DNA of 64,000 nucleotides from Escherichia phage SP27: sequence record LC494302.1; one strand, given 5' to 3'. Made by a program: the position numbers and the translations under genes. Under the pieces are notes generated by a model, which saw only the letters and a list, made by a program, of their open reading frames with translations, did no database searches and had not been told where the DNA came from. Positions 1-64,000 of the stretch are shown piece after piece; the first letter of the stretch is position 1, and every line of letters starts with the position of its first letter.

Positions 1-94
1 CAGGTACAATATTTCCGTACTTAACCATTCTTGTAAAAGGTAACATAAATCCCTCCTTATTCATTATATCATATTTACCCCATAAAGAAAACCC

Positions 95-123
95 TTGACA
101 TCCTTTCAGTACTGGTGTACTAT
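95..123 (+). promoter_or_regulatory. sigma70-like promoter upstream of family A array
   Basis: TTGACA 95-100, 17 bp spacer, TACTAT 118-123; AAGGAG RBS before ATG 149. Confidence 0.45.
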
Positions 124-148
124 AGAAGGAATATAAGGAGAACTACAC

Positions 149-376
149 ATGACAAATACTCTTAAGTACTACCTCAATACTCTAAATGAACTAGAGTACG
201 GGGAATTTCTCGCGGATAGTTCGTGGCTAATTGAGCTAAAAAATTATAATAGTCCAGGATGCACCCTTATGATGAACAATGCAATTGATACCCTCATTGT
301 GAGTATTTTACACAGCAACATCTGCGGGGATAGCAATAAACAATTATCAAAAATCTTAGTACTGCTATCTATATGA
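149..376 (+). CDS. hypothetical small protein, paralog family A (divergent first member)
   Basis: ORF with RBS; N-term KYYLNTL and NNAIDTL core resemble later copies. Confidence 0.55.
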   Translation: MTNTLKYYLNTLNELEYGEFLADSSWLIELKNYNSPGCTLMMNNAIDTLIVSILHSNICGDSNKQLSKILVLLSI

Positions 377-576
377 ATATCGAACAGTACTACATCGATG
401 CACTACCAACAAAAGGTCTACGTGAAAGCCTACTGCATACACAAACTAATTTCAAACACCTCAAACGTAGCCCTAAACTCCTGAACTCGTACAGGAATAA
501 TAACATAAGAAATGCTTTACAAGGGGTAGAATGTATGCAATACTATTACATCCTTACCCTATTAATTGAGTACTAA
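373..576 (+). CDS. hypothetical small protein, paralog family A
   Basis: ATGA overlap with upstream gene; C-term LTLLIEY tail. Confidence 0.6.
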   Translation: MNIEQYYIDALPTKGLRESLLHTQTNFKHLKRSPKLLNSYRNNNIRNALQGVECMQYYYILTLLIEY

Positions 577-577
577 T

Positions 578-787
578 ATGAATACTGAACATAAAGAATT
601 CTACACCAAATACCTTAGCAACGAAGAACAATTGTTTCTAAGGAGTGTATCACCTGTAAGTACCAATACTCAATTCGGTAGAGATTGCTTTAATAATTGT
701 ATACGTAGTACTCTAGAAGCAATCGAATGCAATAACAAAAATATTATGTACTCAGGTTTAATAGGACTAATATATTTCTATGAATAA
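578..787 (+). CDS. hypothetical small protein, paralog family A
   Basis: start moved to ATG 578 (MNTEHKEFY) by paralog alignment; FNNCIRSTLEA core. Confidence 0.6.
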   Translation: MNTEHKEFYTKYLSNEEQLFLRSVSPVSTNTQFGRDCFNNCIRSTLEAIECNNKNIMYSGLIGLIYFYE

Positions 788-974
788 TCATAAAGATTTC
801 TATTGTAGTAAACTACCCAAACAAGAACAGCTATCATTCTCTTTAGCACCACCTATGAGAAAGGATAATCTGTATTATAATTACGATTTCAGGATGGTGA
901 CACGTTATGCAATAGAACATCAGTTCCCTGAAACTAAGTACCGCTCTATCCTGAACCTCATCTTTAAGTTCTAA
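780..974 (+). CDS. hypothetical small protein, paralog family A
   Basis: MNNHKDFY N-terminus; overlaps neighbour. Confidence 0.6.
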   Translation: MNNHKDFYCSKLPKQEQLSFSLAPPMRKDNLYYNYDFRMVTRYAIEHQFPETKYRSILNLIFKF

Positions 975-1026
975 AAGGTACACCAGGGACCGAGTACTTT
1001 AATATAGTAAGGCTAATTACATTATA

Positions 1027-1212
1027 ATGAATCATATAAGCTACTACTACCAACAACTATCCGACAGAGACAAGTACAGTCACAACTCCCATGTGTGGTA
1101 CTACAAACGCGGCAGTATAAGAGACAAACAACATTACTTCTGTATTTCTATTAAAGAAGCACTGACAACTAAGTACACGTACCGAGCAGTACTTAAACTT
1201 ATTGAAATGTAA
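1027..1212 (+). CDS. hypothetical small protein, paralog family A (VLKLI subgroup)
   Basis: C-term YTYRAVLKLIEM shared with next 4 genes. Confidence 0.6.
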   Translation: MNHISYYYQQLSDRDKYSHNSHVWYYKRGSIRDKQHYFCISIKEALTTKYTYRAVLKLIEM

Positions 1213-1222
1213 AGAGAATACT

Positions 1223-1405
1223 ATGAACATTGAATTGTACTTAAGTAAATTACAGCCTGGCGATAGATTCATCTACAATAAGTTCGAATTCAACTACAAG
1301 AACGGGAGCAACAAATATCGTCGAGGATACCTATATACAAGCACAAGAGATGCACAAAACGAAAAGTACACATACAGAGAAGTACTTAAACTAATCTCTA
1401 TTTGA
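1223..1405 (+). CDS. hypothetical small protein, paralog family A (VLKLI subgroup)
   Basis: track ORF uses TTG at 1202; ATG 1223 (MNIELY) preferred; C-term YTYREVLKLISI. Confidence 0.55.
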   Translation: MNIELYLSKLQPGDRFIYNKFEFNYKNGSNKYRRGYLYTSTRDAQNEKYTYREVLKLISI

Positions 1406-1413
1406 GGTAATAT

Positions 1414-1599
1414 ATGAATACATTTGAGTACTATACCAATAAACTATCTATGCCTGAAAGATCTCATCTCTATGTGTGGAGAAATGCGTATAAAAGCGGC
1501 AATAAACTTATACAAAGAAATTCCCTTACAGTGTGTACAAATTTAATTAAAGCAGAGTACCGCACATATATTGAAGTACTCAAACTGATAGCAATATAA
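1414..1599 (+). CDS. hypothetical small protein, paralog family A (VLKLI subgroup)
   Basis: MNTFEYY N-term; C-term IEVLKLIAI. Confidence 0.6.
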   Translation: MNTFEYYTNKLSMPERSHLYVWRNAYKSGNKLIQRNSLTVCTNLIKAEYRTYIEVLKLIAI

Positions 1600-1607
1600 G
1601 GTACTCT

Positions 1608-1787
1608 ATGCAAGAATTCTATATCTATAACCTCCAGCACAAAGATAGATACAACTATAATAAATTCCAAAGGTACTACACAGTCGGGAACAAAAGAGAT
1701 AAAAAACGTTATCTACTCTCGTGTACAGTAGAAGCACAAAACGAAAAGTACACGTACAGAGAAGTACTTAAACTAATCTCAATCTAA
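1608..1787 (+). CDS. hypothetical small protein, paralog family A (59 aa, below ORF-track cutoff)
   Basis: read by hand: MQEFYIYNLQ...EKYTYREVLKLISI; fills gap between neighbours. Confidence 0.55.
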   Translation: MQEFYIYNLQHKDRYNYNKFQRYYTVGNKRDKKRYLLSCTVEAQNEKYTYREVLKLISI

Positions 1788-1794
1788 GGTAGAC

Positions 1795-1983
1795 ATGAAC
1801 ACTTTTGAGTACTACTTCAATAAACTAAACCACATAGAACAAAGTATGCACAACTCATTTATTCAGCACCATCAATCATCTGCACATGGAATTAAAAATA
1901 TATCGATTGAGATTATCACTACCCGTGTACAGTCATCTGAACGTTATATGTATATTGATGTACTGAAACTCATCTCTATGTAA
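1795..1983 (+). CDS. hypothetical small protein, paralog family A (VLKLI subgroup)
   Basis: MNTFEYYFNKL; C-term YMYIDVLKLISM. Confidence 0.6.
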   Translation: MNTFEYYFNKLNHIEQSMHNSFIQHHQSSAHGIKNISIEIITTRVQSSERYMYIDVLKLISM

Positions 1984-1991
1984 GGAATAAT

Positions 1992-2171
1992 ATGCAAGAA
2001 TACTATATAGAACACATAAGCATTAAAGACCGTTTCATGTACGACACCTTCGTGAAGTACTACAACCTGGCAACTAACAGTACTAAAAATATTAATCTCA
2101 ATAGCTGCATTCATCACGCACTAACAAAAGATAATCCCTTCAGGGAAATCCTCGCACTAGCATCTGTATAA
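1992..2171 (+). CDS. hypothetical small protein, paralog family A (59 aa, below ORF-track cutoff)
   Basis: read by hand: MQEYYIEHIS...NSCIHHALTK...; fills gap. Confidence 0.5.
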   Translation: MQEYYIEHISIKDRFMYDTFVKYYNLATNSTKNINLNSCIHHALTKDNPFREILALASV

Positions 2172-2181
2172 AGGAAACCAA

Positions 2182-2841
2182 ATGAAACTTAATGCACACA
2201 GCAAACAATACCTTAAGCACTTTAAGTACCTCAACAGTATTCAAGCAGAATCTATTACATCTGCATATACGTATCACCCAAATGTACTAAAGAAACGAAA
2301 TAAAAAGAAAAAATCCAGAAATGTTCTCGTATCTAAGAACCTCAAATCGTACTTGAAGAAAAATAATATAGCTCTTGCTTTTATTAATATCTATAATACT
2401 GATTTAAAAGTATTGAGTACTAATACCAGCACAAAAGCACTAAAGAATGCATCTATCTATATACACATGGATAATATCCCGTGCACTATAATTCTATCTT
2501 TCGGGAATGTATACTTCTTCGGGAATTGTAATAGCACCCATGATATCAGTACTGCACAATTCCAAATCGGCGATATGTACTGCATGGGTTCAGAAAAAAT
2601 ACACGATAACATGCACTTCTTCCAAAAGCAACGTACTAACGAAACTGATACAGTACTGCAATTCCTCAAAGAATTACAAGGCAAAGAATTATCAGAAGAA
2701 GATCTATTCATGTACAGTACTGTAATCGATAATCCAGAACTCTATAAAAACGCGTACAATCTAACAAAACATGTACAGGAACTTATCAGTACTGATAAGA
2801 AATTTCATCACCTCATTACGTATATTTCAAACTATGTATAA
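2182..2841 (+). CDS. hypothetical protein, family C-like member embedded in family A array
   Basis: 219 aa; contains EEDLFMYSTVID resembling the family C motif. Confidence 0.55.
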   Translation: MKLNAHSKQYLKHFKYLNSIQAESITSAYTYHPNVLKKRNKKKKSRNVLVSKNLKSYLKKNNIALAFINIYNTDLKVLSTNTSTKALKNASIYIHMDNIPCTIILSFGNVYFFGNCNSTHDISTAQFQIGDMYCMGSEKIHDNMHFFQKQRTNETDTVLQFLKELQGKELSEEDLFMYSTVIDNPELYKNAYNLTKHVQELISTDKKFHHLITYISNYV

Positions 2842-3016
2842 AGAATACTACAAAGATAAAATCCCAATGCATCTACAACACCATATACCAAACGTTGCAT
2901 TGGGTATCAAAGATCACGCAAAGATAATGTTCCAACAATGTACTAAGTACACGCTCATATACGATGATAATCCATATATGCTGTACTACGTAGTAATGCT
3001 AACATTCAGGTACTAA
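2834..3016 (+). CDS. hypothetical small protein, paralog family A
   Basis: start placed at ATG 2834 (MYKEYY); C-term VVMLTFRY. Confidence 0.55.
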   Translation: MYKEYYKDKIPMHLQHHIPNVALGIKDHAKIMFQQCTKYTLIYDDNPYMLYYVVMLTFRY

Positions 3017-3017
3017 T

Positions 3018-3197
3018 ATGAATACTTATAAAGAATTCTACCTCTCGTACCTTAATTCCGATATAGTAACATCCAATACATTCAGTACTAAAATTATCTA
3101 TAATGAATTAATGAAAGAATGTATTAAAGGTGCTATTAACCCTAAAGATACGTATGACTTGTACTATGCAGTACTAACCCTTGTTTTCACGAAATAA
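3018..3197 (+). CDS. hypothetical small protein, paralog family A (59 aa, below ORF-track cutoff)
   Basis: read by hand: MNTYKEFYLSYL...; fills gap. Confidence 0.5.
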   Translation: MNTYKEFYLSYLNSDIVTSNTFSTKIIYNELMKECIKGAINPKDTYDLYYAVLTLVFTK

Positions 3198-3205
3198 CAC
3201 ATAAT

Positions 3206-3397
3206 ATGAATAACCACAAAGAATACTACATAGAGAAACTCCCAATGTATCTCCAACACCTTGTACCAACAGAACCATTGGGTATAGAAAAAAACTACGA
3301 AAAAGACTACTTCATTCAGTGCACTAAATCCTCGATATATATTGAAGACTATAATCGAGTACTGTATCACATCCTTTTACTAATATATAGGTACTAA
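3206..3397 (+). CDS. hypothetical small protein, paralog family A
   Basis: MNNHKEYYIEKLP; C-term ILLLIYRY. Confidence 0.6.
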   Translation: MNNHKEYYIEKLPMYLQHLVPTEPLGIEKNYEKDYFIQCTKSSIYIEDYNRVLYHILLLIYRY

Positions 3398-3398
3398 T

Positions 3399-3581
3399 AT
3401 GCACAAAGAATACTACACACAATTTCTCCCCAGCATTTTTGAACACTACGCCAGATACAAAGTCCCTATGGATAACGATTTGGCAGTACTGGGATTCAAT
3501 AACTGCATAGAACGAAGTATAGAAAATAGTAGTAGTTATGACCAGCTATATAACACTATCCTACTTATATTCAGGTACTAA
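3399..3581 (+). CDS. hypothetical small protein, paralog family A
   Basis: MHKEYYTQFLP; FNNCIERSIEN; ILLIFRY. Confidence 0.6.
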   Translation: MHKEYYTQFLPSIFEHYARYKVPMDNDLAVLGFNNCIERSIENSSSYDQLYNTILLIFRY

Positions 3582-3582
3582 C

Positions 3583-3771
3583 ATGCATAAAGAATACTAC
3601 ACAAAATATTTCCCAATGTACCTCAGAACTAATCTATTAGATAAACCTCGCGGTATCAATGCACAAAATGATAAAGTGTATTTTACTATGTGCACTAAAG
3701 CATGTATACTAGATTTTGACAGCTACCATCGAGTACTGTATCATACCCTGTACCTAGCTTTCGTATTCTAA
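3583..3771 (+). CDS. hypothetical small protein, paralog family A
   Basis: start at ATG 3583 (MHKEYYTKYFP), 1 nt after upstream stop as at other junctions. Confidence 0.6.
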   Translation: MHKEYYTKYFPMYLRTNLLDKPRGINAQNDKVYFTMCTKACILDFDSYHRVLYHTLYLAFVF

Positions 3772-3780
3772 GAGAACAAT

Positions 3781-3966
3781 ATGCATAAAGAATTCTACTT
3801 AAGCCATCTGGATCTAAACTCCCAAATGCTTATACCACTAATCCCAATAGATATCAAGGATAAGAAAAATACCGAACAATTCATTTACCATACACAGTGT
3901 GCGATCACCCCAAATTACATTCCATATGAATTGTACTACATTATCGCCCTAATATATAGGTACTAA
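3781..3966 (+). CDS. hypothetical small protein, paralog family A
   Basis: MHKEFYLSHL; C-term IIALIYRY. Confidence 0.6.
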   Translation: MHKEFYLSHLDLNSQMLIPLIPIDIKDKKNTEQFIYHTQCAITPNYIPYELYYIIALIYRY

Positions 3967-3967
3967 T

Positions 3968-4153
3968 ATGCATAGAGAATACTACACACAATTTGTTAAA
4001 GGGAACTACAAACATGCCGTACCCAGAACCCCTTTAAATTCTCATGACCCAAGTACTATATTCTTGTTTAATGACGCAATACGTACAGTACTCAATACTA
4101 AAGATGAAGATGTGCAGTACGTATTCTTACTATTACTTATATACAGACACTAA
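3968..4153 (+). CDS. hypothetical small protein, paralog family A
   Basis: MHREYYTQF; FNDAIRTVLN; LLLLIYRH. Confidence 0.6.
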   Translation: MHREYYTQFVKGNYKHAVPRTPLNSHDPSTIFLFNDAIRTVLNTKDEDVQYVFLLLLIYRH

Positions 4154-4158
4154 CTAAT

Positions 4159-4341
4159 ATGAATAAAGAACATAAAGAATTCTATATACGAAAACTAACA
4201 TTCGTCCCCGTAAGAATATATAAAGAATGCGACCCAAGATTATACCTATGGCACTTCAATGAGTGCATAAAAGATTCTATATACCATAAGAACTATAAAG
4301 AACAATTGTGCTCAGTACTAACACTAGTACTATCATATTAA
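4159..4341 (+). CDS. hypothetical small protein, paralog family A
   Basis: MNKEHKEFYIRKL; FNECIKDSIYH. Confidence 0.6.
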   Translation: MNKEHKEFYIRKLTFVPVRIYKECDPRLYLWHFNECIKDSIYHKNYKEQLCSVLTLVLSY

Positions 4342-4356
4342 TTAATAGAGAATACT

Positions 4357-4548
4357 ATGTATAAAAACTTCTATATAAGTAAACTAAAAGAAAATGAACA
4401 AGTATGGATTAGATCTATAATTCCACTGGCATTTAATAGATATGCATTTAACAGATGTACCGAGATTGCTATAGACCCTTATAATATTAAAGAGAATGTA
4501 CAGTATAATCAGTACTACTATATCTTAATGCTTATATATAGAAAGTAA
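4357..4548 (+). CDS. hypothetical small protein, paralog family A
   Basis: MYKNFYISKL; FNRCTEIAID; ILMLIYRK. Confidence 0.6.
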   Translation: MYKNFYISKLKENEQVWIRSIIPLAFNRYAFNRCTEIAIDPYNIKENVQYNQYYYILMLIYRK

Positions 4549-5185
4549 TTAAACACATAGAGACAGGGGAAGCTCCTAGTGAACAACCTTTATGTACAGG
4601 CGAATTGTTAAAATTCAGCCTGGACAAATGCGATCACTAGGATTCTCCCCAGGCTAAACCCCGTAATCATAGGTAGTCATAAGTAATCATATATAAACAT
4701 TTATATGAGCACCGTAGAATCACAGAATGATTATATATGATTCAGTACTGATTAGTATAGACAAGAATGCTCAAGAATGCACGGGAAGGATTCAGAATGA
4801 TTCAGTACTGATATGCCACTAAGTAGGCAGAGGAAGTCTGCCGTACTTTGTAGTTTCCAAGCTCCTTTTCCATTTTGCAAATTACATCAAATGTAATCAA
4901 AAGTAATCACGCAATGATTAGTACTGAATTATTACTTTCACCTTAATTTCAATTACCCCTTTACCCTTCGGGGTAAAATTCAATTACCCCTTGAGGCTCC
5001 AGCAAAAAGTTGGTTAGTACTCCATCCTAAATCTGGATCGTAAAAAATTTGGAGTACCTATGAAATAAAAGTTGGATCTTCGAAAGTTGAAATTTACGTT
5101 GGGACATATAGGATTTGTGGGATATAATGAGTTTTGTAGCGATACAGATTATACGATTTCAGTACTGAATAATGAAAGAAAGCTA

Positions 5186-5213
5186 TTGACATTATGATTC
5201 AGTACTGTATAAT
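5186..5213 (+). promoter_or_regulatory. orphan sigma70-like promoter with no downstream ORF
   Basis: TTGACA 5186-5191, 16 bp spacer containing AGTACTG, TATAAT 5208-5213. Confidence 0.5.
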
Positions 5214-5549
5214 GTTCTACATAGGGTGATGAGTTGCTGCGAACAATTCATTTACTCTACCTCCTGTCGTGAGACAGTACAGAAAAGATAGTTCCTCCTG
5301 TGGTGGTACATCTTTTTGAACCTCATATGAAAATCGTAATAACAGTACTGATATTAACAGAATGGTGTCAGTACTGATTTTAATCTAAAGCATTATGCCA
5401 CCAGCACAAGTTGGTGGATTCCCTCTAACAGTATTCAGTACTACATGATAGTCTTCATCCTCCTAGGGTAACATAGTGAGGGCTATGATGGCAGTACTGA
5501 ATACTCCCTTTCAAAAGATAGATCTATGGTATAGTACTGACGGATTTTG

Positions 5550-5745
5550 GGTGTAGTTACCCTGGATGGATTTTGGACGTAGATATGTCTAGCCCTCCAG
5601 AAGTCTGGAAGTAAAGATGGCTATCCATCTAGACGGCTAAACGGATAGATTTCTGGATGGCTGGATGGCTAGACGTTTGGACGGCTAAACGGCTAGATGG
5701 TTACACGTCTGGAAGTATAGACGGCTAAATCAAAATTTTATTTTG
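5550..5745. repeat. cluster of short direct repeats (iteron-like)
   Basis: GACGGCTAAA x3, TCTGGAAGTA x2, several GGATGG/CCATCC and CTAGACG motifs within about 200 bp, locally GC-richer. Confidence 0.5.
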
Positions 5746-5950
5746 TTTTTTCCAATAGTTCCCCTACCGCGTGGGGATAGTTTCCCCGCAGTATCTGGAG
5801 TTAGATTTTTCTGAATCTGGAATCATTATCTTATAAACTGGGGGCAATGTCAACGGCCTGGACGGATATTTTTAAAAATTTTTTCAGTACTGAATTTTGG
5901 GCGTAACTATGCACCCGGTGGGCTTGAGTCTTTCTCGACTTGATGGAACT

Positions 5951-5978
5951 ATTATACAGTACTGAAAAAATAAAGCAA
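5951..5978 (-). promoter_or_regulatory. minus-strand sigma70-like promoter
   Basis: reverse complement reads TTGCTT-16-TATAAT; transcribes leftward through a GCACCCGGTGGG element. Confidence 0.4.
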
Positions 5979-6166
5979 TACCCTGGAAGCAAAAAAGTTT
6001 TAATTAATTTGCTTGCTATCCTGGGCCGGACTATGGTACTATATTTCAGTACTGAGAAAGTGCGTTTACCTGCTAGGGTGCGGGAGTGTATCCTTTTTTT
6101 ATATCTTGAATTTTGGGCGTAATTCCGCACCCTCTGGGGTTTCCGCTTTCTCGCGTCTATGTAGTA

Positions 6167-6194
6167 ATTATACGCTTTTTCAGGATCAAGTCAA
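6167..6194 (-). promoter_or_regulatory. minus-strand sigma70-like promoter
   Basis: reverse complement reads TTGACT-16-GCGTATAAT. Confidence 0.45.
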
Positions 6195-6349
6195 TACCTA
6201 AAAACAAAATAATTGAAAATAATTTAACGCGTTTAAACGGCCCGTAACGCCCTGGAATGATTAGAATGGTGCAAATGTATAGCTTAGGTGTATTAATGCG
6301 TTAGAATGCGTCTGAGGCCGTTTTATGGGGTGTAGTAGTGATTTGGTTG

Positions 6350-6440
6350 ATTCAGTACTGAATAATAGTACTCCTATATAGAAAGATAGTTCCCCTGGAT
6401 GGTTGCAGTACTGAATAATAGTACTCCTATATAGAAAGAA
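6350..6440. repeat. direct repeat of about 34 bp, two copies
   Basis: CAGTACTGAATAATAGTACTCCTATATAGAAAGA occurs twice about 55 bp apart. Confidence 0.7.
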
Positions 6441-6470
6441 AACTATTTTAAAAGTATTTGTAGAAAGTAC

Positions 6471-6530
6471 TTGCACCGTACTGATAAAAGCGTATAATGT
6501 TTTACATCGAGAGCGGGAACACTTCCCGCT
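6471..6530 (+). promoter_or_regulatory. class I early promoter plus 5' stem-loop cassette
   Basis: TTGCAC 6471-6476, TATAAT 6493-6498, GTTTTACATC; hairpin AGCGGGAAcacTTCCCGCT 6512-6530. Confidence 0.65.
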
Positions 6531-6553
6531 ACACATTAAGAGAGATTAAAACG

Positions 6554-6916
6554 ATGGCGACTCAAATCAATAAAATCATGCTTAACCTGGTAAACTTCCG
6601 CGATGAGATGAAAGGTCTTCCGGCTGAAACTGTAAAAATTCACATTGCAGCTTATCGGGAACTTATTGCAATGTTGCCGCTTAAGCGTGAACAATACGCC
6701 GCTACTTTGATGCTGGATTCAATGATCCATATAATGATCTCAAATGATTTAACGATGGTTTATCAGTACATGGGCGAAAATTTCGCGGTGTGTAGTAAGC
6801 CAGTACCAGGGATGGCAACAACTGAGGAATTGCACGGCTTAAACTTAAAACAAGATGCATGGGATAATATGCCTCGTTTCCTGGTATGGGCTGACAGTGG
6901 CAAAATTTACAAATAA
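6554..6916 (+). CDS. hypothetical protein
   Basis: start at ATG 6554 (MATQINK) downstream of cassette; 120 aa. Confidence 0.6.
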   Translation: MATQINKIMLNLVNFRDEMKGLPAETVKIHIAAYRELIAMLPLKREQYAATLMLDSMIHIMISNDLTMVYQYMGENFAVCSKPVPGMATTEELHGLNLKQDAWDNMPRFLVWADSGKIYK

Positions 6917-6930
6917 GTTTAATAAAGTAC

Positions 6931-6989
6931 TTGCAAACTATGTTTAATGGCGTATAATGTTTTACATCAGGTGGGGAATAGTTCCCCAC
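6931..6989 (+). promoter_or_regulatory. class I early promoter plus 5' stem-loop cassette
   Basis: AAAGTACTTGCAA -35, GCGTATAAT -10 at 6953-6958; hairpin GTGGGGAAtagTTCCCCAC 6971-6989. Confidence 0.7.
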
Positions 6990-7008
6990 TATATAAGAGG
7001 ATTAAAAA

Positions 7009-7248
7009 ATGGCTAAATCAAAAATGTTCTTAGGTCACAAAAACAAAACTCATTGGAATGTAAGCCTGTGGATTAATAACGATGAGGGATTGTATCGGTT
7101 GGCCCTGGACTTTATTGCCGCCAATACTAATCGCAATGATGCGGCCCGTCATATGATGTTATTTTTAGAACAGACTGGACAAGATAAAACACCGGACGGA
7201 TTCAAATATAGCACTACTGCGATCCGTGCGGCGATGGTTGGAATGTAA
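7009..7248 (+). CDS. hypothetical protein, paralog of 9050..9289
   Basis: shares HKNKTHWNVSLWINN and TPDGFKYSTTAIRAAMVGM with the 9050 gene. Confidence 0.65.
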   Translation: MAKSKMFLGHKNKTHWNVSLWINNDEGLYRLALDFIAANTNRNDAARHMMLFLEQTGQDKTPDGFKYSTTAIRAAMVGM

Positions 7249-7334
7249 TAGAATTTATTTAAAGTACTATCATTTTTTTGCGATAGTACTTTATAATAGT
7301 GTTTTATTCATACACCAACGATAAGGGCAACAGC

Positions 7335-7601
7335 ATGAATATTAAGTATTTTGCGACGCGTGAACAAGCTCGGATCGCCGCACGCCAGGACGGGGCAACG
7401 TTTAAAGATATGGGAGCGGGATCGGCAAGTGGTGAACGTTGGGCCATTGTAAAGCGTAGTACGGCCAGATCTTTACAGTACTGGTTAGCGGCCTTAAAAA
7501 GTCCCGATAGTGTATCGCGTCGAGTGGTAGAAATAAAGCTCGACCGAAAGGGCAACCGCGTGACCGTGTACCGTACTAAAAAGATTGCAGTACTTGAATA
7601 A
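7335..7601 (+). CDS. hypothetical protein, paralog of 20376..20771
   Basis: shares FATREQARIAAR..GETFKDMG and DRKGNRVTVY; start at ATG 7335. Confidence 0.6.
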   Translation: MNIKYFATREQARIAARQDGATFKDMGAGSASGERWAIVKRSTARSLQYWLAALKSPDSVSRRVVEIKLDRKGNRVTVYRTKKIAVLE

Positions 7602-7608
7602 AAAGTAC

Positions 7609-7667
7609 TTGCAAACTATGTTTAATGGCGTATAATGTTTTACATCGAGAGCGGGAACACTTCCCGC
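7609..7667 (+). promoter_or_regulatory. class I early promoter plus 5' stem-loop cassette
   Basis: TTGCAA 7609-7614, TATAAT 7631-7636; hairpin GCGGGAAcacTTCCCGC 7651-7667. Confidence 0.7.
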
Positions 7668-7688
7668 CTATAACCTGGAGTAATAAAA

Positions 7689-7919
7689 ATGACTAATATG
7701 TATATGACTGAAGTTAAAACCGTAAAAGATACTACCACGAATAAAACTACTTACTTACAGCGGATCTGTGGTGTATGGCAACGTATCAGCAAATCAAAGT
7801 ACTTTAAATTAACATCATATGCAAATCGTTCGGATTCATTCAGTACTGAAATAAAAGGTAATAAAGTACACCAATACGGCACTTATTATTATTATAGCCT
7901 GGACGCGATTGCAGTATAA
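7689..7919 (+). CDS. hypothetical protein
   Basis: GGAG RBS; 76 aa. Confidence 0.55.
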   Translation: MTNMYMTEVKTVKDTTTNKTTYLQRICGVWQRISKSKYFKLTSYANRSDSFSTEIKGNKVHQYGTYYYYSLDAIAV

Positions 7920-7957
7920 GCAGTTTACAAATCTTTACAATTGCCGGTATTGACTTA

Positions 7958-7988
7958 TTTTGTCAGTACTGGCATAATGTATTCATTG
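7958..7988 (+). promoter_or_regulatory. class II promoter (TTGACT ... AGTACTGGCATAAT)
   Basis: ATTGACTtattttgtcAGTACTGGCATAAT; no ORF downstream; faces a minus-strand promoter. Confidence 0.45.
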
Positions 7989-8093
7989 GCAGATAAGCCG
8001 TAGCCCATAGGGTGCGGGAGTGTATCTATAGAAAAAGTAGTTTAGTATAGTTACAATTGTGCACCCGGTGGGTTAGCTGTTGTCATGGGGTAT

Positions 8094-8122
8094 ATTATGC
8101 CAGTACTTGATAATGCTGTCAA
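8094..8122 (-). promoter_or_regulatory. minus-strand class II promoter, convergent with the 7958 promoter
   Basis: reverse complement reads ATTGACAgcattatcaAGTACTGGCATAAT. Confidence 0.45.
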
Positions 8123-8168
8123 TACTTTTTTTTTAATATTCAGTACTGAAAACTATTTTTAAAAAGTA

Positions 8169-8196
8169 CTTGCAAACTATGTTTAAAGGCGTATAA
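8169..8196 (+). promoter_or_regulatory. class I early promoter
   Basis: AAAAGTACTTGCAAactatgtttaaaGGCGTATAATGTTTTACATC. Confidence 0.65.
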
Positions 8197-8205
8197 TGTT
8201 TTACA

Positions 8206-8277
8206 TCAGGACGGGGAACGAAATAAGTAACTTCCCGTTAAGTAGCCCAGGAGTAAGGCACACGAAAAACTCCCCTG
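8206..8277 (+). other. conserved structured RNA-like element, copy 1
   Basis: CAGG-ACGGGGAA...TTCCCGT...CTCCCCTG nested complementarity; near-identical copy at 19183-19251. Confidence 0.4.
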
Positions 8278-8287
8278 ATAAAATAGT

Positions 8288-8315
8288 TTGACAATTGTTT
8301 TTAAAAGCGTATAAT
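8288..8315 (+). promoter_or_regulatory. sigma70-like promoter
   Basis: TTGACA 8288-8293, 16 bp spacer, TATAAT 8310-8315. Confidence 0.6.
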
Positions 8316-8347
8316 ACTTACATCAACTACTGAATGAGGGTTACAAA

Positions 8348-8959
8348 ATGAAAACTATCACTACTACTACTTATGTTATGGCTTTTTCTGAATTGAACGC
8401 AGAACAACAAACGTCAGCTATCGAACTGGTTCGGGAACGTGAAAAAAACTTAAACGATGATTATTTTTCTGAAAGTGAAATTGAATACTATAAAGAAACA
8501 GTACTACCGGAATATGGCATTAATGACGCTGAAATACAATTCAGTGGCTTTTGGTCCCAGGGTGACGGTGCATCAATCAGTACTGACCACGTTGACGCAG
8601 TGAAGTTTTTACGCAAGGTAAGAGCATTAACTAAGTATCGCTCAATCCGTCACTTGCTGAATGAAGATGATTTGGCGATGAGTGTAAAGCGTTCGCACTC
8701 CCACTACTCGCATGAGAATACTGTAAGCGGGTACATTGAATCGGCTTACACTGATTTAACCGCAAAACAAGAAACGTTAGTTAATGAGCTTGAGGAACTA
8801 CTCACTGAAACTATTCGTGAATTATCCCGCAAGTTGTACCGTGATTTAGAGAATGCATATGAGGATCAATTCACTACTGAAAACATTACGGCACTGATTG
8901 AGGGTAACGAATATCAATTCAATGTTATTGATGGAGTAGTAGAATCAATCGAATATTAA
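8348..8959 (+). CDS. hypothetical acidic protein
   Basis: 203 aa; GAGGG RBS; no family recognised. Confidence 0.6.
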   Translation: MKTITTTTYVMAFSELNAEQQTSAIELVREREKNLNDDYFSESEIEYYKETVLPEYGINDAEIQFSGFWSQGDGASISTDHVDAVKFLRKVRALTKYRSIRHLLNEDDLAMSVKRSHSHYSHENTVSGYIESAYTDLTAKQETLVNELEELLTETIRELSRKLYRDLENAYEDQFTTENITALIEGNEYQFNVIDGVVESIEY

Positions 8960-8971
8960 TTTAAAAAGTAC

Positions 8972-9031
8972 TTGCAAACTAAGTTTAAAAGCGTATAATA
9001 CTTTATATCGAGGCGGGGAGTGGTTCCCCGC
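8972..9031 (+). promoter_or_regulatory. class I early promoter plus 5' stem-loop cassette
   Basis: TTGCAA 8972-8977, TATAAT 8994-8999; hairpin GCGGGGAgtggTTCCCCGC 9013-9031. Confidence 0.65.
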
Positions 9032-9049
9032 TCAAACGAGGATTTAAAA

Positions 9050-9289
9050 ATGGCTAGTACTAAAACTTACAACGGACACAAAAACAAAACTCATTGGAAT
9101 GTAAGCCTTTGGATTAATAACGGTGAGTCATTGTATCGGCTTGCTCAAAGTTGCATCGCACAAAGTAGAACTAAAGATATTGCTGCGGAATGTATGTACC
9201 GCAGATTAAAAGCCAACGGTACTACTACAACGCCGGACGGCTTTAAGTATAGCACTACTGCGATCCGTGCTGCAATGGTTGGAATGTAA
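9050..9289 (+). CDS. hypothetical protein, paralog of 7009..7248
   Basis: start at ATG 9050 (MASTKTYNGHKNKTHWNVSLWINN); conserved C-term. Confidence 0.65.
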   Translation: MASTKTYNGHKNKTHWNVSLWINNGESLYRLAQSCIAQSRTKDIAAECMYRRLKANGTTTTPDGFKYSTTAIRAAMVGM

Positions 9290-9328
9290 TATTCAGTACT
9301 GAGATAATGGCGGGAACTATTACCCGCC
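9279..9328 (+). promoter_or_regulatory. promoter plus stem-loop
   Basis: TTGGAA 9279-9284, AGTACTGAGATAAT -10; hairpin GGCGGGaactattaCCCGCC 9309-9328. Confidence 0.4.
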
Positions 9329-9346
9329 TTTACTGAGGGTTATCTA

Positions 9347-9634
9347 ATGAGTAAAGTAATAAAGTACAATGTGTTAAGCAAATCATTGTCTATCAGTGAA
9401 TGCACCGATGGTTTTTGGATGTACGATGAAACGCGTGGCATGAATTTAGCTATGCGTGCAAAAACTGCTGAGGCGGCGTATATTCAAGCACTGGAATACT
9501 ACCAGGAACGTTTGAAGGAAGTAGAAGAAGATTATAAAAGCCTCAAAGCGAAAGTAGATCATTTCGTCGGTCAATTCGTGGAAGACAACGACGAGGACGG
9601 GCACTACTGCGACCGTTGCGGATCTTACAGTTAA
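9347..9634 (+). CDS. hypothetical protein
   Basis: 95 aa; C-terminal CDRCGSYS. Confidence 0.55.
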   Translation: MSKVIKYNVLSKSLSISECTDGFWMYDETRGMNLAMRAKTAEAAYIQALEYYQERLKEVEEDYKSLKAKVDHFVGQFVEDNDEDGHYCDRCGSYS

Positions 9635-9651
9635 GTACTAAGGATTATATA

Positions 9652-9864
9652 ATGAGTGATTTAATTGAACGTATCAAAGAGCTTGAAGAAAAAGAATTGC
9701 AGTTGATCGGGTTACGGAATAAAGTATTCCATGATTTAGGTGGCTTTATTAATGCCTGGGATAGTGGCGATCCTGATGCGTTACCTGCTAACCGCCAGGC
9801 GATGATCAATGATGTGCGTGGTGTCTTTGATTATGTTTTAAAAGTACTAGACACTAAGCAATAA
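9652..9864 (+). CDS. hypothetical protein
   Basis: start at ATG 9652 (MSDLIERIKELEEKE). Confidence 0.55.
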   Translation: MSDLIERIKELEEKELQLIGLRNKVFHDLGGFINAWDSGDPDALPANRQAMINDVRGVFDYVLKVLDTKQ

Positions 9865-9925
9865 AGGCGTATAATACTTTATATTGGTACTGACAAACAT
9901 TATAAGCGATGCAGGAGCTTTAATC

Positions 9926-10111
9926 ATGACAACATTATCTGAGGTTATCCGCGATCAAGCTGCAAAGGCTGGAATGACTGTTATCAATGTAGGGATCAAG
10001 ATTGAGATCTCCCCTAACGAGTTGCAAGGGATTCCCGATCCTACTAGCTGGGATCGTGCTGGGCGAATGATGAGTAATGCTTCATTACTGGACGGTACAA
10101 AATTTAATTAA
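9926..10111 (+). CDS. hypothetical protein
   Basis: start at ATG 9926 after AGGAG RBS (MTTLSEVIRDQ). Confidence 0.5.
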   Translation: MTTLSEVIRDQAAKAGMTVINVGIKIEISPNELQGIPDPTSWDRAGRMMSNASLLDGTKFN

Positions 10112-10118
10112 AAAGTAC

Positions 10119-10178
10119 TTGCAATTAGTTTTCAGTACTGTATAATGGTTTACATCAAAGGGAGAAATGGTTCTCCCT
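10119..10178 (+). promoter_or_regulatory. class I early promoter plus 5' stem-loop cassette
   Basis: TTGCAA 10119-10124, TATAAT 10141-10146; hairpin AGGGAGAAatggTTCTCCCT 10159-10178. Confidence 0.65.
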
Positions 10179-10196
10179 GGTAATGAGGAAAATACA

Positions 10197-10418
10197 ATGG
10201 CTAATATCACTACTCTTTCCCAACTGGAAGCACTGGTTAAATCTATGCGGGAACATGCCGACAAAATCGGCGTACAAGATCCAGCCGTTTGCTTCTGCGA
10301 CGAATTGAATGATGATACACTGGTAATAGCAGAAGTCCAGGACGTTTCTAACTATTCCTCGCGTTACACTGGCGGCGTAGCAAATAAAGGTGACTTCTGT
10401 TTATACCTTACAAAATAA
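10197..10418 (+). CDS. hypothetical protein
   Basis: start at ATG 10197 (MANITTLSQ) after GAGGA RBS. Confidence 0.55.
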   Translation: MANITTLSQLEALVKSMREHADKIGVQDPAVCFCDELNDDTLVIAEVQDVSNYSSRYTGGVANKGDFCLYLTK

Positions 10419-10453
10419 CAACGCGGGGAGATAATAACTCCCCGTTACTTTTT
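10419..10453 (+). terminator. intrinsic terminator
   Basis: AACGCGGGGAGataataaCTCCCCGTT stem followed by T-run. Confidence 0.5.
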
Positions 10454-10524
10454 CAGTACTGAATCATTTAATAGACGGATCTCGGCACCCGGTGGGTTAG
10501 TGACTGTTTCGTCTTGATGTAGTA

Positions 10525-10553
10525 ATTATGCCAGTACTGGATGCACTTGTCAA
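10525..10553 (-). promoter_or_regulatory. minus-strand class II promoter
   Basis: reverse complement reads TTGACAagtgcatccAGTACTGGCATAAT; transcribes leftward through GCACCCGGTGGG element. Confidence 0.45.
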
Positions 10554-10586
10554 CAACTATTTTTCAAATACTTTTTATTAAAATAC

Positions 10587-10640
10587 TTGCAATTAGTTTT
10601 TAAACGCGTATAATGTTTTGCATAGGGGGAGCGGTTCCCC
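10587..10640 (+). promoter_or_regulatory. class I early promoter plus 5' stem-loop cassette
   Basis: TTGCAA 10587-10592, TATAAT 10609-10614; hairpin GGGGGAgcggTTCCCC. Confidence 0.6.
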
Positions 10641-10661
10641 TGGTAACTAAGGAATAATAAA

Positions 10662-10898
10662 ATGCTTGAACAAATCAAATCAACGTCTGCGAATGTAACG
10701 GGAACGGTTGTACACTTTACTAGTGATGAATCGCGGGGCGTTCCCTATTGTGCTGTACATGTAAACACTGATGGCAACTACTGGTTTACGGTTTACGGAT
10801 CATATTCATTTGGACGGCCAGGGCATCAAAAAATTCTGGATAAAGTACAACCAACGGGTAAAAATATCACTGCCGAAATGTTTTATAAAAAATCATAA
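10662..10898 (+). CDS. hypothetical protein
   Basis: 78 aa downstream of cassette. Confidence 0.55.
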   Translation: MLEQIKSTSANVTGTVVHFTSDESRGVPYCAVHVNTDGNYWFTVYGSYSFGRPGHQKILDKVQPTGKNITAEMFYKKS

Positions 10899-10903
10899 AG
10901 TAC

Positions 10904-10962
10904 TTGCAATTAGTTTTTAGTACTGTATAATATTTTACATCGCAAGGGGAAACGGTTTCCCC
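10904..10962 (+). promoter_or_regulatory. class I early promoter plus 5' stem-loop cassette
   Basis: TTGCAA 10904-10909, TATAAT 10926-10931; hairpin GGGGAAacggTTTCCCC 10946-10962. Confidence 0.65.
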
Positions 10963-10982
10963 TGGTAACTAAGGATAATCAA

Positions 10983-11282
10983 ATGAAAATTGCAATCATC
11001 GCCCTGGCTTTATCTGTTTCCTCTTTCGCTGTTAATGCGTCGTTAGATGTAAGTAGTGAAAAATTCATTCAGTGCACTGTTGCAATGACCGATGAAAGAA
11101 CTGGCGAGATTGTATTAAAGGATTTAGAGATCCAGCCGGAAGCATTTAAAAACGGCCCGTTCCATGAAGAAGACGAAAACGGTAGCACGACAATTTATTA
11201 TGATGCCAGTTCCAAGCGTGGATCGGTCACTGTAATGGATACTGAGAAAGTAACACACACAGGCGTTATTAATTGCCGTTGA
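10983..11282 (+). CDS. small secreted or periplasmic protein (predicted signal peptide)
   Basis: N-terminus MKIAIIALALSVSSFAVNAS is signal-peptide-like (basic start, hydrophobic core, A-x-A-like site). Confidence 0.55.
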   Translation: MKIAIIALALSVSSFAVNASLDVSSEKFIQCTVAMTDERTGEIVLKDLEIQPEAFKNGPFHEEDENGSTTIYYDASSKRGSVTVMDTEKVTHTGVINCR

Positions 11283-11303
11283 TAGATACTACGGGGTAAC
11301 ATC

Positions 11304-11534
11304 ATGACTAAGCGAATTGTTTTACTTAACGAAAGCAGTACTACACAACTACTTAACGCCGTGCATTATGATATTGAAACGAGCGTTAATCTTATCAGTA
11401 CTGTAGTACTGTTGGACACTGGAAAGGTCGCCAATGATAAAGCGATTGCAGGTATATTAACGGATCTTGAGCCTGGTAGCAGTGCACCCATAACGTTAAA
11501 TGGTAAAGTGTTTAATATTTTACTCACTGATTAA
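11304..11534 (+). CDS. hypothetical protein
   Basis: 76 aa; followed by terminator. Confidence 0.55.
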   Translation: MTKRIVLLNESSTTQLLNAVHYDIETSVNLISTVVLLDTGKVANDKAIAGILTDLEPGSSAPITLNGKVFNILLTD

Positions 11535-11540
11535 GTACAT

Positions 11541-11568
11541 AGCCCACCAGGTGGGCTTTTTTGTTTTT
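11541..11568 (+). terminator. intrinsic terminator
   Basis: AGCCCACCaGGTGGGCT hairpin followed by TTTTTTGTTTTT. Confidence 0.75.
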
Positions 11569-11767
11569 ATAGTATCGTAGTACTGAGATACTTTGAAAAT
11601 AGTTTTAAGAAAGTAGTTGACATTACCACAGAAAAGCGTAGAATGTATTACATCAAGACGGGGAGCACTAAGTAGACCGCCAGTAAGTCGAACGAAAAAC
11701 TGGACACGTCGAGAAAACTTTGATACACTAATAAACGTAAACTAAACTTTAATTGAGGATTTATAAA

Positions 11768-12250
11768 ATGGCTAATGTAAAATCATTCATCAAAGCACTG
11801 GTAGCAAATGAAACTAACGTCGCGGCTGAGATCCTGGCTGAACTGGATAACGATACCATGAAAGCGGTACGCAATAATTTTAACATCGCGTACAGTACTG
11901 CGAAAGAACTACAAGCAAATAAAGCGGCAGAAATTGAAGCGGCAAAGGCGGCCCGTGAAGCAGAACTACAAGCAACAATCGAAAGTATCCAGGCGGCGGT
12001 GTCTGGATTGGATCTGGAAGTGGTTGTGGAAATGGCACATAAAGCCCTGGCGGTTAAGTATGGTGAAGATAAGCCAGAATCTAAACCTAAAAAATGGATT
12101 CAAGAACGTGTTACTGTAGTACTTGATAACGGGGAAGAACATATGATTCCTGTACGCGGTAACTGCATTGCGGTAGTACTGGACGCTATCAAAGAAAGCG
12201 GTATGACTCGCGAGGAATGGATCGAAGCTCATCGCAAAGTTGAAGCATAA
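11768..12250 (+). CDS. hypothetical protein
   Basis: start at ATG 11768 (MANVKSF) after GAGGA RBS; Ala/Glu-rich central helix. Confidence 0.55.
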   Translation: MANVKSFIKALVANETNVAAEILAELDNDTMKAVRNNFNIAYSTAKELQANKAAEIEAAKAAREAELQATIESIQAAVSGLDLEVVVEMAHKALAVKYGEDKPESKPKKWIQERVTVVLDNGEEHMIPVRGNCIAVVLDAIKESGMTREEWIEAHRKVEA

Positions 12251-12271
12251 CAATTAAAGTACTGAATCACT

Positions 12272-12300
12272 AGCCCACCTTAAACAGTGGGCTTTTTTGT
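12272..12300 (+). terminator. intrinsic terminator
   Basis: AGCCCACcttaaacaGTGGGCT followed by TTTTTTGT. Confidence 0.7.
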
Positions 12301-12453
12301 GTCTGTAGTATTCCAGTCCACCAGCACCGCCTAGAATCGATTCTAACGCATTAAACTGATTATCTGATGCATTGCCCTAGCTGGTGGCGTGAAGGTCGTT
12401 AGAATGCGATTGAGAGCGTTTAAAGTATTTTGCAAAAAGTAATAAAAAGTACT

Positions 12454-12512
12454 TGCACGATTAAGAGATTAGCGTATAATGTTTTACATCGAGAGGGGGA
12501 AACGGTTCTCCT
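12454..12512 (+). promoter_or_regulatory. class I early promoter plus 5' stem-loop cassette
   Basis: TTGCAC 12454-12459, GCGTATAAT 12475-12480; hairpin GGGGGAAacggTTCTCC. Confidence 0.6.
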
Positions 12513-12535
12513 TCCAAATCAAAGGAATCAAAACA

Positions 12536-12763
12536 ATGGCTATTATCATTACTCGCGTATCTGGTACTACTGGCAACGAACAAGTAGTTGCAGTCATTAC
12601 CAACAAGGAAGGTGCGGAATTGCAAAATGCAATGAATACCTGGGCCGTTAATGAGTTCGGTCAGTGGGCAAGTGTAGCATACATTGAAACCTATCAAGTG
12701 CCGTCGATTAGTTTAACTGATTTGGGCGTTGAGCGTATCCTTTGCCTGGATGAATTAAATTAA
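12536..12763 (+). CDS. hypothetical protein
   Basis: start at ATG 12536 (MAIIITRVSG). Confidence 0.55.
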   Translation: MAIIITRVSGTTGNEQVVAVITNKEGAELQNAMNTWAVNEFGQWASVAYIETYQVPSISLTDLGVERILCLDELN

Positions 12764-12772
12764 AAAAGTACT

Positions 12773-12832
12773 TGCAAAGTAAATCGAATAAAGTATAATA
12801 CATTACATCAAGGGGAGAAATGGTTCTCCCCA
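12773..12832 (+). promoter_or_regulatory. class I early promoter plus 5' stem-loop cassette
   Basis: TTGCAA 12773-12778, TATAAT 12794-12799; hairpin GGGGAGAAatggTTCTCCCC 12813-12832. Confidence 0.65.
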
Positions 12833-12848
12833 CTACAAGGAAACTAAA

Positions 12849-12992
12849 ATGAAAACTTGTCAATGTGGTCAGAAATCTATTACGGGTTTAAAGCGGGGCG
12901 TTGCTCTTTGCCAGTACCATTATAATTTACAAGTATGGGGTAAAGAATGGGCCGACCAGGTGGAAGCAGCAAAGAAAGCAAAAAGTAAGTAA
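12849..12992 (+). CDS. hypothetical small Cys-containing protein (47 aa, below ORF-track cutoff)
   Basis: read by hand: MKTCQCGQKSITGLKRGVALCQYHYN...; own cassette and RBS. Confidence 0.45.
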   Translation: MKTCQCGQKSITGLKRGVALCQYHYNLQVWGKEWADQVEAAKKAKSK

Positions 12993-13011
12993 AAATATTA
13001 TCACAGTACTA

Positions 13012-13040
13012 TTGACATAGTTTGATAGTACTGGCATAAT
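13012..13040 (+). promoter_or_regulatory. class II promoter
   Basis: CAGTACTATTGACAtagtttgatAGTACTGGCATAAT; no 5' hairpin. Confidence 0.6.
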
Positions 13041-13073
13041 AGATTTTATCAAGACAACTAAGAGGAAATTAAA

Positions 13074-13418
13074 ATGGCTAACATCAATACTATAGCAGCA
13101 CAAAATATCAACCTGTCTTCTGTTGAAGTTGTACACATTGCCGCCCGGCGTTGGTTCCAGGCGTCTTATGGTAATACTTATTTCTCTTTAACGGTAGATG
13201 TTGAAATCAATGGCGAATTTATTGAAGTAGTAAACGTGCCGTTCCAATATGGCTACGGGGATCATTTTGACACTGTAGCAATGGAAGAATTTAGCAAGGT
13301 TATTAATATGGAAGGTAAAGAGTTTTTACGCGGTTCTTATCTTTCCCGTTTTTGCCGTGATAATAATATCACTGTTTATAGTTCGGTAACTGATGTTAAA
13401 CGCAAAAAAGATCTTTAA
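13074..13418 (+). CDS. hypothetical protein, paralog of 19957..20280
   Basis: shares GNTY, YGYG and C-terminal DVKRKKD with the 19957 gene. Confidence 0.6.
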   Translation: MANINTIAAQNINLSSVEVVHIAARRWFQASYGNTYFSLTVDVEINGEFIEVVNVPFQYGYGDHFDTVAMEEFSKVINMEGKEFLRGSYLSRFCRDNNITVYSSVTDVKRKKDL

Positions 13419-13498
13419 TTAGCTTTACTTTATGCAGATACTTTGATATAGTGTCTGCATAGGGGAAAGAAATTAAATTAACTTAAGAGGATAGTATA

Positions 13499-13768
13499 AT
13501 GAAAAATATCAGTACTTTAATCGATGCAGGTACACATGTTCGGCGGTCTATGGTTGCAACCAGTACTACAAAACAAGTAGCGAGCGGTTATCTTGTATTT
13601 GTGCACGATGGAAAACTCCTGGAACGTTCAATCAATTTTGATGTTAAAAACAATTGCCGTTTTATTATCTTTAAGCGTGAGCAATATAAAATTGATTTAC
13701 CAGCAAAGCCCATTAGTGGGGCGTACAACGTGCAATCAATGTTTGAACGTCAACCATACACCTATTAA
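13499..13768 (+). CDS. hypothetical protein
   Basis: 89 aa. Confidence 0.5.
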   Translation: MKNISTLIDAGTHVRRSMVATSTTKQVASGYLVFVHDGKLLERSINFDVKNNCRFIIFKREQYKIDLPAKPISGAYNVQSMFERQPYTY

Positions 13769-13819
13769 TCAAAACATCGTTAGCGGTCGATTCAGGCCGC
13801 TTATATTGGGGATTATACC

Positions 13820-14092
13820 ATGAACGTTAATCAAGTACTGAATGAGATCGAAAGCATCATTAAACCGATGAAGCGTACTGATGCTATGTTAACACCGGAA
13901 GAATGCCGCCTTTATGAGCGTTACAGCGTCGAACAAGTCCAGGCAATGGCTATGGCTACCCCAGCCGTTAAACCGCCTGAGAATGCGTTACAGGACGTTA
14001 CAGGGGATTATATCATCAATCCAGTACTAGGGAAGATGGCTGCAATCACCGAAGATCAACAAGACTACTTAAGCCAGTACTTAAAAGGTTAA
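13820..14092 (+). CDS. hypothetical protein
   Basis: 90 aa. Confidence 0.5.
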   Translation: MNVNQVLNEIESIIKPMKRTDAMLTPEECRLYERYSVEQVQAMAMATPAVKPPENALQDVTGDYIINPVLGKMAAITEDQQDYLSQYLKG

Positions 14093-14097
14093 TTAAT

Positions 14098-14307
14098 ATG
14101 CTTACTGTACAGGATAAGATCGACATCTTAAAGGTTAATATGTATGTGATTGATGCAGTACCTGGTAAAGTATTTGCATACGATGATAGTACTGTAAGCG
14201 ATTTCTACTATAGCCAGGCCGTGGGGGATCTTTCTGTACAGTCGGTTATTGAAAACGTAGTTAATGCAGCGTATGAGCATTTACTTTCAAATAGTACTTG
14301 CAATTAG
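14098..14307 (+). CDS. hypothetical protein
   Basis: 69 aa immediately after previous gene. Confidence 0.5.
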   Translation: MLTVQDKIDILKVNMYVIDAVPGKVFAYDDSTVSDFYYSQAVGDLSVQSVIENVVNAAYEHLLSNSTCN

Positions 14308-14357
14308 TTTTTAAACGCGTATAATGTTTTACATGAAGGGGAGAAATGATTCTCCCC
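14298..14357 (+). promoter_or_regulatory. class I early promoter plus 5' stem-loop cassette
   Basis: TTGCAA 14298-14303, TATAAT 14320-14325; hairpin GGGGAGAAatgaTTCTCCCC 14338-14357. Confidence 0.65.
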
Positions 14358-14376
14358 ACTAATTAAGGAATATGAA

Positions 14377-14523
14377 ATGAAAGCATCAAAAAAGAGTACT
14401 AACAAGAAAGCACGTTCAACCTTAGATGGGGTATTCCCTTTACGTTTCGTTGATGAAGTGGTTTCCTACCCGCCTGGCCTTACTCCTGAGATGGTAGAAA
14501 GTTTGCGTAAATCTAAAAAATAG
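14377..14523 (+). CDS. hypothetical small basic protein (48 aa, below ORF-track cutoff)
   Basis: read by hand: MKASKKSTNKKARSTLDG...; AAGGA RBS. Confidence 0.4.
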   Translation: MKASKKSTNKKARSTLDGVFPLRFVDEVVSYPPGLTPEMVESLRKSKK

Positions 14524-14526
14524 TAC

Positions 14527-14586
14527 TTGCAATTAGTTTTTAGTACTGTATAATGTTTTACATAGAGGGGGGAAATGGTTCTCCCC
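14527..14586 (+). promoter_or_regulatory. class I early promoter plus 5' stem-loop cassette
   Basis: TTGCAA 14527-14532, TATAAT 14549-14554; hairpin GGGGGGAAatggTTCTCCCC. Confidence 0.65.
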
Positions 14587-14604
14587 AATAACAGGAGAAA
14601 CAAA

Positions 14605-14757
14605 ATGAAACAATACAACGCTCGGTTTGATGTTACTATCGGCAACGGTAAAGGTCAATTCTCTTTCAGTACTCGACGCAGTTATACAGAAAACTTCCTG
14701 CGTAATTGTGCACTGACCGCCGCACAAATTAAACATTACTTTCAGGCTAAAAAATGA
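14605..14757 (+). CDS. hypothetical small protein (50 aa)
   Basis: start at ATG 14605 (MKQYNARFDV) after AGGAGA RBS. Confidence 0.45.
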   Translation: MKQYNARFDVTIGNGKGQFSFSTRRSYTENFLRNCALTAAQIKHYFQAKK

Positions 14758-14843
14758 GATCATTAGCTTATTACAGTTCGGCCCTGGTCGGTGCATTGAT
14801 CGCGGCGTTGTTAGTAACCTATCTATTCTTTATGGTGATTTAA
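14754..14843 (+). CDS. possible small hydrophobic peptide (29 aa)
   Basis: read by hand: MRSLAYYSSALVGALIAALLVTYLFFMVI; ATGA overlap. Confidence 0.3.
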   Translation: MRSLAYYSSALVGALIAALLVTYLFFMVI

Positions 14844-14981
14844 ATGAATCCTAACGGTATAATTTACAGTACTCCTAAAACGAAAGCAGACAAGGTAAAC
14901 GCTAAAAAAGCGAAAGTAAAGGAGTACATCAAGCAAGGCATGACGCGAAAGGCGGCGATTCTAAAAGCTAAAAATAAATGA
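14844..14981 (+). CDS. possible small Lys-rich protein (45 aa)
   Basis: read by hand: MNPNGIIYSTPKTKADKVNAKKAKVKEY... Confidence 0.3.
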   Translation: MNPNGIIYSTPKTKADKVNAKKAKVKEYIKQGMTRKAAILKAKNK

Positions 14982-14987
14982 AAAAAG

Positions 14988-15009
14988 TGGTTGACTTCGG
15001 TCAGCCATT
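14988..15009 (+). terminator. intrinsic terminator (first part of repeated intergenic module)
   Basis: GGTTGAC-TTCG-GTCAGCC hairpin with tetraloop, then TTTTGC. Confidence 0.5.
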
Positions 15010-15112
15010 TTGCTATTATATATTCATTGAGAGATAGCTCACTAGCCCACAGGGTGCAGGAGTGTATCTATTGTATAATGTTTGAGTACTTAAAACTATT
15101 TTTAAAAAAGTA

Positions 15113-15172
15113 CTTGCAAACTATCTCAATAAGCGTATAATGTTTTACATCGCAAGGGGAAACGGTTTCCCC
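15113..15172 (+). promoter_or_regulatory. class I early promoter plus 5' stem-loop cassette
   Basis: TTGCAA 15113-15118, TATAAT 15135-15140; hairpin GGGGAAacggTTTCCCC 15156-15172. Confidence 0.65.
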
Positions 15173-15192
15173 TAGTAATAAGGAAACAAATC

Positions 15193-15534
15193 ATGACTAT
15201 CTCAATTGCTCAATCTAACTTTGAAAACGAAATCATCGCCCAGGCACTGCGTTTAAATGATGGTCGGGCCGAAATCAATTACGGTTTCAATTCAGGCGGT
15301 TGTGAAAAATATCAGTACTTTATAACTGCTGATGGCTGTGTCCTGGGCATCAATACAGTTATTGTAAACATCCAAAAAATTAATTTCAATGATCCAGACG
15401 ATAGCCAGTTTTACATCACTGGCGTAGACGTGAACTATGAGGATGACTCACTAACTGATGATCACACTGGCGAGCGGTTAGAAAGTGCATACGGTGAAGA
15501 TGATTATCAGTCCGGTCCAGAAGATTTCGAATAA
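15193..15534 (+). CDS. hypothetical acidic protein
   Basis: 113 aa. Confidence 0.55.
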   Translation: MTISIAQSNFENEIIAQALRLNDGRAEINYGFNSGGCEKYQYFITADGCVLGINTVIVNIQKINFNDPDDSQFYITGVDVNYEDDSLTDDHTGERLESAYGEDDYQSGPEDFE

Positions 15535-15547
15535 TATAAAAAAATAG

Positions 15548-15606
15548 TTTGACAATAGATTATAGTACTGTATAATGTTTTACATGAAGGGGAGAATAGT
15601 TCTCCC
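15548..15606 (+). promoter_or_regulatory. promoter plus 5' stem-loop cassette (TTGACA variant)
   Basis: TTGACA 15548-15553, TAGTACTGTATAAT -10; hairpin GGGGAGAAtagTTCTCCCC. Confidence 0.65.
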
Positions 15607-15627
15607 CACTAACAGAGAGAAAACAAA

Positions 15628-15840
15628 ATGGCTAATATCCGGTCGAAATTAAAAAATGCAAAACAAGTTTTATTTTCAGATCATGAATACTTTAATAAAG
15701 ATATTACAGGAGTTACAAGTATCAAGGAAGTAAAAGAAAAAACCGGCGTTTTGTGTGATGTGCGATTAGTTGGAACATTTGGGAATAACGTGCTATATCG
15801 CTGCGGTGATTACAATTTTACACTGACTATCATTAACTAA
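15628..15840 (+). CDS. hypothetical protein
   Basis: 70 aa. Confidence 0.55.
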   Translation: MANIRSKLKNAKQVLFSDHEYFNKDITGVTSIKEVKEKTGVLCDVRLVGTFGNNVLYRCGDYNFTLTIIN

Positions 15841-15868
15841 AAATATTATCACAGTACTATCAAAGCTA

Positions 15869-15897
15869 TTGACAATGATTGATAGTACTGGCATAAT
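15869..15897 (+). promoter_or_regulatory. class II promoter
   Basis: CAGTACTATcaaagctATTGACAatgattgatAGTACTGGCATAAT. Confidence 0.6.
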
Positions 15898-15932
15898 AAC
15901 TTTTATCAACTACACTACTAAGGAATTAAAAA

Positions 15933-16112
15933 ATGGCTATCATCGCAAAAACTGAAATCGTTGGTCTGGATTCTATCATCATGACGTTTGAAGATCAAAA
16001 AGGTATGTATGTAGTTTCCTATGGTGATTATGTTCGGGAGTATGAAACGGTAGACGAAGCCTTTGAAAGTTATATTCGCCAGGTGAATAAAGCATACGAC
16101 GACTACCGCTAA
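15933..16112 (+). CDS. hypothetical small protein (59 aa, below ORF-track cutoff)
   Basis: read by hand: MAIIAKTEIVGLDSIIMTFEDQKG...; AAGGA RBS. Confidence 0.45.
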   Translation: MAIIAKTEIVGLDSIIMTFEDQKGMYVVSYGDYVREYETVDEAFESYIRQVNKAYDDYR

Positions 16113-16139
16113 AATATATTACCAGTACTATTAAATCTA

Positions 16140-16168
16140 TTGACAATGTTTGATAGTACTGTATAATA
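16140..16168 (+). promoter_or_regulatory. class II promoter
   Basis: CAGTACTATtaaatctATTGACAatgtttgatAGTACTGTATAAT. Confidence 0.6.
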
Positions 16169-16211
16169 AGTTTTATAAACAGTAGTTAACTTAACCTAAG
16201 AGAGAAATAAA

Positions 16212-16355
16212 ATGATCGCACTGGATTCATTCATCGACGCAGTACTGGCAAAAACTGGCGAGGATCTGACCGCAGAACAATACGCGATGATCGAACAATG
16301 TCAACAGGACGGTAAATCGGTGAAAGATACTGTTAAGATTATCCGCAAGATGTAA
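16212..16355 (+). CDS. hypothetical small protein (47 aa, below ORF-track cutoff)
   Basis: read by hand: MIALDSFIDAVLAKTGEDLTAEQYAMIEQCQQDG...; followed by terminator. Confidence 0.45.
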   Translation: MIALDSFIDAVLAKTGEDLTAEQYAMIEQCQQDGKSVKDTVKIIRKM

Positions 16356-16361
16356 GATTAT

Positions 16362-16390
16362 AGCCCACTGGTTAACGCTGGTGGGCTTTA
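16362..16390 (+). terminator. intrinsic terminator
   Basis: AGCCCACtggttaacgctgGTGGGCT hairpin, weak T-run. Confidence 0.5.
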
Positions 16391-16460
16391 ATTCATCACC
16401 CTATACAATGCCAGTACTCAACCGTTTATCTCGTTAGAATGCGTTACAGGACGTTTAACA

Positions 16461-16658
16461 ATGATTAGCATGAAATCAGTACAAAAACAAATAGAAACAT
16501 TATCAAAAATTAAACGTAAACAGTACTCCTTAGAATATACAATCAATGGTAACTATCATCTAATGAAAGAGAATAATTTTATAGTCATTGATGAATCATT
16601 GCAAATCATTAGTATAGTACTGAAAGCATTAATCAATGACAGAAAAAAATTAAAATAA
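16461..16658 (+). CDS. hypothetical protein
   Basis: 65 aa. Confidence 0.45.
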   Translation: MISMKSVQKQIETLSKIKRKQYSLEYTINGNYHLMKENNFIVIDESLQIISIVLKALINDRKKLK

Positions 16659-16662
16659 TCTA

Positions 16663-16691
16663 TTGACAATATCATCCAGTACTGGCATAAT
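16663..16691 (+). promoter_or_regulatory. class II promoter
   Basis: ATTGACAatatcatccAGTACTGGCATAAT; followed by about 300 nt leader with TGATCA repeats. Confidence 0.55.
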
Positions 16692-16989
16692 ACTTACACC
16701 AAGACGAGAACGTCACTAACCCATAGGGTGCACAAATGTAACTGTATAATATTGATCAAAAAATGATCTGATCAATACTTGATCAATTTGCGTAAAGTAG
16801 TATAATTCTATGCAGTTGGTTAGACGAAAGGTTATGATTAGTAGTGCAAGTGTATAAAAATTTTCATGGTGTATCGTTCCGCACATATGGGGATGAATAT
16901 GTGGTATCATGTGGATTGGAAAAAGTAAGAACAAGTAATATTATTGTCGCATTACAGTACTATAGTATTTTTATAATGAGGTTAAAATA

Positions 16990-17247
16990 ATGGCTGTAGG
17001 ATTCGCGAAAGATGGGGCCGAACAAGACGAGATTAACGCAGTGATTCAGGCTGCCGTTAACCACGCTAGAAAGCAAATTAACGCACAAATAGAATCACTG
17101 ATACATTGCCTCGACTGCGGCGATATAATCCCTGAGAAACGACGCCAGGCCGTTAAGGGATGTAAGTACTGCATAACTTGCCAGGAGGATCATGATAGTA
17201 CTTTTAAACGTCCCCCGCGTAATTGTTGGCATAGATCTATGAGATAA
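16990..17247 (+). CDS. TraR/DksA-family C4 zinc-finger protein
   Basis: INAQ...CLDCGDIIPEKRRQAVKGCKYCITCQ matches the TraR core INAH...CEACGNPIPEARRKIFPGVTLCVECQ as I recall it. Confidence 0.75.
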   Translation: MAVGFAKDGAEQDEINAVIQAAVNHARKQINAQIESLIHCLDCGDIIPEKRRQAVKGCKYCITCQEDHDSTFKRPPRNCWHRSMR

Positions 17248-17253
17248 AAAGTA

Positions 17254-17281
17254 TTGACAGTACTGAAAGATAGTTTATAAT
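17254..17281 (+). promoter_or_regulatory. sigma70-like promoter
   Basis: TTGACAgtactgaaagatagttTATAAT. Confidence 0.55.
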
Positions 17282-17310
17282 ATTTTATATCTTAACTGAG
17301 GATTGAAATC

Positions 17311-17667
17311 ATGGGAATACAACATATCACGCGTACTACTGACAATGGCGAGATCACTGGCTATCAAGTACAGGGCAAAGTAGCACAATTGCAGTACTGG
17401 TTTGTTAAACGTGGAATCATTGCACCGGATCTTGATTATGACCGTGTAGCGTTTATTGATTCTCTTTATGTTGATCCTGATAGTCGGGGCAATGGTGAAG
17501 GTAACGAATTAATGAATGCCTTTATTGATGCCGCCGATGATTCAGATTGTATCATCTTAGAATGCGATACGGGAGAAGATAACGCCTTTAATCTTAAAGA
17601 ATGGTACGAAGGTTTCGGATTCGAGGTATTGATAGATAGTGAATATCCTATCATGATTTTATCATAG
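17311..17667 (+). CDS. GNAT-family acetyltransferase-like protein
   Basis: LYVDPDSRGNGEGNELMNAF resembles the acetyl-CoA-binding R/Q-x-x-G-x-G/A motif of GNAT enzymes; 118 aa. Confidence 0.45.
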   Translation: MGIQHITRTTDNGEITGYQVQGKVAQLQYWFVKRGIIAPDLDYDRVAFIDSLYVDPDSRGNGEGNELMNAFIDAADDSDCIILECDTGEDNAFNLKEWYEGFGFEVLIDSEYPIMILS

Positions 17668-17669
17668 TA

Positions 17670-17727
17670 CTTGCATTTAGTTTTCAGTACTGTTATAGTA
17701 CTTACATCAAGGGGAAACATCTTCCCC
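17670..17727 (+). promoter_or_regulatory. class I early promoter plus 5' stem-loop cassette
   Basis: TTGCAT 17670-17675, TATAGT -10; hairpin GGGGAAacatcTTCCCC 17711-17727. Confidence 0.55.
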
Positions 17728-17745
17728 TACTAAGAGGAAATGAAA

Positions 17746-17934
17746 ATGGAAAACTTATCAAGTATTTTAGTACAAGATGATTTCGGTAATCCTGGAAGTG
17801 CTATCATTGTTCGGGGCAATAAAGCAACGTTTGTTATTGCTGGTGGACCCGTACAGCGTAGCATTAAAAATAATGCTGTTACCATTAATAATGTACGCTA
17901 TCGCTTAGATAAAGAATTAATTCATAAACTGTAA
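17746..17934 (+). CDS. hypothetical protein
   Basis: start at second ATG (MENLSS), 7 nt after GAGGA. Confidence 0.5.
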   Translation: MENLSSILVQDDFGNPGSAIIVRGNKATFVIAGGPVQRSIKNNAVTINNVRYRLDKELIHKL

Positions 17935-17961
17935 TATTAATTTAATAGAGGATAACAATAA

Positions 17962-18285
17962 ATGTACATTCATACTACTATCACAAAGGAAGTCCGTTGC
18001 CAGTTCGAAAGTATTCCGGGCGTATGTTTCATCACTGGTACGTTTTCCCCTGGTGATCGTGATAATCCAGTACTGTTACAATTACGCCATCCATCATGGG
18101 ATAAAGCATTTGATCTACCGTTGAATGAATTCGCAACTACTGCTGAAAAGTACATTAAAAATATTCGCGAGAATGATCGACTATTCATTAATGCTTTTAG
18201 TGATTCCGCGTTAAGCGAGATCCACGGCGTATTGGTTGCAATCATGGAATCAATGCAGAAAACTAAATTCAAACAAGGTGAATAA
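17962..18285 (+). CDS. hypothetical protein
   Basis: 107 aa; GAGGATAA RBS region. Confidence 0.55.
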   Translation: MYIHTTITKEVRCQFESIPGVCFITGTFSPGDRDNPVLLQLRHPSWDKAFDLPLNEFATTAEKYIKNIRENDRLFINAFSDSALSEIHGVLVAIMESMQKTKFKQGE

Positions 18286-18291
18286 AAACTA

Positions 18292-18351
18292 TTGACAATA
18301 GATTATAGTACTGTATAATAAGTTACATGAAGGGGAGAAATGATTCTCCCC
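18292..18351 (+). promoter_or_regulatory. promoter plus 5' stem-loop cassette (TTGACA variant)
   Basis: TTGACA 18292-18297, TATAAT 18314-18319; hairpin GGGGAGAAatgaTTCTCCCC 18332-18351. Confidence 0.65.
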
Positions 18352-18368
18352 ACTGAGAGGAAAGAAAA

Positions 18369-18581
18369 ATGCAAGGTCAACTAATCGTTCGTAAATGGTC
18401 TGATACTAACGAAAAACCGTGGGATGTACAATACATCGGACCGGATGGGGTATCACGTTATCAGCCTGGCGTAACGCATAGTACTGAGCAATATGCCGCC
18501 GCTCACCGCGAACGCCTGTTAGAATCCATGAAACAGGGATTCTGTGAAAAATTCATTCAAGATCATTGGCTGAAAGATTAA
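18369..18581 (+). CDS. hypothetical protein
   Basis: 70 aa. Confidence 0.55.
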   Translation: MQGQLIVRKWSDTNEKPWDVQYIGPDGVSRYQPGVTHSTEQYAAAHRERLLESMKQGFCEKFIQDHWLKD

Positions 18582-18598
18582 TAGAAGGAGTACAGCTT

Positions 18599-18691
18599 AT
18601 GCAAATGAATCCGATGATTATTGTTTTAGCTGTACTTATGATCATTCATGCAATTGTAGAAGTATTAACGCAATCAGGAGTAATAAAATGA
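18599..18691 (+). CDS. possible small membrane peptide (30 aa)
   Basis: read by hand: MQMNPMIIVLAVLMIIHAIVEVLTQSGVIK; AAGGAG RBS 8 nt upstream. Confidence 0.4.
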   Translation: MQMNPMIIVLAVLMIIHAIVEVLTQSGVIK

Positions 18692-18861
18692 TTCAAGTAG
18701 AATTATCAGTACTGAAAGATCTGTTTTATCGGTTAGGTACTACTGGAGAGTATCCTAAAAGTGATACCGCAAAACTTTTTGTATCACTCGATTTATGGCA
18801 ACGCGAACAATTAGTAATGTCCTGGCGTAAAGGTAAAGCAGATAGCGAGGTGAAAGCATGA
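18688..18861 (+). CDS. hypothetical small protein (57 aa)
   Basis: ATGA overlap with previous; read by hand. Confidence 0.4.
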   Translation: MIQVELSVLKDLFYRLGTTGEYPKSDTAKLFVSLDLWQREQLVMSWRKGKADSEVKA

Positions 18862-19007
18862 AAGAATTCTTATTCGAAGTAGTGTTTCAAGGTGTCGGTA
18901 GTAATCAATTGATTCGCTCAAGTGGTTACAATGTTAACCAGGCATGGAATAACATTAAACAAATGTACCCGAACGCTATCACATATCGCAACCCAAAAGA
19001 AGTTTAA
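18858..19007 (+). CDS. hypothetical small protein (49 aa)
   Basis: ATGA overlap with previous; read by hand. Confidence 0.4.
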   Translation: MKEFLFEVVFQGVGSNQLIRSSGYNVNQAWNNIKQMYPNAITYRNPKEV

Positions 19008-19021
19008 AAATAATTGAAAAA

Positions 19022-19043
19022 GGGATTGACTCCGGTCAGTCCC
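19022..19043 (+). terminator. intrinsic terminator (first part of repeated intergenic module)
   Basis: GGGATTGAC-TCCG-GTCAGTCCC hairpin preceded by A-run, followed by TTTGC. Confidence 0.55.
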
Positions 19044-19145
19044 TTTGCTATTATATACGCATAGAAACAAATCAGCCCACCGGGTGCATAAATGTATCTA
19101 TTGTTTGCTGGTGGCTAGTACTGAAAACTATTTTTAAAAAAGTAC

Positions 19146-19173
19146 TTGCATTGTACTTAGAATCAAGTATAAT
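19146..19173 (+). promoter_or_regulatory. class I early promoter
   Basis: AAAAAGTACTTGCATtgtacttagaatcaaGTATAATGTTTTACATC. Confidence 0.65.
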
Positions 19174-19182
19174 GTTTTACAT

Positions 19183-19251
19183 CAGGACGGGGAACGAAAC
19201 AAGTAACCCCGTTAAGTAGTCCAGGAGTAAGACATACGAAAAACTCCCCTG
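19183..19251 (+). other. conserved structured RNA-like element, copy 2
   Basis: near-identical to 8206-8277 with a few substitutions; same flanking promoter arrangement. Confidence 0.4.
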
Positions 19252-19261
19252 ATAAAATAGT

Positions 19262-19289
19262 TTGACAATAGAAAGTAAACGAGTATAAT
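19262..19289 (+). promoter_or_regulatory. sigma70-like promoter
   Basis: TTGACA 19262-19267, 16 bp spacer, TATAAT 19284-19289. Confidence 0.6.
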
Positions 19290-19322
19290 ACTTACATCAA
19301 CCACTGATAAGGAAACATAAAA

Positions 19323-19598
19323 ATGCGGATTCTACTGACAGCTAACGAAATCGAACAAGTACTGACTACTAACCTGGAAGACTGGAAACGTGAAGCAGAT
19401 ATCCAGGCGGTTCAATGGTTAAATGATAAGTTAACGCCGGATGACTTAAGCAAGATTGTAGATCCTCAATTCTACGAAGATATCCACGACACCGCGTTAA
19501 GCGTCGAGGATGTACTAGATAAGCACTTTATTGATACTGATTTGCAGGTTTACGGTCGTAAAAACTTTATCACTATTCACGACATTTACAATAATTAA
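19323..19598 (+). CDS. hypothetical acidic protein
   Basis: 91 aa. Confidence 0.55.
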   Translation: MRILLTANEIEQVLTTNLEDWKREADIQAVQWLNDKLTPDDLSKIVDPQFYEDIHDTALSVEDVLDKHFIDTDLQVYGRKNFITIHDIYNN

Positions 19599-19601
19599 GT
19601 A

Positions 19602-19664
19602 TTGACAAAGTATCTTAGTACTGTATAATAGTTTACATCGAGTGAGGGGAAACGGTTCCCCTCC
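19602..19664 (+). promoter_or_regulatory. promoter plus 5' stem-loop cassette
   Basis: TTGACA 19602-19607, TATAAT 19624-19629; hairpin GAGGGGAAacggTTCCCCTC. Confidence 0.65.
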
Positions 19665-19686
19665 TAACAAAGAGAGAGAAATAAAA

Positions 19687-19869
19687 ATGGCTAAGTGCAC
19701 TATCTGCAAGAAAGAAATAGTATTAGTTCCAAGTGCCCGTGAACGTGCCGCTCGGTTCGGTGGCAAAGCGTCAGACTATACAAAAATGTTTACTGCCCAT
19801 ACAGCTTGCCAGGTAGCAAAACGTTCACAAGAAAGCGTAGAATTAATGCGTAAACTTTCCAAAAAATAA
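19687..19869 (+). CDS. hypothetical small protein with CxxC...HxxC
   Basis: start at ATG 19687 (MAKCTICKK); possible zinc-binding residues. Confidence 0.5.
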   Translation: MAKCTICKKEIVLVPSARERAARFGGKASDYTKMFTAHTACQVAKRSQESVELMRKLSKK

Positions 19870-19871
19870 GT

Positions 19872-19933
19872 ATTGACAAAGTATCTTAGTACTGTATAAT
19901 AGTTTACATCAAGTGAGGGGAATGGTTCCCCTC
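19872..19933 (+). promoter_or_regulatory. promoter plus 5' stem-loop cassette (near-duplicate of the 19602 cassette)
   Basis: identical GTATTGACAAAGTATCTTAGTACTGTATAATAGTTTACATC; hairpin GAGGGGAAtggTTCCCCTC. Confidence 0.65.
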
Positions 19934-19956
19934 CTAACTAAAAGAGAGAAATAAAA

Positions 19957-20280
19957 ATGGCTATGATCCTTGCCCAGAAAGTAGAATTGAAAATTGTAAC
20001 CTCCTTTGACATTAACGTTAATCGGTGGACTGATTCACACGGCAATACTTACCACTCTTGCTACGTGTCTGCGTTAATTGGCGACCGCTGGGAAGACCTG
20101 GGACACGAAACCTTTACATACGGTTACGGTACACAAGGCGAATACACGGGCTTGGAGATCATTAAAGAAACCGTTATAGGTTTCAACCCGAAAGAAAAAG
20201 TTATTCACCGCATCGAGGAAGAGATCAACAAAGAAATAACAGTTCGCTACCACGATGTAAAACGTAAGAAAGACATGTAA
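19957..20280 (+). CDS. hypothetical protein, paralog of 13074..13418
   Basis: shares GNTY, YGYG and DVKRKKD. Confidence 0.6.
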   Translation: MAMILAQKVELKIVTSFDINVNRWTDSHGNTYHSCYVSALIGDRWEDLGHETFTYGYGTQGEYTGLEIIKETVIGFNPKEKVIHRIEEEINKEITVRYHDVKRKKDM

Positions 20281-20302
20281 TAGAATCCATTTAAAGTACT
20301 AT

Positions 20303-20331
20303 TTGACATTGCCCAGATAGTACTTTATAAT
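20303..20331 (+). promoter_or_regulatory. sigma70-like promoter
   Basis: TTGACAttgcccagatagtacttTATAAT. Confidence 0.5.
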
Positions 20332-20375
20332 AGACTCTAACTTGTAGTACTAACTCAACTAATAGGATGTATACC

Positions 20376-20771
20376 ATGATTACTAAATTCTACGCTACCC
20401 GTGAAGCTGCCCGTATTGTTGCACGCGAGGAAGGCGAAACATTTAAAGACATGGGCAAAGATGCACCGAAAGGTCAACGCTGGGCCGTACAGTTCAAAGA
20501 GATCTCTGATATTGTGAATTCACCGGAGCCAGTACTAACAGCAGCAGAACTAAAACGAGCGGATTTACTGGCGTCAATACTTGATGCACAAGATGAGTTT
20601 ATCGCTGATTCTGATATCAAAGTACAGACAAACCACACCGCTTGGACTCACGCGGATCACCTGGCAAACCTTAAGCGTCCAAGTGAACTGATTCGCAACC
20701 AGAAAGAGATCCGACACGACCGTAAGGGTAATCGTGTAACAGTATACAGTAAACGCCGCCAGGTTATCTAA
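20376..20771 (+). CDS. hypothetical protein, paralog of 7335..7601
   Basis: start at ATG 20376 (MITKFYATREAARIVAR); C-term HDRKGNRVTVY. Confidence 0.6.
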   Translation: MITKFYATREAARIVAREEGETFKDMGKDAPKGQRWAVQFKEISDIVNSPEPVLTAAELKRADLLASILDAQDEFIADSDIKVQTNHTAWTHADHLANLKRPSELIRNQKEIRHDRKGNRVTVYSKRRQVI

Positions 20772-20803
20772 TAACTTGCAGTACTAACAACACGGCGGGA
20801 TCA

Positions 20804-20829
20804 GTTCCCGCCTTTTTTATAGGACAAAC
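20804..20829 (+). terminator. intrinsic terminator
   Basis: GGCGGGAtcagTTCCCGCC followed by TTTTTT. Confidence 0.7.
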
Positions 20830-20832
20830 AAA

Positions 20833-21087
20833 ATGATTAAGGTTCAACTATATAAAGATAACATCTTACGGGTACACTATAAAGCACCTCAGAGAATCAT
20901 CACAAAGGCCGTACAGCTTGCAAATGAGTTTATTAATGGTAACCTATTACCTAGGAAGTTAAGCAACGGGAAACTGCGTGTAATCGACGTGGACACTAAC
21001 AACAGGATAGTAATCGAGAACACAGGAAAGATAAACCTTTATGAGCATCAACAATACAATAAGAAAATAAAACTAATATCACGTTGA
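20833..21087 (+). CDS. hypothetical protein
   Basis: 84 aa. Confidence 0.5.
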   Translation: MIKVQLYKDNILRVHYKAPQRIITKAVQLANEFINGNLLPRKLSNGKLRVIDVDTNNRIVIENTGKINLYEHQQYNKKIKLISR

Positions 21088-21140
21088 CAGTACTCAAATG
21101 TTTTAGTACTATATGTACATACCAACACGGGGGAAACAAA

Positions 21141-21383
21141 ATGATTACTTTAGAAAAACGTATCAAAGAAACTACATCGCTGGTGGAACTGTTAACAGTA
21201 CTCAAATGTAAAACAACACCATTCAGCACGCCGGACTTTATTAATATGGTTGATGTTAATGGTCGCTATCGTATCACGGTCGAACAAGGAGCGGCGAAAG
21301 TATTCAGTACTAAAAACACGAAGGAAGTGATCCACGCCGTTAATGTTAAAAAAGTAGTTGCCATTGATAGTAAAGTACTGTAA
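21141..21383 (+). CDS. hypothetical protein
   Basis: start at ATG 21141 (MITLEKRIKE). Confidence 0.5.
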   Translation: MITLEKRIKETTSLVELLTVLKCKTTPFSTPDFINMVDVNGRYRITVEQGAAKVFSTKNTKEVIHAVNVKKVVAIDSKVL

Positions 21384-21414
21384 GATAGTTACATTAACTC
21401 AAGGAGAACATGCA

Positions 21415-21999
21415 ATGCGTAATTATACTAAATTCATCCGTACACTGTCAGAAATGGAAACCAACAAAGAGATCCTTTCAGCTTGTCGGTTAGCTGGCCT
21501 GGAGATCATCGGTGCTGGTTCTTCCCGTATAGTTTTCGCTTTAAATGATCGGTTAGTGATTAAGGTCGCGAATTGTGATGCGGGTGTAGAACAAAATGAA
21601 ACTGAATGTAAGGTATGGAATTTTTTAGACTATGACCGCCCTCAGTTGAAACAGTACTTTGCAAAGGTGCATATGCATTTATGCGATCCTGATAATATGT
21701 TTATCGTTATGGATCGGTTGAGTACTGCAAGTAAAGGCAGTGTGAAGCACGTAAACGCGTGCAATGAATTAAAGTACAATATTAAACGTAATGCAATCGA
21801 CCGCCAGCACCGCTTTGCTGATGCACTACAACACGTTGATGATACATTATCAACACTAACGATAAGAGATATCAGAAAACAGAATATCGGCCAGGATCGT
21901 AATGGACTTATTAAAGTACTTGATTACGGTTTAACCAGCAATATCTGGAATCAGTACTATAAAAAGCGTGATGTGGCAGCAAGTAAGGTAACACGATAA
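21415..21999 (+). CDS. protein-kinase-like protein (putative small Ser/Thr kinase)
   Basis: IGAGSSRIVF (Gly loop), VIKV (beta3 Lys), RDIRKQNIG (catalytic-loop-like) and KVLDYG (DFG-like) in canonical order; start at ATG 21415 after AAGGAG. Confidence 0.5.
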   Translation: MRNYTKFIRTLSEMETNKEILSACRLAGLEIIGAGSSRIVFALNDRLVIKVANCDAGVEQNETECKVWNFLDYDRPQLKQYFAKVHMHLCDPDNMFIVMDRLSTASKGSVKHVNACNELKYNIKRNAIDRQHRFADALQHVDDTLSTLTIRDIRKQNIGQDRNGLIKVLDYGLTSNIWNQYYKKRDVAASKVTR

Positions 22000-22013
22000 A
22001 AAAGATTAAAAAA

Positions 22014-22035
22014 GGGATTGACTCCGGTCAGTCCC
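22014..22035 (+). terminator. intrinsic terminator (first part of repeated intergenic module)
   Basis: GGGATTGAC-TCCG-GTCAGTCCC hairpin, identical to copies at 19022 and 24270. Confidence 0.55.
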
Positions 22036-22140
22036 TTTGCTATTATATATCCATTGAGAGATAACTCACTGACCCATAGGGTGCGGAAGTGTATCTATTA
22101 TATAAGTATTCAGTACTGAAAACTATTTTTAAAAAAGTAC

Positions 22141-22202
22141 TTGCATTGTACTTAGAATCAAGTATAATGTTTTATATCGAGAGGGGAAATGGTTCTCCCT
22201 GG
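22141..22202 (+). promoter_or_regulatory. class I early promoter plus 5' stem-loop cassette
   Basis: TTGCAT 22141-22146, TATAAT 22163-22168; hairpin AGGGGAAatggTTCTCCCT. Confidence 0.6.
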
Positions 22203-22219
22203 CAATAAGGAATAAAATC

Positions 22220-22441
22220 ATGACTACAATGACTTGCATTTACGCTTCCAATCTACTGAATGATGCGGCCTTTAATGTTGATTCAGAATATCAATGTTAT
22301 CGGGATGAAAATAAAAAAGTTTTTGTAGTTGATAATAATGGTTTCCATATTGAATTACAATCCGGCTTCACTGGTGTTGATGGTAAATCAGTATGGGGCG
22401 TACAGGATGATAAAGGCACATATCATTTTAAACGTAATTAA
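22220..22441 (+). CDS. hypothetical protein
   Basis: 73 aa. Confidence 0.55.
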   Translation: MTTMTCIYASNLLNDAAFNVDSEYQCYRDENKKVFVVDNNGFHIELQSGFTGVDGKSVWGVQDDKGTYHFKRN

Positions 22442-22444
22442 GTA

Positions 22445-22503
22445 TTGACAAAGTATACCAGTACTGTATAATAGTTTACATCAAGGGGAGAATAGTTCTC
22501 CCC
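22445..22503 (+). promoter_or_regulatory. promoter plus 5' stem-loop cassette
   Basis: TTGACA 22445-22450, TATAAT 22467-22472; hairpin GGGGAGAAtagTTCTCCCC 22485-22503. Confidence 0.65.
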
Positions 22504-22525
22504 GATACTAAAAGGAAACAAAATT

Positions 22526-22798
22526 ATGTCCAGCTACTCCGCTACTATGATCATTAAAGATATGAACGGTAATCCTACTTCTGCTGGTGGATCATTTGGA
22601 AACATTAATTTAGATGGTCGGTTATCCATGCAATCAGCAATCGATGCAGCGAAAGAAGTTTTTAAGAATGAATGTACTGTTAGTAAGCTGGATTATATGG
22701 GATTTGCTATCGAAAAAACTAATCGTTTTGTGGACTACAAAAAACCACTGATGATTGATACTAACCTGAAAGCAAACGAAGTGGAGTACTTATTATGA
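22526..22798 (+). CDS. hypothetical protein
   Basis: 90 aa. Confidence 0.55.
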   Translation: MSSYSATMIIKDMNGNPTSAGGSFGNINLDGRLSMQSAIDAAKEVFKNECTVSKLDYMGFAIEKTNRFVDYKKPLMIDTNLKANEVEYLL

Positions 22799-22986
22799 CA
22801 GTTGAAGAAGTTAAAAAAGTACTGGCAGTACTACGCTATCATAATCATTGTAAGGTGAAGAATGATCCTGATTATCTTGATTCATCCCTGGAAGAGGATA
22901 CACTACAAGCAATAAGCCATATGCAAACATTAGCAAAGCGTATGACCGAAAAGAATAGACCGGACTATATCGGAAATAAAATTTAA
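22795..22986 (+). CDS. hypothetical protein
   Basis: ATGA overlap with previous gene. Confidence 0.5.
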   Translation: MTVEEVKKVLAVLRYHNHCKVKNDPDYLDSSLEEDTLQAISHMQTLAKRMTEKNRPDYIGNKI

Positions 22987-22993
22987 AAAGTAC

Positions 22994-23054
22994 TTGCATT
23001 GTAGTTAGATTAACGTATAATGTTTTACATAGAGCGGGGGAATAGTTCTCCCGC
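22994..23054 (+). promoter_or_regulatory. class I early promoter plus 5' stem-loop cassette
   Basis: TTGCAT 22994-22999, TATAAT 23016-23021; hairpin GCGGGGGAAtagTTCTCCCGC. Confidence 0.65.
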
Positions 23055-23072
23055 CAGTCCAGGAGATACACC

Positions 23073-23336
23073 ATGAACACTATCGAAATCACTATCAATG
23101 CACACGTATACGACAACGTAATCATGCAAACTACTATGACCGCTAATGATACCAGTACTTTGCGGAATACTGTTATTAGTGCCGTATGTGCCGCTATCGG
23201 TGATGTCGCCCTGGAAAATGCAGAACATATCAACAACGGTTTCACTATGTGCAAGCGTGATAACGCAAAACATATCATCGTAGAAGGTTACGGCGGTGTA
23301 GAATTTAATGTTTATATGAAAAAAGTACTTGCATAA
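23073..23336 (+). CDS. hypothetical protein
   Basis: 87 aa. Confidence 0.55.
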   Translation: MNTIEITINAHVYDNVIMQTTMTANDTSTLRNTVISAVCAAIGDVALENAEHINNGFTMCKRDNAKHIIVEGYGGVEFNVYMKKVLA

Positions 23337-23385
23337 TAACTAAAACAAAGTATAATGTTTTGCATAGGGGGAGATATCCTCCCCC
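23329..23385 (+). promoter_or_regulatory. class I early promoter plus 5' stem-loop cassette
   Basis: TTGCAT 23329-23334, TATAAT 23351-23356; hairpin GGGGGAGatatcCTCCCCC. Confidence 0.6.
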
Positions 23386-23403
23386 ACTAAAAGGAGTAAT
23401 AAA

Positions 23404-23628
23404 ATGGCTAACTTTGATGAACTGATGCGGGAAGTAGCTAACCTGGCAGAAGAGAAGAAATCATTCGATTCTATCTATAACACCGCTCATCGTGATTCAG
23501 TACTGGCATGTACTCAGGATCAAAAAGATGAACTAATCGCCACCTATCATGAAGCATGGAAGTACTACCGACAATGGGAGAAAGAAGAAAGAGAGTCTAC
23601 CATTGACGGCCTCAACAATCTAATCTAA
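23404..23628 (+). CDS. hypothetical protein
   Basis: 74 aa. Confidence 0.55.
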   Translation: MANFDELMREVANLAEEKKSFDSIYNTAHRDSVLACTQDQKDELIATYHEAWKYYRQWEKEERESTIDGLNNLI

Positions 23629-23647
23629 AAGTTTTATTTCAGTACTA

Positions 23648-23676
23648 TTGACATAGCTTGATAGTACTGATGTAAT
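23648..23676 (+). promoter_or_regulatory. class II promoter
   Basis: CAGTACTATTGACAtagcttgatAGTACTGATGTAAT. Confidence 0.5.
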
Positions 23677-23704
23677 AACTTTACTAACTACAAGGGGAAA
23701 CATA

Positions 23705-23962
23705 ATGGAACAGTTCACACAATATCGGGTAAATCCTCAAGCTATGGCCTACGTAGAAGACCATAAAACATTACCAGTACTAACACCAATTAAAGGCCAT
23801 ATCTATCGTGCAATGTCATGGAATACCGCCCAGGATGGATATACTACCGCTGGCGTGGGTATGTATTGCGGGAATGGTGAATGGTTTGATCCAAATAATC
23901 CGGTAGCCATTGACAGTACTGAAAAAATGAAATGGGCCGACTACATCGAAGATATTTCATAA
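23705..23962 (+). CDS. hypothetical protein
   Basis: 85 aa. Confidence 0.55.
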   Translation: MEQFTQYRVNPQAMAYVEDHKTLPVLTPIKGHIYRAMSWNTAQDGYTTAGVGMYCGNGEWFDPNNPVAIDSTEKMKWADYIEDIS

Positions 23963-23968
23963 AACTAT

Positions 23969-24029
23969 TTGACAGTACTAACCAGTAATGTATAATGTTT
24001 TACATAGAGCGGGGGAATAGTTCTCCCGC
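23969..24029 (+). promoter_or_regulatory. promoter plus 5' stem-loop cassette
   Basis: TTGACA 23969-23974, TATAAT 23991-23996; hairpin GCGGGGGAAtagTTCTCCCGC, identical to the one at 23034. Confidence 0.65.
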
Positions 24030-24051
24030 CAATAGTTTGGAGTAAAACATT

Positions 24052-24252
24052 ATGTCTATCGCTATCGCCCTGGTTGAAGTACTGAAAGAAGCTAAAGCCA
24101 ACCAGATCGACGTAAAGATCCAGGAACTACAAAACGGCGTAATCGGCTGTACTTGTACCGCTGGTGGAGCGGCAGACTATCGAGAACACGAATCACTCGA
24201 ATCACTGGTTCGGTATCTTACCATGATCGTTGATGATTGGAGAATCATCTAA
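24052..24252 (+). CDS. hypothetical protein
   Basis: 66 aa. Confidence 0.55.
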   Translation: MSIAIALVEVLKEAKANQIDVKIQELQNGVIGCTCTAGGAADYREHESLESLVRYLTMIVDDWRII

Positions 24253-24269
24253 CAAAAAAGAATAAAAAA

Positions 24270-24291
24270 GGGATTGACTCCGGTCAGTCCC
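24270..24291 (+). terminator. intrinsic terminator (first part of repeated intergenic module)
   Basis: GGGATTGAC-TCCG-GTCAGTCCC hairpin. Confidence 0.55.
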
Positions 24292-24414
24292 TTTGCTATT
24301 ATATACGCATAGACAAAAACTAGCCCACAGGGTGCATAGGTGTATCTAAAATATATGGTTAATAACGGTGAGTAACTATCTGCTGGTGGAGTGAAAACTA
24401 TTAATAAAAAAGTA

Positions 24415-24443
24415 TTGACAAAGTATATCAGTACTGCGATAAT
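24415..24443 (+). promoter_or_regulatory. class II-like promoter
   Basis: TTGACAaagtatatcAGTACTGCGATAAT; downstream variant hairpin GGGCGGCaatggtgcgacGGCCC. Confidence 0.5.
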
Positions 24444-24496
24444 GTATCTCGTAGGGCGGCAATGGTGCGACGGCCCACAAAGTTAGGAGATTCAAA

Positions 24497-24829
24497 ATGA
24501 GTACTTCAATCGCTATCGTTAAAGCTTTCATCCGTACCAATGTTTCATCTGTATTCATCGACGGTATGGATCGGGAAGTAGAATACTCAATCATTATCGC
24601 ACAGACTGCAAACGGTGCTCGGTATATCCTCAATGATAGTGAAGCAAATCACTACTACTTCACTAAAGCTACTGGCTTTAAACGCATCGATGCCGATGTA
24701 GTATACGCTAAGATGAATAAGCTGGTAGACAAGATTAACGCTAAAGGCACTATTGATTTACAGTACTGGACCGAAACCGATCCAGAATATGGATCTCACC
24801 GCTACCTGAATCCAGGTATTAAAATGTAA
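24497..24829 (+). CDS. hypothetical protein
   Basis: 110 aa; AGGAGA RBS. Confidence 0.55.
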   Translation: MSTSIAIVKAFIRTNVSSVFIDGMDREVEYSIIIAQTANGARYILNDSEANHYYFTKATGFKRIDADVVYAKMNKLVDKINAKGTIDLQYWTETDPEYGSHRYLNPGIKM

Positions 24830-24836
24830 AAAGTAC

Positions 24837-24898
24837 TTGCATAGTACTTAGATTCATGTATAATGTTTTACATAGAGAGGGGGAAATGGTTCTCCCTC
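24837..24898 (+). promoter_or_regulatory. class I early promoter plus 5' stem-loop cassette
   Basis: TTGCAT 24837-24842, TATAAT 24859-24864; hairpin GAGGGGGAAatggTTCTCCCTC. Confidence 0.65.
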
Positions 24899-24918
24899 CT
24901 AAATTAAGGAGTTTTATC

Positions 24919-25320
24919 ATGACCTTCTCAATCACTTCCTTCGCTGACGTTTTAGTACTGGCTCGGACTTTTGGTAAAGATGCACTGGAGTACGCTGTAA
25001 GTAATGGCACTATCCAACCGGAACAGTGCCGCATCATTGGAAACTGCAAACGTTGGGCGGTATCCAATACTATTGCACTGGAAAACTTCCACGATGGCAA
25101 CAATGAATATTCTGTTGATGTAGTATTCGAAGCCGTTGATCTCGGCGGTATCTATAATACTAACCTGAATGATGTGCGTATCGTTCGCACGGGGTTCGGT
25201 GCTTATGATGTATCTATCCGTGAAGCTATGAACACCGGATACATTAGCAAGGACTTACTTGCTCACATCATGCAGCTGTGTACGGAACGTAACGAAGCAC
25301 GTACTATCTTAGGGCTGTAA
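24919..25320 (+). CDS. hypothetical protein
   Basis: start at ATG 24919 (MTFSITSF) after AAGGAG. Confidence 0.55.
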   Translation: MTFSITSFADVLVLARTFGKDALEYAVSNGTIQPEQCRIIGNCKRWAVSNTIALENFHDGNNEYSVDVVFEAVDLGGIYNTNLNDVRIVRTGFGAYDVSIREAMNTGYISKDLLAHIMQLCTERNEARTILGL

Positions 25321-25344
25321 GCAATACACATCACCAAACATCAT

Positions 25345-25365
25345 AGGCCGCTCTCTAGCGGCCTT
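25345..25365 (+). terminator. possible terminator hairpin
   Basis: AGGCCGCtctctaGCGGCCT; no clear T-run. Confidence 0.35.
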
Positions 25366-25388
25366 AACTATATCAGGAGTACATACAC

Positions 25389-25598
25389 ATGATCTATACA
25401 GTATACAGCGTCCTAGGCACTATTGCAGGCGTACATGATAACGTCGATAGTGCTATGCGTACAGTACTGCAACAGGTTCCACTAAAGCCTAAGACCATTA
25501 AGCAGATGACAGCACGACTAACCAGGGCGACCGATGGCGTGGAAGTATGGCAGGACTACGGGGATACACAGATAATCGTTAGCGTAACGAAGGATTAA
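25389..25598 (+). CDS. hypothetical protein
   Basis: 69 aa; AGGAG RBS. Confidence 0.55.
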   Translation: MIYTVYSVLGTIAGVHDNVDSAMRTVLQQVPLKPKTIKQMTARLTRATDGVEVWQDYGDTQIIVSVTKD

Positions 25599-25626
25599 TG
25601 CGTAAAGGGATCTAGTACTGATTCAG

Positions 25627-25692
25627 AAAAAAGTCAAGGCGTTTTTAAAATTATGCGTTAAAAAAATGCATAGGTAATCCCTTGACTTTTTT
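25627..25692. terminator. long imperfect hairpin, possible bidirectional terminator
   Basis: AAAAAAGTCAAGG ... CCTTGACTTTTTT arms enclosing about 40 nt, at the boundary before family B array. Confidence 0.45.
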
Positions 25693-25789
25693 GAAATAAA
25701 AGGGATTGGACTATGGCAAAATGCGTAGGGGGCTAAAGGGCGGGTAACCTTAGCGACTTCGATAAAGGGGTATTACGAATAAAATGTTA

Positions 25790-25818
25790 TTGATTTTTTA
25801 TACGAATCGTATATTATA
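25790..25818 (+). promoter_or_regulatory. putative promoter for family B array
   Basis: TTGATT then about 17 bp then TATATTAT; GGAG RBS before ATG 25848. Confidence 0.4.
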
Positions 25819-25847
25819 GGATTGATATTATTTTTAATGGAGTCCCT

Positions 25848-26045
25848 ATGCGTATTTTAACTAAAGAACAGCACCACGAAAGACTTATCAATAACATGGC
25901 TATGATAATGTATAAGTCCCATGACCGTGGTATTGCCTATAAGCGTGAATTAATTATGGCACTATTCATTGGAACTAACTTTCAGGAAAGGTATGTCAAC
26001 GATTGGATTTGGTATTTAATTGAAGATATAACGAGTAAACTATGA
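25848..26045 (+). CDS. hypothetical small protein, paralog family B
   Basis: motif FIGTNFQERYVNDWIWYLIEDI. Confidence 0.6.
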   Translation: MRILTKEQHHERLINNMAMIMYKSHDRGIAYKRELIMALFIGTNFQERYVNDWIWYLIEDITSKL

Positions 26046-26242
26046 AAATGCGTATTTTAAATAAAGAAGAATATCAATCACTGTTACGTAAAAACTTCAC
26101 AAAGATTTATAATACAGACACACACGTAGAACGAATGGAGTTATACCTTTTGATTACTTTGGGAACTAACTATCAGGAAAGATGGGTGATTCAATATATG
26201 GATACATTGAAAAATAAAATATTGTCCACGAGGAAACAATGA
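26042..26242 (+). CDS. hypothetical small protein, paralog family B
   Basis: motif LGTNYQERWV; ATGA overlap. Confidence 0.6.
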   Translation: MKMRILNKEEYQSLLRKNFTKIYNTDTHVERMELYLLITLGTNYQERWVIQYMDTLKNKILSTRKQ

Positions 26243-26448
26243 AAACTATAACACGAACCCAATCATACGGTCTTATCTTGAAATACATGGACTTAATGGT
26301 GGATATCAGCAAAGACCTTCCTAAAACTGAAATTGAAGTTGCAAGAGCAGAGATCCGCATGTTGGCTGTACTGAACACAAACCATCAGGAAGATTATGTT
26401 GAAGAATGGATTCGATTTTTAATTCAAGATATAAAGAGTAAATTATGA
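26239..26448 (+). CDS. hypothetical small protein, paralog family B
   Basis: motif LNTNHQEDYVEEWIRFLIQDI. Confidence 0.6.
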   Translation: MKTITRTQSYGLILKYMDLMVDISKDLPKTEIEVARAEIRMLAVLNTNHQEDYVEEWIRFLIQDIKSKL

Positions 26449-26657
26449 TTTTTTTAACACCAGAAGAATATAAGAAACGTTTCAATTCCGCACAGGGTGA
26501 AATCTTACTTATATACCTTTCAAATGCAGACCTTAACTTATCAAGGGTATTAGAAAAAGATTTACTTATGGGTGCATTCCTTGATACAGACTTTCAGGTG
26601 TATTATGTAGGGGAATACTTAATTGCACTCCAGAATTACATTAAGAGTAAACTATGA
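26445..26657 (+). CDS. hypothetical small protein, paralog family B
   Basis: motif LDTDFQVYYVGEYLIALQNYIKSKL. Confidence 0.6.
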   Translation: MIFLTPEEYKKRFNSAQGEILLIYLSNADLNLSRVLEKDLLMGAFLDTDFQVYYVGEYLIALQNYIKSKL

Positions 26658-26866
26658 ATAGCATTAACTCAAATCTATATACCGAACGCGTCGCGGCCAG
26701 ACAACTTGAAATTCTCATAGTATATGAAGAGACTGATGATTTAAACTTAGCATTAGTATTGGAAAATGATATACTATTGGGTGCATTCCTCGGCACAGAC
26801 TATCAGGAGCACTTCTTGAATGAGTATATAATTGCACTCCAGAAATACATTAAGAGCAAACTATGA
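26654..26866 (+). CDS. hypothetical small protein, paralog family B
   Basis: motif LGTDYQEHFLNEYIIALQKYIKSKL. Confidence 0.6.
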   Translation: MNSINSNLYTERVAARQLEILIVYEETDDLNLALVLENDILLGAFLGTDYQEHFLNEYIIALQKYIKSKL

Positions 26867-27081
26867 AACATTTAAGTAATTACGAGAAGAATAAAATTAT
26901 CGTTGCTGCAATAAACAAATATTTTACACTTCCTCACACAGAAGGTTTATGTGTAAGGGAACACAGGATAAACACCACCGATATACGCATGATGGCTGTA
27001 CTGGGGACGAACTTTCAGGAAGAGTATGTTGTTGCACACATAGTTGCCCTCACTGATCTAATAAGGGACAAATGTAAATGA
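26863..27081 (+). CDS. hypothetical small protein, paralog family B
   Basis: motif LGTNFQEEYV. Confidence 0.6.
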   Translation: MKHLSNYEKNKIIVAAINKYFTLPHTEGLCVREHRINTTDIRMMAVLGTNFQEEYVVAHIVALTDLIRDKCK

Positions 27082-27335
27082 AACACTTAACTGATGATGA
27101 ATTTGAAACTATAATTCGTAAACTAACCCCCATCACAAGGATAGTCTACGGTGACCCCAGCCTTACATGGAACCAAATGCGAGCTAAAGTTAATGAGCTA
27201 TGGTTGCTGTACTTTATGGGGACTCAATATCAAGATAAGTTTTGCACAGAATATATCGAACAATTAACGAATGTTATACAGGATAAACTAGATGATTATT
27301 TGCTCACAAAACATGAAGACTTTATCAGGAGTTGA
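27078..27335 (+). CDS. hypothetical small protein, paralog family B
   Basis: motif MGTQYQDKF. Confidence 0.6.
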   Translation: MKHLTDDEFETIIRKLTPITRIVYGDPSLTWNQMRAKVNELWLLYFMGTQYQDKFCTEYIEQLTNVIQDKLDDYLLTKHEDFIRS

Positions 27336-27564
27336 GTATCAAACTGCCCTATTCTCTTTAATCCATGCCCTTAGAAAAAACAATGCCTTATATGGTGCAC
27401 CTGAAGTGGATGTTATCAACGGTGAACTTTATCTTATGAAATTCATTGGAACAAACTATCAAGATCTGTTCATTCAACGATACTTATCAGCATTAAGAAA
27501 CCAAATCCAATATAAAACCATCAAGGCCAAAAAAGAATGGAATAAACAATGCGACACAGACTAA
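27313..27564 (+). CDS. hypothetical small protein, paralog family B
   Basis: motif IGTNYQDLF; start uncertain (track 27292, ATG 27313 also possible). Confidence 0.5.
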   Translation: MKTLSGVEYQTALFSLIHALRKNNALYGAPEVDVINGELYLMKFIGTNYQDLFIQRYLSALRNQIQYKTIKAKKEWNKQCDTD

Positions 27565-27797
27565 ATCACAAAATGTATTGTAAACTATTGCAGACATTGG
27601 CACAGAAACACTATGACACGGTATCTGGAATATTACCCTATGATATCATGCGTTTACTTCACTGTGAGGCCGAGATGCTTGTACTGATGACAGGCACTGA
27701 TAAAAACGCAATTGCCAAATCAATAGATATGTTCATCGAAGCACACTGCCAACACATGAGAACCGAAATCTGGAGGAAAGAGAATGATAATCCTTAA
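27549..27797 (+). CDS. hypothetical small protein, paralog family B (divergent)
   Basis: degenerate motif MTGTDKNAIAKSIDMFIEAH. Confidence 0.5.
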   Translation: MRHRLNHKMYCKLLQTLAQKHYDTVSGILPYDIMRLLHCEAEMLVLMTGTDKNAIAKSIDMFIEAHCQHMRTEIWRKENDNP

Positions 27798-27999
27798 TGA
27801 GTATCAGTATCATTGGAGGTTACAAACTATCAAATCAAAAGTGTATAGTATTGTGTTAAACAAATCTATTGCACAAGAGGACAAATGTGTTATAATAGCT
27901 GAAATGAAGTTGGGTGTATTCGTAGGGACAAACTATCAAAACATCTACACTGACGTATTGTTAAGTGCCTTACGTAACAAGGTGGTATCCAAAATATGA
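27784..27999 (+). CDS. hypothetical small protein, paralog family B
   Basis: motif VGTNYQNIY. Confidence 0.6.
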   Translation: MIILNEYQYHWRLQTIKSKVYSIVLNKSIAQEDKCVIIAEMKLGVFVGTNYQNIYTDVLLSALRNKVVSKI

Positions 28000-28214
28000 G
28001 AAATTTACAAGGCTTTGAATACATCAGACTCCTGAAAACATGTGGAAGCAGAAGGAGAATGATATCAAGCGATAAGAGCATCCAAGCTAACCTTAAGCAC
28101 GCACTAGTAACTGAACTCTATGTAGGTGCACTCTTAGGCACAAACTATCAACAAATGTATGTAGATCTATGGATTGACGCTCTACAGAAAGAGGTTAAAA
28201 GTAAATGCAAATGA
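27996..28214 (+). CDS. hypothetical small protein, paralog family B
   Basis: motif LGTNYQQMYV. Confidence 0.6.
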   Translation: MRNLQGFEYIRLLKTCGSRRRMISSDKSIQANLKHALVTELYVGALLGTNYQQMYVDLWIDALQKEVKSKCK

Positions 28215-28423
28215 TTAATTTAAGTAAAGACGAATTTTATGTTATACTGGCGAAAACTTATCCAGCACGTAAGGCCGTTTATGATAGTCACATTATTGAA
28301 CCCTCAAAGAAGTTGATTTTAGTAAATGAGATAAAGATGCTTTCAGTCTTAGGAACAAACTATCAAGAGAATGCTGTACTGATGTTAATTGATGCCCTCC
28401 AGAGAGAGGTTAAACGTAAATGA
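28205..28423 (+). CDS. hypothetical small protein, paralog family B
   Basis: motif LGTNYQENAV. Confidence 0.6.
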   Translation: MQMINLSKDEFYVILAKTYPARKAVYDSHIIEPSKKLILVNEIKMLSVLGTNYQENAVLMLIDALQREVKRK

Positions 28424-28650
28424 AAATGATTAATTTAACTTACCATGAATATCAAAAACGTTTAAATGCATCCAGAGATATAAGGATTCAAATATTCAAT
28501 AACAAAAAATTGAAACCTGATACCAGAAGAATCAAAATCATAGAAGCCGTGTTGTGTAACTTCCTAGGGACTAACTATCAGGAAGGTAAGGTAGAAAACT
28601 ATCTTATAGAACTCATGAATAGTATTGAAAATAAATGTAAGGGTAATTAA
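28420..28650 (+). CDS. hypothetical small protein, paralog family B
   Basis: motif LGTNYQEGKV; C-terminal ...SIENKCKGN. Confidence 0.6.
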   Translation: MKMINLTYHEYQKRLNASRDIRIQIFNNKKLKPDTRRIKIIEAVLCNFLGTNYQEGKVENYLIELMNSIENKCKGN

Positions 28651-28651
28651 C

Positions 28652-28891
28652 ATGAAAATGATTAAATTATCTCAAGCAAAATATAAAGAACGCCTGGTAA
28701 AAATTGCACCTGGACTTAATGAAATCCATCACGGAGAAGTCATTAAACACGGAAATAAGATGATTATGAAACTTGAGTTAAAGGTGGGTGCATTCATAGG
28801 AACAAACTATCAGGAGTATTATGTAGATGAATACATAATCGCACTTAAGAGATACATTGGAAGAAAACTATATCTACAAACTAAAGAATAG
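28652..28891 (+). CDS. hypothetical small protein, paralog family B
   Basis: start at ATG 28652 (MKMIKLSQ); motif IGTNYQEYYV. Confidence 0.6.
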   Translation: MKMIKLSQAKYKERLVKIAPGLNEIHHGEVIKHGNKMIMKLELKVGAFIGTNYQEYYVDEYIIALKRYIGRKLYLQTKE

Positions 28892-28920
28892 TATTGAAAA
28901 TAAATGTAAGGGTAATTAAC

Positions 28921-29184
28921 ATGCAAATGATCAATTTAAGTAAAGATGAATATACCGAGCGTATGACAAAAATTACGCACAAACGTAATACAATCTATCA
29001 CAACCCAGAAATTCAACACAGTAAGAAAATGATTATGATGCGTGAGTTAAAGATGGGTGTATTCTTAGGAACAAACTATCAAGATACAGAAGTAAATCGC
29101 TTAATCGCGGAGTTACTACTGGAAATCAGAGGTAAGCTGTACTTTCATCAAATGACCCAACCACTGAGGTGTACTGATCGATGA
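28921..29184 (+). CDS. hypothetical small protein, paralog family B (recent duplicate)
   Basis: start at ATG 28921 (MQMINLSKDEY); preceded by a 38-nt exact copy of the 28420 gene end. Confidence 0.6.
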   Translation: MQMINLSKDEYTERMTKITHKRNTIYHNPEIQHSKKMIMMRELKMGVFLGTNYQDTEVNRLIAELLLEIRGKLYFHQMTQPLRCTDR

Positions 29185-29432
29185 ATGCGATGAATATTGT
29201 GAATAACATCAGATTAGCAGAAAGATTTGATAGAATTGGGGAAGCACTGAGAAGATACGATAAAGAATATGGTCATTTGAGCTTTTCTATAGAAAAGAGA
29301 TATGAACTTGAAGCAGAGTTTAAAATGCAGAGTCTCTTAGGCACACAGTATCAAAACCAATATATTCAAACTTGGATTGATTGTTTAATCCAGACAATTT
29401 ACGTAAGAAACATTAAATGCAAAATGAAATGA
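29181..29432 (+). CDS. hypothetical small protein, paralog family B
   Basis: motif LGTQYQNQYI. Confidence 0.6.
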   Translation: MNAMNIVNNIRLAERFDRIGEALRRYDKEYGHLSFSIEKRYELEAEFKMQSLLGTQYQNQYIQTWIDCLIQTIYVRNIKCKMK

Positions 29433-29671
29433 TATACTTAACACATGATGAGTTAACAGAAAGACTAGATAAATCCAAAAGACTTACAAATAAACTTCCT
29501 CACAACACAAATCAAACCCCAGCAGAAAGGAGTGCAGAAGTTTTATTCCAAAGATTACCATACCTTCTTGGAACTGATAGGCAAGAGTATCACATTGAAC
29601 GTATAATTAAATATCTCAAAATTACTATTAAGGAAAAAGTAAATGCAAATGAAATACTTAACAGACGATGA
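29417..29671 (+). CDS. hypothetical small protein, paralog family B
   Basis: motif LGTDRQEYHIERIIKYLKITIKEK; close paralog of next gene. Confidence 0.6.
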   Translation: MQNEMIYLTHDELTERLDKSKRLTNKLPHNTNQTPAERSAEVLFQRLPYLLGTDRQEYHIERIIKYLKITIKEKVNANEILNRR

Positions 29672-29894
29672 GTTAAAAGAACGACTAATTAAATCCAGAA
29701 AACTTACAAATCAACTTCCAAACGACACAAACAAGTCACATGCCGAAAGGAGTGCAGAAGTTTTATACATTCAACTCATGTACTTTCTTGGCACTGACAG
29801 ACAAGAGTATTACATTGAAAGTATGCTTCGATATCTTAAATTCTCTATAAAGGAAAAGATACATGCTCAAGAATTTAAAAATCCTAACAGTTAA
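29643..29894 (+). CDS. hypothetical small protein, paralog family B
   Basis: motif LGTDRQEYYIESMLRYLKFSIKEK. Confidence 0.6.
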   Translation: MQMKYLTDDELKERLIKSRKLTNQLPNDTNKSHAERSAEVLYIQLMYFLGTDRQEYYIESMLRYLKFSIKEKIHAQEFKNPNS

Positions 29895-30105
29895 TGAATA
29901 TCATACGATTGTAATGAAAACTAATAGTGCAATTTCTAAAAAATCAAACCCCAAGTACATACTGGAACACACATTTGAAGAACGTCAATTAGCTTTAGTT
30001 GAAGCAAAACTTCTTGCACTCCTAGGGACTAACTATCAAGAAGAATACATCAGAAAACTAATATACCTTTTAACTAAACATATAAGAAAAAGAAAAAATG
30101 CATGA
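29863..30105 (+). CDS. hypothetical small protein, paralog family B
   Basis: motif LGTNYQEEYI. Confidence 0.6.
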   Translation: MLKNLKILTVNEYHTIVMKTNSAISKKSNPKYILEHTFEERQLALVEAKLLALLGTNYQEEYIRKLIYLLTKHIRKRKNA

Positions 30106-30332
30106 AACACTTGACAGATGATGAACATGGGCTTATAGTAATGGATGTAATCAACATCGAATACAAAAAGTTGATACGCTACCGTTGTTATGAAGATAAG
30201 CAACTCGTTCTAGCAGAACAGAAGTTGTTTCGACTCTTAAACACAAACTTCCAAGCACAATACGAAGAATCGTATATGTACCTTTTGGCGAGGAAAGCAA
30301 AAAGAGATTATGAAAATTTTAAGCAAAGGTGA
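30102..30332 (+). CDS. hypothetical small protein, paralog family B
   Basis: motif LNTNFQAQY. Confidence 0.55.
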   Translation: MKHLTDDEHGLIVMDVINIEYKKLIRYRCYEDKQLVLAEQKLFRLLNTNFQAQYEESYMYLLARKAKRDYENFKQR

Positions 30333-30525
30333 TTCAGTAATATTACTTATAGAGAGTTCAAGTAAATTCTTAAACATAACACTGTCTGATATAGATGAAG
30401 ATGACAAAGAAGTACTGAGAGCAGATTTAAGAGTACTGTTACATATCGGAACAAACCTACAAGAAGAATATGTAGAATGCTACATCAATGAACTTAAAGA
30501 ATCAGTACTGAGAAAATGCAAATGA
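30310..30525 (+). CDS. hypothetical small protein, paralog family B
   Basis: motif IGTNLQEEYV. Confidence 0.6.
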   Translation: MKILSKGDSVILLIESSSKFLNITLSDIDEDDKEVLRADLRVLLHIGTNLQEEYVECYINELKESVLRKCK

Positions 30526-30743
30526 AAATCATTACCGATGCAGAATACCTAACAATCATAAATGGACTGTTTTTGAAGCTCTTCGTCATTAACACATCAG
30601 ATATACCAGATATGGATAAAATTATTAAGAGAAATGAAGTCTATGTTCTAGCTACCCTTGGAACGAACTATCAAGAACACGACATTAAAGATTATATTAA
30701 TACACTTAAACGAGCGATTGAACTAAAATGCCAAAACCACTAG
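30516..30743 (+). CDS. hypothetical small protein, paralog family B
   Basis: motif LGTNYQEHDI. Confidence 0.6.
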   Translation: MQMKIITDAEYLTIINGLFLKLFVINTSDIPDMDKIIKRNEVYVLATLGTNYQEHDIKDYINTLKRAIELKCQNH

Positions 30744-30943
30744 GAACAGCAGAATACATTGAACTAATGGCATTACACTTCTCATCCTTTCAGAAACTTA
30801 GGCGAGAATCAAAGAATGATTTAGAATATACCATCAGAGGTTCCGATTTAAGAATGCTTCTCACCCTAGACACAGATTCCCAAGAGCGATTTGTCAATGA
30901 GCATATTAGAGCACTTTTAATGGAAATTCAAAGTAAACTATGA
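30728..30943 (+). CDS. hypothetical small protein, paralog family B
   Basis: motif LDTDSQERFV. Confidence 0.55.
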   Translation: MPKPLGTAEYIELMALHFSSFQKLRRESKNDLEYTIRGSDLRMLLTLDTDSQERFVNEHIRALLMEIQSKL

Positions 30944-31155
30944 AGATAATATCAAACCAAGAGTACTTGGCACTATTCAGGAAGAATAATCACAAATATA
31001 TGGCACTTGATTCAAGAACTGATATAAGTGAACTTGAAAAAAATCTTTTGCGTTCAGAGATGATAGTACTGACACTCTTAGGAACACAGCATCAAGAGAG
31101 AACTGTTAATTCACACATAGGTATTCTTATACAGATTGTACTGGAAAAGATATGA
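30940..31155 (+). CDS. hypothetical small protein, paralog family B
   Basis: motif LGTQHQERTV. Confidence 0.6.
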   Translation: MKIISNQEYLALFRKNNHKYMALDSRTDISELEKNLLRSEMIVLTLLGTQHQERTVNSHIGILIQIVLEKI

Positions 31156-31373
31156 GAATCATAACACAACAAGATATTCTTAAGTTCACAAGGGTTCATG
31201 CATCTGAATTTGATGCTATATTATCAAAAAGTTACAACAACCCTTATACAGAAGATGTACATTACAGTGAATTATGGATGTATATACTTTTAGGTACAAA
31301 TAAACAAGAGCAAGCAGTACAGAAGTATTTGACAGCTTTACGTGATGCTACTGCTAATGGAGTATGTGTTTAA
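31152..31373 (+). CDS. hypothetical small protein, paralog family B
   Basis: motif LGTNKQEQAV. Confidence 0.6.
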   Translation: MRIITQQDILKFTRVHASEFDAILSKSYNNPYTEDVHYSELWMYILLGTNKQEQAVQKYLTALRDATANGVCV

Positions 31374-31374
31374 T

Positions 31375-31617
31375 ATGAAAGTACTGACAGAACTAGAAAT
31401 GTATCATAGATTTAATAAGTACTATCATTTACTTAAGCCTATACAGAGGATTAAATGTCCATTTGAAGAGAAACAGGTTTTAATCTATGAGCACAAGTTC
31501 TTTGTATCATTAGGTACAGATCAACAAGAGTACTATTTGACGTTGTACTTGATTACATTAATAGATTTAATTCACTATAAAACAAAACAAGCTAATAAAG
31601 AGAAATATGAAAACTAA
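31375..31617 (+). CDS. hypothetical small protein, paralog family B
   Basis: start at ATG 31375 (MKVLTELEMY); motif LGTDQQEYYL. Confidence 0.55.
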   Translation: MKVLTELEMYHRFNKYYHLLKPIQRIKCPFEEKQVLIYEHKFFVSLGTDQQEYYLTLYLITLIDLIHYKTKQANKEKYEN

Positions 31618-31951
31618 TATACAACTCAAGGTATATAAATCATTTGAACATACATATATCAAAAGTAGTCTATGTAGAGATGTAATGGATTACAAGGGTA
31701 AGCCATTCACAATTACCTATGATTCTTATGTTAGTGATTTATATATATCATTTGTTAATTACGAAAATAAAATATACAAGCACGTTGATATTAAAGATTT
31801 AAGTACTTTATCTGAAGAGGAATACTTTCAGGAATCATTAGTATGGGATTTAGAGTTTCCTATGCCATTAGTACATAAGATGATAGTACTAATGAAAGAA
31901 TCTAAACAGGAGCCTAATGGTGATTATGAAGAACACACAGTTGAGTATTAA
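31607..31951 (+). CDS. hypothetical protein, paralog family C
   Basis: motif EEEYFQESLVWD. Confidence 0.6.
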   Translation: MKTNIQLKVYKSFEHTYIKSSLCRDVMDYKGKPFTITYDSYVSDLYISFVNYENKIYKHVDIKDLSTLSEEEYFQESLVWDLEFPMPLVHKMIVLMKESKQEPNGDYEEHTVEY

Positions 31952-32321
31952 AAGTACTGATAATATTAAGAGTTATACAAGCTCAAGTACTGTGACAATC
32001 GAAGTGAATTCTCTTAATGCTGGTAATACAGTAGATAAGTTCTTTATTGCTCAAGGGTACAGGAAAGATATTCATCAATATTGTTCAGTATATGGGGAGT
32101 ACAATAGTACTGAAGATATAATTTATTGGTCAACACATCAAGATTATCTAACTAAAATTGGCGTTCCAGATGTTAGTACTTTATCTGAAGAAGAATACTT
32201 TCAGTACAGCTTAGTACATGATTTACATATACCTTTAGGGTTAATCAAGGGTATGCAGGAAGAGGTTCATAAGCTTAAATCCATGAGTAAAGGTACTTTC
32301 ATTAGAACAGTGCAATACTAG
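31917..32321 (+). CDS. hypothetical protein, paralog family C
   Basis: motif EEEYFQYSLVHD; start uncertain (overlaps previous gene). Confidence 0.5.
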   Translation: MVIMKNTQLSIKSTDNIKSYTSSSTVTIEVNSLNAGNTVDKFFIAQGYRKDIHQYCSVYGEYNSTEDIIYWSTHQDYLTKIGVPDVSTLSEEEYFQYSLVHDLHIPLGLIKGMQEEVHKLKSMSKGTFIRTVQY

Positions 32322-32322
32322 C

Positions 32323-32351
32323 TTGACAGTACTTTTCTTTAGTGCTATAGT
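32323..32351 (+). promoter_or_regulatory. internal sigma70-like promoter
   Basis: TTGACAgtacttttctttagtgcTATAGT. Confidence 0.55.
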
Positions 32352-32380
32352 ACCTGTACGTTAATCATAGGGTAGAAATT

Positions 32381-32626
32381 ATGTTAAATTTTTTAAATTT
32401 TCTTATCGTCTTGTGTATTGTTCTTGGGATTGCACCATTTGTATTGTATTTCATGGATTCAGATGAAATGCAGAAGATGAATTGCACAAGGACAGGACAG
32501 AGTAGAGTAGAGACGATTCTTATGCCTGTTACGGTTATTGTTAACAACATGCCCATTACGAACATGGTCCCTACCCTAACGACAACGTACCAGTACTCTT
32601 GTACAGACGGAGAGAGGTGGAGATGA
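32381..32626 (+). CDS. small membrane protein (predicted N-terminal transmembrane helix)
   Basis: N-term MLNFLNFLIVLCIVLGIAPFVLYFM is hydrophobic; downstream of internal promoter. Confidence 0.45.
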   Translation: MLNFLNFLIVLCIVLGIAPFVLYFMDSDEMQKMNCTRTGQSRVETILMPVTVIVNNMPITNMVPTLTTTYQYSCTDGERWR

Positions 32627-32943
32627 AATTTAATATAGCAAAAACATCGAGTATATGTATTTTTGGTTATGCAGAAGAGTTAGGTGATATTGACATTCTT
32701 TTGTACAAAAAGGATGGTGTTATGCATTTCAAGTACCAGGATGAAGAGGCAGACAATTATCTTTTACCTAATTTAGTACAAATGCAGGAAGAGGAATTAT
32801 TCCAGTACAGCTTAATATACGACATTGTTATTTGCACGATGCCAGTACTAATTAGTATTCAAAAAGTGATGCTCGATATGTATGATAAGCTAATACAAGG
32901 TACATCAGGGAGAATCATTGAAATCGATATACAAGACAATTAA
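32623..32943 (+). CDS. hypothetical protein, paralog family C
   Basis: start at ATG 32623 (MKFNIAK) after GGTGGAG; motif EEELFQYSLIYD. Confidence 0.55.
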   Translation: MKFNIAKTSSICIFGYAEELGDIDILLYKKDGVMHFKYQDEEADNYLLPNLVQMQEEELFQYSLIYDIVICTMPVLISIQKVMLDMYDKLIQGTSGRIIEIDIQDN

Positions 32944-33136
32944 TCAAGAATGGAAGACCCAAAAGTACAGGGAATTCAACAGGAATTTTACAAAAGATGC
33001 ATTGAATTTAAAAACAACAGAGTTTGATATGTTTATTTTTCTTGGAACACGTTCACAAGAACAATTTGTTCATTATTATATAAATTCGTTGCGAACGGAG
33101 ATAGTATGCAAAACACAGGGTATTATAAAAAGGTAA
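32918..33136 (+). CDS. hypothetical small protein, paralog family B
   Basis: motif LGTRSQEQFVHYYINSLRTEI. Confidence 0.55.
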   Translation: MKSIYKTINQEWKTQKYREFNRNFTKDALNLKTTEFDMFIFLGTRSQEQFVHYYINSLRTEIVCKTQGIIKR

Positions 33137-33372
33137 ACCAATATTTGTACGCTACAAAGTACAGGGATTTTTGTTTAAAGGGTGGTGATGAAGATTTTTC
33201 TTTGCGATTATCAGAATTTAATCTGTTATTTTATCTTGGTACAAAAGAACAAGAAGAAATGGCACAGAAATTTATCAAGCACCTTTTACAAAAAATTAAT
33301 ATGCAAATTTTGATGCTTAAGTTACAGAATGAGATAAATGAATATGAATCCAGAAATAGTTCAGGATCTTAA
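33106..33372 (+). CDS. hypothetical small protein, paralog family B
   Basis: motif LGTKEQEEMAQKFIKHLLQKI. Confidence 0.55.
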   Translation: MQNTGYYKKVNQYLYATKYRDFCLKGGDEDFSLRLSEFNLLFYLGTKEQEEMAQKFIKHLLQKINMQILMLKLQNEINEYESRNSSGS

Positions 33373-33730
33373 AAAAGTAATATTTCTTTTGAATACCAGA
33401 AGTGAATTGTATACAGAGTTAAAAGAGATTAATGCATTTTATCAGAATTTTGTAATCCAAGAGATCAGTGATTTAATTACAGATGCATTATTTGAATTCT
33501 CGGAGAAATACAAAGGTTCAGAGTTCAGTGTTAAGAATGTTATTCGTCCAAGTGCAAGGAAAATTATATTATCACATTTTACATTTGACAATAAAGATTT
33601 ATTCAGTCATAATCCAAGTACAGCTTTATATTTTATTCCTGATTCAGACAAAAATCATCCTATTCATTACGGATGGATTTTGTCATATATAGTACAAGGA
33701 AAGGAGTATCCTATTAAATGGAAAGATTAG
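33338..33730 (+). CDS. hypothetical protein
   Basis: 130 aa; no family motif recognised. Confidence 0.5.
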   Translation: MNMNPEIVQDLKKVIFLLNTRSELYTELKEINAFYQNFVIQEISDLITDALFEFSEKYKGSEFSVKNVIRPSARKIILSHFTFDNKDLFSHNPSTALYFIPDSDKNHPIHYGWILSYIVQGKEYPIKWKD

Positions 33731-33878
33731 GGCGATTAGATTATTACACAATTAATACAAATTATTTGTTGCGTAATATAAAATCCGATTACAAAATATG
33801 GATAAAGAACAGAGATAGCATGTGTTATGAATTTTATTTAGATTATGCTATCAAACGATTTTTAAGAGAAGAACATTA

Positions 33879-34082
33879 ATGCAAAAGATTAATACGATAA
33901 CATTAAATGCATTACAGGATTCATTATTAGATAGTATTAAGATGTATTACAATATACATTTGAAGGGTGGTATTGATAATTACGATTATTATTTGAGTTT
34001 AATTACATTTGAGCACCTTTCAGTACAGGACAGGATTTTACATCCTACAAATCCTAGGTATCCATCGATAGGTAAATTATGA
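33879..34082 (+). CDS. hypothetical protein
   Basis: 67 aa; no family motif recognised. Confidence 0.4.
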   Translation: MQKINTITLNALQDSLLDSIKMYYNIHLKGGIDNYDYYLSLITFEHLSVQDRILHPTNPRYPSIGKL

Positions 34083-34627
34083 ATGAGATAAAGTTATTAG
34101 CACACAAGATAAGTACAATAATGCTTATCCTCAATAACAACCATCCTATATCGCATATAGATGGAATCCTGAGTCAGAGGACAGGTGGTAGTTTATATTT
34201 GTCCATAAACGCGGATATCGCAAGGAAATACATTGATATTGATGTTGAAATCGAATATGATACAACGGGGATTGTTGATGTAGGTGCATTAATCAGTTCA
34301 AATCCAGTATCAGCATCCCCATTGACCAAAGATGTTAGTACAGGATTCGAAGGATATTTGTGGTACAATACCAATGATGATTATTTTATATATCAGCATT
34401 CCAATACAAATTATGATGAAGACAAATTTCAGTTCATAGACCCTTATGATGAAGCTGAAGTATTTCAAAAATCATTAATCACAAAACCGCATGAGATGAT
34501 GTATCTAATGTTATTCAGTACAATGCATTTGAATCCATTAATTAAAGGTTTAAAATTTTATATTCAATTAAATTTAGTCCATGTAGTTTATGATTTATTA
34601 ATGCAAGGATATAGTTATGAAGTATAA
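34079..34627 (+). CDS. hypothetical protein, paralog family C
   Basis: motif EAEVFQKSLITK. Confidence 0.55.
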   Translation: MNEIKLLAHKISTIMLILNNNHPISHIDGILSQRTGGSLYLSINADIARKYIDIDVEIEYDTTGIVDVGALISSNPVSASPLTKDVSTGFEGYLWYNTNDDYFIYQHSNTNYDEDKFQFIDPYDEAEVFQKSLITKPHEMMYLMLFSTMHLNPLIKGLKFYIQLNLVHVVYDLLMQGYSYEV

Positions 34628-34928
34628 AATGATGTATACCCCAGATATGATTTATGTTGAATTAGAAGATGATGACGATGGGTGGAATTTGATTTATTCA
34701 AGAAGTTCAGGTTGGTACATGGCACATTTAAATGATTCGATAGTTACAGATTATTTTGTAGATTTCAATACATTATCCGATGAAGAATTGTTCCAACAGC
34801 AATTAGTGATTGACACGGGTGGTTATGATGTCTTATTATTAAAAAAGATACAGAAAGCTGTTATTGATTTTAAGCCCATGATATGGCAAAGGAAATATTA
34901 TGACCTCGAAGTACCATACCAGCAATGA
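34617..34928 (+). CDS. hypothetical protein, paralog family C
   Basis: motif DEELFQQQLVID. Confidence 0.55.
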   Translation: MKYKMMYTPDMIYVELEDDDDGWNLIYSRSSGWYMAHLNDSIVTDYFVDFNTLSDEELFQQQLVIDTGGYDVLLLKKIQKAVIDFKPMIWQRKYYDLEVPYQQ

Positions 34929-35466
34929 AATTCAGTACACCTACGCTAATGCAATCCTTATGGGACAAAAGTTAGCTTGTATTGTTGCAGCCTTATATAA
35001 TGCCCAGAAATATCACAAGCGTCATTTCCACAAATGTATTGGTATTATTCCATCGAAGTACAATACATATATTGCGTGCACGAGTCATTTTGATAAACGA
35101 TTCAATACACCAGATATACCAAATGCCCGTAGTGTTATTGGTCTTTTGGATTTCGCACCTGGTGCTGTTATTGGAAAGAATGATTTAGAGTACGCATGGT
35201 ATAATAAAAATGCCCCGTTAGTAATGGTAACATATGATAAAGAAACGAACAACGCAATAGAGTACAATACATATAAATCAGAGGAAGAATTTTTTCAAGG
35301 TTCAATGCTTGTACCAGTGCGTTTGTTATTTTATAATGTCATAATGAGTACAGTACACAATAGTCCATTACACAAGAATCACAAAATTAATTTCAATTTT
35401 TGTGCTTATGCGATTGATGGTGTGTATGAGTGTTTAATGGAGGTATTGAGTTATGAAGCTGAATAA
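34900..35466 (+). CDS. hypothetical protein, paralog family C
   Basis: motif EEEFFQGSMLVP. Confidence 0.55.
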   Translation: MTSKYHTSNEIQYTYANAILMGQKLACIVAALYNAQKYHKRHFHKCIGIIPSKYNTYIACTSHFDKRFNTPDIPNARSVIGLLDFAPGAVIGKNDLEYAWYNKNAPLVMVTYDKETNNAIEYNTYKSEEEFFQGSMLVPVRLLFYNVIMSTVHNSPLHKNHKINFNFCAYAIDGVYECLMEVLSYEAE

Positions 35467-35794
35467 TACATTTGATATTAATAAGTTAAGAGAATGGTTT
35501 TATAGTATTGAAATTGAAGCCATCCCGTATCATAGATATGAACAATATAATTTAACCAGTATTGATATCAGTGAGTTGTACGCGTATTATCAAAGTGCAT
35601 TAGAGATGCATAAGTTATTTTTGAGTACAGATTTTGTTCTAAATTACAATTTTGAGGAATTTAAAAATTATAATTTAGTACAGAAATATGTAGTAGCAAA
35701 GTACATGTACCTTCAAGGAATTACAAGTATAGTGGAATTCAATACAGTCCTTGCTTTAGTTGAGGTAATTTTATGCAGTACATGTATGATTTAG
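35453..35794 (+). CDS. hypothetical protein, possibly degenerate family C
   Basis: degenerate motif SELYAYYQSALEMH. Confidence 0.45.
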   Translation: MKLNNTFDINKLREWFYSIEIEAIPYHRYEQYNLTSIDISELYAYYQSALEMHKLFLSTDFVLNYNFEEFKNYNLVQKYVVAKYMYLQGITSIVEFNTVLALVEVILCSTCMI

Positions 35795-36279
35795 AGTTCA
35801 GCTTAGATGCTGCATTTAAATATGTTCACAAGATAGAAACAATATACAGTACATTATGTGCAATAAAATCAGTAACAGAAGAGCTTGATGTTGGTGAAAA
35901 ATATCAGGTATGGAATAATACATTTTTAAATAAAGAACGTTGCTCTACGGGGTTTAATATTTTAACATTTAATCCCAGCAATTGTTACCCAGAGAAGCAT
36001 GAACGTTATCCGAATGACGACATGTGGTTTGAGTACAAAGAAGATTGTGATATGTCGTTCATTGAAGTTCCTGATGATTTTAATGCACAAGATTTAACAG
36101 ACGAGTGGTGGTTCCAGCAGAATTTAGTCCACGATGATATTGATTTATTTTTTTATGTAGTATTTAAAATGCTTTATCACAACAATATAGTACAAGATAG
36201 TGTATTTTTTTCATGTCTATATATTGATGATTTGTACAATGAAATTCAAATCAACATGCCCAGAACGCCTGTATCGTAA
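35773..36279 (+). CDS. hypothetical protein, paralog family C
   Basis: motif DEWWFQQNLVHD. Confidence 0.55.
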   Translation: MQYMYDLEFSLDAAFKYVHKIETIYSTLCAIKSVTEELDVGEKYQVWNNTFLNKERCSTGFNILTFNPSNCYPEKHERYPNDDMWFEYKEDCDMSFIEVPDDFNAQDLTDEWWFQQNLVHDDIDLFFYVVFKMLYHNNIVQDSVFFSCLYIDDLYNEIQINMPRTPVS

Positions 36280-36304
36280 GATATGGGCTTTTTTCGTTTT
36301 GGTA

Positions 36305-36333
36305 TTGACATAGAAGACCAAAGCTGTTATCAT
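36305..36333 (+). promoter_or_regulatory. internal sigma70-like promoter
   Basis: TTGACAtagaagaccaaagctgtTATCAT. Confidence 0.45.
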
Positions 36334-36874
36334 GTGTATTCATTTTAAAGGAGAATATATAGTGAGTTTCATAATCCCAAGTACATACGAAGATGCATCA
36401 AGTGCAGTTCATAAGATTCATTATATTTTTAATTTAATTATTAGATCTGCAAAAATTAAAATGTATGCACCTCTTGTGACAAATAATCGAAATGAAGAAA
36501 TTTTTATTAGCACAGACAAAATTATTTTTCCATATTTCAATGAAGATAGATTGTGGTTCATACATTTAGCTGCATTACAAAAATATAAGATGTCAATTCG
36601 TAATAATTTGGTTATACCGTTATATCATCCCGATATTGGAGAGGATGAGTATTTTCAGTACAGCACAGTACACCGCCATGAAGATATCTTTGCTGCTATG
36701 CTTATTGCTAAATTGAACACCGTTGATTTGGAGCAGTACAAATACAATAATAAATCATGTAAGATCATAATCCCTGCATTCATAGCTCTTTATGATTATG
36801 TGGTGCATAACAAAAAAGATGATACATATGCTTTCAATGAAGAGTATTTGGATTTTTTTAAGGATAACATATGA
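36332..36874 (+). CDS. hypothetical protein, paralog family C
   Basis: motif EDEYFQYSTVHR. Confidence 0.55.
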   Translation: MCIHFKGEYIVSFIIPSTYEDASSAVHKIHYIFNLIIRSAKIKMYAPLVTNNRNEEIFISTDKIIFPYFNEDRLWFIHLAALQKYKMSIRNNLVIPLYHPDIGEDEYFQYSTVHRHEDIFAAMLIAKLNTVDLEQYKYNNKSCKIIIPAFIALYDYVVHNKKDDTYAFNEEYLDFFKDNI

Positions 36875-37410
36875 GCAGTACAACAGTATCAAAAGTACAG
36901 AAAGCAATGTCATTCAATGAAATTGGTACATTTAAAGATAAGATCATTGATTGCCTTGAATACATGATTTGTAGTAATATCGAAAGTATCGAGATATTTA
37001 ACAAGACAAATCGCTCTTACCATATGATGTACATTGCAAACAATAATGGTATCATTCCATTTATTTCGGATAGTACAATATGGTACGCATGTGATACGAA
37101 AAAAACCACAATAGGTTTACATTTATTTGAGACACATTATGATCTAATTATTCCTGAGCATTGTATGCAAGAAGAAGAATATTTTCAAATGCAATGTATA
37201 CATTCACCATTAGTGTTGTTTAGTTTATATATTATACCTTATATCACCAAATGTGTTCATGAGAATAAAGCTCCGTGGAATCATGAATTTGTATCGTTGA
37301 AGTTATTGTATAATGTATTAGTAGAATATTATGATTACAGGCACAATGGTACAATCAGTGATGTATGGGATTTTGAATCGCTAAGGGTGAAAACATACAC
37401 AGGTGAATGA
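36871..37410 (+). CDS. hypothetical protein, paralog family C
   Basis: motif EEEYFQMQCIHS. Confidence 0.55.
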   Translation: MSSTTVSKVQKAMSFNEIGTFKDKIIDCLEYMICSNIESIEIFNKTNRSYHMMYIANNNGIIPFISDSTIWYACDTKKTTIGLHLFETHYDLIIPEHCMQEEEYFQMQCIHSPLVLFSLYIIPYITKCVHENKAPWNHEFVSLKLLYNVLVEYYDYRHNGTISDVWDFESLRVKTYTGE

Positions 37411-38026
37411 TATGACCAGAATTAAAATGTATGATTTGATGCAGTACAGTAAAATTGCCATTCCAGTGCTTAATAAAGTGCTGGATGCATTCATTGCCAA
37501 ATACCCTGAGAATTCAGTGTTATGTATTCCATTTAGTGTTCCAGATAAAGATGATATATTCCAAGTGAATGTCAGTACACGTGGTATTACATTACAGCAG
37601 AAATACATGGATACGGAATATTATGGAATAAAGTTGGATTCAGTACAGGGTTCAAAATCAGCCTATGATTTTTTTGTTCCTAATAATATAGAGTCATGGG
37701 AAACAAACATTTCAAAGAAAGATGAAAATGATGTTCCTATTAGTGGTGTGTTCAACAATAAAGTTTTTTATTATTACGAAACCGACAAATTCCCTGAAGA
37801 GTTATATTACAATTCAGAAATGAATGAAGATGTAGATGCATTCATGTTTCAATTATCTTTAGTACATGATATCATTGATGTTAAAGAGTTAAGAGCAGAA
37901 ATCAATTTAGCTAAAGAGTTATCGGACATGCTGCCACCGTTTAGTATGCTTTTTTGTGAAGGTGGTTATTTTTCAAAAGAAGTGTTTGAACATTTCGTAG
38001 ATGTTGTAAAAGGGTTGGATATATAG
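37403..38026 (+). CDS. hypothetical protein, paralog family C
   Basis: motif DAFMFQLSLVHD. Confidence 0.55.
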   Translation: MNDMTRIKMYDLMQYSKIAIPVLNKVLDAFIAKYPENSVLCIPFSVPDKDDIFQVNVSTRGITLQQKYMDTEYYGIKLDSVQGSKSAYDFFVPNNIESWETNISKKDENDVPISGVFNNKVFYYYETDKFPEELYYNSEMNEDVDAFMFQLSLVHDIIDVKELRAEINLAKELSDMLPPFSMLFCEGGYFSKEVFEHFVDVVKGLDI

Positions 38027-38027
38027 T

Positions 38028-38222
38028 ATGCTTACAGTTGATGTTAAACAAAAATACCGTAAGTTTGATTGGTTCACCGACAGTTTCCAGCTTGAATTAT
38101 TACATTTGAATATCTGTGAAACATTATGTGCAGAAACACAAGATGAATTTGATGATAGAGTGATGAACATAGTAATGCTTTCTTGCTTTAAACATTTTGG
38201 TTATTTTTTCGGACAGAATTGA
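38028..38222 (+). CDS. hypothetical small protein
   Basis: 64 aa; weak motif DSFQLELLHL. Confidence 0.4.
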   Translation: MLTVDVKQKYRKFDWFTDSFQLELLHLNICETLCAETQDEFDDRVMNIVMLSCFKHFGYFFGQN

Positions 38223-38230
38223 GGTAAAAA

Positions 38231-38749
38231 ATGCATCAACACAAGCATCATTCATATGATTTTGCAATTAACATTATGAAGTTCATTCGAGCGTTGGAGG
38301 ATGGGAAGCTTAGTCATAAGTACAGAAAAGAGGGTAACAATTGGTTCAGAAATGATGATGATGAGTTCAGAAGTCATAAGATTGTTTACAGCAATAATTA
38401 CAGTGCCAATTACCTACAAGATGTAGTGATGTGTTTTGAATACGTGTTGCAGTTCAGGGGTTCAATCCAGGATGAGTTGATGGAGCACATGTACATCAGA
38501 TACCTTCCAATGCTCAAAGATGAAAATGTATTATTAAATTCAATATACCAACGAGTTCGTGAAATTGAGTGCAGGGATATATTAGATACAGAAGAATCGT
38601 ATTTCCAGCAATCCCTGATTTATGCACCTGATTTATTACAGGTACATAATTTGTTTAATACATTACGTCAAAACATCAGTACAGACATATTTTTGTCATT
38701 ATCGGATTATGATACATTTGTCAAAGATTTAGAGGAAATAGGTTTATGA
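38231..38749 (+). CDS. hypothetical protein, paralog family C
   Basis: motif EESYFQQSLIYA. Confidence 0.55.
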   Translation: MHQHKHHSYDFAINIMKFIRALEDGKLSHKYRKEGNNWFRNDDDEFRSHKIVYSNNYSANYLQDVVMCFEYVLQFRGSIQDELMEHMYIRYLPMLKDENVLLNSIYQRVREIECRDILDTEESYFQQSLIYAPDLLQVHNLFNTLRQNISTDIFLSLSDYDTFVKDLEEIGL

Positions 38750-39090
38750 GTATATTTTCGGTTTATATAGTAAACGTCAGTAAAGATGGTAGTTTAATTG
38801 AATTTGATGTAGTTGATAACAATGATAATTCATATGGTATTAAGGTACAGGACAATGATGTACAGTTCAGTACAAGGACAAATTTTGAGAATCCAGTCCA
38901 AGTTCCGAATTTCATAGAAGATGAAGCTGCACGATTCCAATACGAAACGGCATATGACAATGTACATATGCATATTATTATGCAAACGAGTTTAGTTCAA
39001 TTAGTTCCTTTGTTCAGACAAAATATATATGTACATGAAGTGTCGATTAATGGCATTCAAAGTTCCGTTTTGTTCGGTACAAATATGTAA
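38746..39090 (+). CDS. hypothetical protein, paralog family C
   Basis: motif EAARFQYETAYD. Confidence 0.5.
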   Translation: MSIFSVYIVNVSKDGSLIEFDVVDNNDNSYGIKVQDNDVQFSTRTNFENPVQVPNFIEDEAARFQYETAYDNVHMHIIMQTSLVQLVPLFRQNIYVHEVSINGIQSSVLFGTNM

Positions 39091-39100
39091 GGAAAGTACA

Positions 39101-39652
39101 ATGAGTTCAATGAGTTTATTAGATACATTAGAAAAAGACAGAAGTGCAATTAAGCGTTTAAAAGAGCAAGTACAAAAGATTGTATACAACGTTGATAAGT
39201 TTGAAGTCCCAGGAAGATTTGGTGATATTTCCCATACGGAGATCAAATCCCTTAAGTCAGATTTGTTGATTAAAAATAAAAATGGGTTGATTTTAGTTTT
39301 GAGTTCAGATATGATGGGGGCAACACATAGTTATAATGCAGTATCGGTGCGTTCAGAGTGTGAAGGTATATATCTATCACAGGGTTTCAATAGCGAGACA
39401 CAGGTTTGTTTTTGTGATGCAGTACATGACCCTATGAAGTTCACGAGAAGTGAAGCCCAAGCGTTATTAGAGCTATCAGACGAGAGTTTGTTTCAGTACA
39501 GTACAATGTATGACAATGATAAGCTTCGTTGTATGTACGCTGTAAAGCATTATACACATGAGTTCTCTGGATTTGCATACCTTTTAGTTAGAACCAATAC
39601 CAGATATATTGATATGTTAGAAGATTACATCGATAAAGTTGTTAATGTATGA
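39101..39652 (+). CDS. hypothetical protein, paralog family C
   Basis: start at ATG 39101 (MSSMSLLD) after AAGGAAAG; motif DESLFQYSTMYD. Confidence 0.55.
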   Translation: MSSMSLLDTLEKDRSAIKRLKEQVQKIVYNVDKFEVPGRFGDISHTEIKSLKSDLLIKNKNGLILVLSSDMMGATHSYNAVSVRSECEGIYLSQGFNSETQVCFCDAVHDPMKFTRSEAQALLELSDESLFQYSTMYDNDKLRCMYAVKHYTHEFSGFAYLLVRTNTRYIDMLEDYIDKVVNV

Positions 39653-39834
39653 TGTATGATTATGTGATGGGATAATGCTGATGAAAGAGTTATTTGAAGA
39701 TCAGTTCAATGCATATGTGGATAATATTCTTTATTCCAGTCGTGCCAGTCAACGAGGAAATCGTGCTTACAACATAGATTACCTATTAACGGTGCTGAGT
39801 TCACAGTACACCTACGCTGTACAGAGGACATATT

Positions 39835-40038
39835 ATGAATAATTTTAGAGATGTTGCTAAGGAGAAGTTCAAGTGCAGTTTAGATTACGGTTTAAATGAT
39901 TTTCTTACATGCACAATGTACAGGAATGATGATTATGAGCAATCCGTAATTTCGTTGCACAGATATTTCGAAATAATTTACGCAAGATATCTTAGAAGGT
40001 TAGATGGGATAGGGGATTGGAATTATGATTACGTTTGA
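39835..40038 (+). CDS. hypothetical small protein
   Basis: AGAGGA RBS; 67 aa. Confidence 0.45.
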   Translation: MNNFRDVAKEKFKCSLDYGLNDFLTCTMYRNDDYEQSVISLHRYFEIIYARYLRRLDGIGDWNYDYV

Positions 40039-40234
40039 AGAGCCGGAAGTGTTAAGTTCGCATAGTATTAAGGGTTTTGAATACATGATGGATTTGATTT
40101 TGAAGGATACATATTTGGTTCAGAGTGTAGATAATACGGTACACCGAGTATTGAATTTATACGAGATGACGAGTCGAAGGCTTTGTGCTATGAAAAGGAT
40201 TGAAGAAATCAAGCTTTCTAGGCTGAATAAATAG
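40025..40234 (+). CDS. hypothetical small protein
   Basis: 69 aa; overlaps previous. Confidence 0.4.
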   Translation: MITFEEPEVLSSHSIKGFEYMMDLILKDTYLVQSVDNTVHRVLNLYEMTSRRLCAMKRIEEIKLSRLNK

Positions 40235-40433
40235 AGACGTTTCATTTTTACAGGCCGCTGGGGGGGGTCAAAAAAATTTCCGCTGAAAAACATGCTAAGG
40301 TATATGTTTAATATAAAGTTTTATATTGTGTTTTTCAGAGTACAGTTCATGTTTCCTGAAACAAAAAATACCCCGCCCCCGCAACGTGCTCCTTATATTG
40401 GAGTTTACCTTATTAATTATAGTAGAGATTAAG

Positions 40434-40811
40434 ATGGAAATAAAATATAATGAATTTTGTGCAAGGACATGGATGTACACTGGTGAGTTAGTTACGCACT
40501 CTAACTTATACAAGGGTGATTTAAACTACGCTAGGGACAAGATTTTAAAGTACTGGAATGCTGACTTTTATTTGATGGATTTTAGTACTGGGTTTCATGG
40601 GATATCTATCGAGATGCCGGACTATACAGTACTTGATGATGCTGCACTGTTCCAGGAGGCATTAGTATTTGATAAGAAGTACATCTGTACATTAGAAGAG
40701 ATGATTGAATTACAGCGTAGAATTAAATGTATTCACAGGGAATGTATAGATATCTGGTGCAGTACTGGTGAGGCCGATTTCTGGAAATTTTTTAATCTAG
40801 GAGAAGAGTGA
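40434..40811 (+). CDS. hypothetical protein, paralog family C
   Basis: start at ATG 40434 (MEIKYNEF); motif DAALFQEALVFDKKY. Confidence 0.55.
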   Translation: MEIKYNEFCARTWMYTGELVTHSNLYKGDLNYARDKILKYWNADFYLMDFSTGFHGISIEMPDYTVLDDAALFQEALVFDKKYICTLEEMIELQRRIKCIHRECIDIWCSTGEADFWKFFNLGEE

Positions 40812-41167
40812 TGGAATTTGATTTTTTAATATCAGTACATACTTTCAAGCACAGTTATCAGTACTTTTGTAATTTAAACAAAGGTGATTTAATGCACAGT
40901 GCGAATGAGTATATTCATTACACTCAGGGTAAATTTACATTCATTGATTACAGTTCATTACAGTATCCACACCAAGATATGCCGGACTATACATTAATGG
41001 ATACCGCAGAACTATTCCAAGAATCATTAGTATTTGATAAGAAGTACTTGTGTACATTTGAAGAAGTTATTGCAATACAAAATGAAATGAAAGAGTATGC
41101 TGCTTTGCATAAACCCAATTCAAGTATTAATCAAGAATACAAATTCAATTTAGGAATTCAAGAATGA
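40808..41167 (+). CDS. hypothetical protein, paralog family C
   Basis: motif TAELFQESLVFDKKY. Confidence 0.6.
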   Translation: MMEFDFLISVHTFKHSYQYFCNLNKGDLMHSANEYIHYTQGKFTFIDYSSLQYPHQDMPDYTLMDTAELFQESLVFDKKYLCTFEEVIAIQNEMKEYAALHKPNSSINQEYKFNLGIQE

Positions 41168-41523
41168 CATATGATTATTCTATGTACTATTATAAGTTAC
41201 CTAAAGGATGGGACTTGTGCTGTAATCTTATTAAGGGCGACTCGGAACATGAGTTGAGTTTATATATGCATTACAAAGATTCTTGTTTTAAATTTATTCA
41301 TGTATCACATGACGACTATGACTATGAATCTGAGAGTCTTATAGATTATACAGTACTGGACGATGGCGAACTATTTCAGGCTGCATTAGTGTTTGATAAG
41401 AATAAGTACTCCTGTACATTTGAAGAAATGGTTTCTTTGCAAAATGAAATGAAGAGATTTGAAAAAGAAAACGTATTTAATCCATCCCCATCAAGAACGA
41501 ATAATTATTATTTCAATATATGA
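41164..41523 (+). CDS. hypothetical protein, paralog family C
   Basis: motif DGELFQAALVFDKNKY. Confidence 0.6.
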   Translation: MTYDYSMYYYKLPKGWDLCCNLIKGDSEHELSLYMHYKDSCFKFIHVSHDDYDYESESLIDYTVLDDGELFQAALVFDKNKYSCTFEEMVSLQNEMKRFEKENVFNPSPSRTNNYYFNI

Positions 41524-41532
41524 GATTATAAA

Positions 41533-42024
41533 ATGACATTACAGAGTTCATTGGAAAAAGCAAAGAAGATTCATGAGTACATGAATATGGCAAAAGAAGG
41601 TTCAGTTTACGGTGTTTTCAAAGACACAAGTACTCAATATTATGTACCGGATAACCTCCTTTATAATGACTGCTCAGATACAGAAACGTGCGTACTGGAT
41701 ACAGAAACGTGTGTACTGGATACCGACCCTAATGATTATGAATGCTACATTAATATGCATAATGAGTACATGGTCTATATTAATGATACAGATACCATCA
41801 ACAGTACTGACAGCGATTCCAATGACATTATAATTCCGAGTGAAGTACTGGAAGGTCCGTGGGATAGTGAAGAGTATTACTTCCAACAAAGTACTGTATA
41901 TGATAATGAAGTACTTGATGTTATTATAATTATGTGGTACTTTAAAAGTATTGGTTCTGGGAACTTCTATTTCGATTACAAATACGTAAAGAAAACTGTA
42001 GATAACGGTATTAACAGGGGTTGA
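41533..42024 (+). CDS. hypothetical protein, paralog family C (EEYYFQ subgroup)
   Basis: VLEGPWDSEEYYFQQSTVYDNEVLDVIIIMWYFKSIGSGNFYFDYKYV. Confidence 0.65.
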   Translation: MTLQSSLEKAKKIHEYMNMAKEGSVYGVFKDTSTQYYVPDNLLYNDCSDTETCVLDTETCVLDTDPNDYECYINMHNEYMVYINDTDTINSTDSDSNDIIIPSEVLEGPWDSEEYYFQQSTVYDNEVLDVIIIMWYFKSIGSGNFYFDYKYVKKTVDNGINRG

Positions 42025-42025
42025 A

Positions 42026-42496
42026 ATGAGTTTAGAAAGAGCATTAGAGATTGCGAAGTTAATTGATTTATGCAGCAAAGAAATTGTAGCAAATTGTCTT
42101 AATGGATATCTATTCAAGGAAGGTAAATCTTATTGTCGAATGAGATACGATGACAGTAGTGAGTACATTCACATGTATGAAGAAAACTTAGATTCTTCTG
42201 AAACAACACTCAATGGGTGTGATGTTAATTTGGAAGATAATTACATGTACTTCTGTCGTGATGCTGATATTTTAATACAAGATTCTGACATTATATCTGG
42301 TGCAGCAGAGAAACATCTTCCGTATTCAGTACTGGATAATGACTGGGGAAGTGAAGAGTTCTACTTCCAGCAGAATACTATCTACGAGGAATATGTGCTT
42401 GACAAGCTTGTCATTCTGTGGTACTTTAATAATACCGATTGTCCTAGCTTCTATCTGGACTTGGATCTACTACGAGTTATTAAAGAGGATATATGA
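42026..42496 (+). CDS. hypothetical protein, paralog family C (EEYYFQ subgroup)
   Basis: VLDNDWGSEEFYFQQNTIYEEYVLDKLVILWYF. Confidence 0.65.
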   Translation: MSLERALEIAKLIDLCSKEIVANCLNGYLFKEGKSYCRMRYDDSSEYIHMYEENLDSSETTLNGCDVNLEDNYMYFCRDADILIQDSDIISGAAEKHLPYSVLDNDWGSEEFYFQQNTIYEEYVLDKLVILWYFNNTDCPSFYLDLDLLRVIKEDI

Positions 42497-42936
42497 GTTT
42501 AGCAAGTGCACTTAAACTGGCACACAAAATACATCACTTCCACGATAACATAAAAAGTGGTTTCTATGGTGATAAAGTAAGTGCATTTGGTAATGAGTAT
42601 TATCTATCAGGTATAAAGACATACTCTGATGATATTTTACTTATGGGCCATGATAAAGACAATACTATACAGTACTCTTCATGTAGTCAATATACTAGTT
42701 TTTTTGTATATATTCCAGGTACTAAGATTACGTTTGACACATCAAATACACCTGTTGACTTCGGGGTACTTGATGGCCCGTGGGGTACTGAAGAGTATTA
42801 CTTCCAACAGAGTCTTATTTTTAACCAAGAAATGCTTGATTCCTTGGTTGTTTTGTGGTACTTTAAGGAATTGAAGTTTGAACCATTTTTTCTTGACTGG
42901 GGAGCATGTGAATATTTAAGTACAGGGGATTTGTAA
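42493..42936 (+). CDS. hypothetical protein, paralog family C (EEYYFQ subgroup)
   Basis: VLDGPWGTEEYYFQQSLIFNQEMLDSLVVLWYF. Confidence 0.65.
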   Translation: MSLASALKLAHKIHHFHDNIKSGFYGDKVSAFGNEYYLSGIKTYSDDILLMGHDKDNTIQYSSCSQYTSFFVYIPGTKITFDTSNTPVDFGVLDGPWGTEEYYFQQSLIFNQEMLDSLVVLWYFKELKFEPFFLDWGACEYLSTGDL

Positions 42937-43427
42937 TGTCGTTACAAAGTGCATTGAAAGAAGCAAAGAAGATTCATGAGTACATGATTATGGTACAGGA
43001 AGGTTCAGTACCTGGGGTGTATAAAACATCTGATACTGAATTTTTTGTAAAAGACCGTGACGATTATGACGAGTCCGAGATATGTGCAGAAACATTAGTA
43101 CTGCACACTGATACTGGTGACAGTGATAACTGTGAATATCATATGTACAATCAGTACATTAGTTATTGCCGTAATGAAGATATTACCATCTACAACACAG
43201 ATAGTGATGCTGATGACACTATCATTCCTTATTCAGTACTGGAAGGACCGTGGGATAGTGAAGAATATTACTTCCAGAATAGTACGTTGTACAATGAAGA
43301 AGAACTGGATGTTATTGTGATTATGTGGTACTTTAAAAGTATTGGTTCTGATAGTTTCTATTTCGATTATGAATACGTAGAGAATACTGTAGGGGAAGAT
43401 AATGTCATTACAAAGTGCACTGGATAA
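42936..43427 (+). CDS. hypothetical protein, paralog family C (EEYYFQ subgroup)
   Basis: VLEGPWDSEEYYFQNSTLYNEEELDVIVIMWYFKSIGSDSFYFDYEYV. Confidence 0.65.
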   Translation: MSLQSALKEAKKIHEYMIMVQEGSVPGVYKTSDTEFFVKDRDDYDESEICAETLVLHTDTGDSDNCEYHMYNQYISYCRNEDITIYNTDSDADDTIIPYSVLEGPWDSEEYYFQNSTLYNEEELDVIVIMWYFKSIGSDSFYFDYEYVENTVGEDNVITKCTG

Positions 43428-43845
43428 AGCAAAAGAACTACAGGTATATATTGAAGATATCAAGGCTGGGAAGTTCGAAGAAGTATACAAAGCCGAGAAT
43501 GGTAACTACTACAAGGATAGTGATTTTACCACAACTACAGTTATTCTTGGGCTGAATTCCAAAAGTCCCGCAGATTTTTCACAATACAATCCAGATGCAG
43601 AATTTATCAGTTATGCTTATGGTGGTGAAATCCGTTTTTATAATCGCAGCAGACCTTTAAAATTGAACTTTGAAGTACTGAAAGGTCCGTGGGATAGTGA
43701 AGAGTATTACTTTCAGAATAGTACTTTGTATGATGATGAAGTACTAGATACTTTAGTTATTATGTGGTACTTTAAAAGTATTGATAGTACAAGATTTTAT
43801 TTGGATTATGAATATGTACGTGAAGCATATAAGGGCAAACGATGA
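43402..43845 (+). CDS. hypothetical protein, paralog family C (EEYYFQ subgroup)
   Basis: VLKGPWDSEEYYFQNSTLYDDEVLDTLVIMWYFKSIDSTRFYLDYEYV. Confidence 0.65.
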   Translation: MSLQSALDKAKELQVYIEDIKAGKFEEVYKAENGNYYKDSDFTTTTVILGLNSKSPADFSQYNPDAEFISYAYGGEIRFYNRSRPLKLNFEVLKGPWDSEEYYFQNSTLYDDEVLDTLVIMWYFKSIDSTRFYLDYEYVREAYKGKR

Positions 43846-44156
43846 AATTCTTATACAGTATTCAGTACATTCCTGGTACAATTAGTTTAATGTATTTCTT
43901 CGATCATGATAATTTCCAGCACCTTGCCGTTAGAAGATGTAATGAATCTTTAATGATTGAATATCTTCACGATTGTGATTATATTCCTGACTTCCTTGAA
44001 TGTGATTACAGAGATGATCATGAAACATTTCTTTTTCAGGAATCACTTGTATGGGATAAGAGAATTAATTTTTATGCTTTACTTGAGATACAAAAACAAG
44101 TGAAGTACTACTGGGATTACTTAATTACCCAAGAATATATAGAGATTGAAATATAA
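43842..44156 (+). CDS. hypothetical protein, paralog family C
   Basis: motif HETFLFQESLVWD. Confidence 0.55.
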   Translation: MKFLYSIQYIPGTISLMYFFDHDNFQHLAVRRCNESLMIEYLHDCDYIPDFLECDYRDDHETFLFQESLVWDKRINFYALLEIQKQVKYYWDYLITQEYIEIEI

Positions 44157-44629
44157 TGTACGAAAGTGATCTTAAGCACGCTGAGGAATTAGTTAATATA
44201 GTAAAGTTCTTTCAAAATAATGTAAAGTACTTAGACGACAAAGGGGCATATATTAGTACTATAAGTGTTGGTACAGATATTCTAGGATTAGGTAATGAAT
44301 ATAAGTACGAGTCCCATGATTATGATTTGGAATTCAAGTACTTCGAATGGAATCCTGGAACTTTCTATTCAATCGATGAAAGTGGGAAATATTTTGAATT
44401 CACCGAAGAAGACGTACTATTCTTAAATTCAGAAGATGCTTACTTCCAGTACAGTACTATATACCCAAATAGTGCATTAAGAGCTTTAGTAGTTTTTAAT
44501 GCATTTCTGAAAGAGAACTTTAATAATTCTATATTCATTGATTTAAATTATGTATATGAACTAAATCAGGTGATATATATGGAGTCCAGAAAAAATGAGT
44601 TACGAAAGTGCAATCAAGAAAGCAAATGA
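44156..44629 (+). CDS. hypothetical protein, paralog family C
   Basis: motif EDAYFQYSTIYP. Confidence 0.55.
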   Translation: MYESDLKHAEELVNIVKFFQNNVKYLDDKGAYISTISVGTDILGLGNEYKYESHDYDLEFKYFEWNPGTFYSIDESGKYFEFTEEDVLFLNSEDAYFQYSTIYPNSALRALVVFNAFLKENFNNSIFIDLNYVYELNQVIYMESRKNELRKCNQESK

Positions 44630-45041
44630 TATTCTAAAAGTTGTTAAGTTCTTCAAAGAAAATCCTGAATACGTAGATGATGAACGAAGAGAAGTTTCTA
44701 ATGGCACGAAGATTACAATTGATTCTTTATTTGACACTAGCAACAACAACTGTAGTACTATTGAATTAGCATACGATTATATTTCATTGAACAGAAAATA
44801 TGATGAAGTTACGATAGAGCGTCATGAGAATGAAGAATCTTTTAAAATTTCTGATATTTTATCTCTGAGTACAGAAGAAGGGTACTTCCAGGGAAGTACT
44901 GTTTATAATGAAGGAACACTAGACAATCTATGTACATTTAGTGTACTATATCAGAAGTCAGTACTGGATATATTTTATCTAGACACTGAAAAACTTGATA
45001 GGTTAGTTGATTTCGTTACTATAGAAGAGGCATCCGTTTGA
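44595..45041 (+). CDS. hypothetical protein, paralog family C
   Basis: motif EEGYFQGSTVYN. Confidence 0.55.
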   Translation: MSYESAIKKANDILKVVKFFKENPEYVDDERREVSNGTKITIDSLFDTSNNNCSTIELAYDYISLNRKYDEVTIERHENEESFKISDILSLSTEEGYFQGSTVYNEGTLDNLCTFSVLYQKSVLDIFYLDTEKLDRLVDFVTIEEASV

Positions 45042-45574
45042 GAAAAATTAACATTAATGATTATGATGCATTACAAGATTTATCAAAAAAGATTCGCACT
45101 ATCGTACCAGTACTGAAGAAATGCAGTACTGGATTAATCGATCCTAGTACTGTTGTTAATGAGAAGTACAATTTTCATTATGTATTACAGGGTACTGGGG
45201 CATTCCAGAAGTGTGAGGTGCGTGAGAAACACGTAATTGATACATCATTGTTTTCTATTGGTGCACCTATGTCGAATAATACTATTTTCCTGGATGACGC
45301 AGGAAATATTCAACAATTAACATTTAAGAAAAGGAAAAAGAACAATAACATTGGTGTGTACGCGATGAAGTGGGGTCAACCTGATTTGAAGCGTGAAATT
45401 CACATCCCTAAGTACAATTACAATTCATTTGAAGAACAGTGCTTTCAACTATCGTGTACTGACCCTGACTATGCTATCATTCAGTTCTATATGGAATTGC
45501 AGATAGCATTTAACAGTAATTTGTATATTAACTTATTGGCGATTAACATTGATGAAGTATTCAAAAACATTTAA
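45038..45574 (+). CDS. hypothetical protein, paralog family C
   Basis: motif EEQCFQLSCTDP. Confidence 0.5.
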   Translation: MRKININDYDALQDLSKKIRTIVPVLKKCSTGLIDPSTVVNEKYNFHYVLQGTGAFQKCEVREKHVIDTSLFSIGAPMSNNTIFLDDAGNIQQLTFKKRKKNNNIGVYAMKWGQPDLKREIHIPKYNYNSFEEQCFQLSCTDPDYAIIQFYMELQIAFNSNLYINLLAINIDEVFKNI

Positions 45575-45770
45575 TCGAATTGAATACATGAGAACTGTGA
45601 GTGCAGTGTGGGACATATGGTTCACTACTAAACCAAAAATGGATTACCATGACTTTAAGCTCTTGTTCTTCGTTGGCTCTAACAAACAGGATGTTGCAAT
45701 GAAGGGTTATATTCAGCACTTACAGGAACTAATCCAGAAGAGAATATATGAAAATAATAGACCAAAATGA
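45549..45770 (+). CDS. hypothetical small protein, family B-like, embedded in family C array
   Basis: FFVGSNKQDVAMKGYIQHLQELIQKRI resembles family B core. Confidence 0.5.
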   Translation: MMKYSKTFNRIEYMRTVSAVWDIWFTTKPKMDYHDFKLLFFVGSNKQDVAMKGYIQHLQELIQKRIYENNRPK

Positions 45771-45939
45771 CATTGCTAAACTATTCAATATATATTCTAC
45801 TAGAATGATGCAAACAGACTCATATAGTACTGAATTCAAAGAGTTGAAAGTACTGATGTACTTAGGAACCCAATACCAAGAACAAGTTATTTTAGAATAT
45901 ATTAATTCGTTGAAGAAGGATATCCGTTATGTACGATGA
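45748..45939 (+). CDS. hypothetical small protein, family B-like, embedded in family C array
   Basis: motif LGTQYQEQVILEYINSLKKDI. Confidence 0.55.
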   Translation: MKIIDQNDIAKLFNIYSTRMMQTDSYSTEFKELKVLMYLGTQYQEQVILEYINSLKKDIRYVR

Positions 45940-46489
45940 TTTAGATCTTGCGTTTGAACGTATGGTAATTTTAATGCAATGCAATGAAATGCATGAAACA
46001 ATCCGTCGCACCAAAGGGATTGAATATACAAGTAAACTATTCTCATACGAAAGTCGTCGAGGGATGGATCATTTTTACTGCACTGATTGTTCAAAGTTTT
46101 CAGTACTGAAATATTATCATCCTACTGTTTCCAATAATAGTTTAATATCCACATATGACGGTGATCTGTTTAGTGTAATGTATGACACATTACATCCATC
46201 AATTTCAATCTATAAAGATTGCGATAGTAGTTTATCGTATATAATTGAAGATTACTTATCTCCTAATACTGAAGAGAATATTTTTCAGAACAGTGTGTTG
46301 CATGATGAATTAAGTATAAAATGCATCTATATGTTCAATAAGTTAAAAGAGTACGCCGATAATAATTACTTCATTGATGATTTAGCGGTATTGTCTGTTT
46401 CCGTTTTTAATACAAATGATATTGATATGAAATACTATAATGAGATTTGTAAAGTACATAATATGTATAAGGAACTATTATGCCAATAA
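45929..46489 (+). CDS. hypothetical protein, paralog family C
   Basis: motif EENIFQNSVLHD. Confidence 0.55.
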   Translation: MYDDLDLAFERMVILMQCNEMHETIRRTKGIEYTSKLFSYESRRGMDHFYCTDCSKFSVLKYYHPTVSNNSLISTYDGDLFSVMYDTLHPSISIYKDCDSSLSYIIEDYLSPNTEENIFQNSVLHDELSIKCIYMFNKLKEYADNNYFIDDLAVLSVSVFNTNDIDMKYYNEICKVHNMYKELLCQ

Positions 46490-47082
46490 ATGCAAATAAA
46501 TGTTGTAGTGCAGATGTGCATTTGTTTTTTAAGAAATTAGTAAATGATATTATCTATATGCAAGAAATCATTTATCACAAAAGAATGGACTTAGAAAAAG
46601 CATTAGTTCAGTTCTCTTTTATGCTGGATGGGATTATTACTCTAGATGGTGATGGATTGCGTATAGCATTTGACGGTAATTCAAATAGGGTTTTCTATTG
46701 GATGAATAATAAATTATGTTCCTCAATTTGCCGCACTTTTTATAACCCTATTTCGGACTTATATCAATTGGTGTATTCTAAAGGTGCAGTAGAAGCATCA
46801 TATGGTGATAGTTATGCCCTAGGAAAGAGTATTCCATATATGCAATCATTTGATATTGAATTAGTCAGTACTGATGAAGATGCAATGTTCACAAATGATT
46901 TAACGATGGAACGTGAATCTGCAATGAGATATATTACAAATTCTATGCATACATTCTTTCAACGAGTAGAATTTGATAATGTATATATAGCAAATGTAAA
47001 TATTTTTACTGACCTGTGTCAGTACTTGAGAAGTGTTTGTGATTTTGATGAAAGCTATTGTAAGCTTTATACTGAGGTATAA
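46480..47082 (+). CDS. hypothetical protein, possibly degenerate family C
   Basis: degenerate motif DEDAMFTNDLTME; 200 aa. Confidence 0.45.
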   Translation: MPINANKCCSADVHLFFKKLVNDIIYMQEIIYHKRMDLEKALVQFSFMLDGIITLDGDGLRIAFDGNSNRVFYWMNNKLCSSICRTFYNPISDLYQLVYSKGAVEASYGDSYALGKSIPYMQSFDIELVSTDEDAMFTNDLTMERESAMRYITNSMHTFFQRVEFDNVYIANVNIFTDLCQYLRSVCDFDESYCKLYTEV

Positions 47083-47087
47083 AACAA

Positions 47088-47450
47088 ATGAACACATTAA
47101 GTATTACATACTATACAACTAAAAAATTAGTTACTTGTTTAATATCATTGAAGACAAACCATGATGATATGTTTGATATGGCTGCATATGAATTAGAATT
47201 ATCAGAAGATGGCTTCAAGAGCTATGAAGTATATAGCTATGTTCGTGAAGATGTAATTGACACTACACTAATGCAAGAGGATGAGTTATTCCAAGAAAGT
47301 TTAGTATGGGATAATAAGTACGATTGTAACTTTGATTTCTTATGTTTAATCCAGAAAGAAATGAAAAGAATCTTTGATAATTATCCAGTGAAGAGATTGA
47401 GTACTGGACCGGAGCAGTACAGGAGAATTTTATTCCGTTATGAAGACTGA
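47088..47450 (+). CDS. hypothetical protein, paralog family C
   Basis: motif EDELFQESLVWDNKY. Confidence 0.6.
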   Translation: MNTLSITYYTTKKLVTCLISLKTNHDDMFDMAAYELELSEDGFKSYEVYSYVREDVIDTTLMQEDELFQESLVWDNKYDCNFDFLCLIQKEMKRIFDNYPVKRLSTGPEQYRRILFRYED

Positions 47451-47775
47451 ATTAGTGAAAGTAATGTACGCTACTCATATTAAACTACTACTTGTGAAAT
47501 TTGATTATAATAAAAAACATAATGATTTCTATACTTTAATTCGTGATGAAAATACATTCTCCTTGCGATGCAACAATATACCGTTGAAGATAAATGATTT
47601 TACTTCACTTGACGAGGGTGAATTATTTCAAGAATCATTAGTTTTTAATAGTAATATAAAAATTGATATAGAAGTTATTAAAAAATACCAGATTTTATTG
47701 AACAAAATTATGAATTGTTATCCATGTGAAATAGGTGGTCATATGCAGTTCAAATCAAAAATGTATGAATTATGA
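47440..47775 (+). CDS. hypothetical protein, paralog family C
   Basis: motif EGELFQESLVFN. Confidence 0.6.
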   Translation: MKTELVKVMYATHIKLLLVKFDYNKKHNDFYTLIRDENTFSLRCNNIPLKINDFTSLDEGELFQESLVFNSNIKIDIEVIKKYQILLNKIMNCYPCEIGGHMQFKSKMYEL

Positions 47776-47782
47776 GGTTTAT

Positions 47783-48319
47783 ATGTTAGATGAAAAAATG
47801 AACAATGGAACACAATATAATCATCTTAAGTTAGATACATTCGAATCAGCTATCAGTACTGCACAAGATATAATTGATATTATCAAGTTCATTAAAGAAA
47901 ATAAGTTCAAATGTTTGAAAATACTAAATCGTTCAATGTACCGTGATAACAATATTCATGTATCAGTACGTAGACCGAAAGATAAAGAAAGTGGGAGAGA
48001 TTTCTATAACAACAGTGAGCAGTTCGAATGTGAATATGATCCAGAATTCAGAGGCGGTTTCATGTGTTACAGTATAAAGGATACCTCACACATTGAGATA
48101 CGTTCATCGAAAGGTGGCATACGTACATTAGAGTTCATTGATATAGTTTTAAATCAGGAATACTACTTTCAACTATCATTATTGTTTCCTGCATACGATT
48201 TAGGAGTTCTATTCATGTATAAGTACTTTTATGAGCACTGGAATGAAGACTTCTATCTGGACTTAGAAGATTACCAATTAGTTTGGAAAGAAATGGTAGA
48301 ACTTCGCAATCCCTCTTGA
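47783..48319 (+). CDS. hypothetical protein, paralog family C
   Basis: start at ATG 47783 (MLDEKMNNG); motif QEYYFQLSLLFP. Confidence 0.5.
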   Translation: MLDEKMNNGTQYNHLKLDTFESAISTAQDIIDIIKFIKENKFKCLKILNRSMYRDNNIHVSVRRPKDKESGRDFYNNSEQFECEYDPEFRGGFMCYSIKDTSHIEIRSSKGGIRTLEFIDIVLNQEYYFQLSLLFPAYDLGVLFMYKYFYEHWNEDFYLDLEDYQLVWKEMVELRNPS

Positions 48320-48368
48320 CACCCACCGATTCTTTGTGATATAATCCCTTTATATTAATTGTAAAGGG
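48316..48368 (+). promoter_or_regulatory. internal promoter plus stem-loop
   Basis: TTGACA 48316-48321, 18 bp spacer, TATAAT 48340-48345; hairpin CCCTTTAtattaattgTAAAGGG. Confidence 0.55.
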
Positions 48369-48378
48369 TTATAACACA

Positions 48379-48855
48379 ATGTCCAAAGACCTATCATTTA
48401 GCAATGCACAAAAAATAGCAAAAGACATTATCAGGGTTTATAAATTCCTTGCGAATGTTACTGAAGATTTTTCCGTGGGGGAACATAAAGTTATTAAACG
48501 AAATGGATACCTTTCATTTATGGATGGGTTACTCTATAGTTCAGATGAATCAACTTGTAGCATTAGAGTACTTGATGAAGTACCAAGTGGTGATTTTATT
48601 TCATACCATTTTCCAAGTTCAGATAATTTCAAATACTACAATCATCTTCTTATAAATGAAGCATTTAATACGATTGTAATTAACACTGAAGAAGAGTTCT
48701 TCCAGTACAGTACTGTGTATCCAGAGAGGATTGTTTTCAGTTCAGTGATTTTAACAGCCCTTAAAAATGAACTAAATTCCGATAGTGATCATTTCTACTT
48801 GGACCTGAACAATGTCGATTGTATTATTGAGTACCTGGAGAAAAATGGTTTATGA
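48379..48855 (+). CDS. hypothetical protein, paralog family C
   Basis: motif EEEFFQYSTVYP. Confidence 0.6.
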   Translation: MSKDLSFSNAQKIAKDIIRVYKFLANVTEDFSVGEHKVIKRNGYLSFMDGLLYSSDESTCSIRVLDEVPSGDFISYHFPSSDNFKYYNHLLINEAFNTIVINTEEEFFQYSTVYPERIVFSSVILTALKNELNSDSDHFYLDLNNVDCIIEYLEKNGL

Positions 48856-49337
48856 TTACTACAGAATATGATTACTATGGTGTTTTAGAATTTACAGAAA
48901 ATATCTATCGCATTGCAAAGGAGTTCAGAAGTCCTAAGCCTTTTGGTGGAATGCCTTTTGGTGGTATGTTTCAATACGATGAGTTCAGTTCATCTAAAGG
49001 AAGACTAGCATTTACTAATGGTAGAGGTAATCAAATCTACGCGGAGTACTTTGATGATAATGACTTTCATTACAAAGCCGAATACATTTCATATTGCCCT
49101 GGGTCTGATTTGAAGATTAATATTGATACATTTAGAGAAGCAGTATTTGTTCCGTATAATGATTTAGTCTTCATGTCAGAGGAAATGTACTTTCAGGGTT
49201 CTTGTATTCATGATGTAAAAGTACTTAATGCTATGTTATTTTATGGTGCACTACTTAATCATTACAAATACAATCAACGATTCTTTTTAGATTTAGCAGT
49301 CTACTATAAATGCGTGGATTATTTGAATGCAAAATAA
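48852..49337 (+). CDS. hypothetical protein, paralog family C
   Basis: motif EEMYFQGSCIHD. Confidence 0.6.
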   Translation: MITTEYDYYGVLEFTENIYRIAKEFRSPKPFGGMPFGGMFQYDEFSSSKGRLAFTNGRGNQIYAEYFDDNDFHYKAEYISYCPGSDLKINIDTFREAVFVPYNDLVFMSEEMYFQGSCIHDVKVLNAMLFYGALLNHYKYNQRFFLDLAVYYKCVDYLNAK

Positions 49338-49689
49338 GAAAACAATTCAGTACATGACGGATGGCAATGAATGCTTTGCTTCAAGATATGAATTCAACAA
49401 GAACCATTTCGTAACCTATATCCCTGAATATAATCAGTTTTATCTACAGATTTACCAAAATGATTCATATATGAATGAGATATATTCTGAAATAAAAATC
49501 CCGGATTATAGTACTTTATCAGAAGAGGAATTGTTTCAGCAGAGCACTATCAGTACTGAAGATGTGTATGAAATAATGGAATACCAGAAGGTACTTAAAT
49601 ATTTCCATGAAGTTCAGGATATACAAATGGATAGTGTTAAAGCGTGGAATTATAACACATACGAGGTAAATTATGTTCGAAATGATTAA
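49327..49689 (+). CDS. hypothetical protein, paralog family C
   Basis: motif EEELFQQSTIST. Confidence 0.55.
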   Translation: MQNKKTIQYMTDGNECFASRYEFNKNHFVTYIPEYNQFYLQIYQNDSYMNEIYSEIKIPDYSTLSEEELFQQSTISTEDVYEIMEYQKVLKYFHEVQDIQMDSVKAWNYNTYEVNYVRND

Positions 49690-50086
49690 AATTATGCAAC
49701 GATGTATTGTAGACCAACACGGGATATATGGATATCGTTTAAGTGCTCCTATTGACAAAAATAAAACAACCTATGTAAGCTATAATGCTGTACAAGGATT
49801 TGATATATTCATTGATGCCAACAATAAAATCAAACAAGCTAAGGATGTGTCTATAATGACCCCTGATGAGTTATTTCAGTACAGCTTAGTCTTTCCTACA
49901 TGTATCGATTTACAACGTCTAGGAGCGATACAGAAGGTTTTACGCGAACATAAAGTACAACCCAATAAAGTCACACACATTCCAGAAACAATCTTCAAAA
50001 CCATAGAAGTAGAAACTCCTGATTATATGTTAAGTGATGATGAGTACTACGAGAAACACTTCCCTGGTAAAGTTTGGAGAGACTAA
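49673..50086 (+). CDS. hypothetical protein, paralog family C
   Basis: motif PDELFQYSLVFP. Confidence 0.55.
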   Translation: MFEMIKIMQRCIVDQHGIYGYRLSAPIDKNKTTYVSYNAVQGFDIFIDANNKIKQAKDVSIMTPDELFQYSLVFPTCIDLQRLGAIQKVLREHKVQPNKVTHIPETIFKTIEVETPDYMLSDDEYYEKHFPGKVWRD

Positions 50087-50568
50087 TGAACCGAAAGTAC
50101 AGAGAAACTATGAAGTTCGCTAAGGAGTGTTTAGAGACATTTGATTTCATTTTCGATAACAAAGACTCACTGGGTCATCACTTCGTAATTACAAAGAAAG
50201 AAGATAAGAGATACAAGTGTGAAAGATTAGGATACAGTATTGAGTTCTCCTTAATGATTGATGGAATGATAAACTCCTTATATGAATGTGGTAAGACTGA
50301 TTACCTTTCATTTAGATCATGGAGTGAAGGTATCATGTTCTTGAGAACAAATGGAGTTTTATATCCGTTTCTTGATGATTTATCAGAAGAAAGTTACTTT
50401 CAAAATAGTTTAATTTACACAGAAAAAGAACTCAAGATGCTATTCATTATGTCGTACTTTAAAAAGTACTGCAATTTTAAATCATTATCTTTTGAGATCT
50501 CTGCAATGAAAGTATTCATTAAAAATGTAAAAGAATTAAAGAGGATTTACGATGTACATAGAAAATGA
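50074..50568 (+). CDS. hypothetical protein, paralog family C
   Basis: motif EESYFQNSLIYT. Confidence 0.55.
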   Translation: MERLMNRKYRETMKFAKECLETFDFIFDNKDSLGHHFVITKKEDKRYKCERLGYSIEFSLMIDGMINSLYECGKTDYLSFRSWSEGIMFLRTNGVLYPFLDDLSEESYFQNSLIYTEKELKMLFIMSYFKKYCNFKSLSFEISAMKVFIKNVKELKRIYDVHRK

Positions 50569-51094
50569 TAATGTAAAATGCATTGCCGACATTTGTATAA
50601 AATTAATGAAAATTTTCATTAACCCAAAATACAAGACTCGTTCTTTACGTCATAATATTGATGAGCATTGTACCATTAATATACTAGGTAGTATTCTTGA
50701 TGTAAAATATGATGGTAAAATGTTATTCGGTATAAGAGAAGAGAAGATAGATGATGCATTCTTTTCTTCTAAAGATAAATTTGAACCTTCTGATTATAAA
50801 GTGATTATTCGTGATGATAGCATCTATATTAGTAGTGATTATTCAAATTACTTCGATAAAATATACACTGAAAACGTTGACTACCATTATGAAATGATTG
50901 ATTTACCAGTAACAGACATTGATATGGAGAGAATCAAATTTTCATTATCAGATAATGAGTACTTAGGTATACAAACATATTATTCACTACAAGGAAAGAT
51001 TCCACCTGCTATGTATATAAGGATTGAGATTGGTAATGTATTCAATGATAAGGTTATATCAATTGCTGATAAAATATTGAGGGTTGAATTATGA
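50552..51094 (+). CDS. hypothetical protein, possibly degenerate family C
   Basis: weak motif ERIKFSLSDN; 180 aa. Confidence 0.45.
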   Translation: MYIENDNVKCIADICIKLMKIFINPKYKTRSLRHNIDEHCTINILGSILDVKYDGKMLFGIREEKIDDAFFSSKDKFEPSDYKVIIRDDSIYISSDYSNYFDKIYTENVDYHYEMIDLPVTDIDMERIKFSLSDNEYLGIQTYYSLQGKIPPAMYIRIEIGNVFNDKVISIADKILRVEL

Positions 51095-51654
51095 ATATCA
51101 ATGATTACCAATTTCATAGGCTTGAATTTCGTCATTGTGTTGCATTTGCAAAAACATTGATGTGCATCATTGACACTCTTTCATCCAAACAATTTCGTAA
51201 GGATAATGATTTATTTCTGAAAAAAGGTCGTGTAACATCATCCGATATCAGTGTTGAACTATTTGTTGATATCAGTGTTGATACCGGAGACAGTACAAGG
51301 GTTGGTTGTATAGGTCATATTGGTACACATTGCTTCACATGGAATCCAAATACAAGTCAAGTACGAATTGATTATAGAAATTCACGTTGGGTTGATCTTA
51401 GTACTGAATCCGATTTAGAATCAGCTATGTTCCAGCTAAGTTTAATTCACAATCCTAATGAACTTCTTTACATTATTACTTTCAGTTATCTGTTACAAAA
51501 CTACGATAATCCATCAGGGTTTTTCATAGAATCGGATATAGAAGAAATTATGGAAGAGTTTCCTAGTTTAAAGGATATTCTGGTAGAAAAAGATTTCTAT
51601 GAAGACTTCAGAGATTTATACGACATGCACTTGGAGTTATTTAAGAATGGATAA
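51091..51654 (+). CDS. hypothetical protein, paralog family C
   Basis: motif ESAMFQLSLIHN. Confidence 0.55.
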   Translation: MNINDYQFHRLEFRHCVAFAKTLMCIIDTLSSKQFRKDNDLFLKKGRVTSSDISVELFVDISVDTGDSTRVGCIGHIGTHCFTWNPNTSQVRIDYRNSRWVDLSTESDLESAMFQLSLIHNPNELLYIITFSYLLQNYDNPSGFFIESDIEEIMEEFPSLKDILVEKDFYEDFRDLYDMHLELFKNG

Positions 51655-52165
51655 AGATGATATTCTAATTAGACTAATTAAGAGTTTAATAAAGTTCTCA
51701 AATAATGATGTCGATACATACAAAGTAGGGGATATTGAATTCAAATCATTTGGTATGTACGGTGAGGACAAAACATATTATGCGTCAATGAAATTTCAAG
51801 ATTTTCACGAGATGTTAATATCGTTATCATATGAAGATGTTGATCCAAGATGGAGTTCCAGTATTTCACTATCGAGAATGGTAATTCGTAGTAAGCATCG
51901 TTACATTTCGTCAAAGAATACTCCTAACTTGATTAATATTGTGTTGAATGAAAATACCAATCCTATATCTAAACTTGATATCGTACCGTTAACCGATGAA
52001 GTACTTTTTCAATTGAGTACCATTTGTGATGAAGATGTGATATCATGTATGAAAATTTATGAGACGGTTGGGAGTGATATTCACATGAACTATTACCTAA
52101 CGATAGATGGAACATACCTCAGAGATGAAGCTCTAGCGTACATTGACAGTGTTTTACCAAAATAA
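51647..52165 (+). CDS. hypothetical protein, paralog family C
   Basis: start at ATG 51647 (MDKDDILIRL), uncertain; motif DEVLFQLSTICD. Confidence 0.5.
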   Translation: MDKDDILIRLIKSLIKFSNNDVDTYKVGDIEFKSFGMYGEDKTYYASMKFQDFHEMLISLSYEDVDPRWSSSISLSRMVIRSKHRYISSKNTPNLINIVLNENTNPISKLDIVPLTDEVLFQLSTICDEDVISCMKIYETVGSDIHMNYYLTIDGTYLRDEALAYIDSVLPK

Positions 52166-52190
52166 AGACCCTTATGGGTCTTTTTGTGTT
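52164..52190 (+). terminator. intrinsic terminator
   Basis: AAGACCCttatGGGTCTT followed by TTTTGTGTTT. Confidence 0.7.
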
Positions 52191-52196
52191 TATGTC

Positions 52197-52225
52197 TTTA
52201 CAGTAGCATTCAGATGTGTTATAAT
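52197..52225 (+). promoter_or_regulatory. possible promoter
   Basis: weak -35 TTTACA/TTACAG, -10 TATAAT 52220-52225. Confidence 0.3.
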
Positions 52226-52252
52226 CACTTTTAATAGAGGATAGGAGAAGAT

Positions 52253-52819
52253 ATGAGTACTGAATTAATTAAAGAAGTTACCTTACTTCTGAAGCATTGT
52301 TTTAAGTTCATTCCTGATACTGGTTCACGCCAGTACATTAAAGTTAATGAGAAATATAACATCAATATCCTTGTATCTGAAACTGCGAGCAGTTATGCTA
52401 ACATTGAGTTGGATTCTGAAGAAAAATATACAGTATTACAAATCATAGCAGATGTACAACGTAAACAAGATTACCGTTCTTCATTTTACAACGATTATCT
52501 GTGTGTTTGCTCAAACTTCAGTGAGAATAAAATTGTGTATAAGAATTTATACACACATGAAGTGATTGATACATATAATTATAAAATTTCATCTGATGAA
52601 TACAATGTGCTAATGTTCAACGCAAACCTTTTGTATGATGCCAGTACTGTACGCTGTTTAGAGTTAGCATATAAAATTCCAAAGATCATGGAAAGAAAAG
52701 ATTTGATTCACTTTAAAACTATTTTAAAATACAGTACAAAAGAATTAGAGGATTTAGTACAGGCTCTTAAGAATTTCATTAATGAACATGTACCTGTTAA
52801 ATTCGAGGATGCACAATGA
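52253..52819 (+). CDS. hypothetical protein, possibly degenerate family C
   Basis: weak motif DEYNVLMFNANLLYD; 188 aa. Confidence 0.45.
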   Translation: MSTELIKEVTLLLKHCFKFIPDTGSRQYIKVNEKYNINILVSETASSYANIELDSEEKYTVLQIIADVQRKQDYRSSFYNDYLCVCSNFSENKIVYKNLYTHEVIDTYNYKISSDEYNVLMFNANLLYDASTVRCLELAYKIPKIMERKDLIHFKTILKYSTKELEDLVQALKNFINEHVPVKFEDAQ

Positions 52820-53400
52820 ACCATATCAGAACTAAAATTTTGAGACTCATGCATGACATTGCAGAACTTTCAGAGATTCATGACATTACAGAAATTGTTG
52901 AATTTGATGATTATCGACTGAAAATTGAAAACAAATCCAAACATCGTTTTGGATCAGTTCAGTTGGATGTATATAAAACTTATGAATTTTCTAAAAAAAT
53001 TAAAAGTTCATGGGATACGATTACTATGTACATTCGCACATCCAGAAATCGTGAACGTATTGGTTCTATTTCTTCTAATATGGTATTTGCGAATGCATTA
53101 CATGAAAAAATGAATAAAATTGTAGAATCTGATTTCAGTGAAGATGATGGTTTTATTGGGTTGGATGTTCCACCAGAATTAGACCAAAGTGAAGATATTC
53201 GAGATGCATTCATTTTCCAGAAATCATTGTTGGACAATTACAAAGAATTCGAGTACTTAATGCTTTGTTACGATACTGCAAAAGTTCTTGATTGTGGTGA
53301 ACTAGTTATGTACAATGATTTTATCAATTACAAGACTGATGTTCTGAATACACTACTTCAAAATATAGAATCGGTTAAGGAAAAATATGAACGCTTATAG
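52816..53400 (+). CDS. hypothetical protein, paralog family C
   Basis: motif DAFIFQKSLLDN. Confidence 0.55.
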   Translation: MNHIRTKILRLMHDIAELSEIHDITEIVEFDDYRLKIENKSKHRFGSVQLDVYKTYEFSKKIKSSWDTITMYIRTSRNRERIGSISSNMVFANALHEKMNKIVESDFSEDDGFIGLDVPPELDQSEDIRDAFIFQKSLLDNYKEFEYLMLCYDTAKVLDCGELVMYNDFINYKTDVLNTLLQNIESVKEKYERL

Positions 53401-53965
53401 TTATATGACAGAACGCCATCAGTTATTATATGATATCAGTACAAAAATGTTATCAATTGTTAGTAGTGCAAAAGAAATTGAAAAACAATACCTCATCCGT
53501 GATGTAGCAATTTCATCTAAATGTTGGTCCAATGAATATTACGATCACGGTATTCTTACTATTTCTGGGGCTAGAAATATTTGTATTGTAAAAAATAAAA
53601 ATAAAAGTAATGAAGAGTGTGAGATTATAACCGATATACAAATTAAGGATGATGGAAGTTTTTCACACCACCCATTCCATATTAGTACTATTGGTGTTTT
53701 ATATAATATTAAAGTACTATTCGGTGATGAAGAGTATGTGTTAAAATCTATCAATCCAGAATCAAGTACAGTTGAAGAAGAACTGTTCCAGATGAGCACT
53801 GTTATACCTGAAGAGGTTCTTAGTACTGTTATTTTTTGTAGTTTAATTTATCATGAATACAAAAAGTACCAGTTCGATTTCCACATGTTAGGAACATACA
53901 TCTTCAATAATTTGAATGTAGATCGTTTAACAGCATTAAATGCAGCAATGGATAAGGTGCTATAA
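53387..53965 (+). CDS. hypothetical protein, paralog family C
   Basis: motif EEELFQMSTVIP. Confidence 0.55.
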   Translation: MNAYSYMTERHQLLYDISTKMLSIVSSAKEIEKQYLIRDVAISSKCWSNEYYDHGILTISGARNICIVKNKNKSNEECEIITDIQIKDDGSFSHHPFHISTIGVLYNIKVLFGDEEYVLKSINPESSTVEEELFQMSTVIPEEVLSTVIFCSLIYHEYKKYQFDFHMLGTYIFNNLNVDRLTALNAAMDKVL

Positions 53966-54393
53966 TGACAAGAGATGATTGTTTGTACATATGGGATATA
54001 ATTGAAACTACACTTTCAAATCCAGAAAATTATAAAACAAAAAAAAGACAACGACACAAAATATGGATAGATTTGTTCGTTGAGGGCATACACGCAGTGA
54101 CTATTTGGGATTCACCGAGGGCATCATCATCTACTCTGTTGGACAATGAATGCATTGATTGCATTAATTCCACTTTTCATCTCTACGGTACTACAATTTT
54201 TGGTACATTTCTGGATATTGAAAGTAAAGATGATATTGATTCACTTGCGTTACAATACCAAGTACTATATAATACTAAATTAATTTACGATTTAGTACTA
54301 GCTTCTTATGTGTATAAATTAATGATGAAATATAATCATATTTCTGTTTCAGTTTATACTAAGGATATTCTTTCATTAAGAGACAAAACATGA
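53965..54393 (+). CDS. hypothetical protein, possibly degenerate family C
   Basis: weak motif DSLALQYQVLYN. Confidence 0.45.
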   Translation: MTRDDCLYIWDIIETTLSNPENYKTKKRQRHKIWIDLFVEGIHAVTIWDSPRASSSTLLDNECIDCINSTFHLYGTTIFGTFLDIESKDDIDSLALQYQVLYNTKLIYDLVLASYVYKLMMKYNHISVSVYTKDILSLRDKT

Positions 54394-54899
54394 GTTTATT
54401 AAATGCACGCGAATTGGTTGAGATGTATGAGATTTTGTCTTCATATAAAAATTCTCCAAAAGATGTAATTCTAAACAAAAAGTTCCATGTCAGTGTTGAA
54501 CATATAACAAATATAGATATGATTTCTTTGGTGGAAAGTAATAAGTCAGGTCTGGAGCGTGATATCATGCGTTTGATTTATATTCCTAAACCATCATATA
54601 CTAATGATAGTACTATTAGCAATGAGACATTCATGTATAGTCCTGGTACGGATTCTACTATAGTATCGCTGTCCAATAAATCAATGGATACTTTCCAATT
54701 CATCTATACCAGTACTGATAACATTGAAGAAATTGAATTTCAAAACAATACATTAAGTCCATGTAGTAGTGTTATAACCTTTATGTCATATCTATGGTCA
54801 ACTAAAACAAGTGCTGTTGTATATAGTTCAAATTATACACAAGATAGTATTGTTGAATCATATAAAGTTCTAAAGGAATACTATGAAAATAACAAATGA
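54390..54899 (+). CDS. hypothetical protein, possibly degenerate family C
   Basis: weak motif MDTFQFIYTSTD. Confidence 0.45.
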   Translation: MSLLNARELVEMYEILSSYKNSPKDVILNKKFHVSVEHITNIDMISLVESNKSGLERDIMRLIYIPKPSYTNDSTISNETFMYSPGTDSTIVSLSNKSMDTFQFIYTSTDNIEEIEFQNNTLSPCSSVITFMSYLWSTKTSAVVYSSNYTQDSIVESYKVLKEYYENNK

Positions 54900-55464
54900 T
54901 TTTATTAAAAGTGTAGTACACCCTATGCTTAGTATTATGAAAAAAATACAGAATCTACCGGAAGATAACGATTACAAGTTTAATCGTTTTGATTCAGATG
55001 TGTTTTGTATTGAAATTGAAATTAATAACAATCGTAATTTACATTTAAAATTCAAAGAATCTTCGAGTCCGTACTACAACTTTGATATGAATTTTAAAAT
55101 AGATACTGACATTGAAGAAAACGTAATATCAAATCATACTAGCAAAAATGGTTTTATGCATAGAACTACTATGTACAATAATAAAAATAGTATTATATCT
55201 AAATGGAATCAACAATTCACTAAAATTTGTGAAATTGAATATAATGATTTTGGTAAAGAACATTACTTTCAGTTAAGTACAATTCATGAACTTCCACCAT
55301 ATGATTATGTTAAAACATGGTTTGATATTCATAATATAATTGATGATGCAATCAAACTTCCATTTGGTGTGTCAATATCATATACTGCTCCTAAAACATT
55401 TGTTTTTACTGAAGATATGATTATGAAAAAGATATGGGCAATCATCCCACTTATGATGGATTAA
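54883..55464 (+). CDS. hypothetical protein, paralog family C
   Basis: motif KEHYFQLSTIHE. Confidence 0.55.
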   Translation: MKITNDFIKSVVHPMLSIMKKIQNLPEDNDYKFNRFDSDVFCIEIEINNNRNLHLKFKESSSPYYNFDMNFKIDTDIEENVISNHTSKNGFMHRTTMYNNKNSIISKWNQQFTKICEIEYNDFGKEHYFQLSTIHELPPYDYVKTWFDIHNIIDDAIKLPFGVSISYTAPKTFVFTEDMIMKKIWAIIPLMMD

Positions 55465-55470
55465 ATTTGT

Positions 55471-55496
55471 ACCAGGGGTTGACTCTGGTTTTTTTG
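55471..55496 (+). terminator. possible intrinsic terminator
   Basis: ACCAGgggttgactCTGGT short stem followed by TTTTTTTGT. Confidence 0.4.
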
Positions 55497-55525
55497 TATG
55501 ATACATTGTTCTCAAGGAGAATTTT

Positions 55526-56077
55526 ATGAACTACAATCATGATCTTTTTACATTATGTGCATCCAAATGTGTTGAAGGATGGGCAGATAAAATCAATATC
55601 ATAATTCATCGATATCTCGTCTTTAGTTCCCGTGCACGAAGTGAGGGGGCTATGGATTTCAAATATACACTATCTATTGATGGTGTAACTATCCATGCAG
55701 ACGAAGAACGTCTGAACATTAATTTGTATGATTCCTGTGTATTTGCTATTCACCAAAAGATGGGGAAAGGATGGGGTTGTAATAACATTAACTCCAAAGC
55801 TATCTTTTGGGTTGGTCACCATCAGACAGTACTTGATCCTTCAATCAAATCTAATCTTTTATCCGATAATATGGTTTATGATTTATTGTACTCCGAAGAA
55901 CAACATTTTCAGTTAAGTACATTGCATGTTCTGGCACAGTACGAGGATTGTTACAAAACATTAGAACTATGCCATTCCCTTGAACTTAAAGATAAATTAA
56001 TACAAGTTTACCCTTCATTCTTTCATGAAGAAGTCCAAAGTACACTAGATCATATTTTATATGGATACGATAAATGA
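55526..56077 (+). CDS. hypothetical protein, paralog family C
   Basis: motif EEQHFQLSTLHV; AAGGAGA RBS. Confidence 0.55.
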   Translation: MNYNHDLFTLCASKCVEGWADKINIIIHRYLVFSSRARSEGAMDFKYTLSIDGVTIHADEERLNINLYDSCVFAIHQKMGKGWGCNNINSKAIFWVGHHQTVLDPSIKSNLLSDNMVYDLLYSEEQHFQLSTLHVLAQYEDCYKTLELCHSLELKDKLIQVYPSFFHEEVQSTLDHILYGYDK

Positions 56078-56676
56078 GAAAAAGTTATCAAGAAGCTATT
56101 GACTTAATTCGTGAAGTTATCAAGGTGGCTCCTGCTGCTATTGAGTTCAAGAAGTCCATATACAAGAAGTATGGGTCAATGTCGAGTATGTGCTTTCAAA
56201 AGAAACGTAGAGCATTCACTACCCAGTACTGGAATGATTCTATCATCCTGAGCAATGAGACTCAGCGTATTTTAACACTAGAATCTGAACCTAATGAGTA
56301 CGGGGAAGGAAACATTTGTGTACCTGATTATGATGAAATTAACTTCAACTGCGGTGATTTTGAAACAACATTATTACTTCATGAGGGTTATCCAGAAGGT
56401 GATGTATTAGCTGAATACAATCCAAAAACTAAAATTCTCAAAAGAGGAATTCAGTTCACTATTAATAACAAAGATGATGTTGAAGCAGCACTGATGCAAC
56501 TGAGTACAAGTGAACCTATCACTATTAGTGTAGAAGAGTTATGGGGAATTATTTCAGTACTCAATGAGTGCTATAAAGTAAAATCATTGCGTAATCACAC
56601 CCTTATATTGCATACTAATATGGCAAATATAAAATGTAAGCACATTCAAGAAATGGTGGTTCCAGATGGACTTTAA
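56074..56676 (+). CDS. hypothetical protein, paralog family C
   Basis: motif EAALMQLSTSEP. Confidence 0.5.
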   Translation: MRKSYQEAIDLIREVIKVAPAAIEFKKSIYKKYGSMSSMCFQKKRRAFTTQYWNDSIILSNETQRILTLESEPNEYGEGNICVPDYDEINFNCGDFETTLLLHEGYPEGDVLAEYNPKTKILKRGIQFTINNKDDVEAALMQLSTSEPITISVEELWGIISVLNECYKVKSLRNHTLILHTNMANIKCKHIQEMVVPDGL

Positions 56677-57250
56677 AGAAATTGAAAGTAAATTAAAGTA
56701 CTTCAAAGATATCAAACTTCTTTGGGAAAAGTATAAAATTGATTACAATTTCAGTGATGATGAGACAATAAAATACATTGAGATTAATATCAAAATCAAG
56801 TTCAAGAATAATAATTATGGTGAAGTAAGCTTAAATCATGCTGGTATATCACTCAAGGACTATGATGGTTCAACACTCGCATATTTCGACTTCACACCAG
56901 AACCAGGTGAAACACTACTTAGTGAGATAAATTCCTATGACATGGAAGTGTTCGGCGGGAATCCGTTACTGTTCCGACTTTCTGAAGAGTGGAGTGAAGA
57001 ATACTACACTTACAAAGATGGTGTAGTACTTGACATTCATGGAGAAGTTGTGAATGACTTGGAAGAACGTTTGTTCCAAGAATTGTGTGTTTCAAATACT
57101 TCATATGCATACAATCATATCCTTGACATGTTTGATTTATATAGTAAAATAGATGCTGAAATGAATGCACATGGTATTCATTACCTTACAATTAACGACT
57201 ATGCTCAACTCGAAACCGCTGTGAAAGCATTGACTAAAGTACTGAAATAG
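56666..57250 (+). CDS. hypothetical protein, paralog family C
   Basis: motif EERLFQELCVSN. Confidence 0.5.
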   Translation: MDFKEIESKLKYFKDIKLLWEKYKIDYNFSDDETIKYIEINIKIKFKNNNYGEVSLNHAGISLKDYDGSTLAYFDFTPEPGETLLSEINSYDMEVFGGNPLLFRLSEEWSEEYYTYKDGVVLDIHGEVVNDLEERLFQELCVSNTSYAYNHILDMFDLYSKIDAEMNAHGIHYLTINDYAQLETAVKALTKVLK

Positions 57251-57259
57251 GAATGAAAT

Positions 57260-57673
57260 ATGAAACTGTATCATGCGAGTACTGTAAAAATTGATAACTT
57301 TTATATCCCGTATGGTGGCCTTCATATGGGAGGTAAACACAGTGCTTTAGAAGCTGCCTTACGCAAGCTGAGAAGCCCACTAAACGTTGTTGACGCATGT
57401 ACAGTATACTTGCATACCTTAGAAGTTGATGTTGATAACGTGCTTCTGTGTGAAGATTTAGGCAGTGATGATGAGTGGCGTTCACTTATTGAGAATTGCA
57501 CGGCTCAAGGTTATGATGCTGTTCAGTACAAAAATGATTACGAGCCAGACAATGTTCCTAGCTTTATGATTTGGGATACATCTAAAATTCGTATTATTGA
57601 AGTTGATGCGATGCATATGGATGAAGCTGAAATGATCATCGAAGATTTCCTTGATGAATATGAAGGTGTATAA
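57260..57673 (+). CDS. hypothetical acidic protein
   Basis: 137 aa; no family motif recognised. Confidence 0.5.
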   Translation: MKLYHASTVKIDNFYIPYGGLHMGGKHSALEAALRKLRSPLNVVDACTVYLHTLEVDVDNVLLCEDLGSDDEWRSLIENCTAQGYDAVQYKNDYEPDNVPSFMIWDTSKIRIIEVDAMHMDEAEMIIEDFLDEYEGV

Positions 57674-58191
57674 TGATTGAACCTATGACAGTACTAGCAC
57701 GTACTAAATTATTATTGAAGATTGCTGAAATATTCACTGTTCTTATGTACAATAATCAAGACATAACTGACTTAGGTATTAAGCAACCGTGGCAAATTAC
57801 AAAGTTCACGGCGTTCCACCGATTGTCATATAATGGTGAAACTGTTCTTGATTTTAATCCAAAAGCCACGTTCGTGAATTACGCTGCATTATATGGATGT
57901 AATGGTGGATTAACAAATGACTTCACTGAAATAAAAGTACAATCAGAATCATTAGAATTTAATGACTTAATATATCCAGAATTTAAGTTAACAGAAGAAA
58001 CACTATTTCAGTACTCACTAATTATAAAAGATGTATATGATCTTGAGTACTACAAAGAGTTAGTAGATATTTTTAAGAATACTCGACTTTCAAAAGATAT
58101 TGTGATATTCTGGTATGTTGAGTATGTTACAGAGGAATTGCTAGAAGAATTTCTTCTAAATATGACAGCTATAAAGGAGAAGTTATGTTAG
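57673..58191 (+). CDS. hypothetical protein, paralog family C
   Basis: motif EETLFQYSLIIK. Confidence 0.55.
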   Translation: MIEPMTVLARTKLLLKIAEIFTVLMYNNQDITDLGIKQPWQITKFTAFHRLSYNGETVLDFNPKATFVNYAALYGCNGGLTNDFTEIKVQSESLEFNDLIYPEFKLTEETLFQYSLIIKDVYDLEYYKELVDIFKNTRLSKDIVIFWYVEYVTEELLEEFLLNMTAIKEKLC

Positions 58192-58658
58192 ATATTTTAG
58201 GAAACATCGACACTGCAAATTATTTTATTCAAGATGCATTGTTTAATACAGTACAACAAGGTTTAGAAGTTCACCACAATGTTTATCAGGGTGATGGATA
58301 TTTTGTTGATATTATCGAGACACGTAAAAATACATTTAATGTTAACATTACGACGCTTGGAAGACAGAACATTGCACGAATTTTAGTAAGTAAAGATGAA
58401 ATAGTACTGAGATACAGTGCTAAGTTTATGTTGACTTATAAGAAAAAAACTGATATGTTCAGTACTAATTTATTTGATGAGCCATTTGACCTTGAAGATA
58501 TTGAAGCTACTTTCTTTACTCAAAGTACTATGGTAAAATACACTGATGTTCAATTTTCTGCTGATGTAATGTCAGAAACATTACAAATGATCAAGGTATT
58601 ATTTTATGCATTTGAGCAATTTAGAGAAGAAAGAAACAAGGTTAACAACCACAGATGA
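58185..58658 (+). CDS. hypothetical protein, paralog family C
   Basis: motif EATFFTQSTMVK. Confidence 0.5.
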   Translation: MLDILGNIDTANYFIQDALFNTVQQGLEVHHNVYQGDGYFVDIIETRKNTFNVNITTLGRQNIARILVSKDEIVLRYSAKFMLTYKKKTDMFSTNLFDEPFDLEDIEATFFTQSTMVKYTDVQFSADVMSETLQMIKVLFYAFEQFREERNKVNNHR

Positions 58659-59019
58659 ACTAATAGAGGCGATCACTAAGGAGTCAAAATACCATAAAGG
58701 GATTCGTCTATACTTTATAGATACTGGTTCGATGGAAGGTACATACATTTATGGTTCACAATCGTTGTCTTATGATGCAATGCCAAATAAACATGTTAAA
58801 ATCTTTTTAGGTTCAAGTAATAAAACTTTCTTGACAATTAATGATAAAAACGTTATTATGAATTCGTTGGGTCATGATAAGGTGGAAATTGATCTAAACA
58901 CGCTGGAGGATATTGATTTTTTTCAATACGAGTGTTTAGGTGTTGACTTACATGGCATTAGTAGCGATATGATAAAATCATTAATCAAATATTTCGAAGG
59001 TGTTCATAAATGTATCTAA
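58606..59019 (+). CDS. hypothetical protein, paralog family C
   Basis: motif DIDFFQYECLGV; start uncertain. Confidence 0.5.
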   Translation: MHLSNLEKKETRLTTTDELIEAITKESKYHKGIRLYFIDTGSMEGTYIYGSQSLSYDAMPNKHVKIFLGSSNKTFLTINDKNVIMNSLGHDKVEIDLNTLEDIDFFQYECLGVDLHGISSDMIKSLIKYFEGVHKCI

Positions 59020-59507
59020 CTAAATCAATGAAAAATTCATTTGATAAAATTAAGAGTTGTCTTGATGGAGAAAATATTACAAGTGTTACACAAACTGCTG
59101 ACCAAATTCAAAGCAGTTCAAGTGATTGCACTGTTATTTTTGGTTTACATAGTCTGCGTTTATCAATAGTAAATAATATTGACAACACTGCTATTGTAAT
59201 CACACCATGCAATATTCAAAATGAGAATGGTGTATATCTTCATCACATGGGAACAGTATTTCACATTTTCAATTCAAACGAAAACATTGTTAAGGAATAC
59301 AATACTCTTAATATTGATTCAGGTGAATTATTTCAAATGAGTACTTTGTACTCATGTAATTTTACAGATACTTCATGTATTTTGCCATTTTTCTTGGAAA
59401 TTATTAAGAAAATGGAAAATTTAAAACGTGAATACAATAAAGAAATGGTTCCTGAAGCTATATTAAATATTACTAATGCTATAGAGAAGTATAATGCAGT
59501 GACTTAA
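59010..59507 (+). CDS. hypothetical protein, paralog family C
   Basis: motif SGELFQMSTLYS. Confidence 0.55.
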   Translation: MYLTKSMKNSFDKIKSCLDGENITSVTQTADQIQSSSSDCTVIFGLHSLRLSIVNNIDNTAIVITPCNIQNENGVYLHHMGTVFHIFNSNENIVKEYNTLNIDSGELFQMSTLYSCNFTDTSCILPFFLEIIKKMENLKREYNKEMVPEAILNITNAIEKYNAVT

Positions 59508-59549
59508 TAAAAACGCACATGGAGTGCATTAGAAGATCAAGGATAGATC

Positions 59550-60023
59550 ATGGAGATTAAAACTGTTGAAAATGGGAAAATTGATGACATTTTAGAGTTG
59601 GACGCATTCAAAGTTCATGATATAATGTTTAATGTGAAGGACATTATTCAATGTCTATTTTTGTGTAGCAAGACAATGCATGATTTTTTTCACAACCCAA
59701 ATACTAACGTTTTTATACTAACAATCAGTACTGAAAACTCGTTTATCATGGGTATGCCTATGAGTACAAATGAACAATATATTGATTGTGTTATTCGTAA
59801 TAACGATAGTATTACGCCACAATCTGAAGTACGTAAAAAGAAAAACACCTACACAATCAAAGATGATAAAATTATGATGTGCTGTAGTAAAGGGTTTATA
59901 TTAGATAATTTTATCGTAAAAGACAGTTATCACGACTTTAAAGTATCTGAAAATCAATCCAATGTAGTTCTTTATGCGAGTGACATAGAAAGTCTAACAG
60001 TTAAAGATCCTAGTTTGGAGTAA
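59550..60023 (+). CDS. hypothetical protein
   Basis: 157 aa; no family motif recognised. Confidence 0.5.
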   Translation: MEIKTVENGKIDDILELDAFKVHDIMFNVKDIIQCLFLCSKTMHDFFHNPNTNVFILTISTENSFIMGMPMSTNEQYIDCVIRNNDSITPQSEVRKKKNTYTIKDDKIMMCCSKGFILDNFIVKDSYHDFKVSENQSNVVLYASDIESLTVKDPSLE

Positions 60024-60025
60024 TT

Positions 60026-60157
60026 ATGTCGAAGAAAGTTAACAATTTCGTACAGAAACATATGAATGAGTTTAATAAACCTCAGACACATGTGGATCGT
60101 AAAAAAGAAATGAAAAATGGTAAAGTAAAACACAAGTCGAGATTTATTCTCGACTAA
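60026..60157 (+). CDS. possible small Lys-rich protein (43 aa, below ORF-track cutoff)
   Basis: read by hand: MSKKVNNFVQKHMNEFNKPQTHVDRKKEMKNGKVKHKSRFILD; GGAG RBS. Confidence 0.35.
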   Translation: MSKKVNNFVQKHMNEFNKPQTHVDRKKEMKNGKVKHKSRFILD

Positions 60158-60166
60158 TTTTTTGTC
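60135..60166 (+). terminator. possible intrinsic terminator
   Basis: GTCGAGatttattCTCGAC followed by TAATTTTTTG. Confidence 0.45.
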
Positions 60167-60180
60167 TAAATTTATGAGGA

Positions 60181-61035
60181 TTGTATATGTTAGACATTTC
60201 AGATTTTCTTAATTTTAAAAAGTATTCAGTACTTGAACATATCAACGAATTTCTGAATTCTACTACACCATTTGGTATCAGTACATCAGATGCATACGAT
60301 GGATATACAATCTTCCCATACAATGACTTTCAAATTTCCGTCAAAAAAGGTTTTACAAAAGAAGTTGCAATTCGTGATGTAGTAATGTATAGCGATTCTT
60401 CTATTTCTTACTGTCATGATGTGAACAAGTTTGAATCTCTTGCAACACCTAATTGTTCATACTACAAATCACATGACACGATGATGTATAAAGAACAACA
60501 TATCAATGGTGTTTCGTTCTATAAAACTAGCAGTGATAAATCATATACATCTAGAGATGATTTTGGAAAATACACATGTACTATGCACACGGATAATGAA
60601 AAAACAAATTACACTCATTCATTCGAGTCCAAATTCCAAGAGAGTGAAGTTTCAAATATCACTATACAAGAACAGGTTTCAGAAGGCATTGTATATCGTA
60701 GCACTGCATTCTTTCGCATGAAAGATATTGCCACAGGCAGACCAATGATGTACAATATTGACATATACATGAAAGGTGATATATCCGAAGTAGTGATTAG
60801 TACTGGTTATCGTGAAAAATATACAGTTACAATGGAATCACCAGATGCATCATTAGTTCATCTCTTTAACAATTTATATACATTCCAATTCGAACTTAGT
60901 TTCGATCCAAATGAATATCAAATATTTGATATATTAAAAAGTAATATTATTAATAAGTTAGAATATTACTACAAGTTAGGTGGTAAGATGTGCATAGTTA
61001 ATACTATGTTACATAACATAAAAGAAACATTATAA
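60181..61035 (+). CDS. hypothetical protein
   Basis: 284 aa; GAGGA RBS; no family recognised. Confidence 0.6.
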   Translation: MYMLDISDFLNFKKYSVLEHINEFLNSTTPFGISTSDAYDGYTIFPYNDFQISVKKGFTKEVAIRDVVMYSDSSISYCHDVNKFESLATPNCSYYKSHDTMMYKEQHINGVSFYKTSSDKSYTSRDDFGKYTCTMHTDNEKTNYTHSFESKFQESEVSNITIQEQVSEGIVYRSTAFFRMKDIATGRPMMYNIDIYMKGDISEVVISTGYREKYTVTMESPDASLVHLFNNLYTFQFELSFDPNEYQIFDILKSNIINKLEYYYKLGGKMCIVNTMLHNIKETL

Positions 61036-61051
61036 ATCTGGAGGATTTGGT

Positions 61052-61345
61052 ATGGATACTAAATTCAAAATTATTTTTAAAACTAAGCCGTATATTCCAC
61101 ATACAGCAGAACGTTTTATACCACATGGTGCTGAGGAAATTATTCACCAAGATGGTACTAAGTTATACCTTGTTCCTTGTTCTTATGAACGTGCAGTAGA
61201 AATGTTACTAATGAATGCTAGACTATGCAAAAACAAGTACATTAGTTACCTATACAATGAACATATTTTAGATTTCAATGATGAAAATATGTTCATTCTA
61301 GCAATTGAGGATTTTGATAACTGGTACAATATTATTAAAATCTAA
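61052..61345 (+). CDS. hypothetical protein
   Basis: 97 aa; GGAGGA RBS. Confidence 0.6.
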   Translation: MDTKFKIIFKTKPYIPHTAERFIPHGAEEIIHQDGTKLYLVPCSYERAVEMLLMNARLCKNKYISYLYNEHILDFNDENMFILAIEDFDNWYNIIKI

Positions 61346-61353
61346 TGAAAATA

Positions 61354-61400
61354 ATGTGAACATATTAGATTCTTGTGATATAATGTTCACATCTTTTTTT
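61354..61400 (+). terminator. intrinsic terminator whose loop contains an extended -10 promoter element
   Basis: ATGTGAACAT ... ATGTTCACAT 10-bp stem followed by T9; loop holds TGATATAAT. Confidence 0.65.
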
Positions 61401-61417
61401 TGATAACGGAGATATAG

Positions 61418-61804
61418 ATGAATACAAGTTCAATCCTAAAAGCAATTGGTGGTGTTTTACTCATTGAAGTAAAAGGTGAACCAAAGCTATGCTGTTTAGA
61501 AGATATGAAGAATACAAAACACTTCAGTACTGGTCAGATTTTCAATGCCATTCGTATTCTAAATGACAAATCCATTGCTGATTATGGAAAAGTTTGGCCT
61601 GTATATCAAAATGCTGATGGTGATATCAGTACTGATTGGAAAACAATTGAGGCGGTACGACAAAGTTGTGAGAGTGATTGGGACTTCATTGTTGAAGTTT
61701 GTGATCAACTACAAGAAGATGTTCCAGAAATTGTCGAACGAAAAGAAGTCCTAGCACGACTTGAAAAATTCCGTCACGGAACACTACAGTATGACACAAT
61801 CTAA
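61418..61804 (+). CDS. hypothetical protein
   Basis: 128 aa; ACGGAGA RBS. Confidence 0.6.
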   Translation: MNTSSILKAIGGVLLIEVKGEPKLCCLEDMKNTKHFSTGQIFNAIRILNDKSIADYGKVWPVYQNADGDISTDWKTIEAVRQSCESDWDFIVEVCDQLQEDVPEIVERKEVLARLEKFRHGTLQYDTI

Positions 61805-61853
61805 TCTGCTTATTAAAAATATCTAATTAACATTATATAAAAGGAATTTAAAA

Positions 61854-62159
61854 ATGGAAGACAATGGAATGAAATTTGATATGTTTGAAGGTGTACCAGA
61901 GTTCGATTTCAATAAACTTGAAAATGGTGAAGAATCAGAACTAGTAAGTGTTACACTAAAATCAGATACCAAAAAGAAATATTCCCCATCAGTTCGTTCA
62001 CGTTCTCAAGAAGAATATGAAACCTTCATTGAGAGTATTCATTACGAAACGTTCCATCATGCAGATGGTACTCCGTATGAAGTTCGTGTTACAGTACTGA
62101 AGCCTGAAGTAAACCCAATGGAAAATCTACGTCCTGTTTACTGCTGGGCAAGCCACTAA
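61854..62159 (+). CDS. hypothetical protein
   Basis: 101 aa; AAGGAA RBS. Confidence 0.6.
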   Translation: MEDNGMKFDMFEGVPEFDFNKLENGEESELVSVTLKSDTKKKYSPSVRSRSQEEYETFIESIHYETFHHADGTPYEVRVTVLKPEVNPMENLRPVYCWASH

Positions 62160-62169
62160 TAAACCAAAG

Positions 62170-62198
62170 GACGGGATATAATATCTCGTCTTTTTTTT
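62170..62198 (+). terminator. intrinsic terminator
   Basis: GACGGGAtataataTCTCGTC followed by T8. Confidence 0.65.
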
Positions 62199-62210
62199 GT
62201 CTGGAGATAT

Positions 62211-63059
62211 ATGAAACTTTATCTAATCGTTGACTACAGTAAGGGTTATTATGACTACGCAGAAGAATCTGAAGGGTATTGCTCGTCTACTAATGTCAAT
62301 GTACGCACCAGTAGTACACATGAGCATGAATCTATTACAAACCTAAAAGATTTCATCGCATATCGAGCATTTGAAAAGAATTTCTGTCGTAGTAGATATT
62401 CGAAGTTTGAGTACCCGTTAATTGATGTTCCTGATGAATTGATGTTCCAGTTAATGCTCACTGGAGTACAAGATTATGATTACATCGCGTACAATCACAT
62501 TACTAAGAAAATTTATATCGGTACGTCAACACATGACATTTCTATGTATGCATCATGCCCCGATGATCGAATGAATGATAGAAAATCATACTATAGTGGT
62601 TCAGTTGGTTCAAATGATTCATTAAATGAAAATTTATTCTTTGAGTACGAGTTTGATAATCATCGAGGGAAAAAAGACCGAGAAGATTATTGTACTGAAA
62701 TTGATAGTACCAATGGATATGAAGAAGTGAAAGAAGCGATAATGCCATATATCCTTGACAAGTACTACAAAGATTTTCAGTACTGTAGTAATTTTCTAAT
62801 CCGAAATTCTATCATAATCGGTCGTCAAAGTACTGCATTCTCTAAGTACTACAATGATTCCCCTGTTGCTGAAAATGAAAACTGTAATATTCTCTCAATC
62901 CCACGTGAAGATATGGTATTCATGTTCACATCTTTCATTGAAGATGATGAGTTGTATGTAAAAAACAAGCACAGGTTCATGCCAAGTAAGATTGAGGTTA
63001 TGAGAAGCTTAAGTGCAGATATCTTAACTAATTTCACTGAAAAAACAGAATACAACTGA
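62211..63059 (+). CDS. hypothetical protein with family C-like motif
   Basis: 282 aa; contains DELMFQLMLTGV. Confidence 0.55.
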   Translation: MKLYLIVDYSKGYYDYAEESEGYCSSTNVNVRTSSTHEHESITNLKDFIAYRAFEKNFCRSRYSKFEYPLIDVPDELMFQLMLTGVQDYDYIAYNHITKKIYIGTSTHDISMYASCPDDRMNDRKSYYSGSVGSNDSLNENLFFEYEFDNHRGKKDREDYCTEIDSTNGYEEVKEAIMPYILDKYYKDFQYCSNFLIRNSIIIGRQSTAFSKYYNDSPVAENENCNILSIPREDMVFMFTSFIEDDELYVKNKHRFMPSKIEVMRSLSADILTNFTEKTEYN

Positions 63060-63088
63060 GACATACCATAAGTTTATGATATAATGTA

Positions 63089-63122
63089 AGGTGACAGCAG
63101 AATATGTTGTCGCCTTTTTTTT
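63089..63122 (+). terminator. intrinsic terminator
   Basis: GGTGACAGcagaatatgTTGTCGCC followed by T8. Confidence 0.6.
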
Positions 63123-63737
63123 AATCCTGAAAGGTTCCATATGGAAATGATTAAAGCCTAATCCACTCGAAAAGTAGAGGGTAGATGAGTAGTCCTTTCA
63201 GTACGAACAGCAAATGAAACCCGTTAGATGATGGCATAGTTTGAACCACTCACGGCAATGCGGCTGTATAAAGAACTCCAATAGGATAAAGAGAGTTCCT
63301 CGATAGACATATAAGGATCGCACCTTACCAATTATCTAAGGGAGATTTCATGAGAAATTTGCGGTCGGAATTATACAATATAGTTGCGTCCAAATTTTGT
63401 GAAATCAAATACAAGTACTGGTCATATGGTATTTGTATTATGTGTCGGGATGTTTAAGACCGACGACCGTTGCTACAAGAACCGCGATAGAGAGAAACAG
63501 AGCAACCCGCTTTCGTCTCGTAAGAGAATTCGTGATATGAACTATGTGAAGGCCACCAGCGTCAAACTTTTTTGTTCTTTCCCCTGCGGGGGGATGAAAT
63601 ATGCTCAAGCAAACCCCGTCAATATTAATTAAAAGAAAATAGTACTTGTAGAATTAGACATGCGTAGCATGGTAATTCTACTGATGTTGATGAAATCAAC
63701 GTCACGTATATTCATTGATGTTTCCATAGGAATAATG

Positions 63738-64000
63738 ATGGCATTTATTAGAAAAGAAAAAACTGTTACTTATAAAACTTTGAATTTTGATGATTGCATT
63801 AATCAATCACAAGACGAAGATATCTTTACTGGATATGTGGTTATTAAAGAAAAAGGATGCATTTCTTATATAAAGGAATTGCAAAATGGAATTGAAGTGA
63901 CTTCAGTTAAATTACTTCCTACTCAAAAACCAACAATATCAAAAGCCCAGTATGGTAATTATTTTGAAGAAAGATATAGTAATAATTCAATAAGTGTTAA
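63738..64000 (+). CDS. hypothetical protein, 3' end beyond window
   Basis: ATG 63738 (MAFIRKEKTV...) open to the window end. Confidence 0.45.
   Translation, partial: MAFIRKEKTVTYKTLNFDDCINQSQDEDIFTGYVVIKEKGCISYIKELQNGIEVTSVKLLPTQKPTISKAQYGNYFEERYSNNSISV

Follow-up and report, generated by a model that had tools for sequence, protein, structure and literature searches.

The question raised by this DNA is why a phage should carry so many copies of a single palindromic hexamer, AGTACT. The window, i.e. the whole stretch of 64,000 nucleotides analysed, is part of a jumbo coliphage of the Asteriusvirus/PBECO4-like type, and a preliminary description had reported AGTACT as strongly over-represented in it. 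Exact k-mer counting bears this out: 270 copies (4.2/kb) were found, whereas base composition predicts 21.4 and a first-order Markov model 18.3. At about 14-fold over the Markov expectation, AGTACT ranks top among all hexamers by observed/expected ratio, and the remaining 6-bp palindromes of the window are all at ≤ 2.2-fold. The extended forms CAGTACTG and TTCAGTACTGAA were counted 65 and 8 times (0.72 and 0.01 expected, respectively). The earlier estimate of 5-7 copies per kb holds for 1-25.7 kb of the window (6.5/kb), but not for 40.5-64 kb (3.7/kb) or for two blocks of zero density. GTAC, described as several-fold enriched, is so overall (631 versus 202 expected), but outside AGTACT the enrichment is just ~1.8-fold and mostly due to the half-sites AGTAC/GTACT. 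The contrast drawn with the depletion of palindromes in phages was right and is stronger than claimed, since about 26 other 6-bp palindromes as well as GCGC have no copy in this phage, and unrelated coliphages deplete AGTACT itself (0-1 versus 12.7 expected). No published description of the AGTACT excess in jumbo phage was found, and it appears to be undescribed.

Synonymous codons were shuffled per gene, which preserves the protein sequences and the codon usage of each gene. The window has 191 coding sites compared with 56.5 ± 5.9 after shuffling (3.4-fold, z = 22.6), and a complete relative of the window phage (919 AGTACT in 352 kb, about one per 380 bp) has 791 compared with 228 ± 14 (z = 39). 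Because the excess persists in both, codon usage does not account for it, and the observed/expected ratio near 1 that would have allowed its dismissal was not found. Part of the signal does come from codon usage, given a shuffle expectation (56) threefold that of the Markov model (18). All three codon phases are used (68/46/66), and the density is about twice as high between genes (7.7/kb) as in coding sequence (3.6/kb). Across the genome the sites are spaced almost at random (coefficient of variation 1.24) with a flat profile over genes, and site-to-site distances peak at 20-22 bp.

Table 1. Features of the window discussed in the text (positions are those of the window).
Feature	Coordinates	Strand	Remarks
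AGTACT excess, window-wide	1..64000	.	preferred extended form CAGTACTG / TTCAGTACTGAA
Non-coding stretch flanking the predicted left terminus	4549..6490	.	many (A)TTCAGTACTGA(A/T) copies, read from sequence
Direct terminal repeat	4822..25750	+	placed by homology to fEgEco12
Promoter TTGACA-N16-TATAAT	5186..5213	+	AGTACT 5,201-5,206 directly adjoins the -10 (AGTACTGTATAAT)
Promoter of the AAAGTACTTGCAA-N16-TATAAT class	6926..6958	+	AGTACT 6,926-6,931 overlaps the -35 at its upstream end; followed by stem-loop and ribosome-binding site
Two-site promoter	10114..10146	+	AGTACT at the -35 edge (10,114-10,119) and beside the -10 (10,134-10,139); centres 20 bp apart
AGTACT-free block 1	25751..30410	+	begins at the terminal-repeat boundary; tandem array of ~70-aa genes
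AGTACT-free block 2	32850..40548	+	half-site GTACA only
Tightly packed early genes (100-200 aa)	40549..64000	+	86 AGTACT (3.7/kb), nearly all in coding sequence

AGTAC is completed to AGTACT in 919 of 1,321 cases (70%), though T makes up only ~35% of bases, and single-base variants of AGTACT have observed/expected ratios of 0.6-2.2 (AGTATT: 1.05) compared with 9 for AGTACT itself. Given this completion and the low enrichment of every single-base variant, the target is the palindrome itself. In the window, the preceding base is C in 117 and the following base G in 125 of the 270 copies; G before and C after are disfavoured. The preference is graded and symmetric, with A/T-rich sequence further out, and reaches 8-12 bp. 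The optimum form is CAGTACTG, with a weaker preference out to TTCAGTACTGAA. Both flanks are chosen almost independently, as CAGTACTG was observed 204 times and 191 copies are predicted by combining the individual frequencies of a preceding C and a following G. Such graded symmetric flanks typify operators bound by a dimer and not discrete 6-bp enzyme sites.

The termini of fEgEco12 were confirmed experimentally (PMC13070987); its position 1 corresponds to window position 4,822 and the end of its repeat, at 20,993, to ~25,750, with 93-97% collinear identity. The terminal repeat thus placed is G+C-richer (38.7%), contains 135 AGTACT (6.45/kb) and is crowded with cassettes of a σ70 promoter, a stem-loop and a ribosome-binding site. 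The non-coding stretch around its left end has no plus-strand ORF of ≥ 45 aa, no tRNA and no match in Rfam. In block 1, GTAC does not exceed the background (10 in 4.7 kb); in block 2 it still occurs at 9/kb, and the next base is A in 60 and T in none of 68 cases. Since GTAC is here almost always followed by A and never by T, the half-site 5'-AGTAC is confined to the coding strand (43 AGTAC without a following T versus no GTACT without a preceding A). At the mean genome site density, gaps of such length have a probability of ~4e-6 (block 1) and ~2e-9 (block 2) per gap. The block 2 pattern was also found in phage ECO103 and in TH47, a divergent phage which retains the coding-strand AGTAC even in a gene diverged to 38.5% amino-acid identity; a strict one-strand block was looked for in RaK2 and none was found.

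The promoter contexts quoted for AGTACT at -35 and -10 in the preliminary description are real. In the terminal repeat, 25 of 36 near-consensus σ70 promoters have AGTACT against the -35 and/or -10 hexamer (directly at the -10 in 16 and at the -35 in 12), often as two copies separated by 20 bp, i.e. by two helical turns; outside it, just 3 of 23 candidate promoters do. Genome-wide, among 48 promoter-associated copies, 25 begin 7-8 nt before the -10 hexamer. Two-site promoters like the one in Table 1 were also found at 10,904, 13,012, 14,527 and 20,303, and the cassette of the promoter at 6926..6958 recurs at 7,609, 8,170, 8,972, 12,772, 14,298 and 15,114. As these cassettes form a repeated family, the positional regularity partly reflects common descent and not independent selection. 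The same design, AGTACT-TGACA...cAGTACTG-TATAAT, is present in 11 of the 12 promoters listed for RaK2.

Compared with a relative of ~94% overall identity, the site bases are 97-99% identical and the flanking bases ~94.5%, i.e. substitution within AGTACT is about threefold lower than in the flanks. Intact AGTACT was retained in 233 of 254 cases (control hexamers: 78%), and gains and losses are balanced (19 versus 21). The excess is therefore maintained by purifying selection on the sites. It amounts to 8-12-fold in RaK2, GAP32 and Serratia phage BF and is common to Asteriusvirus, Alcyoneusvirus, Mimasvirus and Eneladusvirus, four genera which are not alignable at the DNA level. Between genera the density is kept and the positions turn over: RaK2 shares 24 of 89 positions (13.9 expected) and Serratia BF 7 of 55 (6.5 expected). 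The excess is absent from Justusliebigvirus, and Pseudomonas phage PA5oct depletes AGTACT (1 versus 8.8 expected). Iterated AGTACT is specific to RaK2-like jumbo phages of Enterobacterales. The earlier proposal of a functional site thus stands insofar as the sites are functional and selected beyond chance or codon usage, according to the Markov and shuffle controls, conservation, occurrence in four genera and fixed promoter positions in two of them. The suggested packaging signal looks unlikely, because the sites show a roughly random distribution genome-wide and change position from genus to genus.

With moderate confidence, AGTACT is regarded as the recognition site of a clade-specific reader that recognises double-stranded DNA symmetrically and would be either a binding protein using some copies as early-promoter operators or a methyltransferase. 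Our preferred, tentative version is an abundant dimeric DNA-binding protein of the RaK2-like clade; the present data fit a binding protein and a methyltransferase on the same palindrome alike.

A phage DNA methyltransferase is the less probable of these two. The candidate is a conserved 173-aa N6-adenine enzyme (PF05869) encoded just downstream of the window; its versions in Asteriusvirus and in RaK2-like phages of Klebsiella make up a separate clade (66-100% identity; next relatives ≤ 46%). The methylation state would be the signal, serving in protection from ScaI/Eco255I-type enzymes, in distinguishing old from new strands or in methylation-sensitive early promoters. ScaI isoschizomers such as Eco255I, which have the same target hexamer, exist in E. 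coli. The depletion of AGTACT in unrelated coliphages and PA5oct suggests that AGTACT-cutting enzymes plausibly act on phages in these hosts, where 900 unprotected sites would be a liability; the jumbo phage enriches the target instead of avoiding it, and no gene for a restriction enzyme was identified. Promoters controlled by Dam, with sites near the -10/-35 hexamers, are known, and the position of AGTACT beside these hexamers resembles them. A further parallel is HIP1 (GCGATCGC) of cyanobacteria, likewise a short palindrome with about one or more copies per kb, many-fold over expectation, found in all frames of coding DNA and in non-coding DNA, with lineage-specific abundance and a possible link to an orphan methyltransferase; its abundance reportedly correlates with the cognate methyltransferase. 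Unlike HIP1, AGTACT is A/T-rich, carried by a virus and not a cell, fixed in core promoters, and has single-base variants without a strong bias toward the outer positions. However, methylation accounts for tolerance of the sites and not for their 14-fold enrichment, flank preferences to 8-12 bp are unusual for a type II enzyme site, and the ratio for AGTATT gives no signature of very-short-patch-type repair. The PF05869 family also includes GATC-specific and non-specific enzymes. A second phage methyltransferase, which is DNMT3-like, probably acts on CpG (PMC3622015). Broad adenine methylation is ruled out for Asteriusvirus by the normal digestion of its DNA with EcoRI, HindIII and ClaI (PMC13070987).

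It is improbable that the signal is 5'-(C)AGTAC as a word of one strand, recognised where the DNA is single-stranded or nicked; the palindrome would then be its cheapest placement on two strands. Possible readers are a gp61-type primase starting at GTA (cf. GTT in T4 and GTC in T7), a site-specific nickase or a clamp-loading signal. Block 2, with AGTAC on the coding strand only and maintained in TH47, would be explained, as would the near-independent flanks; an even density in coding and non-coding DNA, with one copy every ~380 bp, would fit a signal on the scale of replication, and RaK2-like phages encode gp41 and gp61 homologues. In favour, too, T4 late transcription reportedly requires nicks in the non-transcribed strand. 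However, known primases need trinucleotides only, so that a hexamer excess is not forced, and the 70% of AGTAC in full palindromes points to symmetric double-stranded recognition. Fixed promoter positions are left unexplained, the genome would fall into fragments if both strands were nicked at 900 palindromes, RaK2 lacks the strict one-strand block, and AGTACA in block 2 shows no clear gain in conservation over its surroundings (34 of 39 versus ~79% expected).

Still less credible is a host protein of Enterobacterales exploited or titrated by the phage, although every positive phage infects this order and the Pseudomonas relative is negative. We know of no E. coli regulator with an AGTACT-type site other than the obvious candidate SlmA, a dimeric helix-turn-helix protein. 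Its binding site (SBS), 5'-GTGAGTACTCAC-3', is, like the extended phage motif, a 12-bp palindrome with AGTACT at its centre, and G1, T2, a purine at position 3, A4 and G5 are required (PMC3020112). The phage motif disfavours the flanks SlmA needs: position 3 prefers C (47%) and G is rarest there (6%), GAGTACTC is missing from the window and has 4 copies in 352 kb, and the full pattern GTRAGYRCTYAC has no match in the 352 kb of the complete relative. Unrelated coliphages of the same host, moreover, deplete AGTACT.

That the excess has no function and stems from codon or amino-acid usage, repeat-family expansion or mutation/repair bias is largely refuted: the promoter-cassette family supplies part of the terminal-repeat count and codon usage contributes, but the excess outlasts the synonymous shuffle, the sites occupy all three codon phases and varied sequence contexts, substitutions are slower in the sites than in the flanks, gains and losses are balanced, no single-base variant has the depletion predicted by repair drive, and the density is conserved across genera without alignable DNA.

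The preferred dimeric binding protein has partial counterparts in phage repressor networks. Mycobacteriophage L5 gp71 (~30 stoperator sites) and P1 C1 (~17 operators) likewise have a short motif repeated over the phage genome, with some copies overlapping promoter -35/-10 elements and others in transcribed DNA, and the orientation-dependent action of L5 sites recalls block 2. Unlike these, AGTACT has some 30-fold more sites (919), most of them in coding sequence, is a 6-8 bp palindrome and not an asymmetric site of 13-17 bp, and belongs to a lytic phage. The functional analogue of the proposed reader is SPO1 TF1, an abundant phage-encoded HU-type protein with preferred early-promoter sites, a role in early shut-off and genome-wide binding; unlike the proposed reader, TF1 recognises hydroxymethyluracil-containing DNA without a short palindromic consensus. 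No candidate for the binding protein emerged: a Pfam scan of 435 small proteins of the complete relative gave no HU, HTH, TetR or ribbon-helix-helix family, and most of the proteins had no match at all. With about 900 sites per genome and numerous genomes in each cell, the protein would have to be very abundant, a point against binding, and a symmetric dimer leaves the retention of only oriented half-sites in block 2 unexplained.

At the ~36 very strong σ70 early promoters of the terminal repeat, a factor bound to AGTACT beside the -35/-10 hexamers would occlude RNA polymerase, and these copies would thereby be operators controlling early shut-off or timing. The remaining ~900 copies would load the same, probably phage-encoded, factor over the whole phage chromosome. 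A global role is favoured by the near-random spacing, the flat gene profile and the density conserved despite turnover of positions; through such loading, the chromosome may be organised, protected or marked as self.

By Megablast, the window falls within the Asteriusvirus group of jumbo coliphages (94-97% identity), the matching phages being PBECO4, 121Q, phAPEC6, G17, Sharanji, SHEFM2K and ECO103 4-12-1; genome sizes in this group are 348-386 kb. Nearly all ORFs of the window are small, are located on the + strand and tile the sequence, and a tRNA scan found no tRNA genes in it. Phage palindromes are usually depleted relative to expectation due to restriction-site avoidance, whereas AGTACT is enriched 14-fold: 270 copies are present in the window, compared to 21.4 expected from base composition and 18.3 from a first-order Markov model. 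GTAC was counted 631 times (202 expected). Both the over-representation of the hexamer and the several-fold enrichment of GTAC, as claimed in the preliminary description, are borne out by these counts. No hexamer is more over-represented than AGTACT; next in rank are its own sub-words CAGTAC and GTACTG, and none of the other palindromic hexamers (all 64 were examined) exceeds 2.2-fold. The site is preceded by C in 117 and followed by G in 125 of the 270 cases, and sequences further out are A/T-rich. Extended words are CAGTACTG (65 copies, 0.72 expected), TCAGTACTGA (21 copies, 0.07 expected) and TTCAGTACTGAA (8 copies, 0.01 expected).

The density of AGTACT in the window is 3.6 per kb in coding and 7.7 per kb in intergenic DNA. 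Its frequent occurrence inside coding sequence, which had also been proposed, involves every codon phase (68/46/66). A synonymous-codon shuffle was performed per gene, with proteins and per-gene codon usage preserved. The 191 coding copies observed compare to 56.5 ± 5.9 after shuffling (z = 22.6) and CAGTACTG reaches 8 times the shuffle mean, while the control palindromes TGTACA, ATGCAT and GATATC have ratios of about 1. The ratio stays well above the value near 1 that had been named in advance as speaking against the over-representation; codon-phase spread and shuffle rule out an artefact of codon usage or dipeptides.

Whole-genome statistics were obtained for the complete genome of ECO103 4-12-1 (351,992 bp; hereafter ECO103), which contains 919 copies of AGTACT (101 expected) and 204 of CAGTACTG (4.4 expected, 46-fold). 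Its coding copies number 791, compared to 228 ± 14 after the synonymous shuffle (z = 39). Densities per kb are 4.2 in the window, 2.6 in the 352 kb of ECO103 and 3.1 in RaK2, a relative in another genus, corresponding to 9-15 times the first-order Markov expectation. Sites occur in every 6-kb bin of ECO103; the usual density is about 1.5-3 per kb, rising to 6-8 per kb over some 22 kb of higher G+C content. Spacing is near random (mean 380 bp, coefficient of variation 1.24), and site-to-site distances peak at 20-22 bp. The profile at start and stop codons is flat, except that sites are scarcer at the ribosome-binding site and twice as frequent immediately past the stops. C before and G after the site are nearly independent, since 204 copies of CAGTACTG compare to about 191 calculated from the separate frequencies, and 70% of the AGTAC words are extended into the full palindrome. 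The 12-mer contexts are varied, the commonest, TTCAGTACTGAA, accounting for only 16 of the 919 copies; such diverse contexts and the near-random spacing rule out a repeat-family artefact.

The alignment of the window with ECO103 covered 95% of the window at 94.2% identity. Intact in both were 233 of 254 AGTACT sites (91.7%), compared to 78% for all hexamers as well as for flanking control hexamers, and per-base identity is 97-99% within the site, whereas bases outside it reach about 94.5%. Sites have been gained about as often as lost, 21 being window-specific and 19 ECO103-specific. Depletion of single-base variants of AGTACT, the signature of a repair drive, was not seen in ECO103; in particular, the deamination variant AGTATT has an O/E of 1.05, which rules out a drive of the very-short-patch type.

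From other genera, samples of 30-168 kb each were analyzed. AGTACT is found 518 times in 168 kb of RaK2 (114 in the first 50-kb sample, 10.8 expected), 64 times in GAP32 (7.2 expected) and 68 times in Serratia phage BF (7.9 expected). The sample of the Pseudomonas relative PA5oct contains one copy (8.8 expected), and two unrelated coliphages, members of Justusliebigvirus with genomes of about 150 kb, which have one small gene in common with the window, contain 0 and 1 (12.7 expected). Abundance of the word is therefore a lineage trait, positive in four enterobacterial RaK2-like genera and with depletion in PA5oct and Justusliebigvirus; in the latter, AGTACT is thus among the avoided palindromes of other phages of the same host. 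Site sharing with ECO103, scored on protein-guided codon alignments, is only modestly over background (RaK2, 24 of 89 sites with 13.9 expected; GAP32, 10 of 39 with 4.4 expected; BF, 7 of 55 with 6.5 expected), while density is about 2-3 per kb throughout. Hence, mainly density is conserved rather than individual sites, which points to a role on the entire DNA molecule. Between 322 and 335 kb of RaK2 (L019:22,500-35,000), tail-spike and tail-fibre genes resembling those of phages K11, K1E and K5 contain 0-4 sites per 2.5 kb, compared to 5-11 in the 22.5 kb upstream (300-322.5 kb). The nearly site-free state of the tail-spike genes fits a recent acquisition.

The genome termini of phage fEgEco12 were confirmed experimentally (PMC13070987). 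Its position 1 maps to window position 4,822, collinear and with 97% identity, and the end of its repeat to about 25,750. The terminal repeat predicted this way coincides with that part of the window in which G+C is higher (38.7%). The same mapping rules out that block 2, an AGTACT-free stretch, forms the extreme terminus, with an end at about 40.9 kb of the window, as the coordinates of the Sharanji record would suggest. Near-consensus σ70 promoters were collected on the + strand, allowing ≤ 2 mismatches in total. AGTACT lies in the core of 25 of the 36 promoters in the terminal repeat and is, as suggested earlier, built into them. Sixteen of the 36 have the site starting 7-8 nt ahead of the -10 hexamer (AGTACTGTATAAT or AGTACTGGCATAAT), and 12 have it next to or across the upstream edge of the -35 hexamer (AAAGTACTTGCAA or AGTACTATTGACA); five promoters have a site at both places, at a spacing of 20-24 bp. 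Of the 23 candidate promoters located outside the repeat, just 3 contain AGTACT. Over the whole genome, 48 sites are associated with promoters, and 25 of these begin at -7 or -8 as counted from the -10 hexamer. RaK2, whose DNA is not alignable to the window, has a counterpart region of about 20 kb (225-245 kb), which is G+C-richer and contains 6-10 sites per kb; the promoter design is the same (e.g., AGTACTtgacaacataaaccAGTACTgtataat), 11 of the 12 promoters listed there showing it. AGTACT thus overlaps or abuts the promoter hexamers at fixed positions, as a repressor operator would.

About 36 cassettes in the terminal repeat have a layout which can be read directly, with promoter, G+C-rich hairpin and ribosome-binding site ahead of a tiny gene. 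These cassettes fill the terminal repeat, yet no more than about 33 of its 135 AGTACT sites belong to them. PeSL elements of T4-type phages are repeated modules in hyperplastic regions, each with an early promoter and a stem-loop preceding small genes; in layout, the cassettes resemble them. Further elements of this region are listed in the table. The repeated promoter-like element TTGACTCCGGTCAGTCCCTTTGCTATTATAT has an internal inverted repeat, lacks AGTACT and is a different promoter class of the terminal repeat. The tandem repeats are part of a non-coding stretch of 1.9 kb adjoining the predicted left terminus (4,822), and neither Rfam families nor tRNA genes were found on scanning the terminal non-coding DNA.

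Features of the window with their positions
Feature	Position	Strand	Remarks
Run of ORFs of ~60 aa	1-4,000	+	GC skew -0.18, strongly negative (remainder of window positive); highest GTAC density of the window, 17.8 per kb
Terminal repeat (predicted by homology)	4,822-25,750		135 AGTACT
Tandem repeats, 24 and 32 bp	5,628-5,727		Units GGCTAAACGG / GGCTAGATGG
Chi, GCTGGTGG	12,380; 16,377; 17,839; 19,107; 21,179; 22,583; 24,160; 24,382	+	8 copies, 0.24 expected; all within the predicted terminal repeat
Promoter-like element TTGACTCCGGTCAGTCCCTTTGCTATTATAT	19,026; 22,018; 24,274; variant 14,991
Block 1	25,751-30,410		AGTACT-free; tandem array of ~70-aa genes; GTAC at background (10 copies)
Tandem array of ~20 overlapping ~70-aa genes	25,850-31,400		Starts at terminal-repeat boundary; AGTACT absent up to 30,410, present again beyond
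Block 2	32,850-40,548		AGTACT-free; GTAC 9 per kb

The E. coli Chi sequence is similarly oriented in the equivalent region of RaK2, where nine copies between 220 and 245 kb have the same orientation and one the opposite; placed in this way, Chi would halt RecBCD molecules that come in from the right end of the genome. Signals of the Chi or KOPS type are asymmetric words with a strand bias tied to replication or DNA ends. In contrast, AGTACT is palindromic and its half-sites are without genome-wide strand bias (about 134 versus 131 at 0-130 kb), the sole exception being block 2.

Gaps without AGTACT longer than 2.2 kb occur only twice in the 352-kb genome, and both (blocks 1 and 2) are situated just downstream of the left terminal-repeat copy. 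The genes of the array which overlaps block 1 are apparent paralogues and have the conserved context ATGGCTGTACTG in common. In block 2, the base after GTAC is A in 60 of 68 cases and never T, and the base before it is A in 43 of 68. The coding strand therefore retains 5'-AGTAC, whereas the template strand has been cleared of it. The same pattern is seen in TH47, a divergent Asteriusvirus, whose aligned DNA is 79-90% identical to the window and in which the protein of one block 2 gene is only 38.5% identical. The pattern is therefore maintained and no frozen accident. Conservation of the AGTACA sites in block 2 is not clearly above that of their surroundings. A strict AGTACT-free, GTACA-only block was not found in the 168 kb of RaK2, where the coding-strand excess is only mild (83 versus 45).

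The analysis shows AGTACT to be an iterated palindrome that is under strong selection, specific to the clade, spread over the whole genome and a fixed component of early promoters. The 70% of completed palindromes, the graded symmetric flanks and the promoter pairs two helical turns apart favour symmetric recognition of double-stranded DNA. We tentatively prefer, at somewhat less than even chances, an abundant dimeric DNA-binding protein as reader, for which the site would be an operator at the early promoters and would serve elsewhere on the genome for a coat or marker. Among the 435 small proteins of the complete relative, Pfam recognized no DNA-binding family, and most match nothing.

The main alternative, to which we assign distinctly lower probability, is that a methyltransferase reads the site and its mark serves as the signal, as in HIP1. 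Motifs of the HIP1 type are short palindromes occurring at least about once per kb and many-fold over compositional expectation. AGTACT resembles them in density, in its presence in all frames and in non-coding DNA, in its independence from codon usage and in being a lineage trait; regarding a cognate methyltransferase, two candidates are encoded in the complete relative. The first, an N6-adenine methyltransferase of the PF05869 family (173 aa), is located just past the 3' end of the window and belongs to a clade restricted to RaK2-like phages; neither a solved relative nor a close relative of known specificity was found. The second is a 5-methylcytosine methyltransferase of 286 aa, outside the window (ECO103, L002:43,771-44,631), which gives a full-length alignment to eukaryotic DNMT3A/B/C catalytic domains (E ~1e-23) and matches M.HaeIII and M.HhaI less well. 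This DNMT3-like enzyme fits the CpG methylation reported for RaK2 by bisulfite sequencing (PMC3622015). Ten enzymes, EcoRI, HindIII and ClaI among them, cut the DNA of fEgEco12 in the predicted way (PMC13070987), which excludes broad hypermodification.

Strand-specific reading of 5'-AGTAC by a primase or nickase is quite unlikely in view of the symmetry of the sites, but is kept alive by block 2. That a host factor reads AGTACT is poorly supported and very improbable. Host SlmA binds GTGAGTACTCAC, a 12-bp palindrome requiring G1, T2, A4 and G5, with a purine in third and a pyrimidine in sixth position (PMC3020112). At position 3, the flanks of AGTACT have C in 47% and G in 6% of cases, and sites of the SBS type are missing (GTRAGYRCTYAC, 0 in 352 kb; GAGTACTC, 0 in the window); incompatible flanks and zero matches rule out the SlmA site. 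An excess without function, poorly supported given the selection on the sites, is hardly credible.

About 26 other 6-bp palindromes have zero copies in the window. GCGC is wholly absent (window, 0 with 44 expected; 352 kb of ECO103, 0 with 180 expected; 168 kb of RaK2, 0), is also at zero in the samples of GAP32 and Serratia BF, and is normal in PA5oct and Justusliebigvirus; hence its absence and the excess of AGTACT co-occur in all four genera. Avoidance of an HhaI-type enzyme, or sparing from a phage-encoded GCGC nuclease, could account for this. In the whole genome of ECO103, many type II/IIS words are at zero despite 26-60 expected copies, among them CTGCAG, CCATGG, GGATCC, GCATGC, GAGACC, CTCCTC and CAGCTC, and restriction-site avoidance in this phage is unusually thorough. 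A doubtful further reading is that of a self-marking code, in which nearly all restriction-type words are purged and the DNA is saturated with one palindrome read by a phage factor; such a factor could tell phage from host DNA and time early transcription. Under this reading, a half-word 5'-AGTAC read on one strand only would explain the 7.7-kb block of Asteriusvirus, the copy on the template strand being forbidden.

In the searchable library of papers, no description of the AGTACT enrichment was found and, for CAGTACTG, primer sequences only. Phage genomes are usually discussed by which short palindromes they avoid, whereas these 350-kb phages, as an entire clade, accumulate one such word and eliminate others, which implies a dedicated reader of AGTACT with a genome-wide role. 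The excess predicts a testable behaviour of virion DNA toward ScaI and RsaI. The word is also a simple signature for spotting the clade in metagenomes, and motif-poor stretches may, by their low AGTACT density, flag recently acquired genes. Finding the reader could reveal how about 36 very strong early promoters are shut off, how the DNA is organised or protected without a phage nucleus or hypermodified bases, and how restriction systems cutting AGTACT are survived. What HIP1 and other iterated palindromes do is a long-standing question, for which this phage motif is a rare tractable model.

Follow-up and report, generated by a model that had tools for sequence, protein, structure and literature searches.

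What is a run of very small genes doing beside the terminal repeat of a jumbo phage, and does it form one family? The window, by which we mean the whole stretch of 64,000 nucleotides analysed here, belongs to a giant E. coli phage, an Asteriusvirus jumbo phage of the 121Q/PBECO4 group with 97.7% identity to phage E9.1. At positions 149-4548 its + strand carries 19 back-to-back genes of 59-75 aa, together with one unrelated gene of 219 aa, in a mini-gene array of ~4.4 kb within a phage genome of ~350 kb. A sequence-only reading of this DNA had described about 19 small paralogous genes in tandem, and 19 genes were indeed mapped; three of them are 59 aa long, as had been stated (starts at 1608, 1992 and 3018). 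The features of the locus are listed below.

95-123, + strand: promoter-like site of sigma-70 type, TTGACA-17-TACTAT, 10/12 matches, with AGTACTG in the spacer.
135-140, + strand: strong Shine-Dalgarno sequence, AAGGAG, 8 nt upstream of the first ATG, kept in 9/9 loci.
149-376, + strand: member 1, 75 aa, acidic, with an LKYYLNTL start and an ILVLLSI end; candidate member only.
373-576, + strand: member 2, 67 aa, divergent type, overlapping member 1 by 4 nt (ATGA).
578-787, + strand: member 3, 69 aa, LIYRY type.
780-974, + strand: member 4, 64 aa, LIYRY type.
975-1026, + strand: gap of 52 nt, the sole sizeable intergenic gap.
999-1028, + strand: weak promoter-like site, TTAATA-18-TATAAT, overlapping the 52 nt gap.
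1027-1212, 1223-1405, 1414-1599, 1608-1787, 1795-1983 and 1992-2171, + strand: members 5-10, VLKLISI subfamily, 59-62 aa.
2182-2841, + strand: unrelated 219 aa gene, an orphan in mid-array (phrog_29152).
2834-3016, 3018-3197, 3206-3397, 3399-3581, 3583-3771, 3781-3966, 3968-4153, 4159-4341 and 4357-4548, + strand: members 11-19, LIYRY subfamily, 59-63 aa.
3716-3744, + strand: candidate internal promoter inside member 15, TTGACA-N10-AGTACTG-TATCAT, 11/12 matches, 37 nt before member 16.
4822-4842, + strand: first bases of the terminal repeat, hairpin GGCAGAGGAAGTCTGCC at the physical genome end.

Upstream, the array runs divergently from a - strand array of RCC1-like genes. Downstream, a non-coding spacer (4549-4821), in which no Rfam family and no tRNA were found, separates the last mini-gene from the direct terminal repeat of ~21 kb (window 4822-25750), and the array end at 4548 thus lies 274 bp outside the repeat. 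The physical ends of the fEgEco12 genome are known from experiment (PMC13070987), and its position 1 aligns to window 4822. A second, unrelated array of 23 copies is found beyond the far end of the terminal repeat (25848-31373), and the mini-gene array is one of several such arrays beside it.

Coding density in the array region is 96.7%, and intergenic distances range from -8 to +15 nt, save for the 52 nt gap. The + strand holds 21 ORFs of at least 59 aa and the - strand two, whereas 300 shuffles that preserve dinucleotides averaged 0.48, with at most 3 in any of them. All 19 frames are intact in the window and nearly all are intact in seven other genomes. Comparison with five related phages gave a pooled dN/dS of 0.31-0.52 for the array, each comparison containing 12-132 synonymous differences; by segment the values were 0.21, 0.44 and 0.44. 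The mini-genes are real protein-coding genes under purifying selection. As no segment had dN/dS above 1, a codon-level arms race is not demonstrated. The neighbouring genes of the terminal repeat gave lower values (0.22-0.27), and the array is, by this measure, evolving faster than its neighbours.

These figures bear on the view that the region is non-functional, consisting of decaying duplicates, the remnant of a long gene, or a DNA-level repeat (for packaging or replication, for example) with incidental ORFs. Such a view would draw on the elevated dN/dS, the position of the array against the physical genome end, the free loss of copies between strains and the fact that several GenBank records leave the ORFs unannotated. 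However, it is at odds with the intact frames, with a dN/dS well below 1 accompanied by many synonymous changes, with the roughly 40-fold ORF excess over shuffles and with the confidently predicted folds described below. Furthermore, the copies resemble each other mainly at the protein level, and Tandem Repeats Finder saw no array with a period of ~190 nt. The non-functional explanation is largely refuted and retains hardly any probability. The specific case in which the array is what is left of a single longer gene is excluded: every mini-gene is bounded by its own start and stop codons and is kept as an individual gene in relatives, and the mini-genes are homologues of one another, not successive parts of a single protein.

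The shared N-terminal, central and C-terminal motifs reported from the sequence are real, and the two C-terminal subtypes, LIYRY and VLKLISI, were recovered as described. Common to the members are an N-terminal (K)E[FY]Y...L, an invariant Tyr, a central F..C[TI] and a C-terminal Y..[IV]L.L[IV]; the conserved alignment columns lie at both ends and the variable ones in the middle. When subgroup profiles enriched from eight genomes were compared with HHalign, the VLKLISI type was linked to the LIYRY type (probability 95%, E 3.6e-8, 53 columns), and so was the member-2 type, represented by a profile of its orthologues (probability 92%, E 5e-7, 57 columns). Members 3 and 4 were recovered by an HMM built from members 11-19 alone (E 3e-12 and 2e-9). 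The earlier claim of one family of 19 therefore stands for the 18 members linked by HHalign, but not for member 1, which is kept as the first array gene in relatives and whose type reached a probability of at most 2.3% with every other group. By profile comparison, the array is one family of 18 demonstrated members and one candidate. Among the PHROGs (v4), phrog_11711, a profile without functional information, matches the LIYRY type full-length: it was hit by 11 of the 19 members, with a best E of 5e-28 (residues 3-63 on profile positions 1-62 of 62). PHROG coverage is limited to this type, with no PHROG for members 1 and 2 or for the VLKLISI type, and members 1, 2 and 8 gave no match when tested. 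The family was found only in Asteriusvirus phages. Against the PADLOC HMMs of known anti-phage defence components, only isolated single-member matches with E of 0.001 or worse were obtained.

The 219 aa gene that interrupts the array was absent from the earlier description. It matches phrog_29152 (E 3e-117), has no Pfam match and is not recognised by the family HMM from members 11-19. Its homologues are confined to the same phage group: the JNE01, Turkey5 and metagenome loci each have an annotated ORF of 222-224 aa at the equivalent position, and the JNE01 copy is less than 40% identical.

For the LIYRY-type member at 3206-3397, AlphaFold2 gave pLDDT 89.9 and pTM 0.74, with helices at 3-9, 14-17, 30-45 and 49-62; the VLKLISI-type member at 1608-1787 was modelled with pLDDT 89.8 and four helices. 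Both subtypes are confidently predicted to be small helical bundles, for which no informative structural or sequence relative was found. Among the six VLKLISI-type members, four are strongly basic, with a pI of 9.4-9.6 and a net charge of +4.5 to +5.6, which would suit proteins acting on phage nucleic acid, either as small DNA- or RNA-binding regulators or as nucleoid-type proteins, for instance by recognising the AGTACT palindrome and timing the switch from early transcription. This palindrome is 12.6-fold over-represented in the genome and occurs in 18 of the 29 strong promoter-like sites, and the array adjoins the promoter-dense terminal repeat. The predicted folds showed no structural match to helix-turn-helix or other known small DNA-binding folds. 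We consider a nucleic-acid-binding role unlikely.

The content of the array varies considerably among relatives. Copy number is 14-21 per genome across eight genomes (16 in 121Q), and clustering the members of these genomes at 60% identity gives 44 groups. The block has been replaced in its entirety in JNE01 and Turkey5, its flanks being 89-94% identical at the DNA level, and the JNE01 members are 27-59% identical to their best match in the window. Within a genome, paralogue identity reaches a maximum of 45-59% with a median of 27-30% (28% in the window), and the differences in copy number reflect the presence or absence of distinct old paralogues. Gene "accordion" amplification of the poxvirus K3L type, in which recent, near-identical copies are selected for dosage, shares with the array its tandem copies and varying copy number, but is ruled out here by the 45-59% identity of the closest pair in any genome and by the negative result of Tandem Repeats Finder.

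A strain-specific, reshuffled set between conserved flanks could equally be the signature of inter-phage competition or protection of the infected cell, with the products excluding superinfecting phages or serving as decoys or immunity factors against jumbo phages related to this one; a host-type promoter driving the array would be compatible with this. The well-known T4 exclusion proteins Imm and Sp, however, have a membrane-spanning segment or signal sequence, whereas no segment or signal of that kind was found in the members, whose C-terminal hydrophobic stretch is only ~12-14 residues long and, in the predicted fold, packs into the bundle. We regard this explanation as doubtful.

Expression of the array was considered from its promoter-like sites and junctions. 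The upstream site reported earlier is present as TTGACA-17-TACTAT, in the divergent intergenic region between the RCC1-like array (-) and the mini-gene array (+). It occurs in 9/9 related loci, including those with replaced arrays, with an invariant -35 element and a -10 element reading TACTAT, TACAAT or TAGAAT, and by pattern match its architecture is the same as that of the perfect-consensus promoters of the terminal repeat. Promoter-like matches in the region as a whole are no commoner than in shuffles (26 compared with 29.3), and the promoter argument rests on position, conservation and class resemblance. The site at 3716-3744 also has the terminal-repeat promoter architecture; it is intact in the window, E9.1 and 121Q and degraded in fEgEco12 and A4, and may be a by-product of R-V-L-Y-H coding. 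The single operon suggested by the sequence-only reading is favoured by the conserved upstream site but, because of this second site inside member 15, is plausible rather than certain.

The junction pattern TACTAA-T-ATG, which had been presented as repeated at the junctions, is present at a minority of them: the exact form TACTAATATG is found at four junctions only, and six of the seven occurrences of TAATATG in 1-4600 are at junctions. Several junctions among members 11-19 read AGG TAC TAA T ATG, so that the last codons of one gene supply the ribosome-binding site of the next, and in members 5-10 a ribosome-binding site, AAGG or GAGG, comes after each stop, at 7-10 nt from the following ATG. 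DNA repeats are concentrated at the gene junctions.

In the window, 13 perfect TTGACA-16/17/18-TATAAT sites lie on the + strand and none on the - strand, the terminal repeat being dense in such perfect sigma-70 promoters (about a dozen), and no T4-type late motif TATAAATA was found. Taken with the promoter kept in nine loci and the common AGTACTG spacer, this suggests early transcription by the host polymerase. In the related phage CBB, a region of short ORFs upstream of the terminal repeat has RpoD-like promoters and is regarded as serving early host takeover (PMC5259590).

The neighbourhood of the array could also point to structural or packaged products, that is, small internal head, inner-body or DNA-condensing proteins injected with the DNA and working with RCC1-like virion proteins: the adjacent RCC1-like paralogues are virion proteins of phAPEC6 (PMC7247149), an inner body is present in this phage group (PMC7247149; PMC5646251), and some members are basic. 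However, no array member is among the 62 proteins of the phAPEC6 virion proteome determined by mass spectrometry (PMC7247149, Table 1). As a protein as small as 4.66 kDa was detected there, this absence argues that the members are non-structural. The early, host sigma-70 type of the promoter, the lack of a T4-type late motif in the window and the orientation of the array, divergent from the RCC1 genes, also oppose a structural role, which we judge very unlikely.

The reading that we favour, with a probability of about one half, is that the locus encodes an Asteriusvirus-restricted multigene family of small (~7 kDa), soluble, non-virion helical-bundle proteins, an early, diversified accessory set that targets the host or its defences during takeover. 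Its function would thus probably be early host or defence manipulation; the early timing, the polycistronic expression, the role as binders and the nature of the targets are what we infer. After DNA entry, host sigma-70 RNA polymerase would start at the conserved promoter at 95-123 and transcribe the packed 4.4 kb block as one mRNA, possibly two. Ribosomes would load at AAGGAG and pass from gene to gene by coupling, through 4- and 8-nt overlaps, TAA-N-ATG junctions and AGG or AAGG sites in or just after the last codons. The fold core of each product would be formed by the N-terminal K-E-Y-Y...L helix and the C-terminal Y..IL.LI helix, with the central 30-35 residues highly divergent between paralogues, and in the course of takeover each paralogue may have its own, different binding target in the host or its defences. 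Between isolates the set would be reshuffled by loss, gain and replacement of whole ~190 bp cassettes, which junction-concentrated DNA similarity would favour. In a more far-reaching and quite speculative version, the products would be cassette-style miniature binders, in which a constant helical scaffold at the two ends encloses a hypervariable middle; a fixed promoter and ribosome-binding "expression socket" would serve them, recombination at the conserved junctions would swap cassettes between phage lineages, and each product would neutralise a different host defence or factor. Together with the unrelated 23-copy array, the repeat borders would then be zones of jumbo phage genomes dedicated to generating diversity.

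Host-takeover or pre-early clusters in or near long terminal repeats are known from other phages, namely the SPO1 host-takeover module, the T5 pre-early genes and the "Tre" genes of Twort-like phages. These clusters and that of CBB share with the mini-gene array small (<100 aa), orphan, non-structural genes with strong host-sigma promoters (here predicted) at or beside a long direct terminal repeat. Neither in sequence nor in fold were the mini-genes found to resemble any of them. The known clusters contain mostly unrelated genes, often with their own promoters, whereas here one family occurs 18-19 times in a tightly coupled block. The analogy with early genes encoded inside such a repeat is also imperfect because the mini-gene array lies outside it. 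Large eukaryotic DNA viruses carry multigene families near their genome ends as well, such as the MGF families of African swine fever virus and the terminal host-range genes of poxviruses. There too, old, diverged tandem paralogues near the termini vary in content and copy number while the core genome is conserved; these viruses infect another host domain, their families have no homology to the mini-genes, and the likeness is one of organisation only. For those viral families a part in host range or immune evasion has been documented, whereas for the mini-genes it is surmised.

Tandem gene arrays were noted in 121Q and phage G by Hua et al. (2017, PMC5646251), and this was echoed for phAPEC6 (PMC7247149). 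Their remark concerns the same phage group and phenomenon, but is a single sentence that gives no coordinates, does not define a family and names no function. The array meant is probably another one, as 121Q has only 16 copies of the mini-gene family and a separate 23-copy array exists; moreover, the copies were called "very similar", which the mini-gene copies, at their median identity, are not. A new category is not opened by our finding, given that notice of 121Q arrays and the fact that small orphan early genes close to terminal repeats are already familiar.

For annotation it is of practical use to have the family defined by coordinates and a profile, as many GenBank records do not annotate these genes. 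Asteriusvirus phages are being proposed for therapy, and the mini-gene set differs between otherwise near-identical therapeutic-candidate coliphages. If the products are effectors directed at the host or its defences, the locus would amount to a compact collection of ~44 or more natural small binders and could also help to determine host range in Asteriusvirus phages.

Nineteen tandem mini-genes of 59-75 aa lie on the plus strand at 149-4548 of the window, as the ORF listing and the sequence show, in agreement with the sequence-only reading, which had counted about 19 and had singled out three 59 aa members, all three of which were found. A longer gene in the middle of the array, encoding a 219 aa protein, was not matched by the HMM of the mini-gene family and, judged by its sequence, is unrelated to it; it is an orphan too, with no informative relative found in sequence searches. 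The features of the region are listed below.

Features of the window (coordinates, strand where relevant, description)
1-46 (locus L001, 1-6046), minus strand: tandem RCC1-like paralogues ("regulator of chromosome condensation"), upstream of the mini-genes
149-4548, plus strand: array of 19 mini-genes, members 1-19 from 5' to 3'
2182-2841, plus strand: 219 aa gene, mid-array
4822-25750: direct terminal repeat, 20.9 kb, mapped from the ends of phage fEgEco12
4823-4842: hairpin GGCAGAGGAAGTCTGCC at the physical genome end
25848-31373 (stray copy at 45748-45939): second tandem array, 23 mini-genes of 65-90 aa with a conserved LGTNYQE motif
31607, 40434-41523, 47088-47775, 49327: paralogue family, seven copies of ~115-125 aa
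41533-43845, 48852, 50086: paralogue family, seven copies of ~150-160 aa

That the region is non-functional DNA is largely excluded by the coding statistics: ORFs of 59 aa or more number 21 on the plus strand of the array region and two on its minus strand, and dinucleotide-preserving shuffles yield, against the 21, a mean of 0.48 (maximum 3). Coding density is 96.7%, and the gaps between genes range from -8 to +15 nt, apart from a single gap of 52 nt. Pooled orthologue comparisons of the mini-genes between the window and five related Asteriusvirus phages gave dN/dS values of 0.52 for E9.1 (12 synonymous differences), 0.35 for fEgEco12 (89), 0.44 for 121Q (43), 0.31 for A4 (132) and 0.46 for TH47 (94), and the adjacent small genes of the terminal repeat gave 0.22-0.27. 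These values indicate purifying selection on the mini-genes, which is looser than on their neighbours by a factor of about 1.3 to 2. The ratio was 0.21 in the first 12 codons and 0.44 in both the middle and the last 15 codons, and positive selection, sought segment by segment, was not detected at the codon level (0.21-0.44). The mini-proteins are very tyrosine-rich (11%), TAC being used over TAT (82 vs 50) and GTA being the dominant valine codon. In 1-4000 the coding strand of the array has a GC skew of -0.13 to -0.23 and a high AT skew (0.18), and GC skew is positive in the remainder of the window, which is coded on this strand too; such skews fit the unusual amino-acid composition. Neither an Rfam family nor a tRNA was found in 1-7000.

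The shared motifs proposed earlier were recovered in the alignment: an N-terminal (K)E[FY]Y...L with an invariant tyrosine, a central F..C[TI], and a C-terminal Y..[IV]L.L[IV] segment leading into one of the two expected tails, ...VLKLISI (members 5-10) or ...LLIYRY (members 3, 4 and 11-19). By column entropy the ends are conserved and the middle is variable; the net charge of the proteins lies between -3.4 and +5.6. The repeated junction pattern held in part, since the exact TACTAATATG is present at four junctions but not at the others; of the seven TAATATG copies in 1-4600, six fall on gene junctions. Tandem Repeats Finder did not detect the array as a tandem repeat.

Whether all of these genes form one family was addressed with profiles. 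An HMM built from members 11-19 alone and run on all ORFs of the 64 kb window recovered member 3 (E 3e-12), member 4 (E 2e-9) and member 7 (E 2e-4), and matched no further ORF there. Annotation of the corresponding locus in seven other genomes, 137 genes in all, gave richer subgroup profiles. With these, HHalign linked the VLKLISI type to the LIYRY type (probability 95%, E 3.6e-8) and the member-2 type to the LIYRY type (probability 92%, E 5e-7), and member 1 reached at most 2.3% with every other group. The claim of a single family thus stands for 18 demonstrably homologous genes but not for member 1 (149-376), which is a family candidate by its position, size and end motifs. AlphaFold2 predicts both subtypes, with confidence, to be small helical bundles: the model of member 13 (64-sequence alignment) had a pLDDT of 89.9 and a pTM of 0.74, with helices at residues 3-9, 14-17, 30-45 and 49-62, and that of member 8, built from VLKLISI-type sequences only, had a pLDDT of 89.8, with helices at 2-7, 11-26, 29-43 and 49-58. 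Foldseek joined neither of these models to the other, and therefore the link between the subtypes rests on HHalign. A transmembrane or secreted nature was rejected, as the hydrophobic tail is short, is predicted to be a core-packing helix, and a signal sequence is absent.

Database searches placed the family within one group of phages. The mini-proteins matched no Pfam family and gave nothing in PADLOC or in a PDB sequence profile search; 11 of them match phrog_11711, a PHROGs entry of unknown function, and the remaining subtypes have no entry there. Foldseek against BFVD returned family members only. A search of 5.8 billion proteins gave 53 clusters; when 1.84 billion representatives were scanned exhaustively with a profile, only 35 proteins emerged. 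All matches were of ~60 aa, the scan revealed no informative domain fusion, and every match from either search with a named source or a long contig was Asteriusvirus-like. With member 13 as the only query, tblastn detected family members in 35 phage records, every one Asteriusvirus-like, and several of these records leave the ORFs unannotated. In many deposited Asteriusvirus genomes, Sharanji, BF17, PBECO4, slurp01 and Ecwhy_1 among them, the member 13 orthologue is unannotated or the record carries no annotation; owing to such gaps, the family is under-counted in protein databases.

The closest megablast match of 1-6500 is Escherichia phage vB_EcoM_E9.1 (97.7% identity, 100% query coverage), and the 41 records matched are Asteriusvirus jumbo coliphages of the 121Q/PBECO4 group, except for one Erwinia record. 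Phages of this group are Rak2-like myoviruses of ~350 kb, and direct terminal repeats of ~21 kb have been determined in several Rak2-like Asteriusvirus phages (PMC11895373, PMC13070987); the idea of a nucleus-forming, Goslar-like phage was dropped on these literature grounds. Among these relatives the array is highly variable. It holds 19 mini-genes in the window, 21 in E9.1, 20 in fEgEco12, 17 in A4, 16 in 121Q, 15 in TH47, 14 in JNE01 and 15 in Turkey5; the 137 mini-genes of the eight genomes fall into 44 groups at 60% identity, and gene order is partly shuffled. E9.1, fEgEco12 and TH47, for instance, carry group 'f', which the window and 121Q lack. In any single genome the closest pair of paralogues shares 45-59% identity (median over pairs ~28%), which rules out recent dosage amplification. 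Genomes differ in copy number according to which distinct old paralogues they have or lack. In a DNA comparison of E9.1 with JNE01 the flanks match at 89-94% identity; the arrays align in no more than two short stretches (71-74% identity), and the JNE01 mini-proteins are 27-59% identical to their best matches in the window. DNA repeats within the array cluster on 50-70 nt across gene junctions, spaced by ~190, 380 and 570 nt, and by their sequence would lend themselves naturally to the recombination of entire cassettes, whether unequal or between genomes.

The signals in front of this variable cargo are constant. The upstream promoter-like site reported earlier is present at 95-123 (TTGACA-17-TACTAT). 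All nine loci examined keep its -35 hexamer, a -10 hexamer (TACTAT, TACAAT or TAGAAT) and an AAGGAG ribosome-binding site, and this holds also for JNE01 and Turkey5, despite the different genes behind these signals there. This supports a conserved "expression socket" whose cargo, a set of small, diverged helical proteins, varies. Promoter-like matches across 1-6600 show no excess (26 vs 29.3 in shuffles). The whole window has 49 strong matches on the plus strand and 14 on the minus strand, and 13 and none, respectively, with a perfect 12/12 sigma-70 consensus. Twelve of these 13 (TTGACA-16/17-TATAAT) lie inside the terminal repeat, at 5186-24443 on the plus strand, and share the architecture TTGACA-N9-11-AGTACTG-TATAAT, AGTACTG abutting the -10 hexamer in most repeat sites; to judge from its sequence, the 95-123 site is a variant of it. 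The T4-type late motif TATAAATA does not occur on the plus strand of the window. The proposed single operon agrees with the lack of any terminator-like hairpin within the array, but a promoter-like site of the same class inside member 15 (3716-3744), preserved in three genomes and degraded in two others, is a possible internal promoter. One operon is the simplest reading of these signals, and two units are possible.

The hexamer AGTACT occurs 270 times in the window vs 21 expected (12.6-fold; e.g. 108-113, 4746-4751, 5202-5207), and GTAC 631 times vs 201. The excess is seen in each of the three codon frames, and CAGTACTG is preferred; in 36-40 kb, where AGTAC remains common, AGTACT falls to about zero. 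The literature search gave no published explanation for this over-representation. GCGC is absent from the whole window (55 expected), which suggests avoidance of HhaI-type restriction sites.

A distance of 274 bp separates the end of the array from the terminal repeat. The first base of fEgEco12, whose termini were determined using PhageTerm and restriction digests (PMC13070987), aligns with 4822 and its last with 25750, which makes the window a collapsed map, with the unique region's right edge followed by one repeat copy and then by that region's left edge. A 1.9 kb stretch without convincing genes (4549-6496) spans the genome end; it contains many TCAGTACTGA palindromes (AGTACT at 19 sites) as well as short repeats of 10-11 nt, and may have a part in packaging or end recognition and in regulation. 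The second array begins 98 bp past the repeat, behind TTGACT-17-TATTAT; it was rejected as a relative of the studied family (HHalign probability <2%) and may be the array of '>30 very similar genes' mentioned for 121Q in PMC5646251. On the other side, locus L001 holds six complete RCC1-like copies and one truncated by the locus edge, their number differing between phages. Two RCC1-like homologues (gp549, gp551) are virion proteins of phAPEC6 (PMC7247149). The rival possibility that the mini-proteins are themselves packaged is largely excluded by the same 62-protein virion proteome, which contains none of them. In the related phage CBB, a region of short ORFs upstream of the terminal repeat, with RpoD-like promoters, is regarded as functioning in early host takeover (PMC5259590); the literature search found no Asteriusvirus transcriptome. 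The mini-proteins are probably non-structural and transcribed early by the host polymerase.

A location near terminal repeats is already familiar for small early orphan genes. Tandem gene arrays were noted earlier by Hua et al. (PMC5646251). What is new, in that no description was found in the literature searched, is the family with its subtypes, predicted fold, hypervariability and repeat-adjacent position. Also considered were a role in superinfection exclusion and one directed at the DNA or promoters of the phage itself. Most likely, from the organisation of the locus and by analogy, the mini-proteins would form an accessory set, each engaging a different host or defence target.
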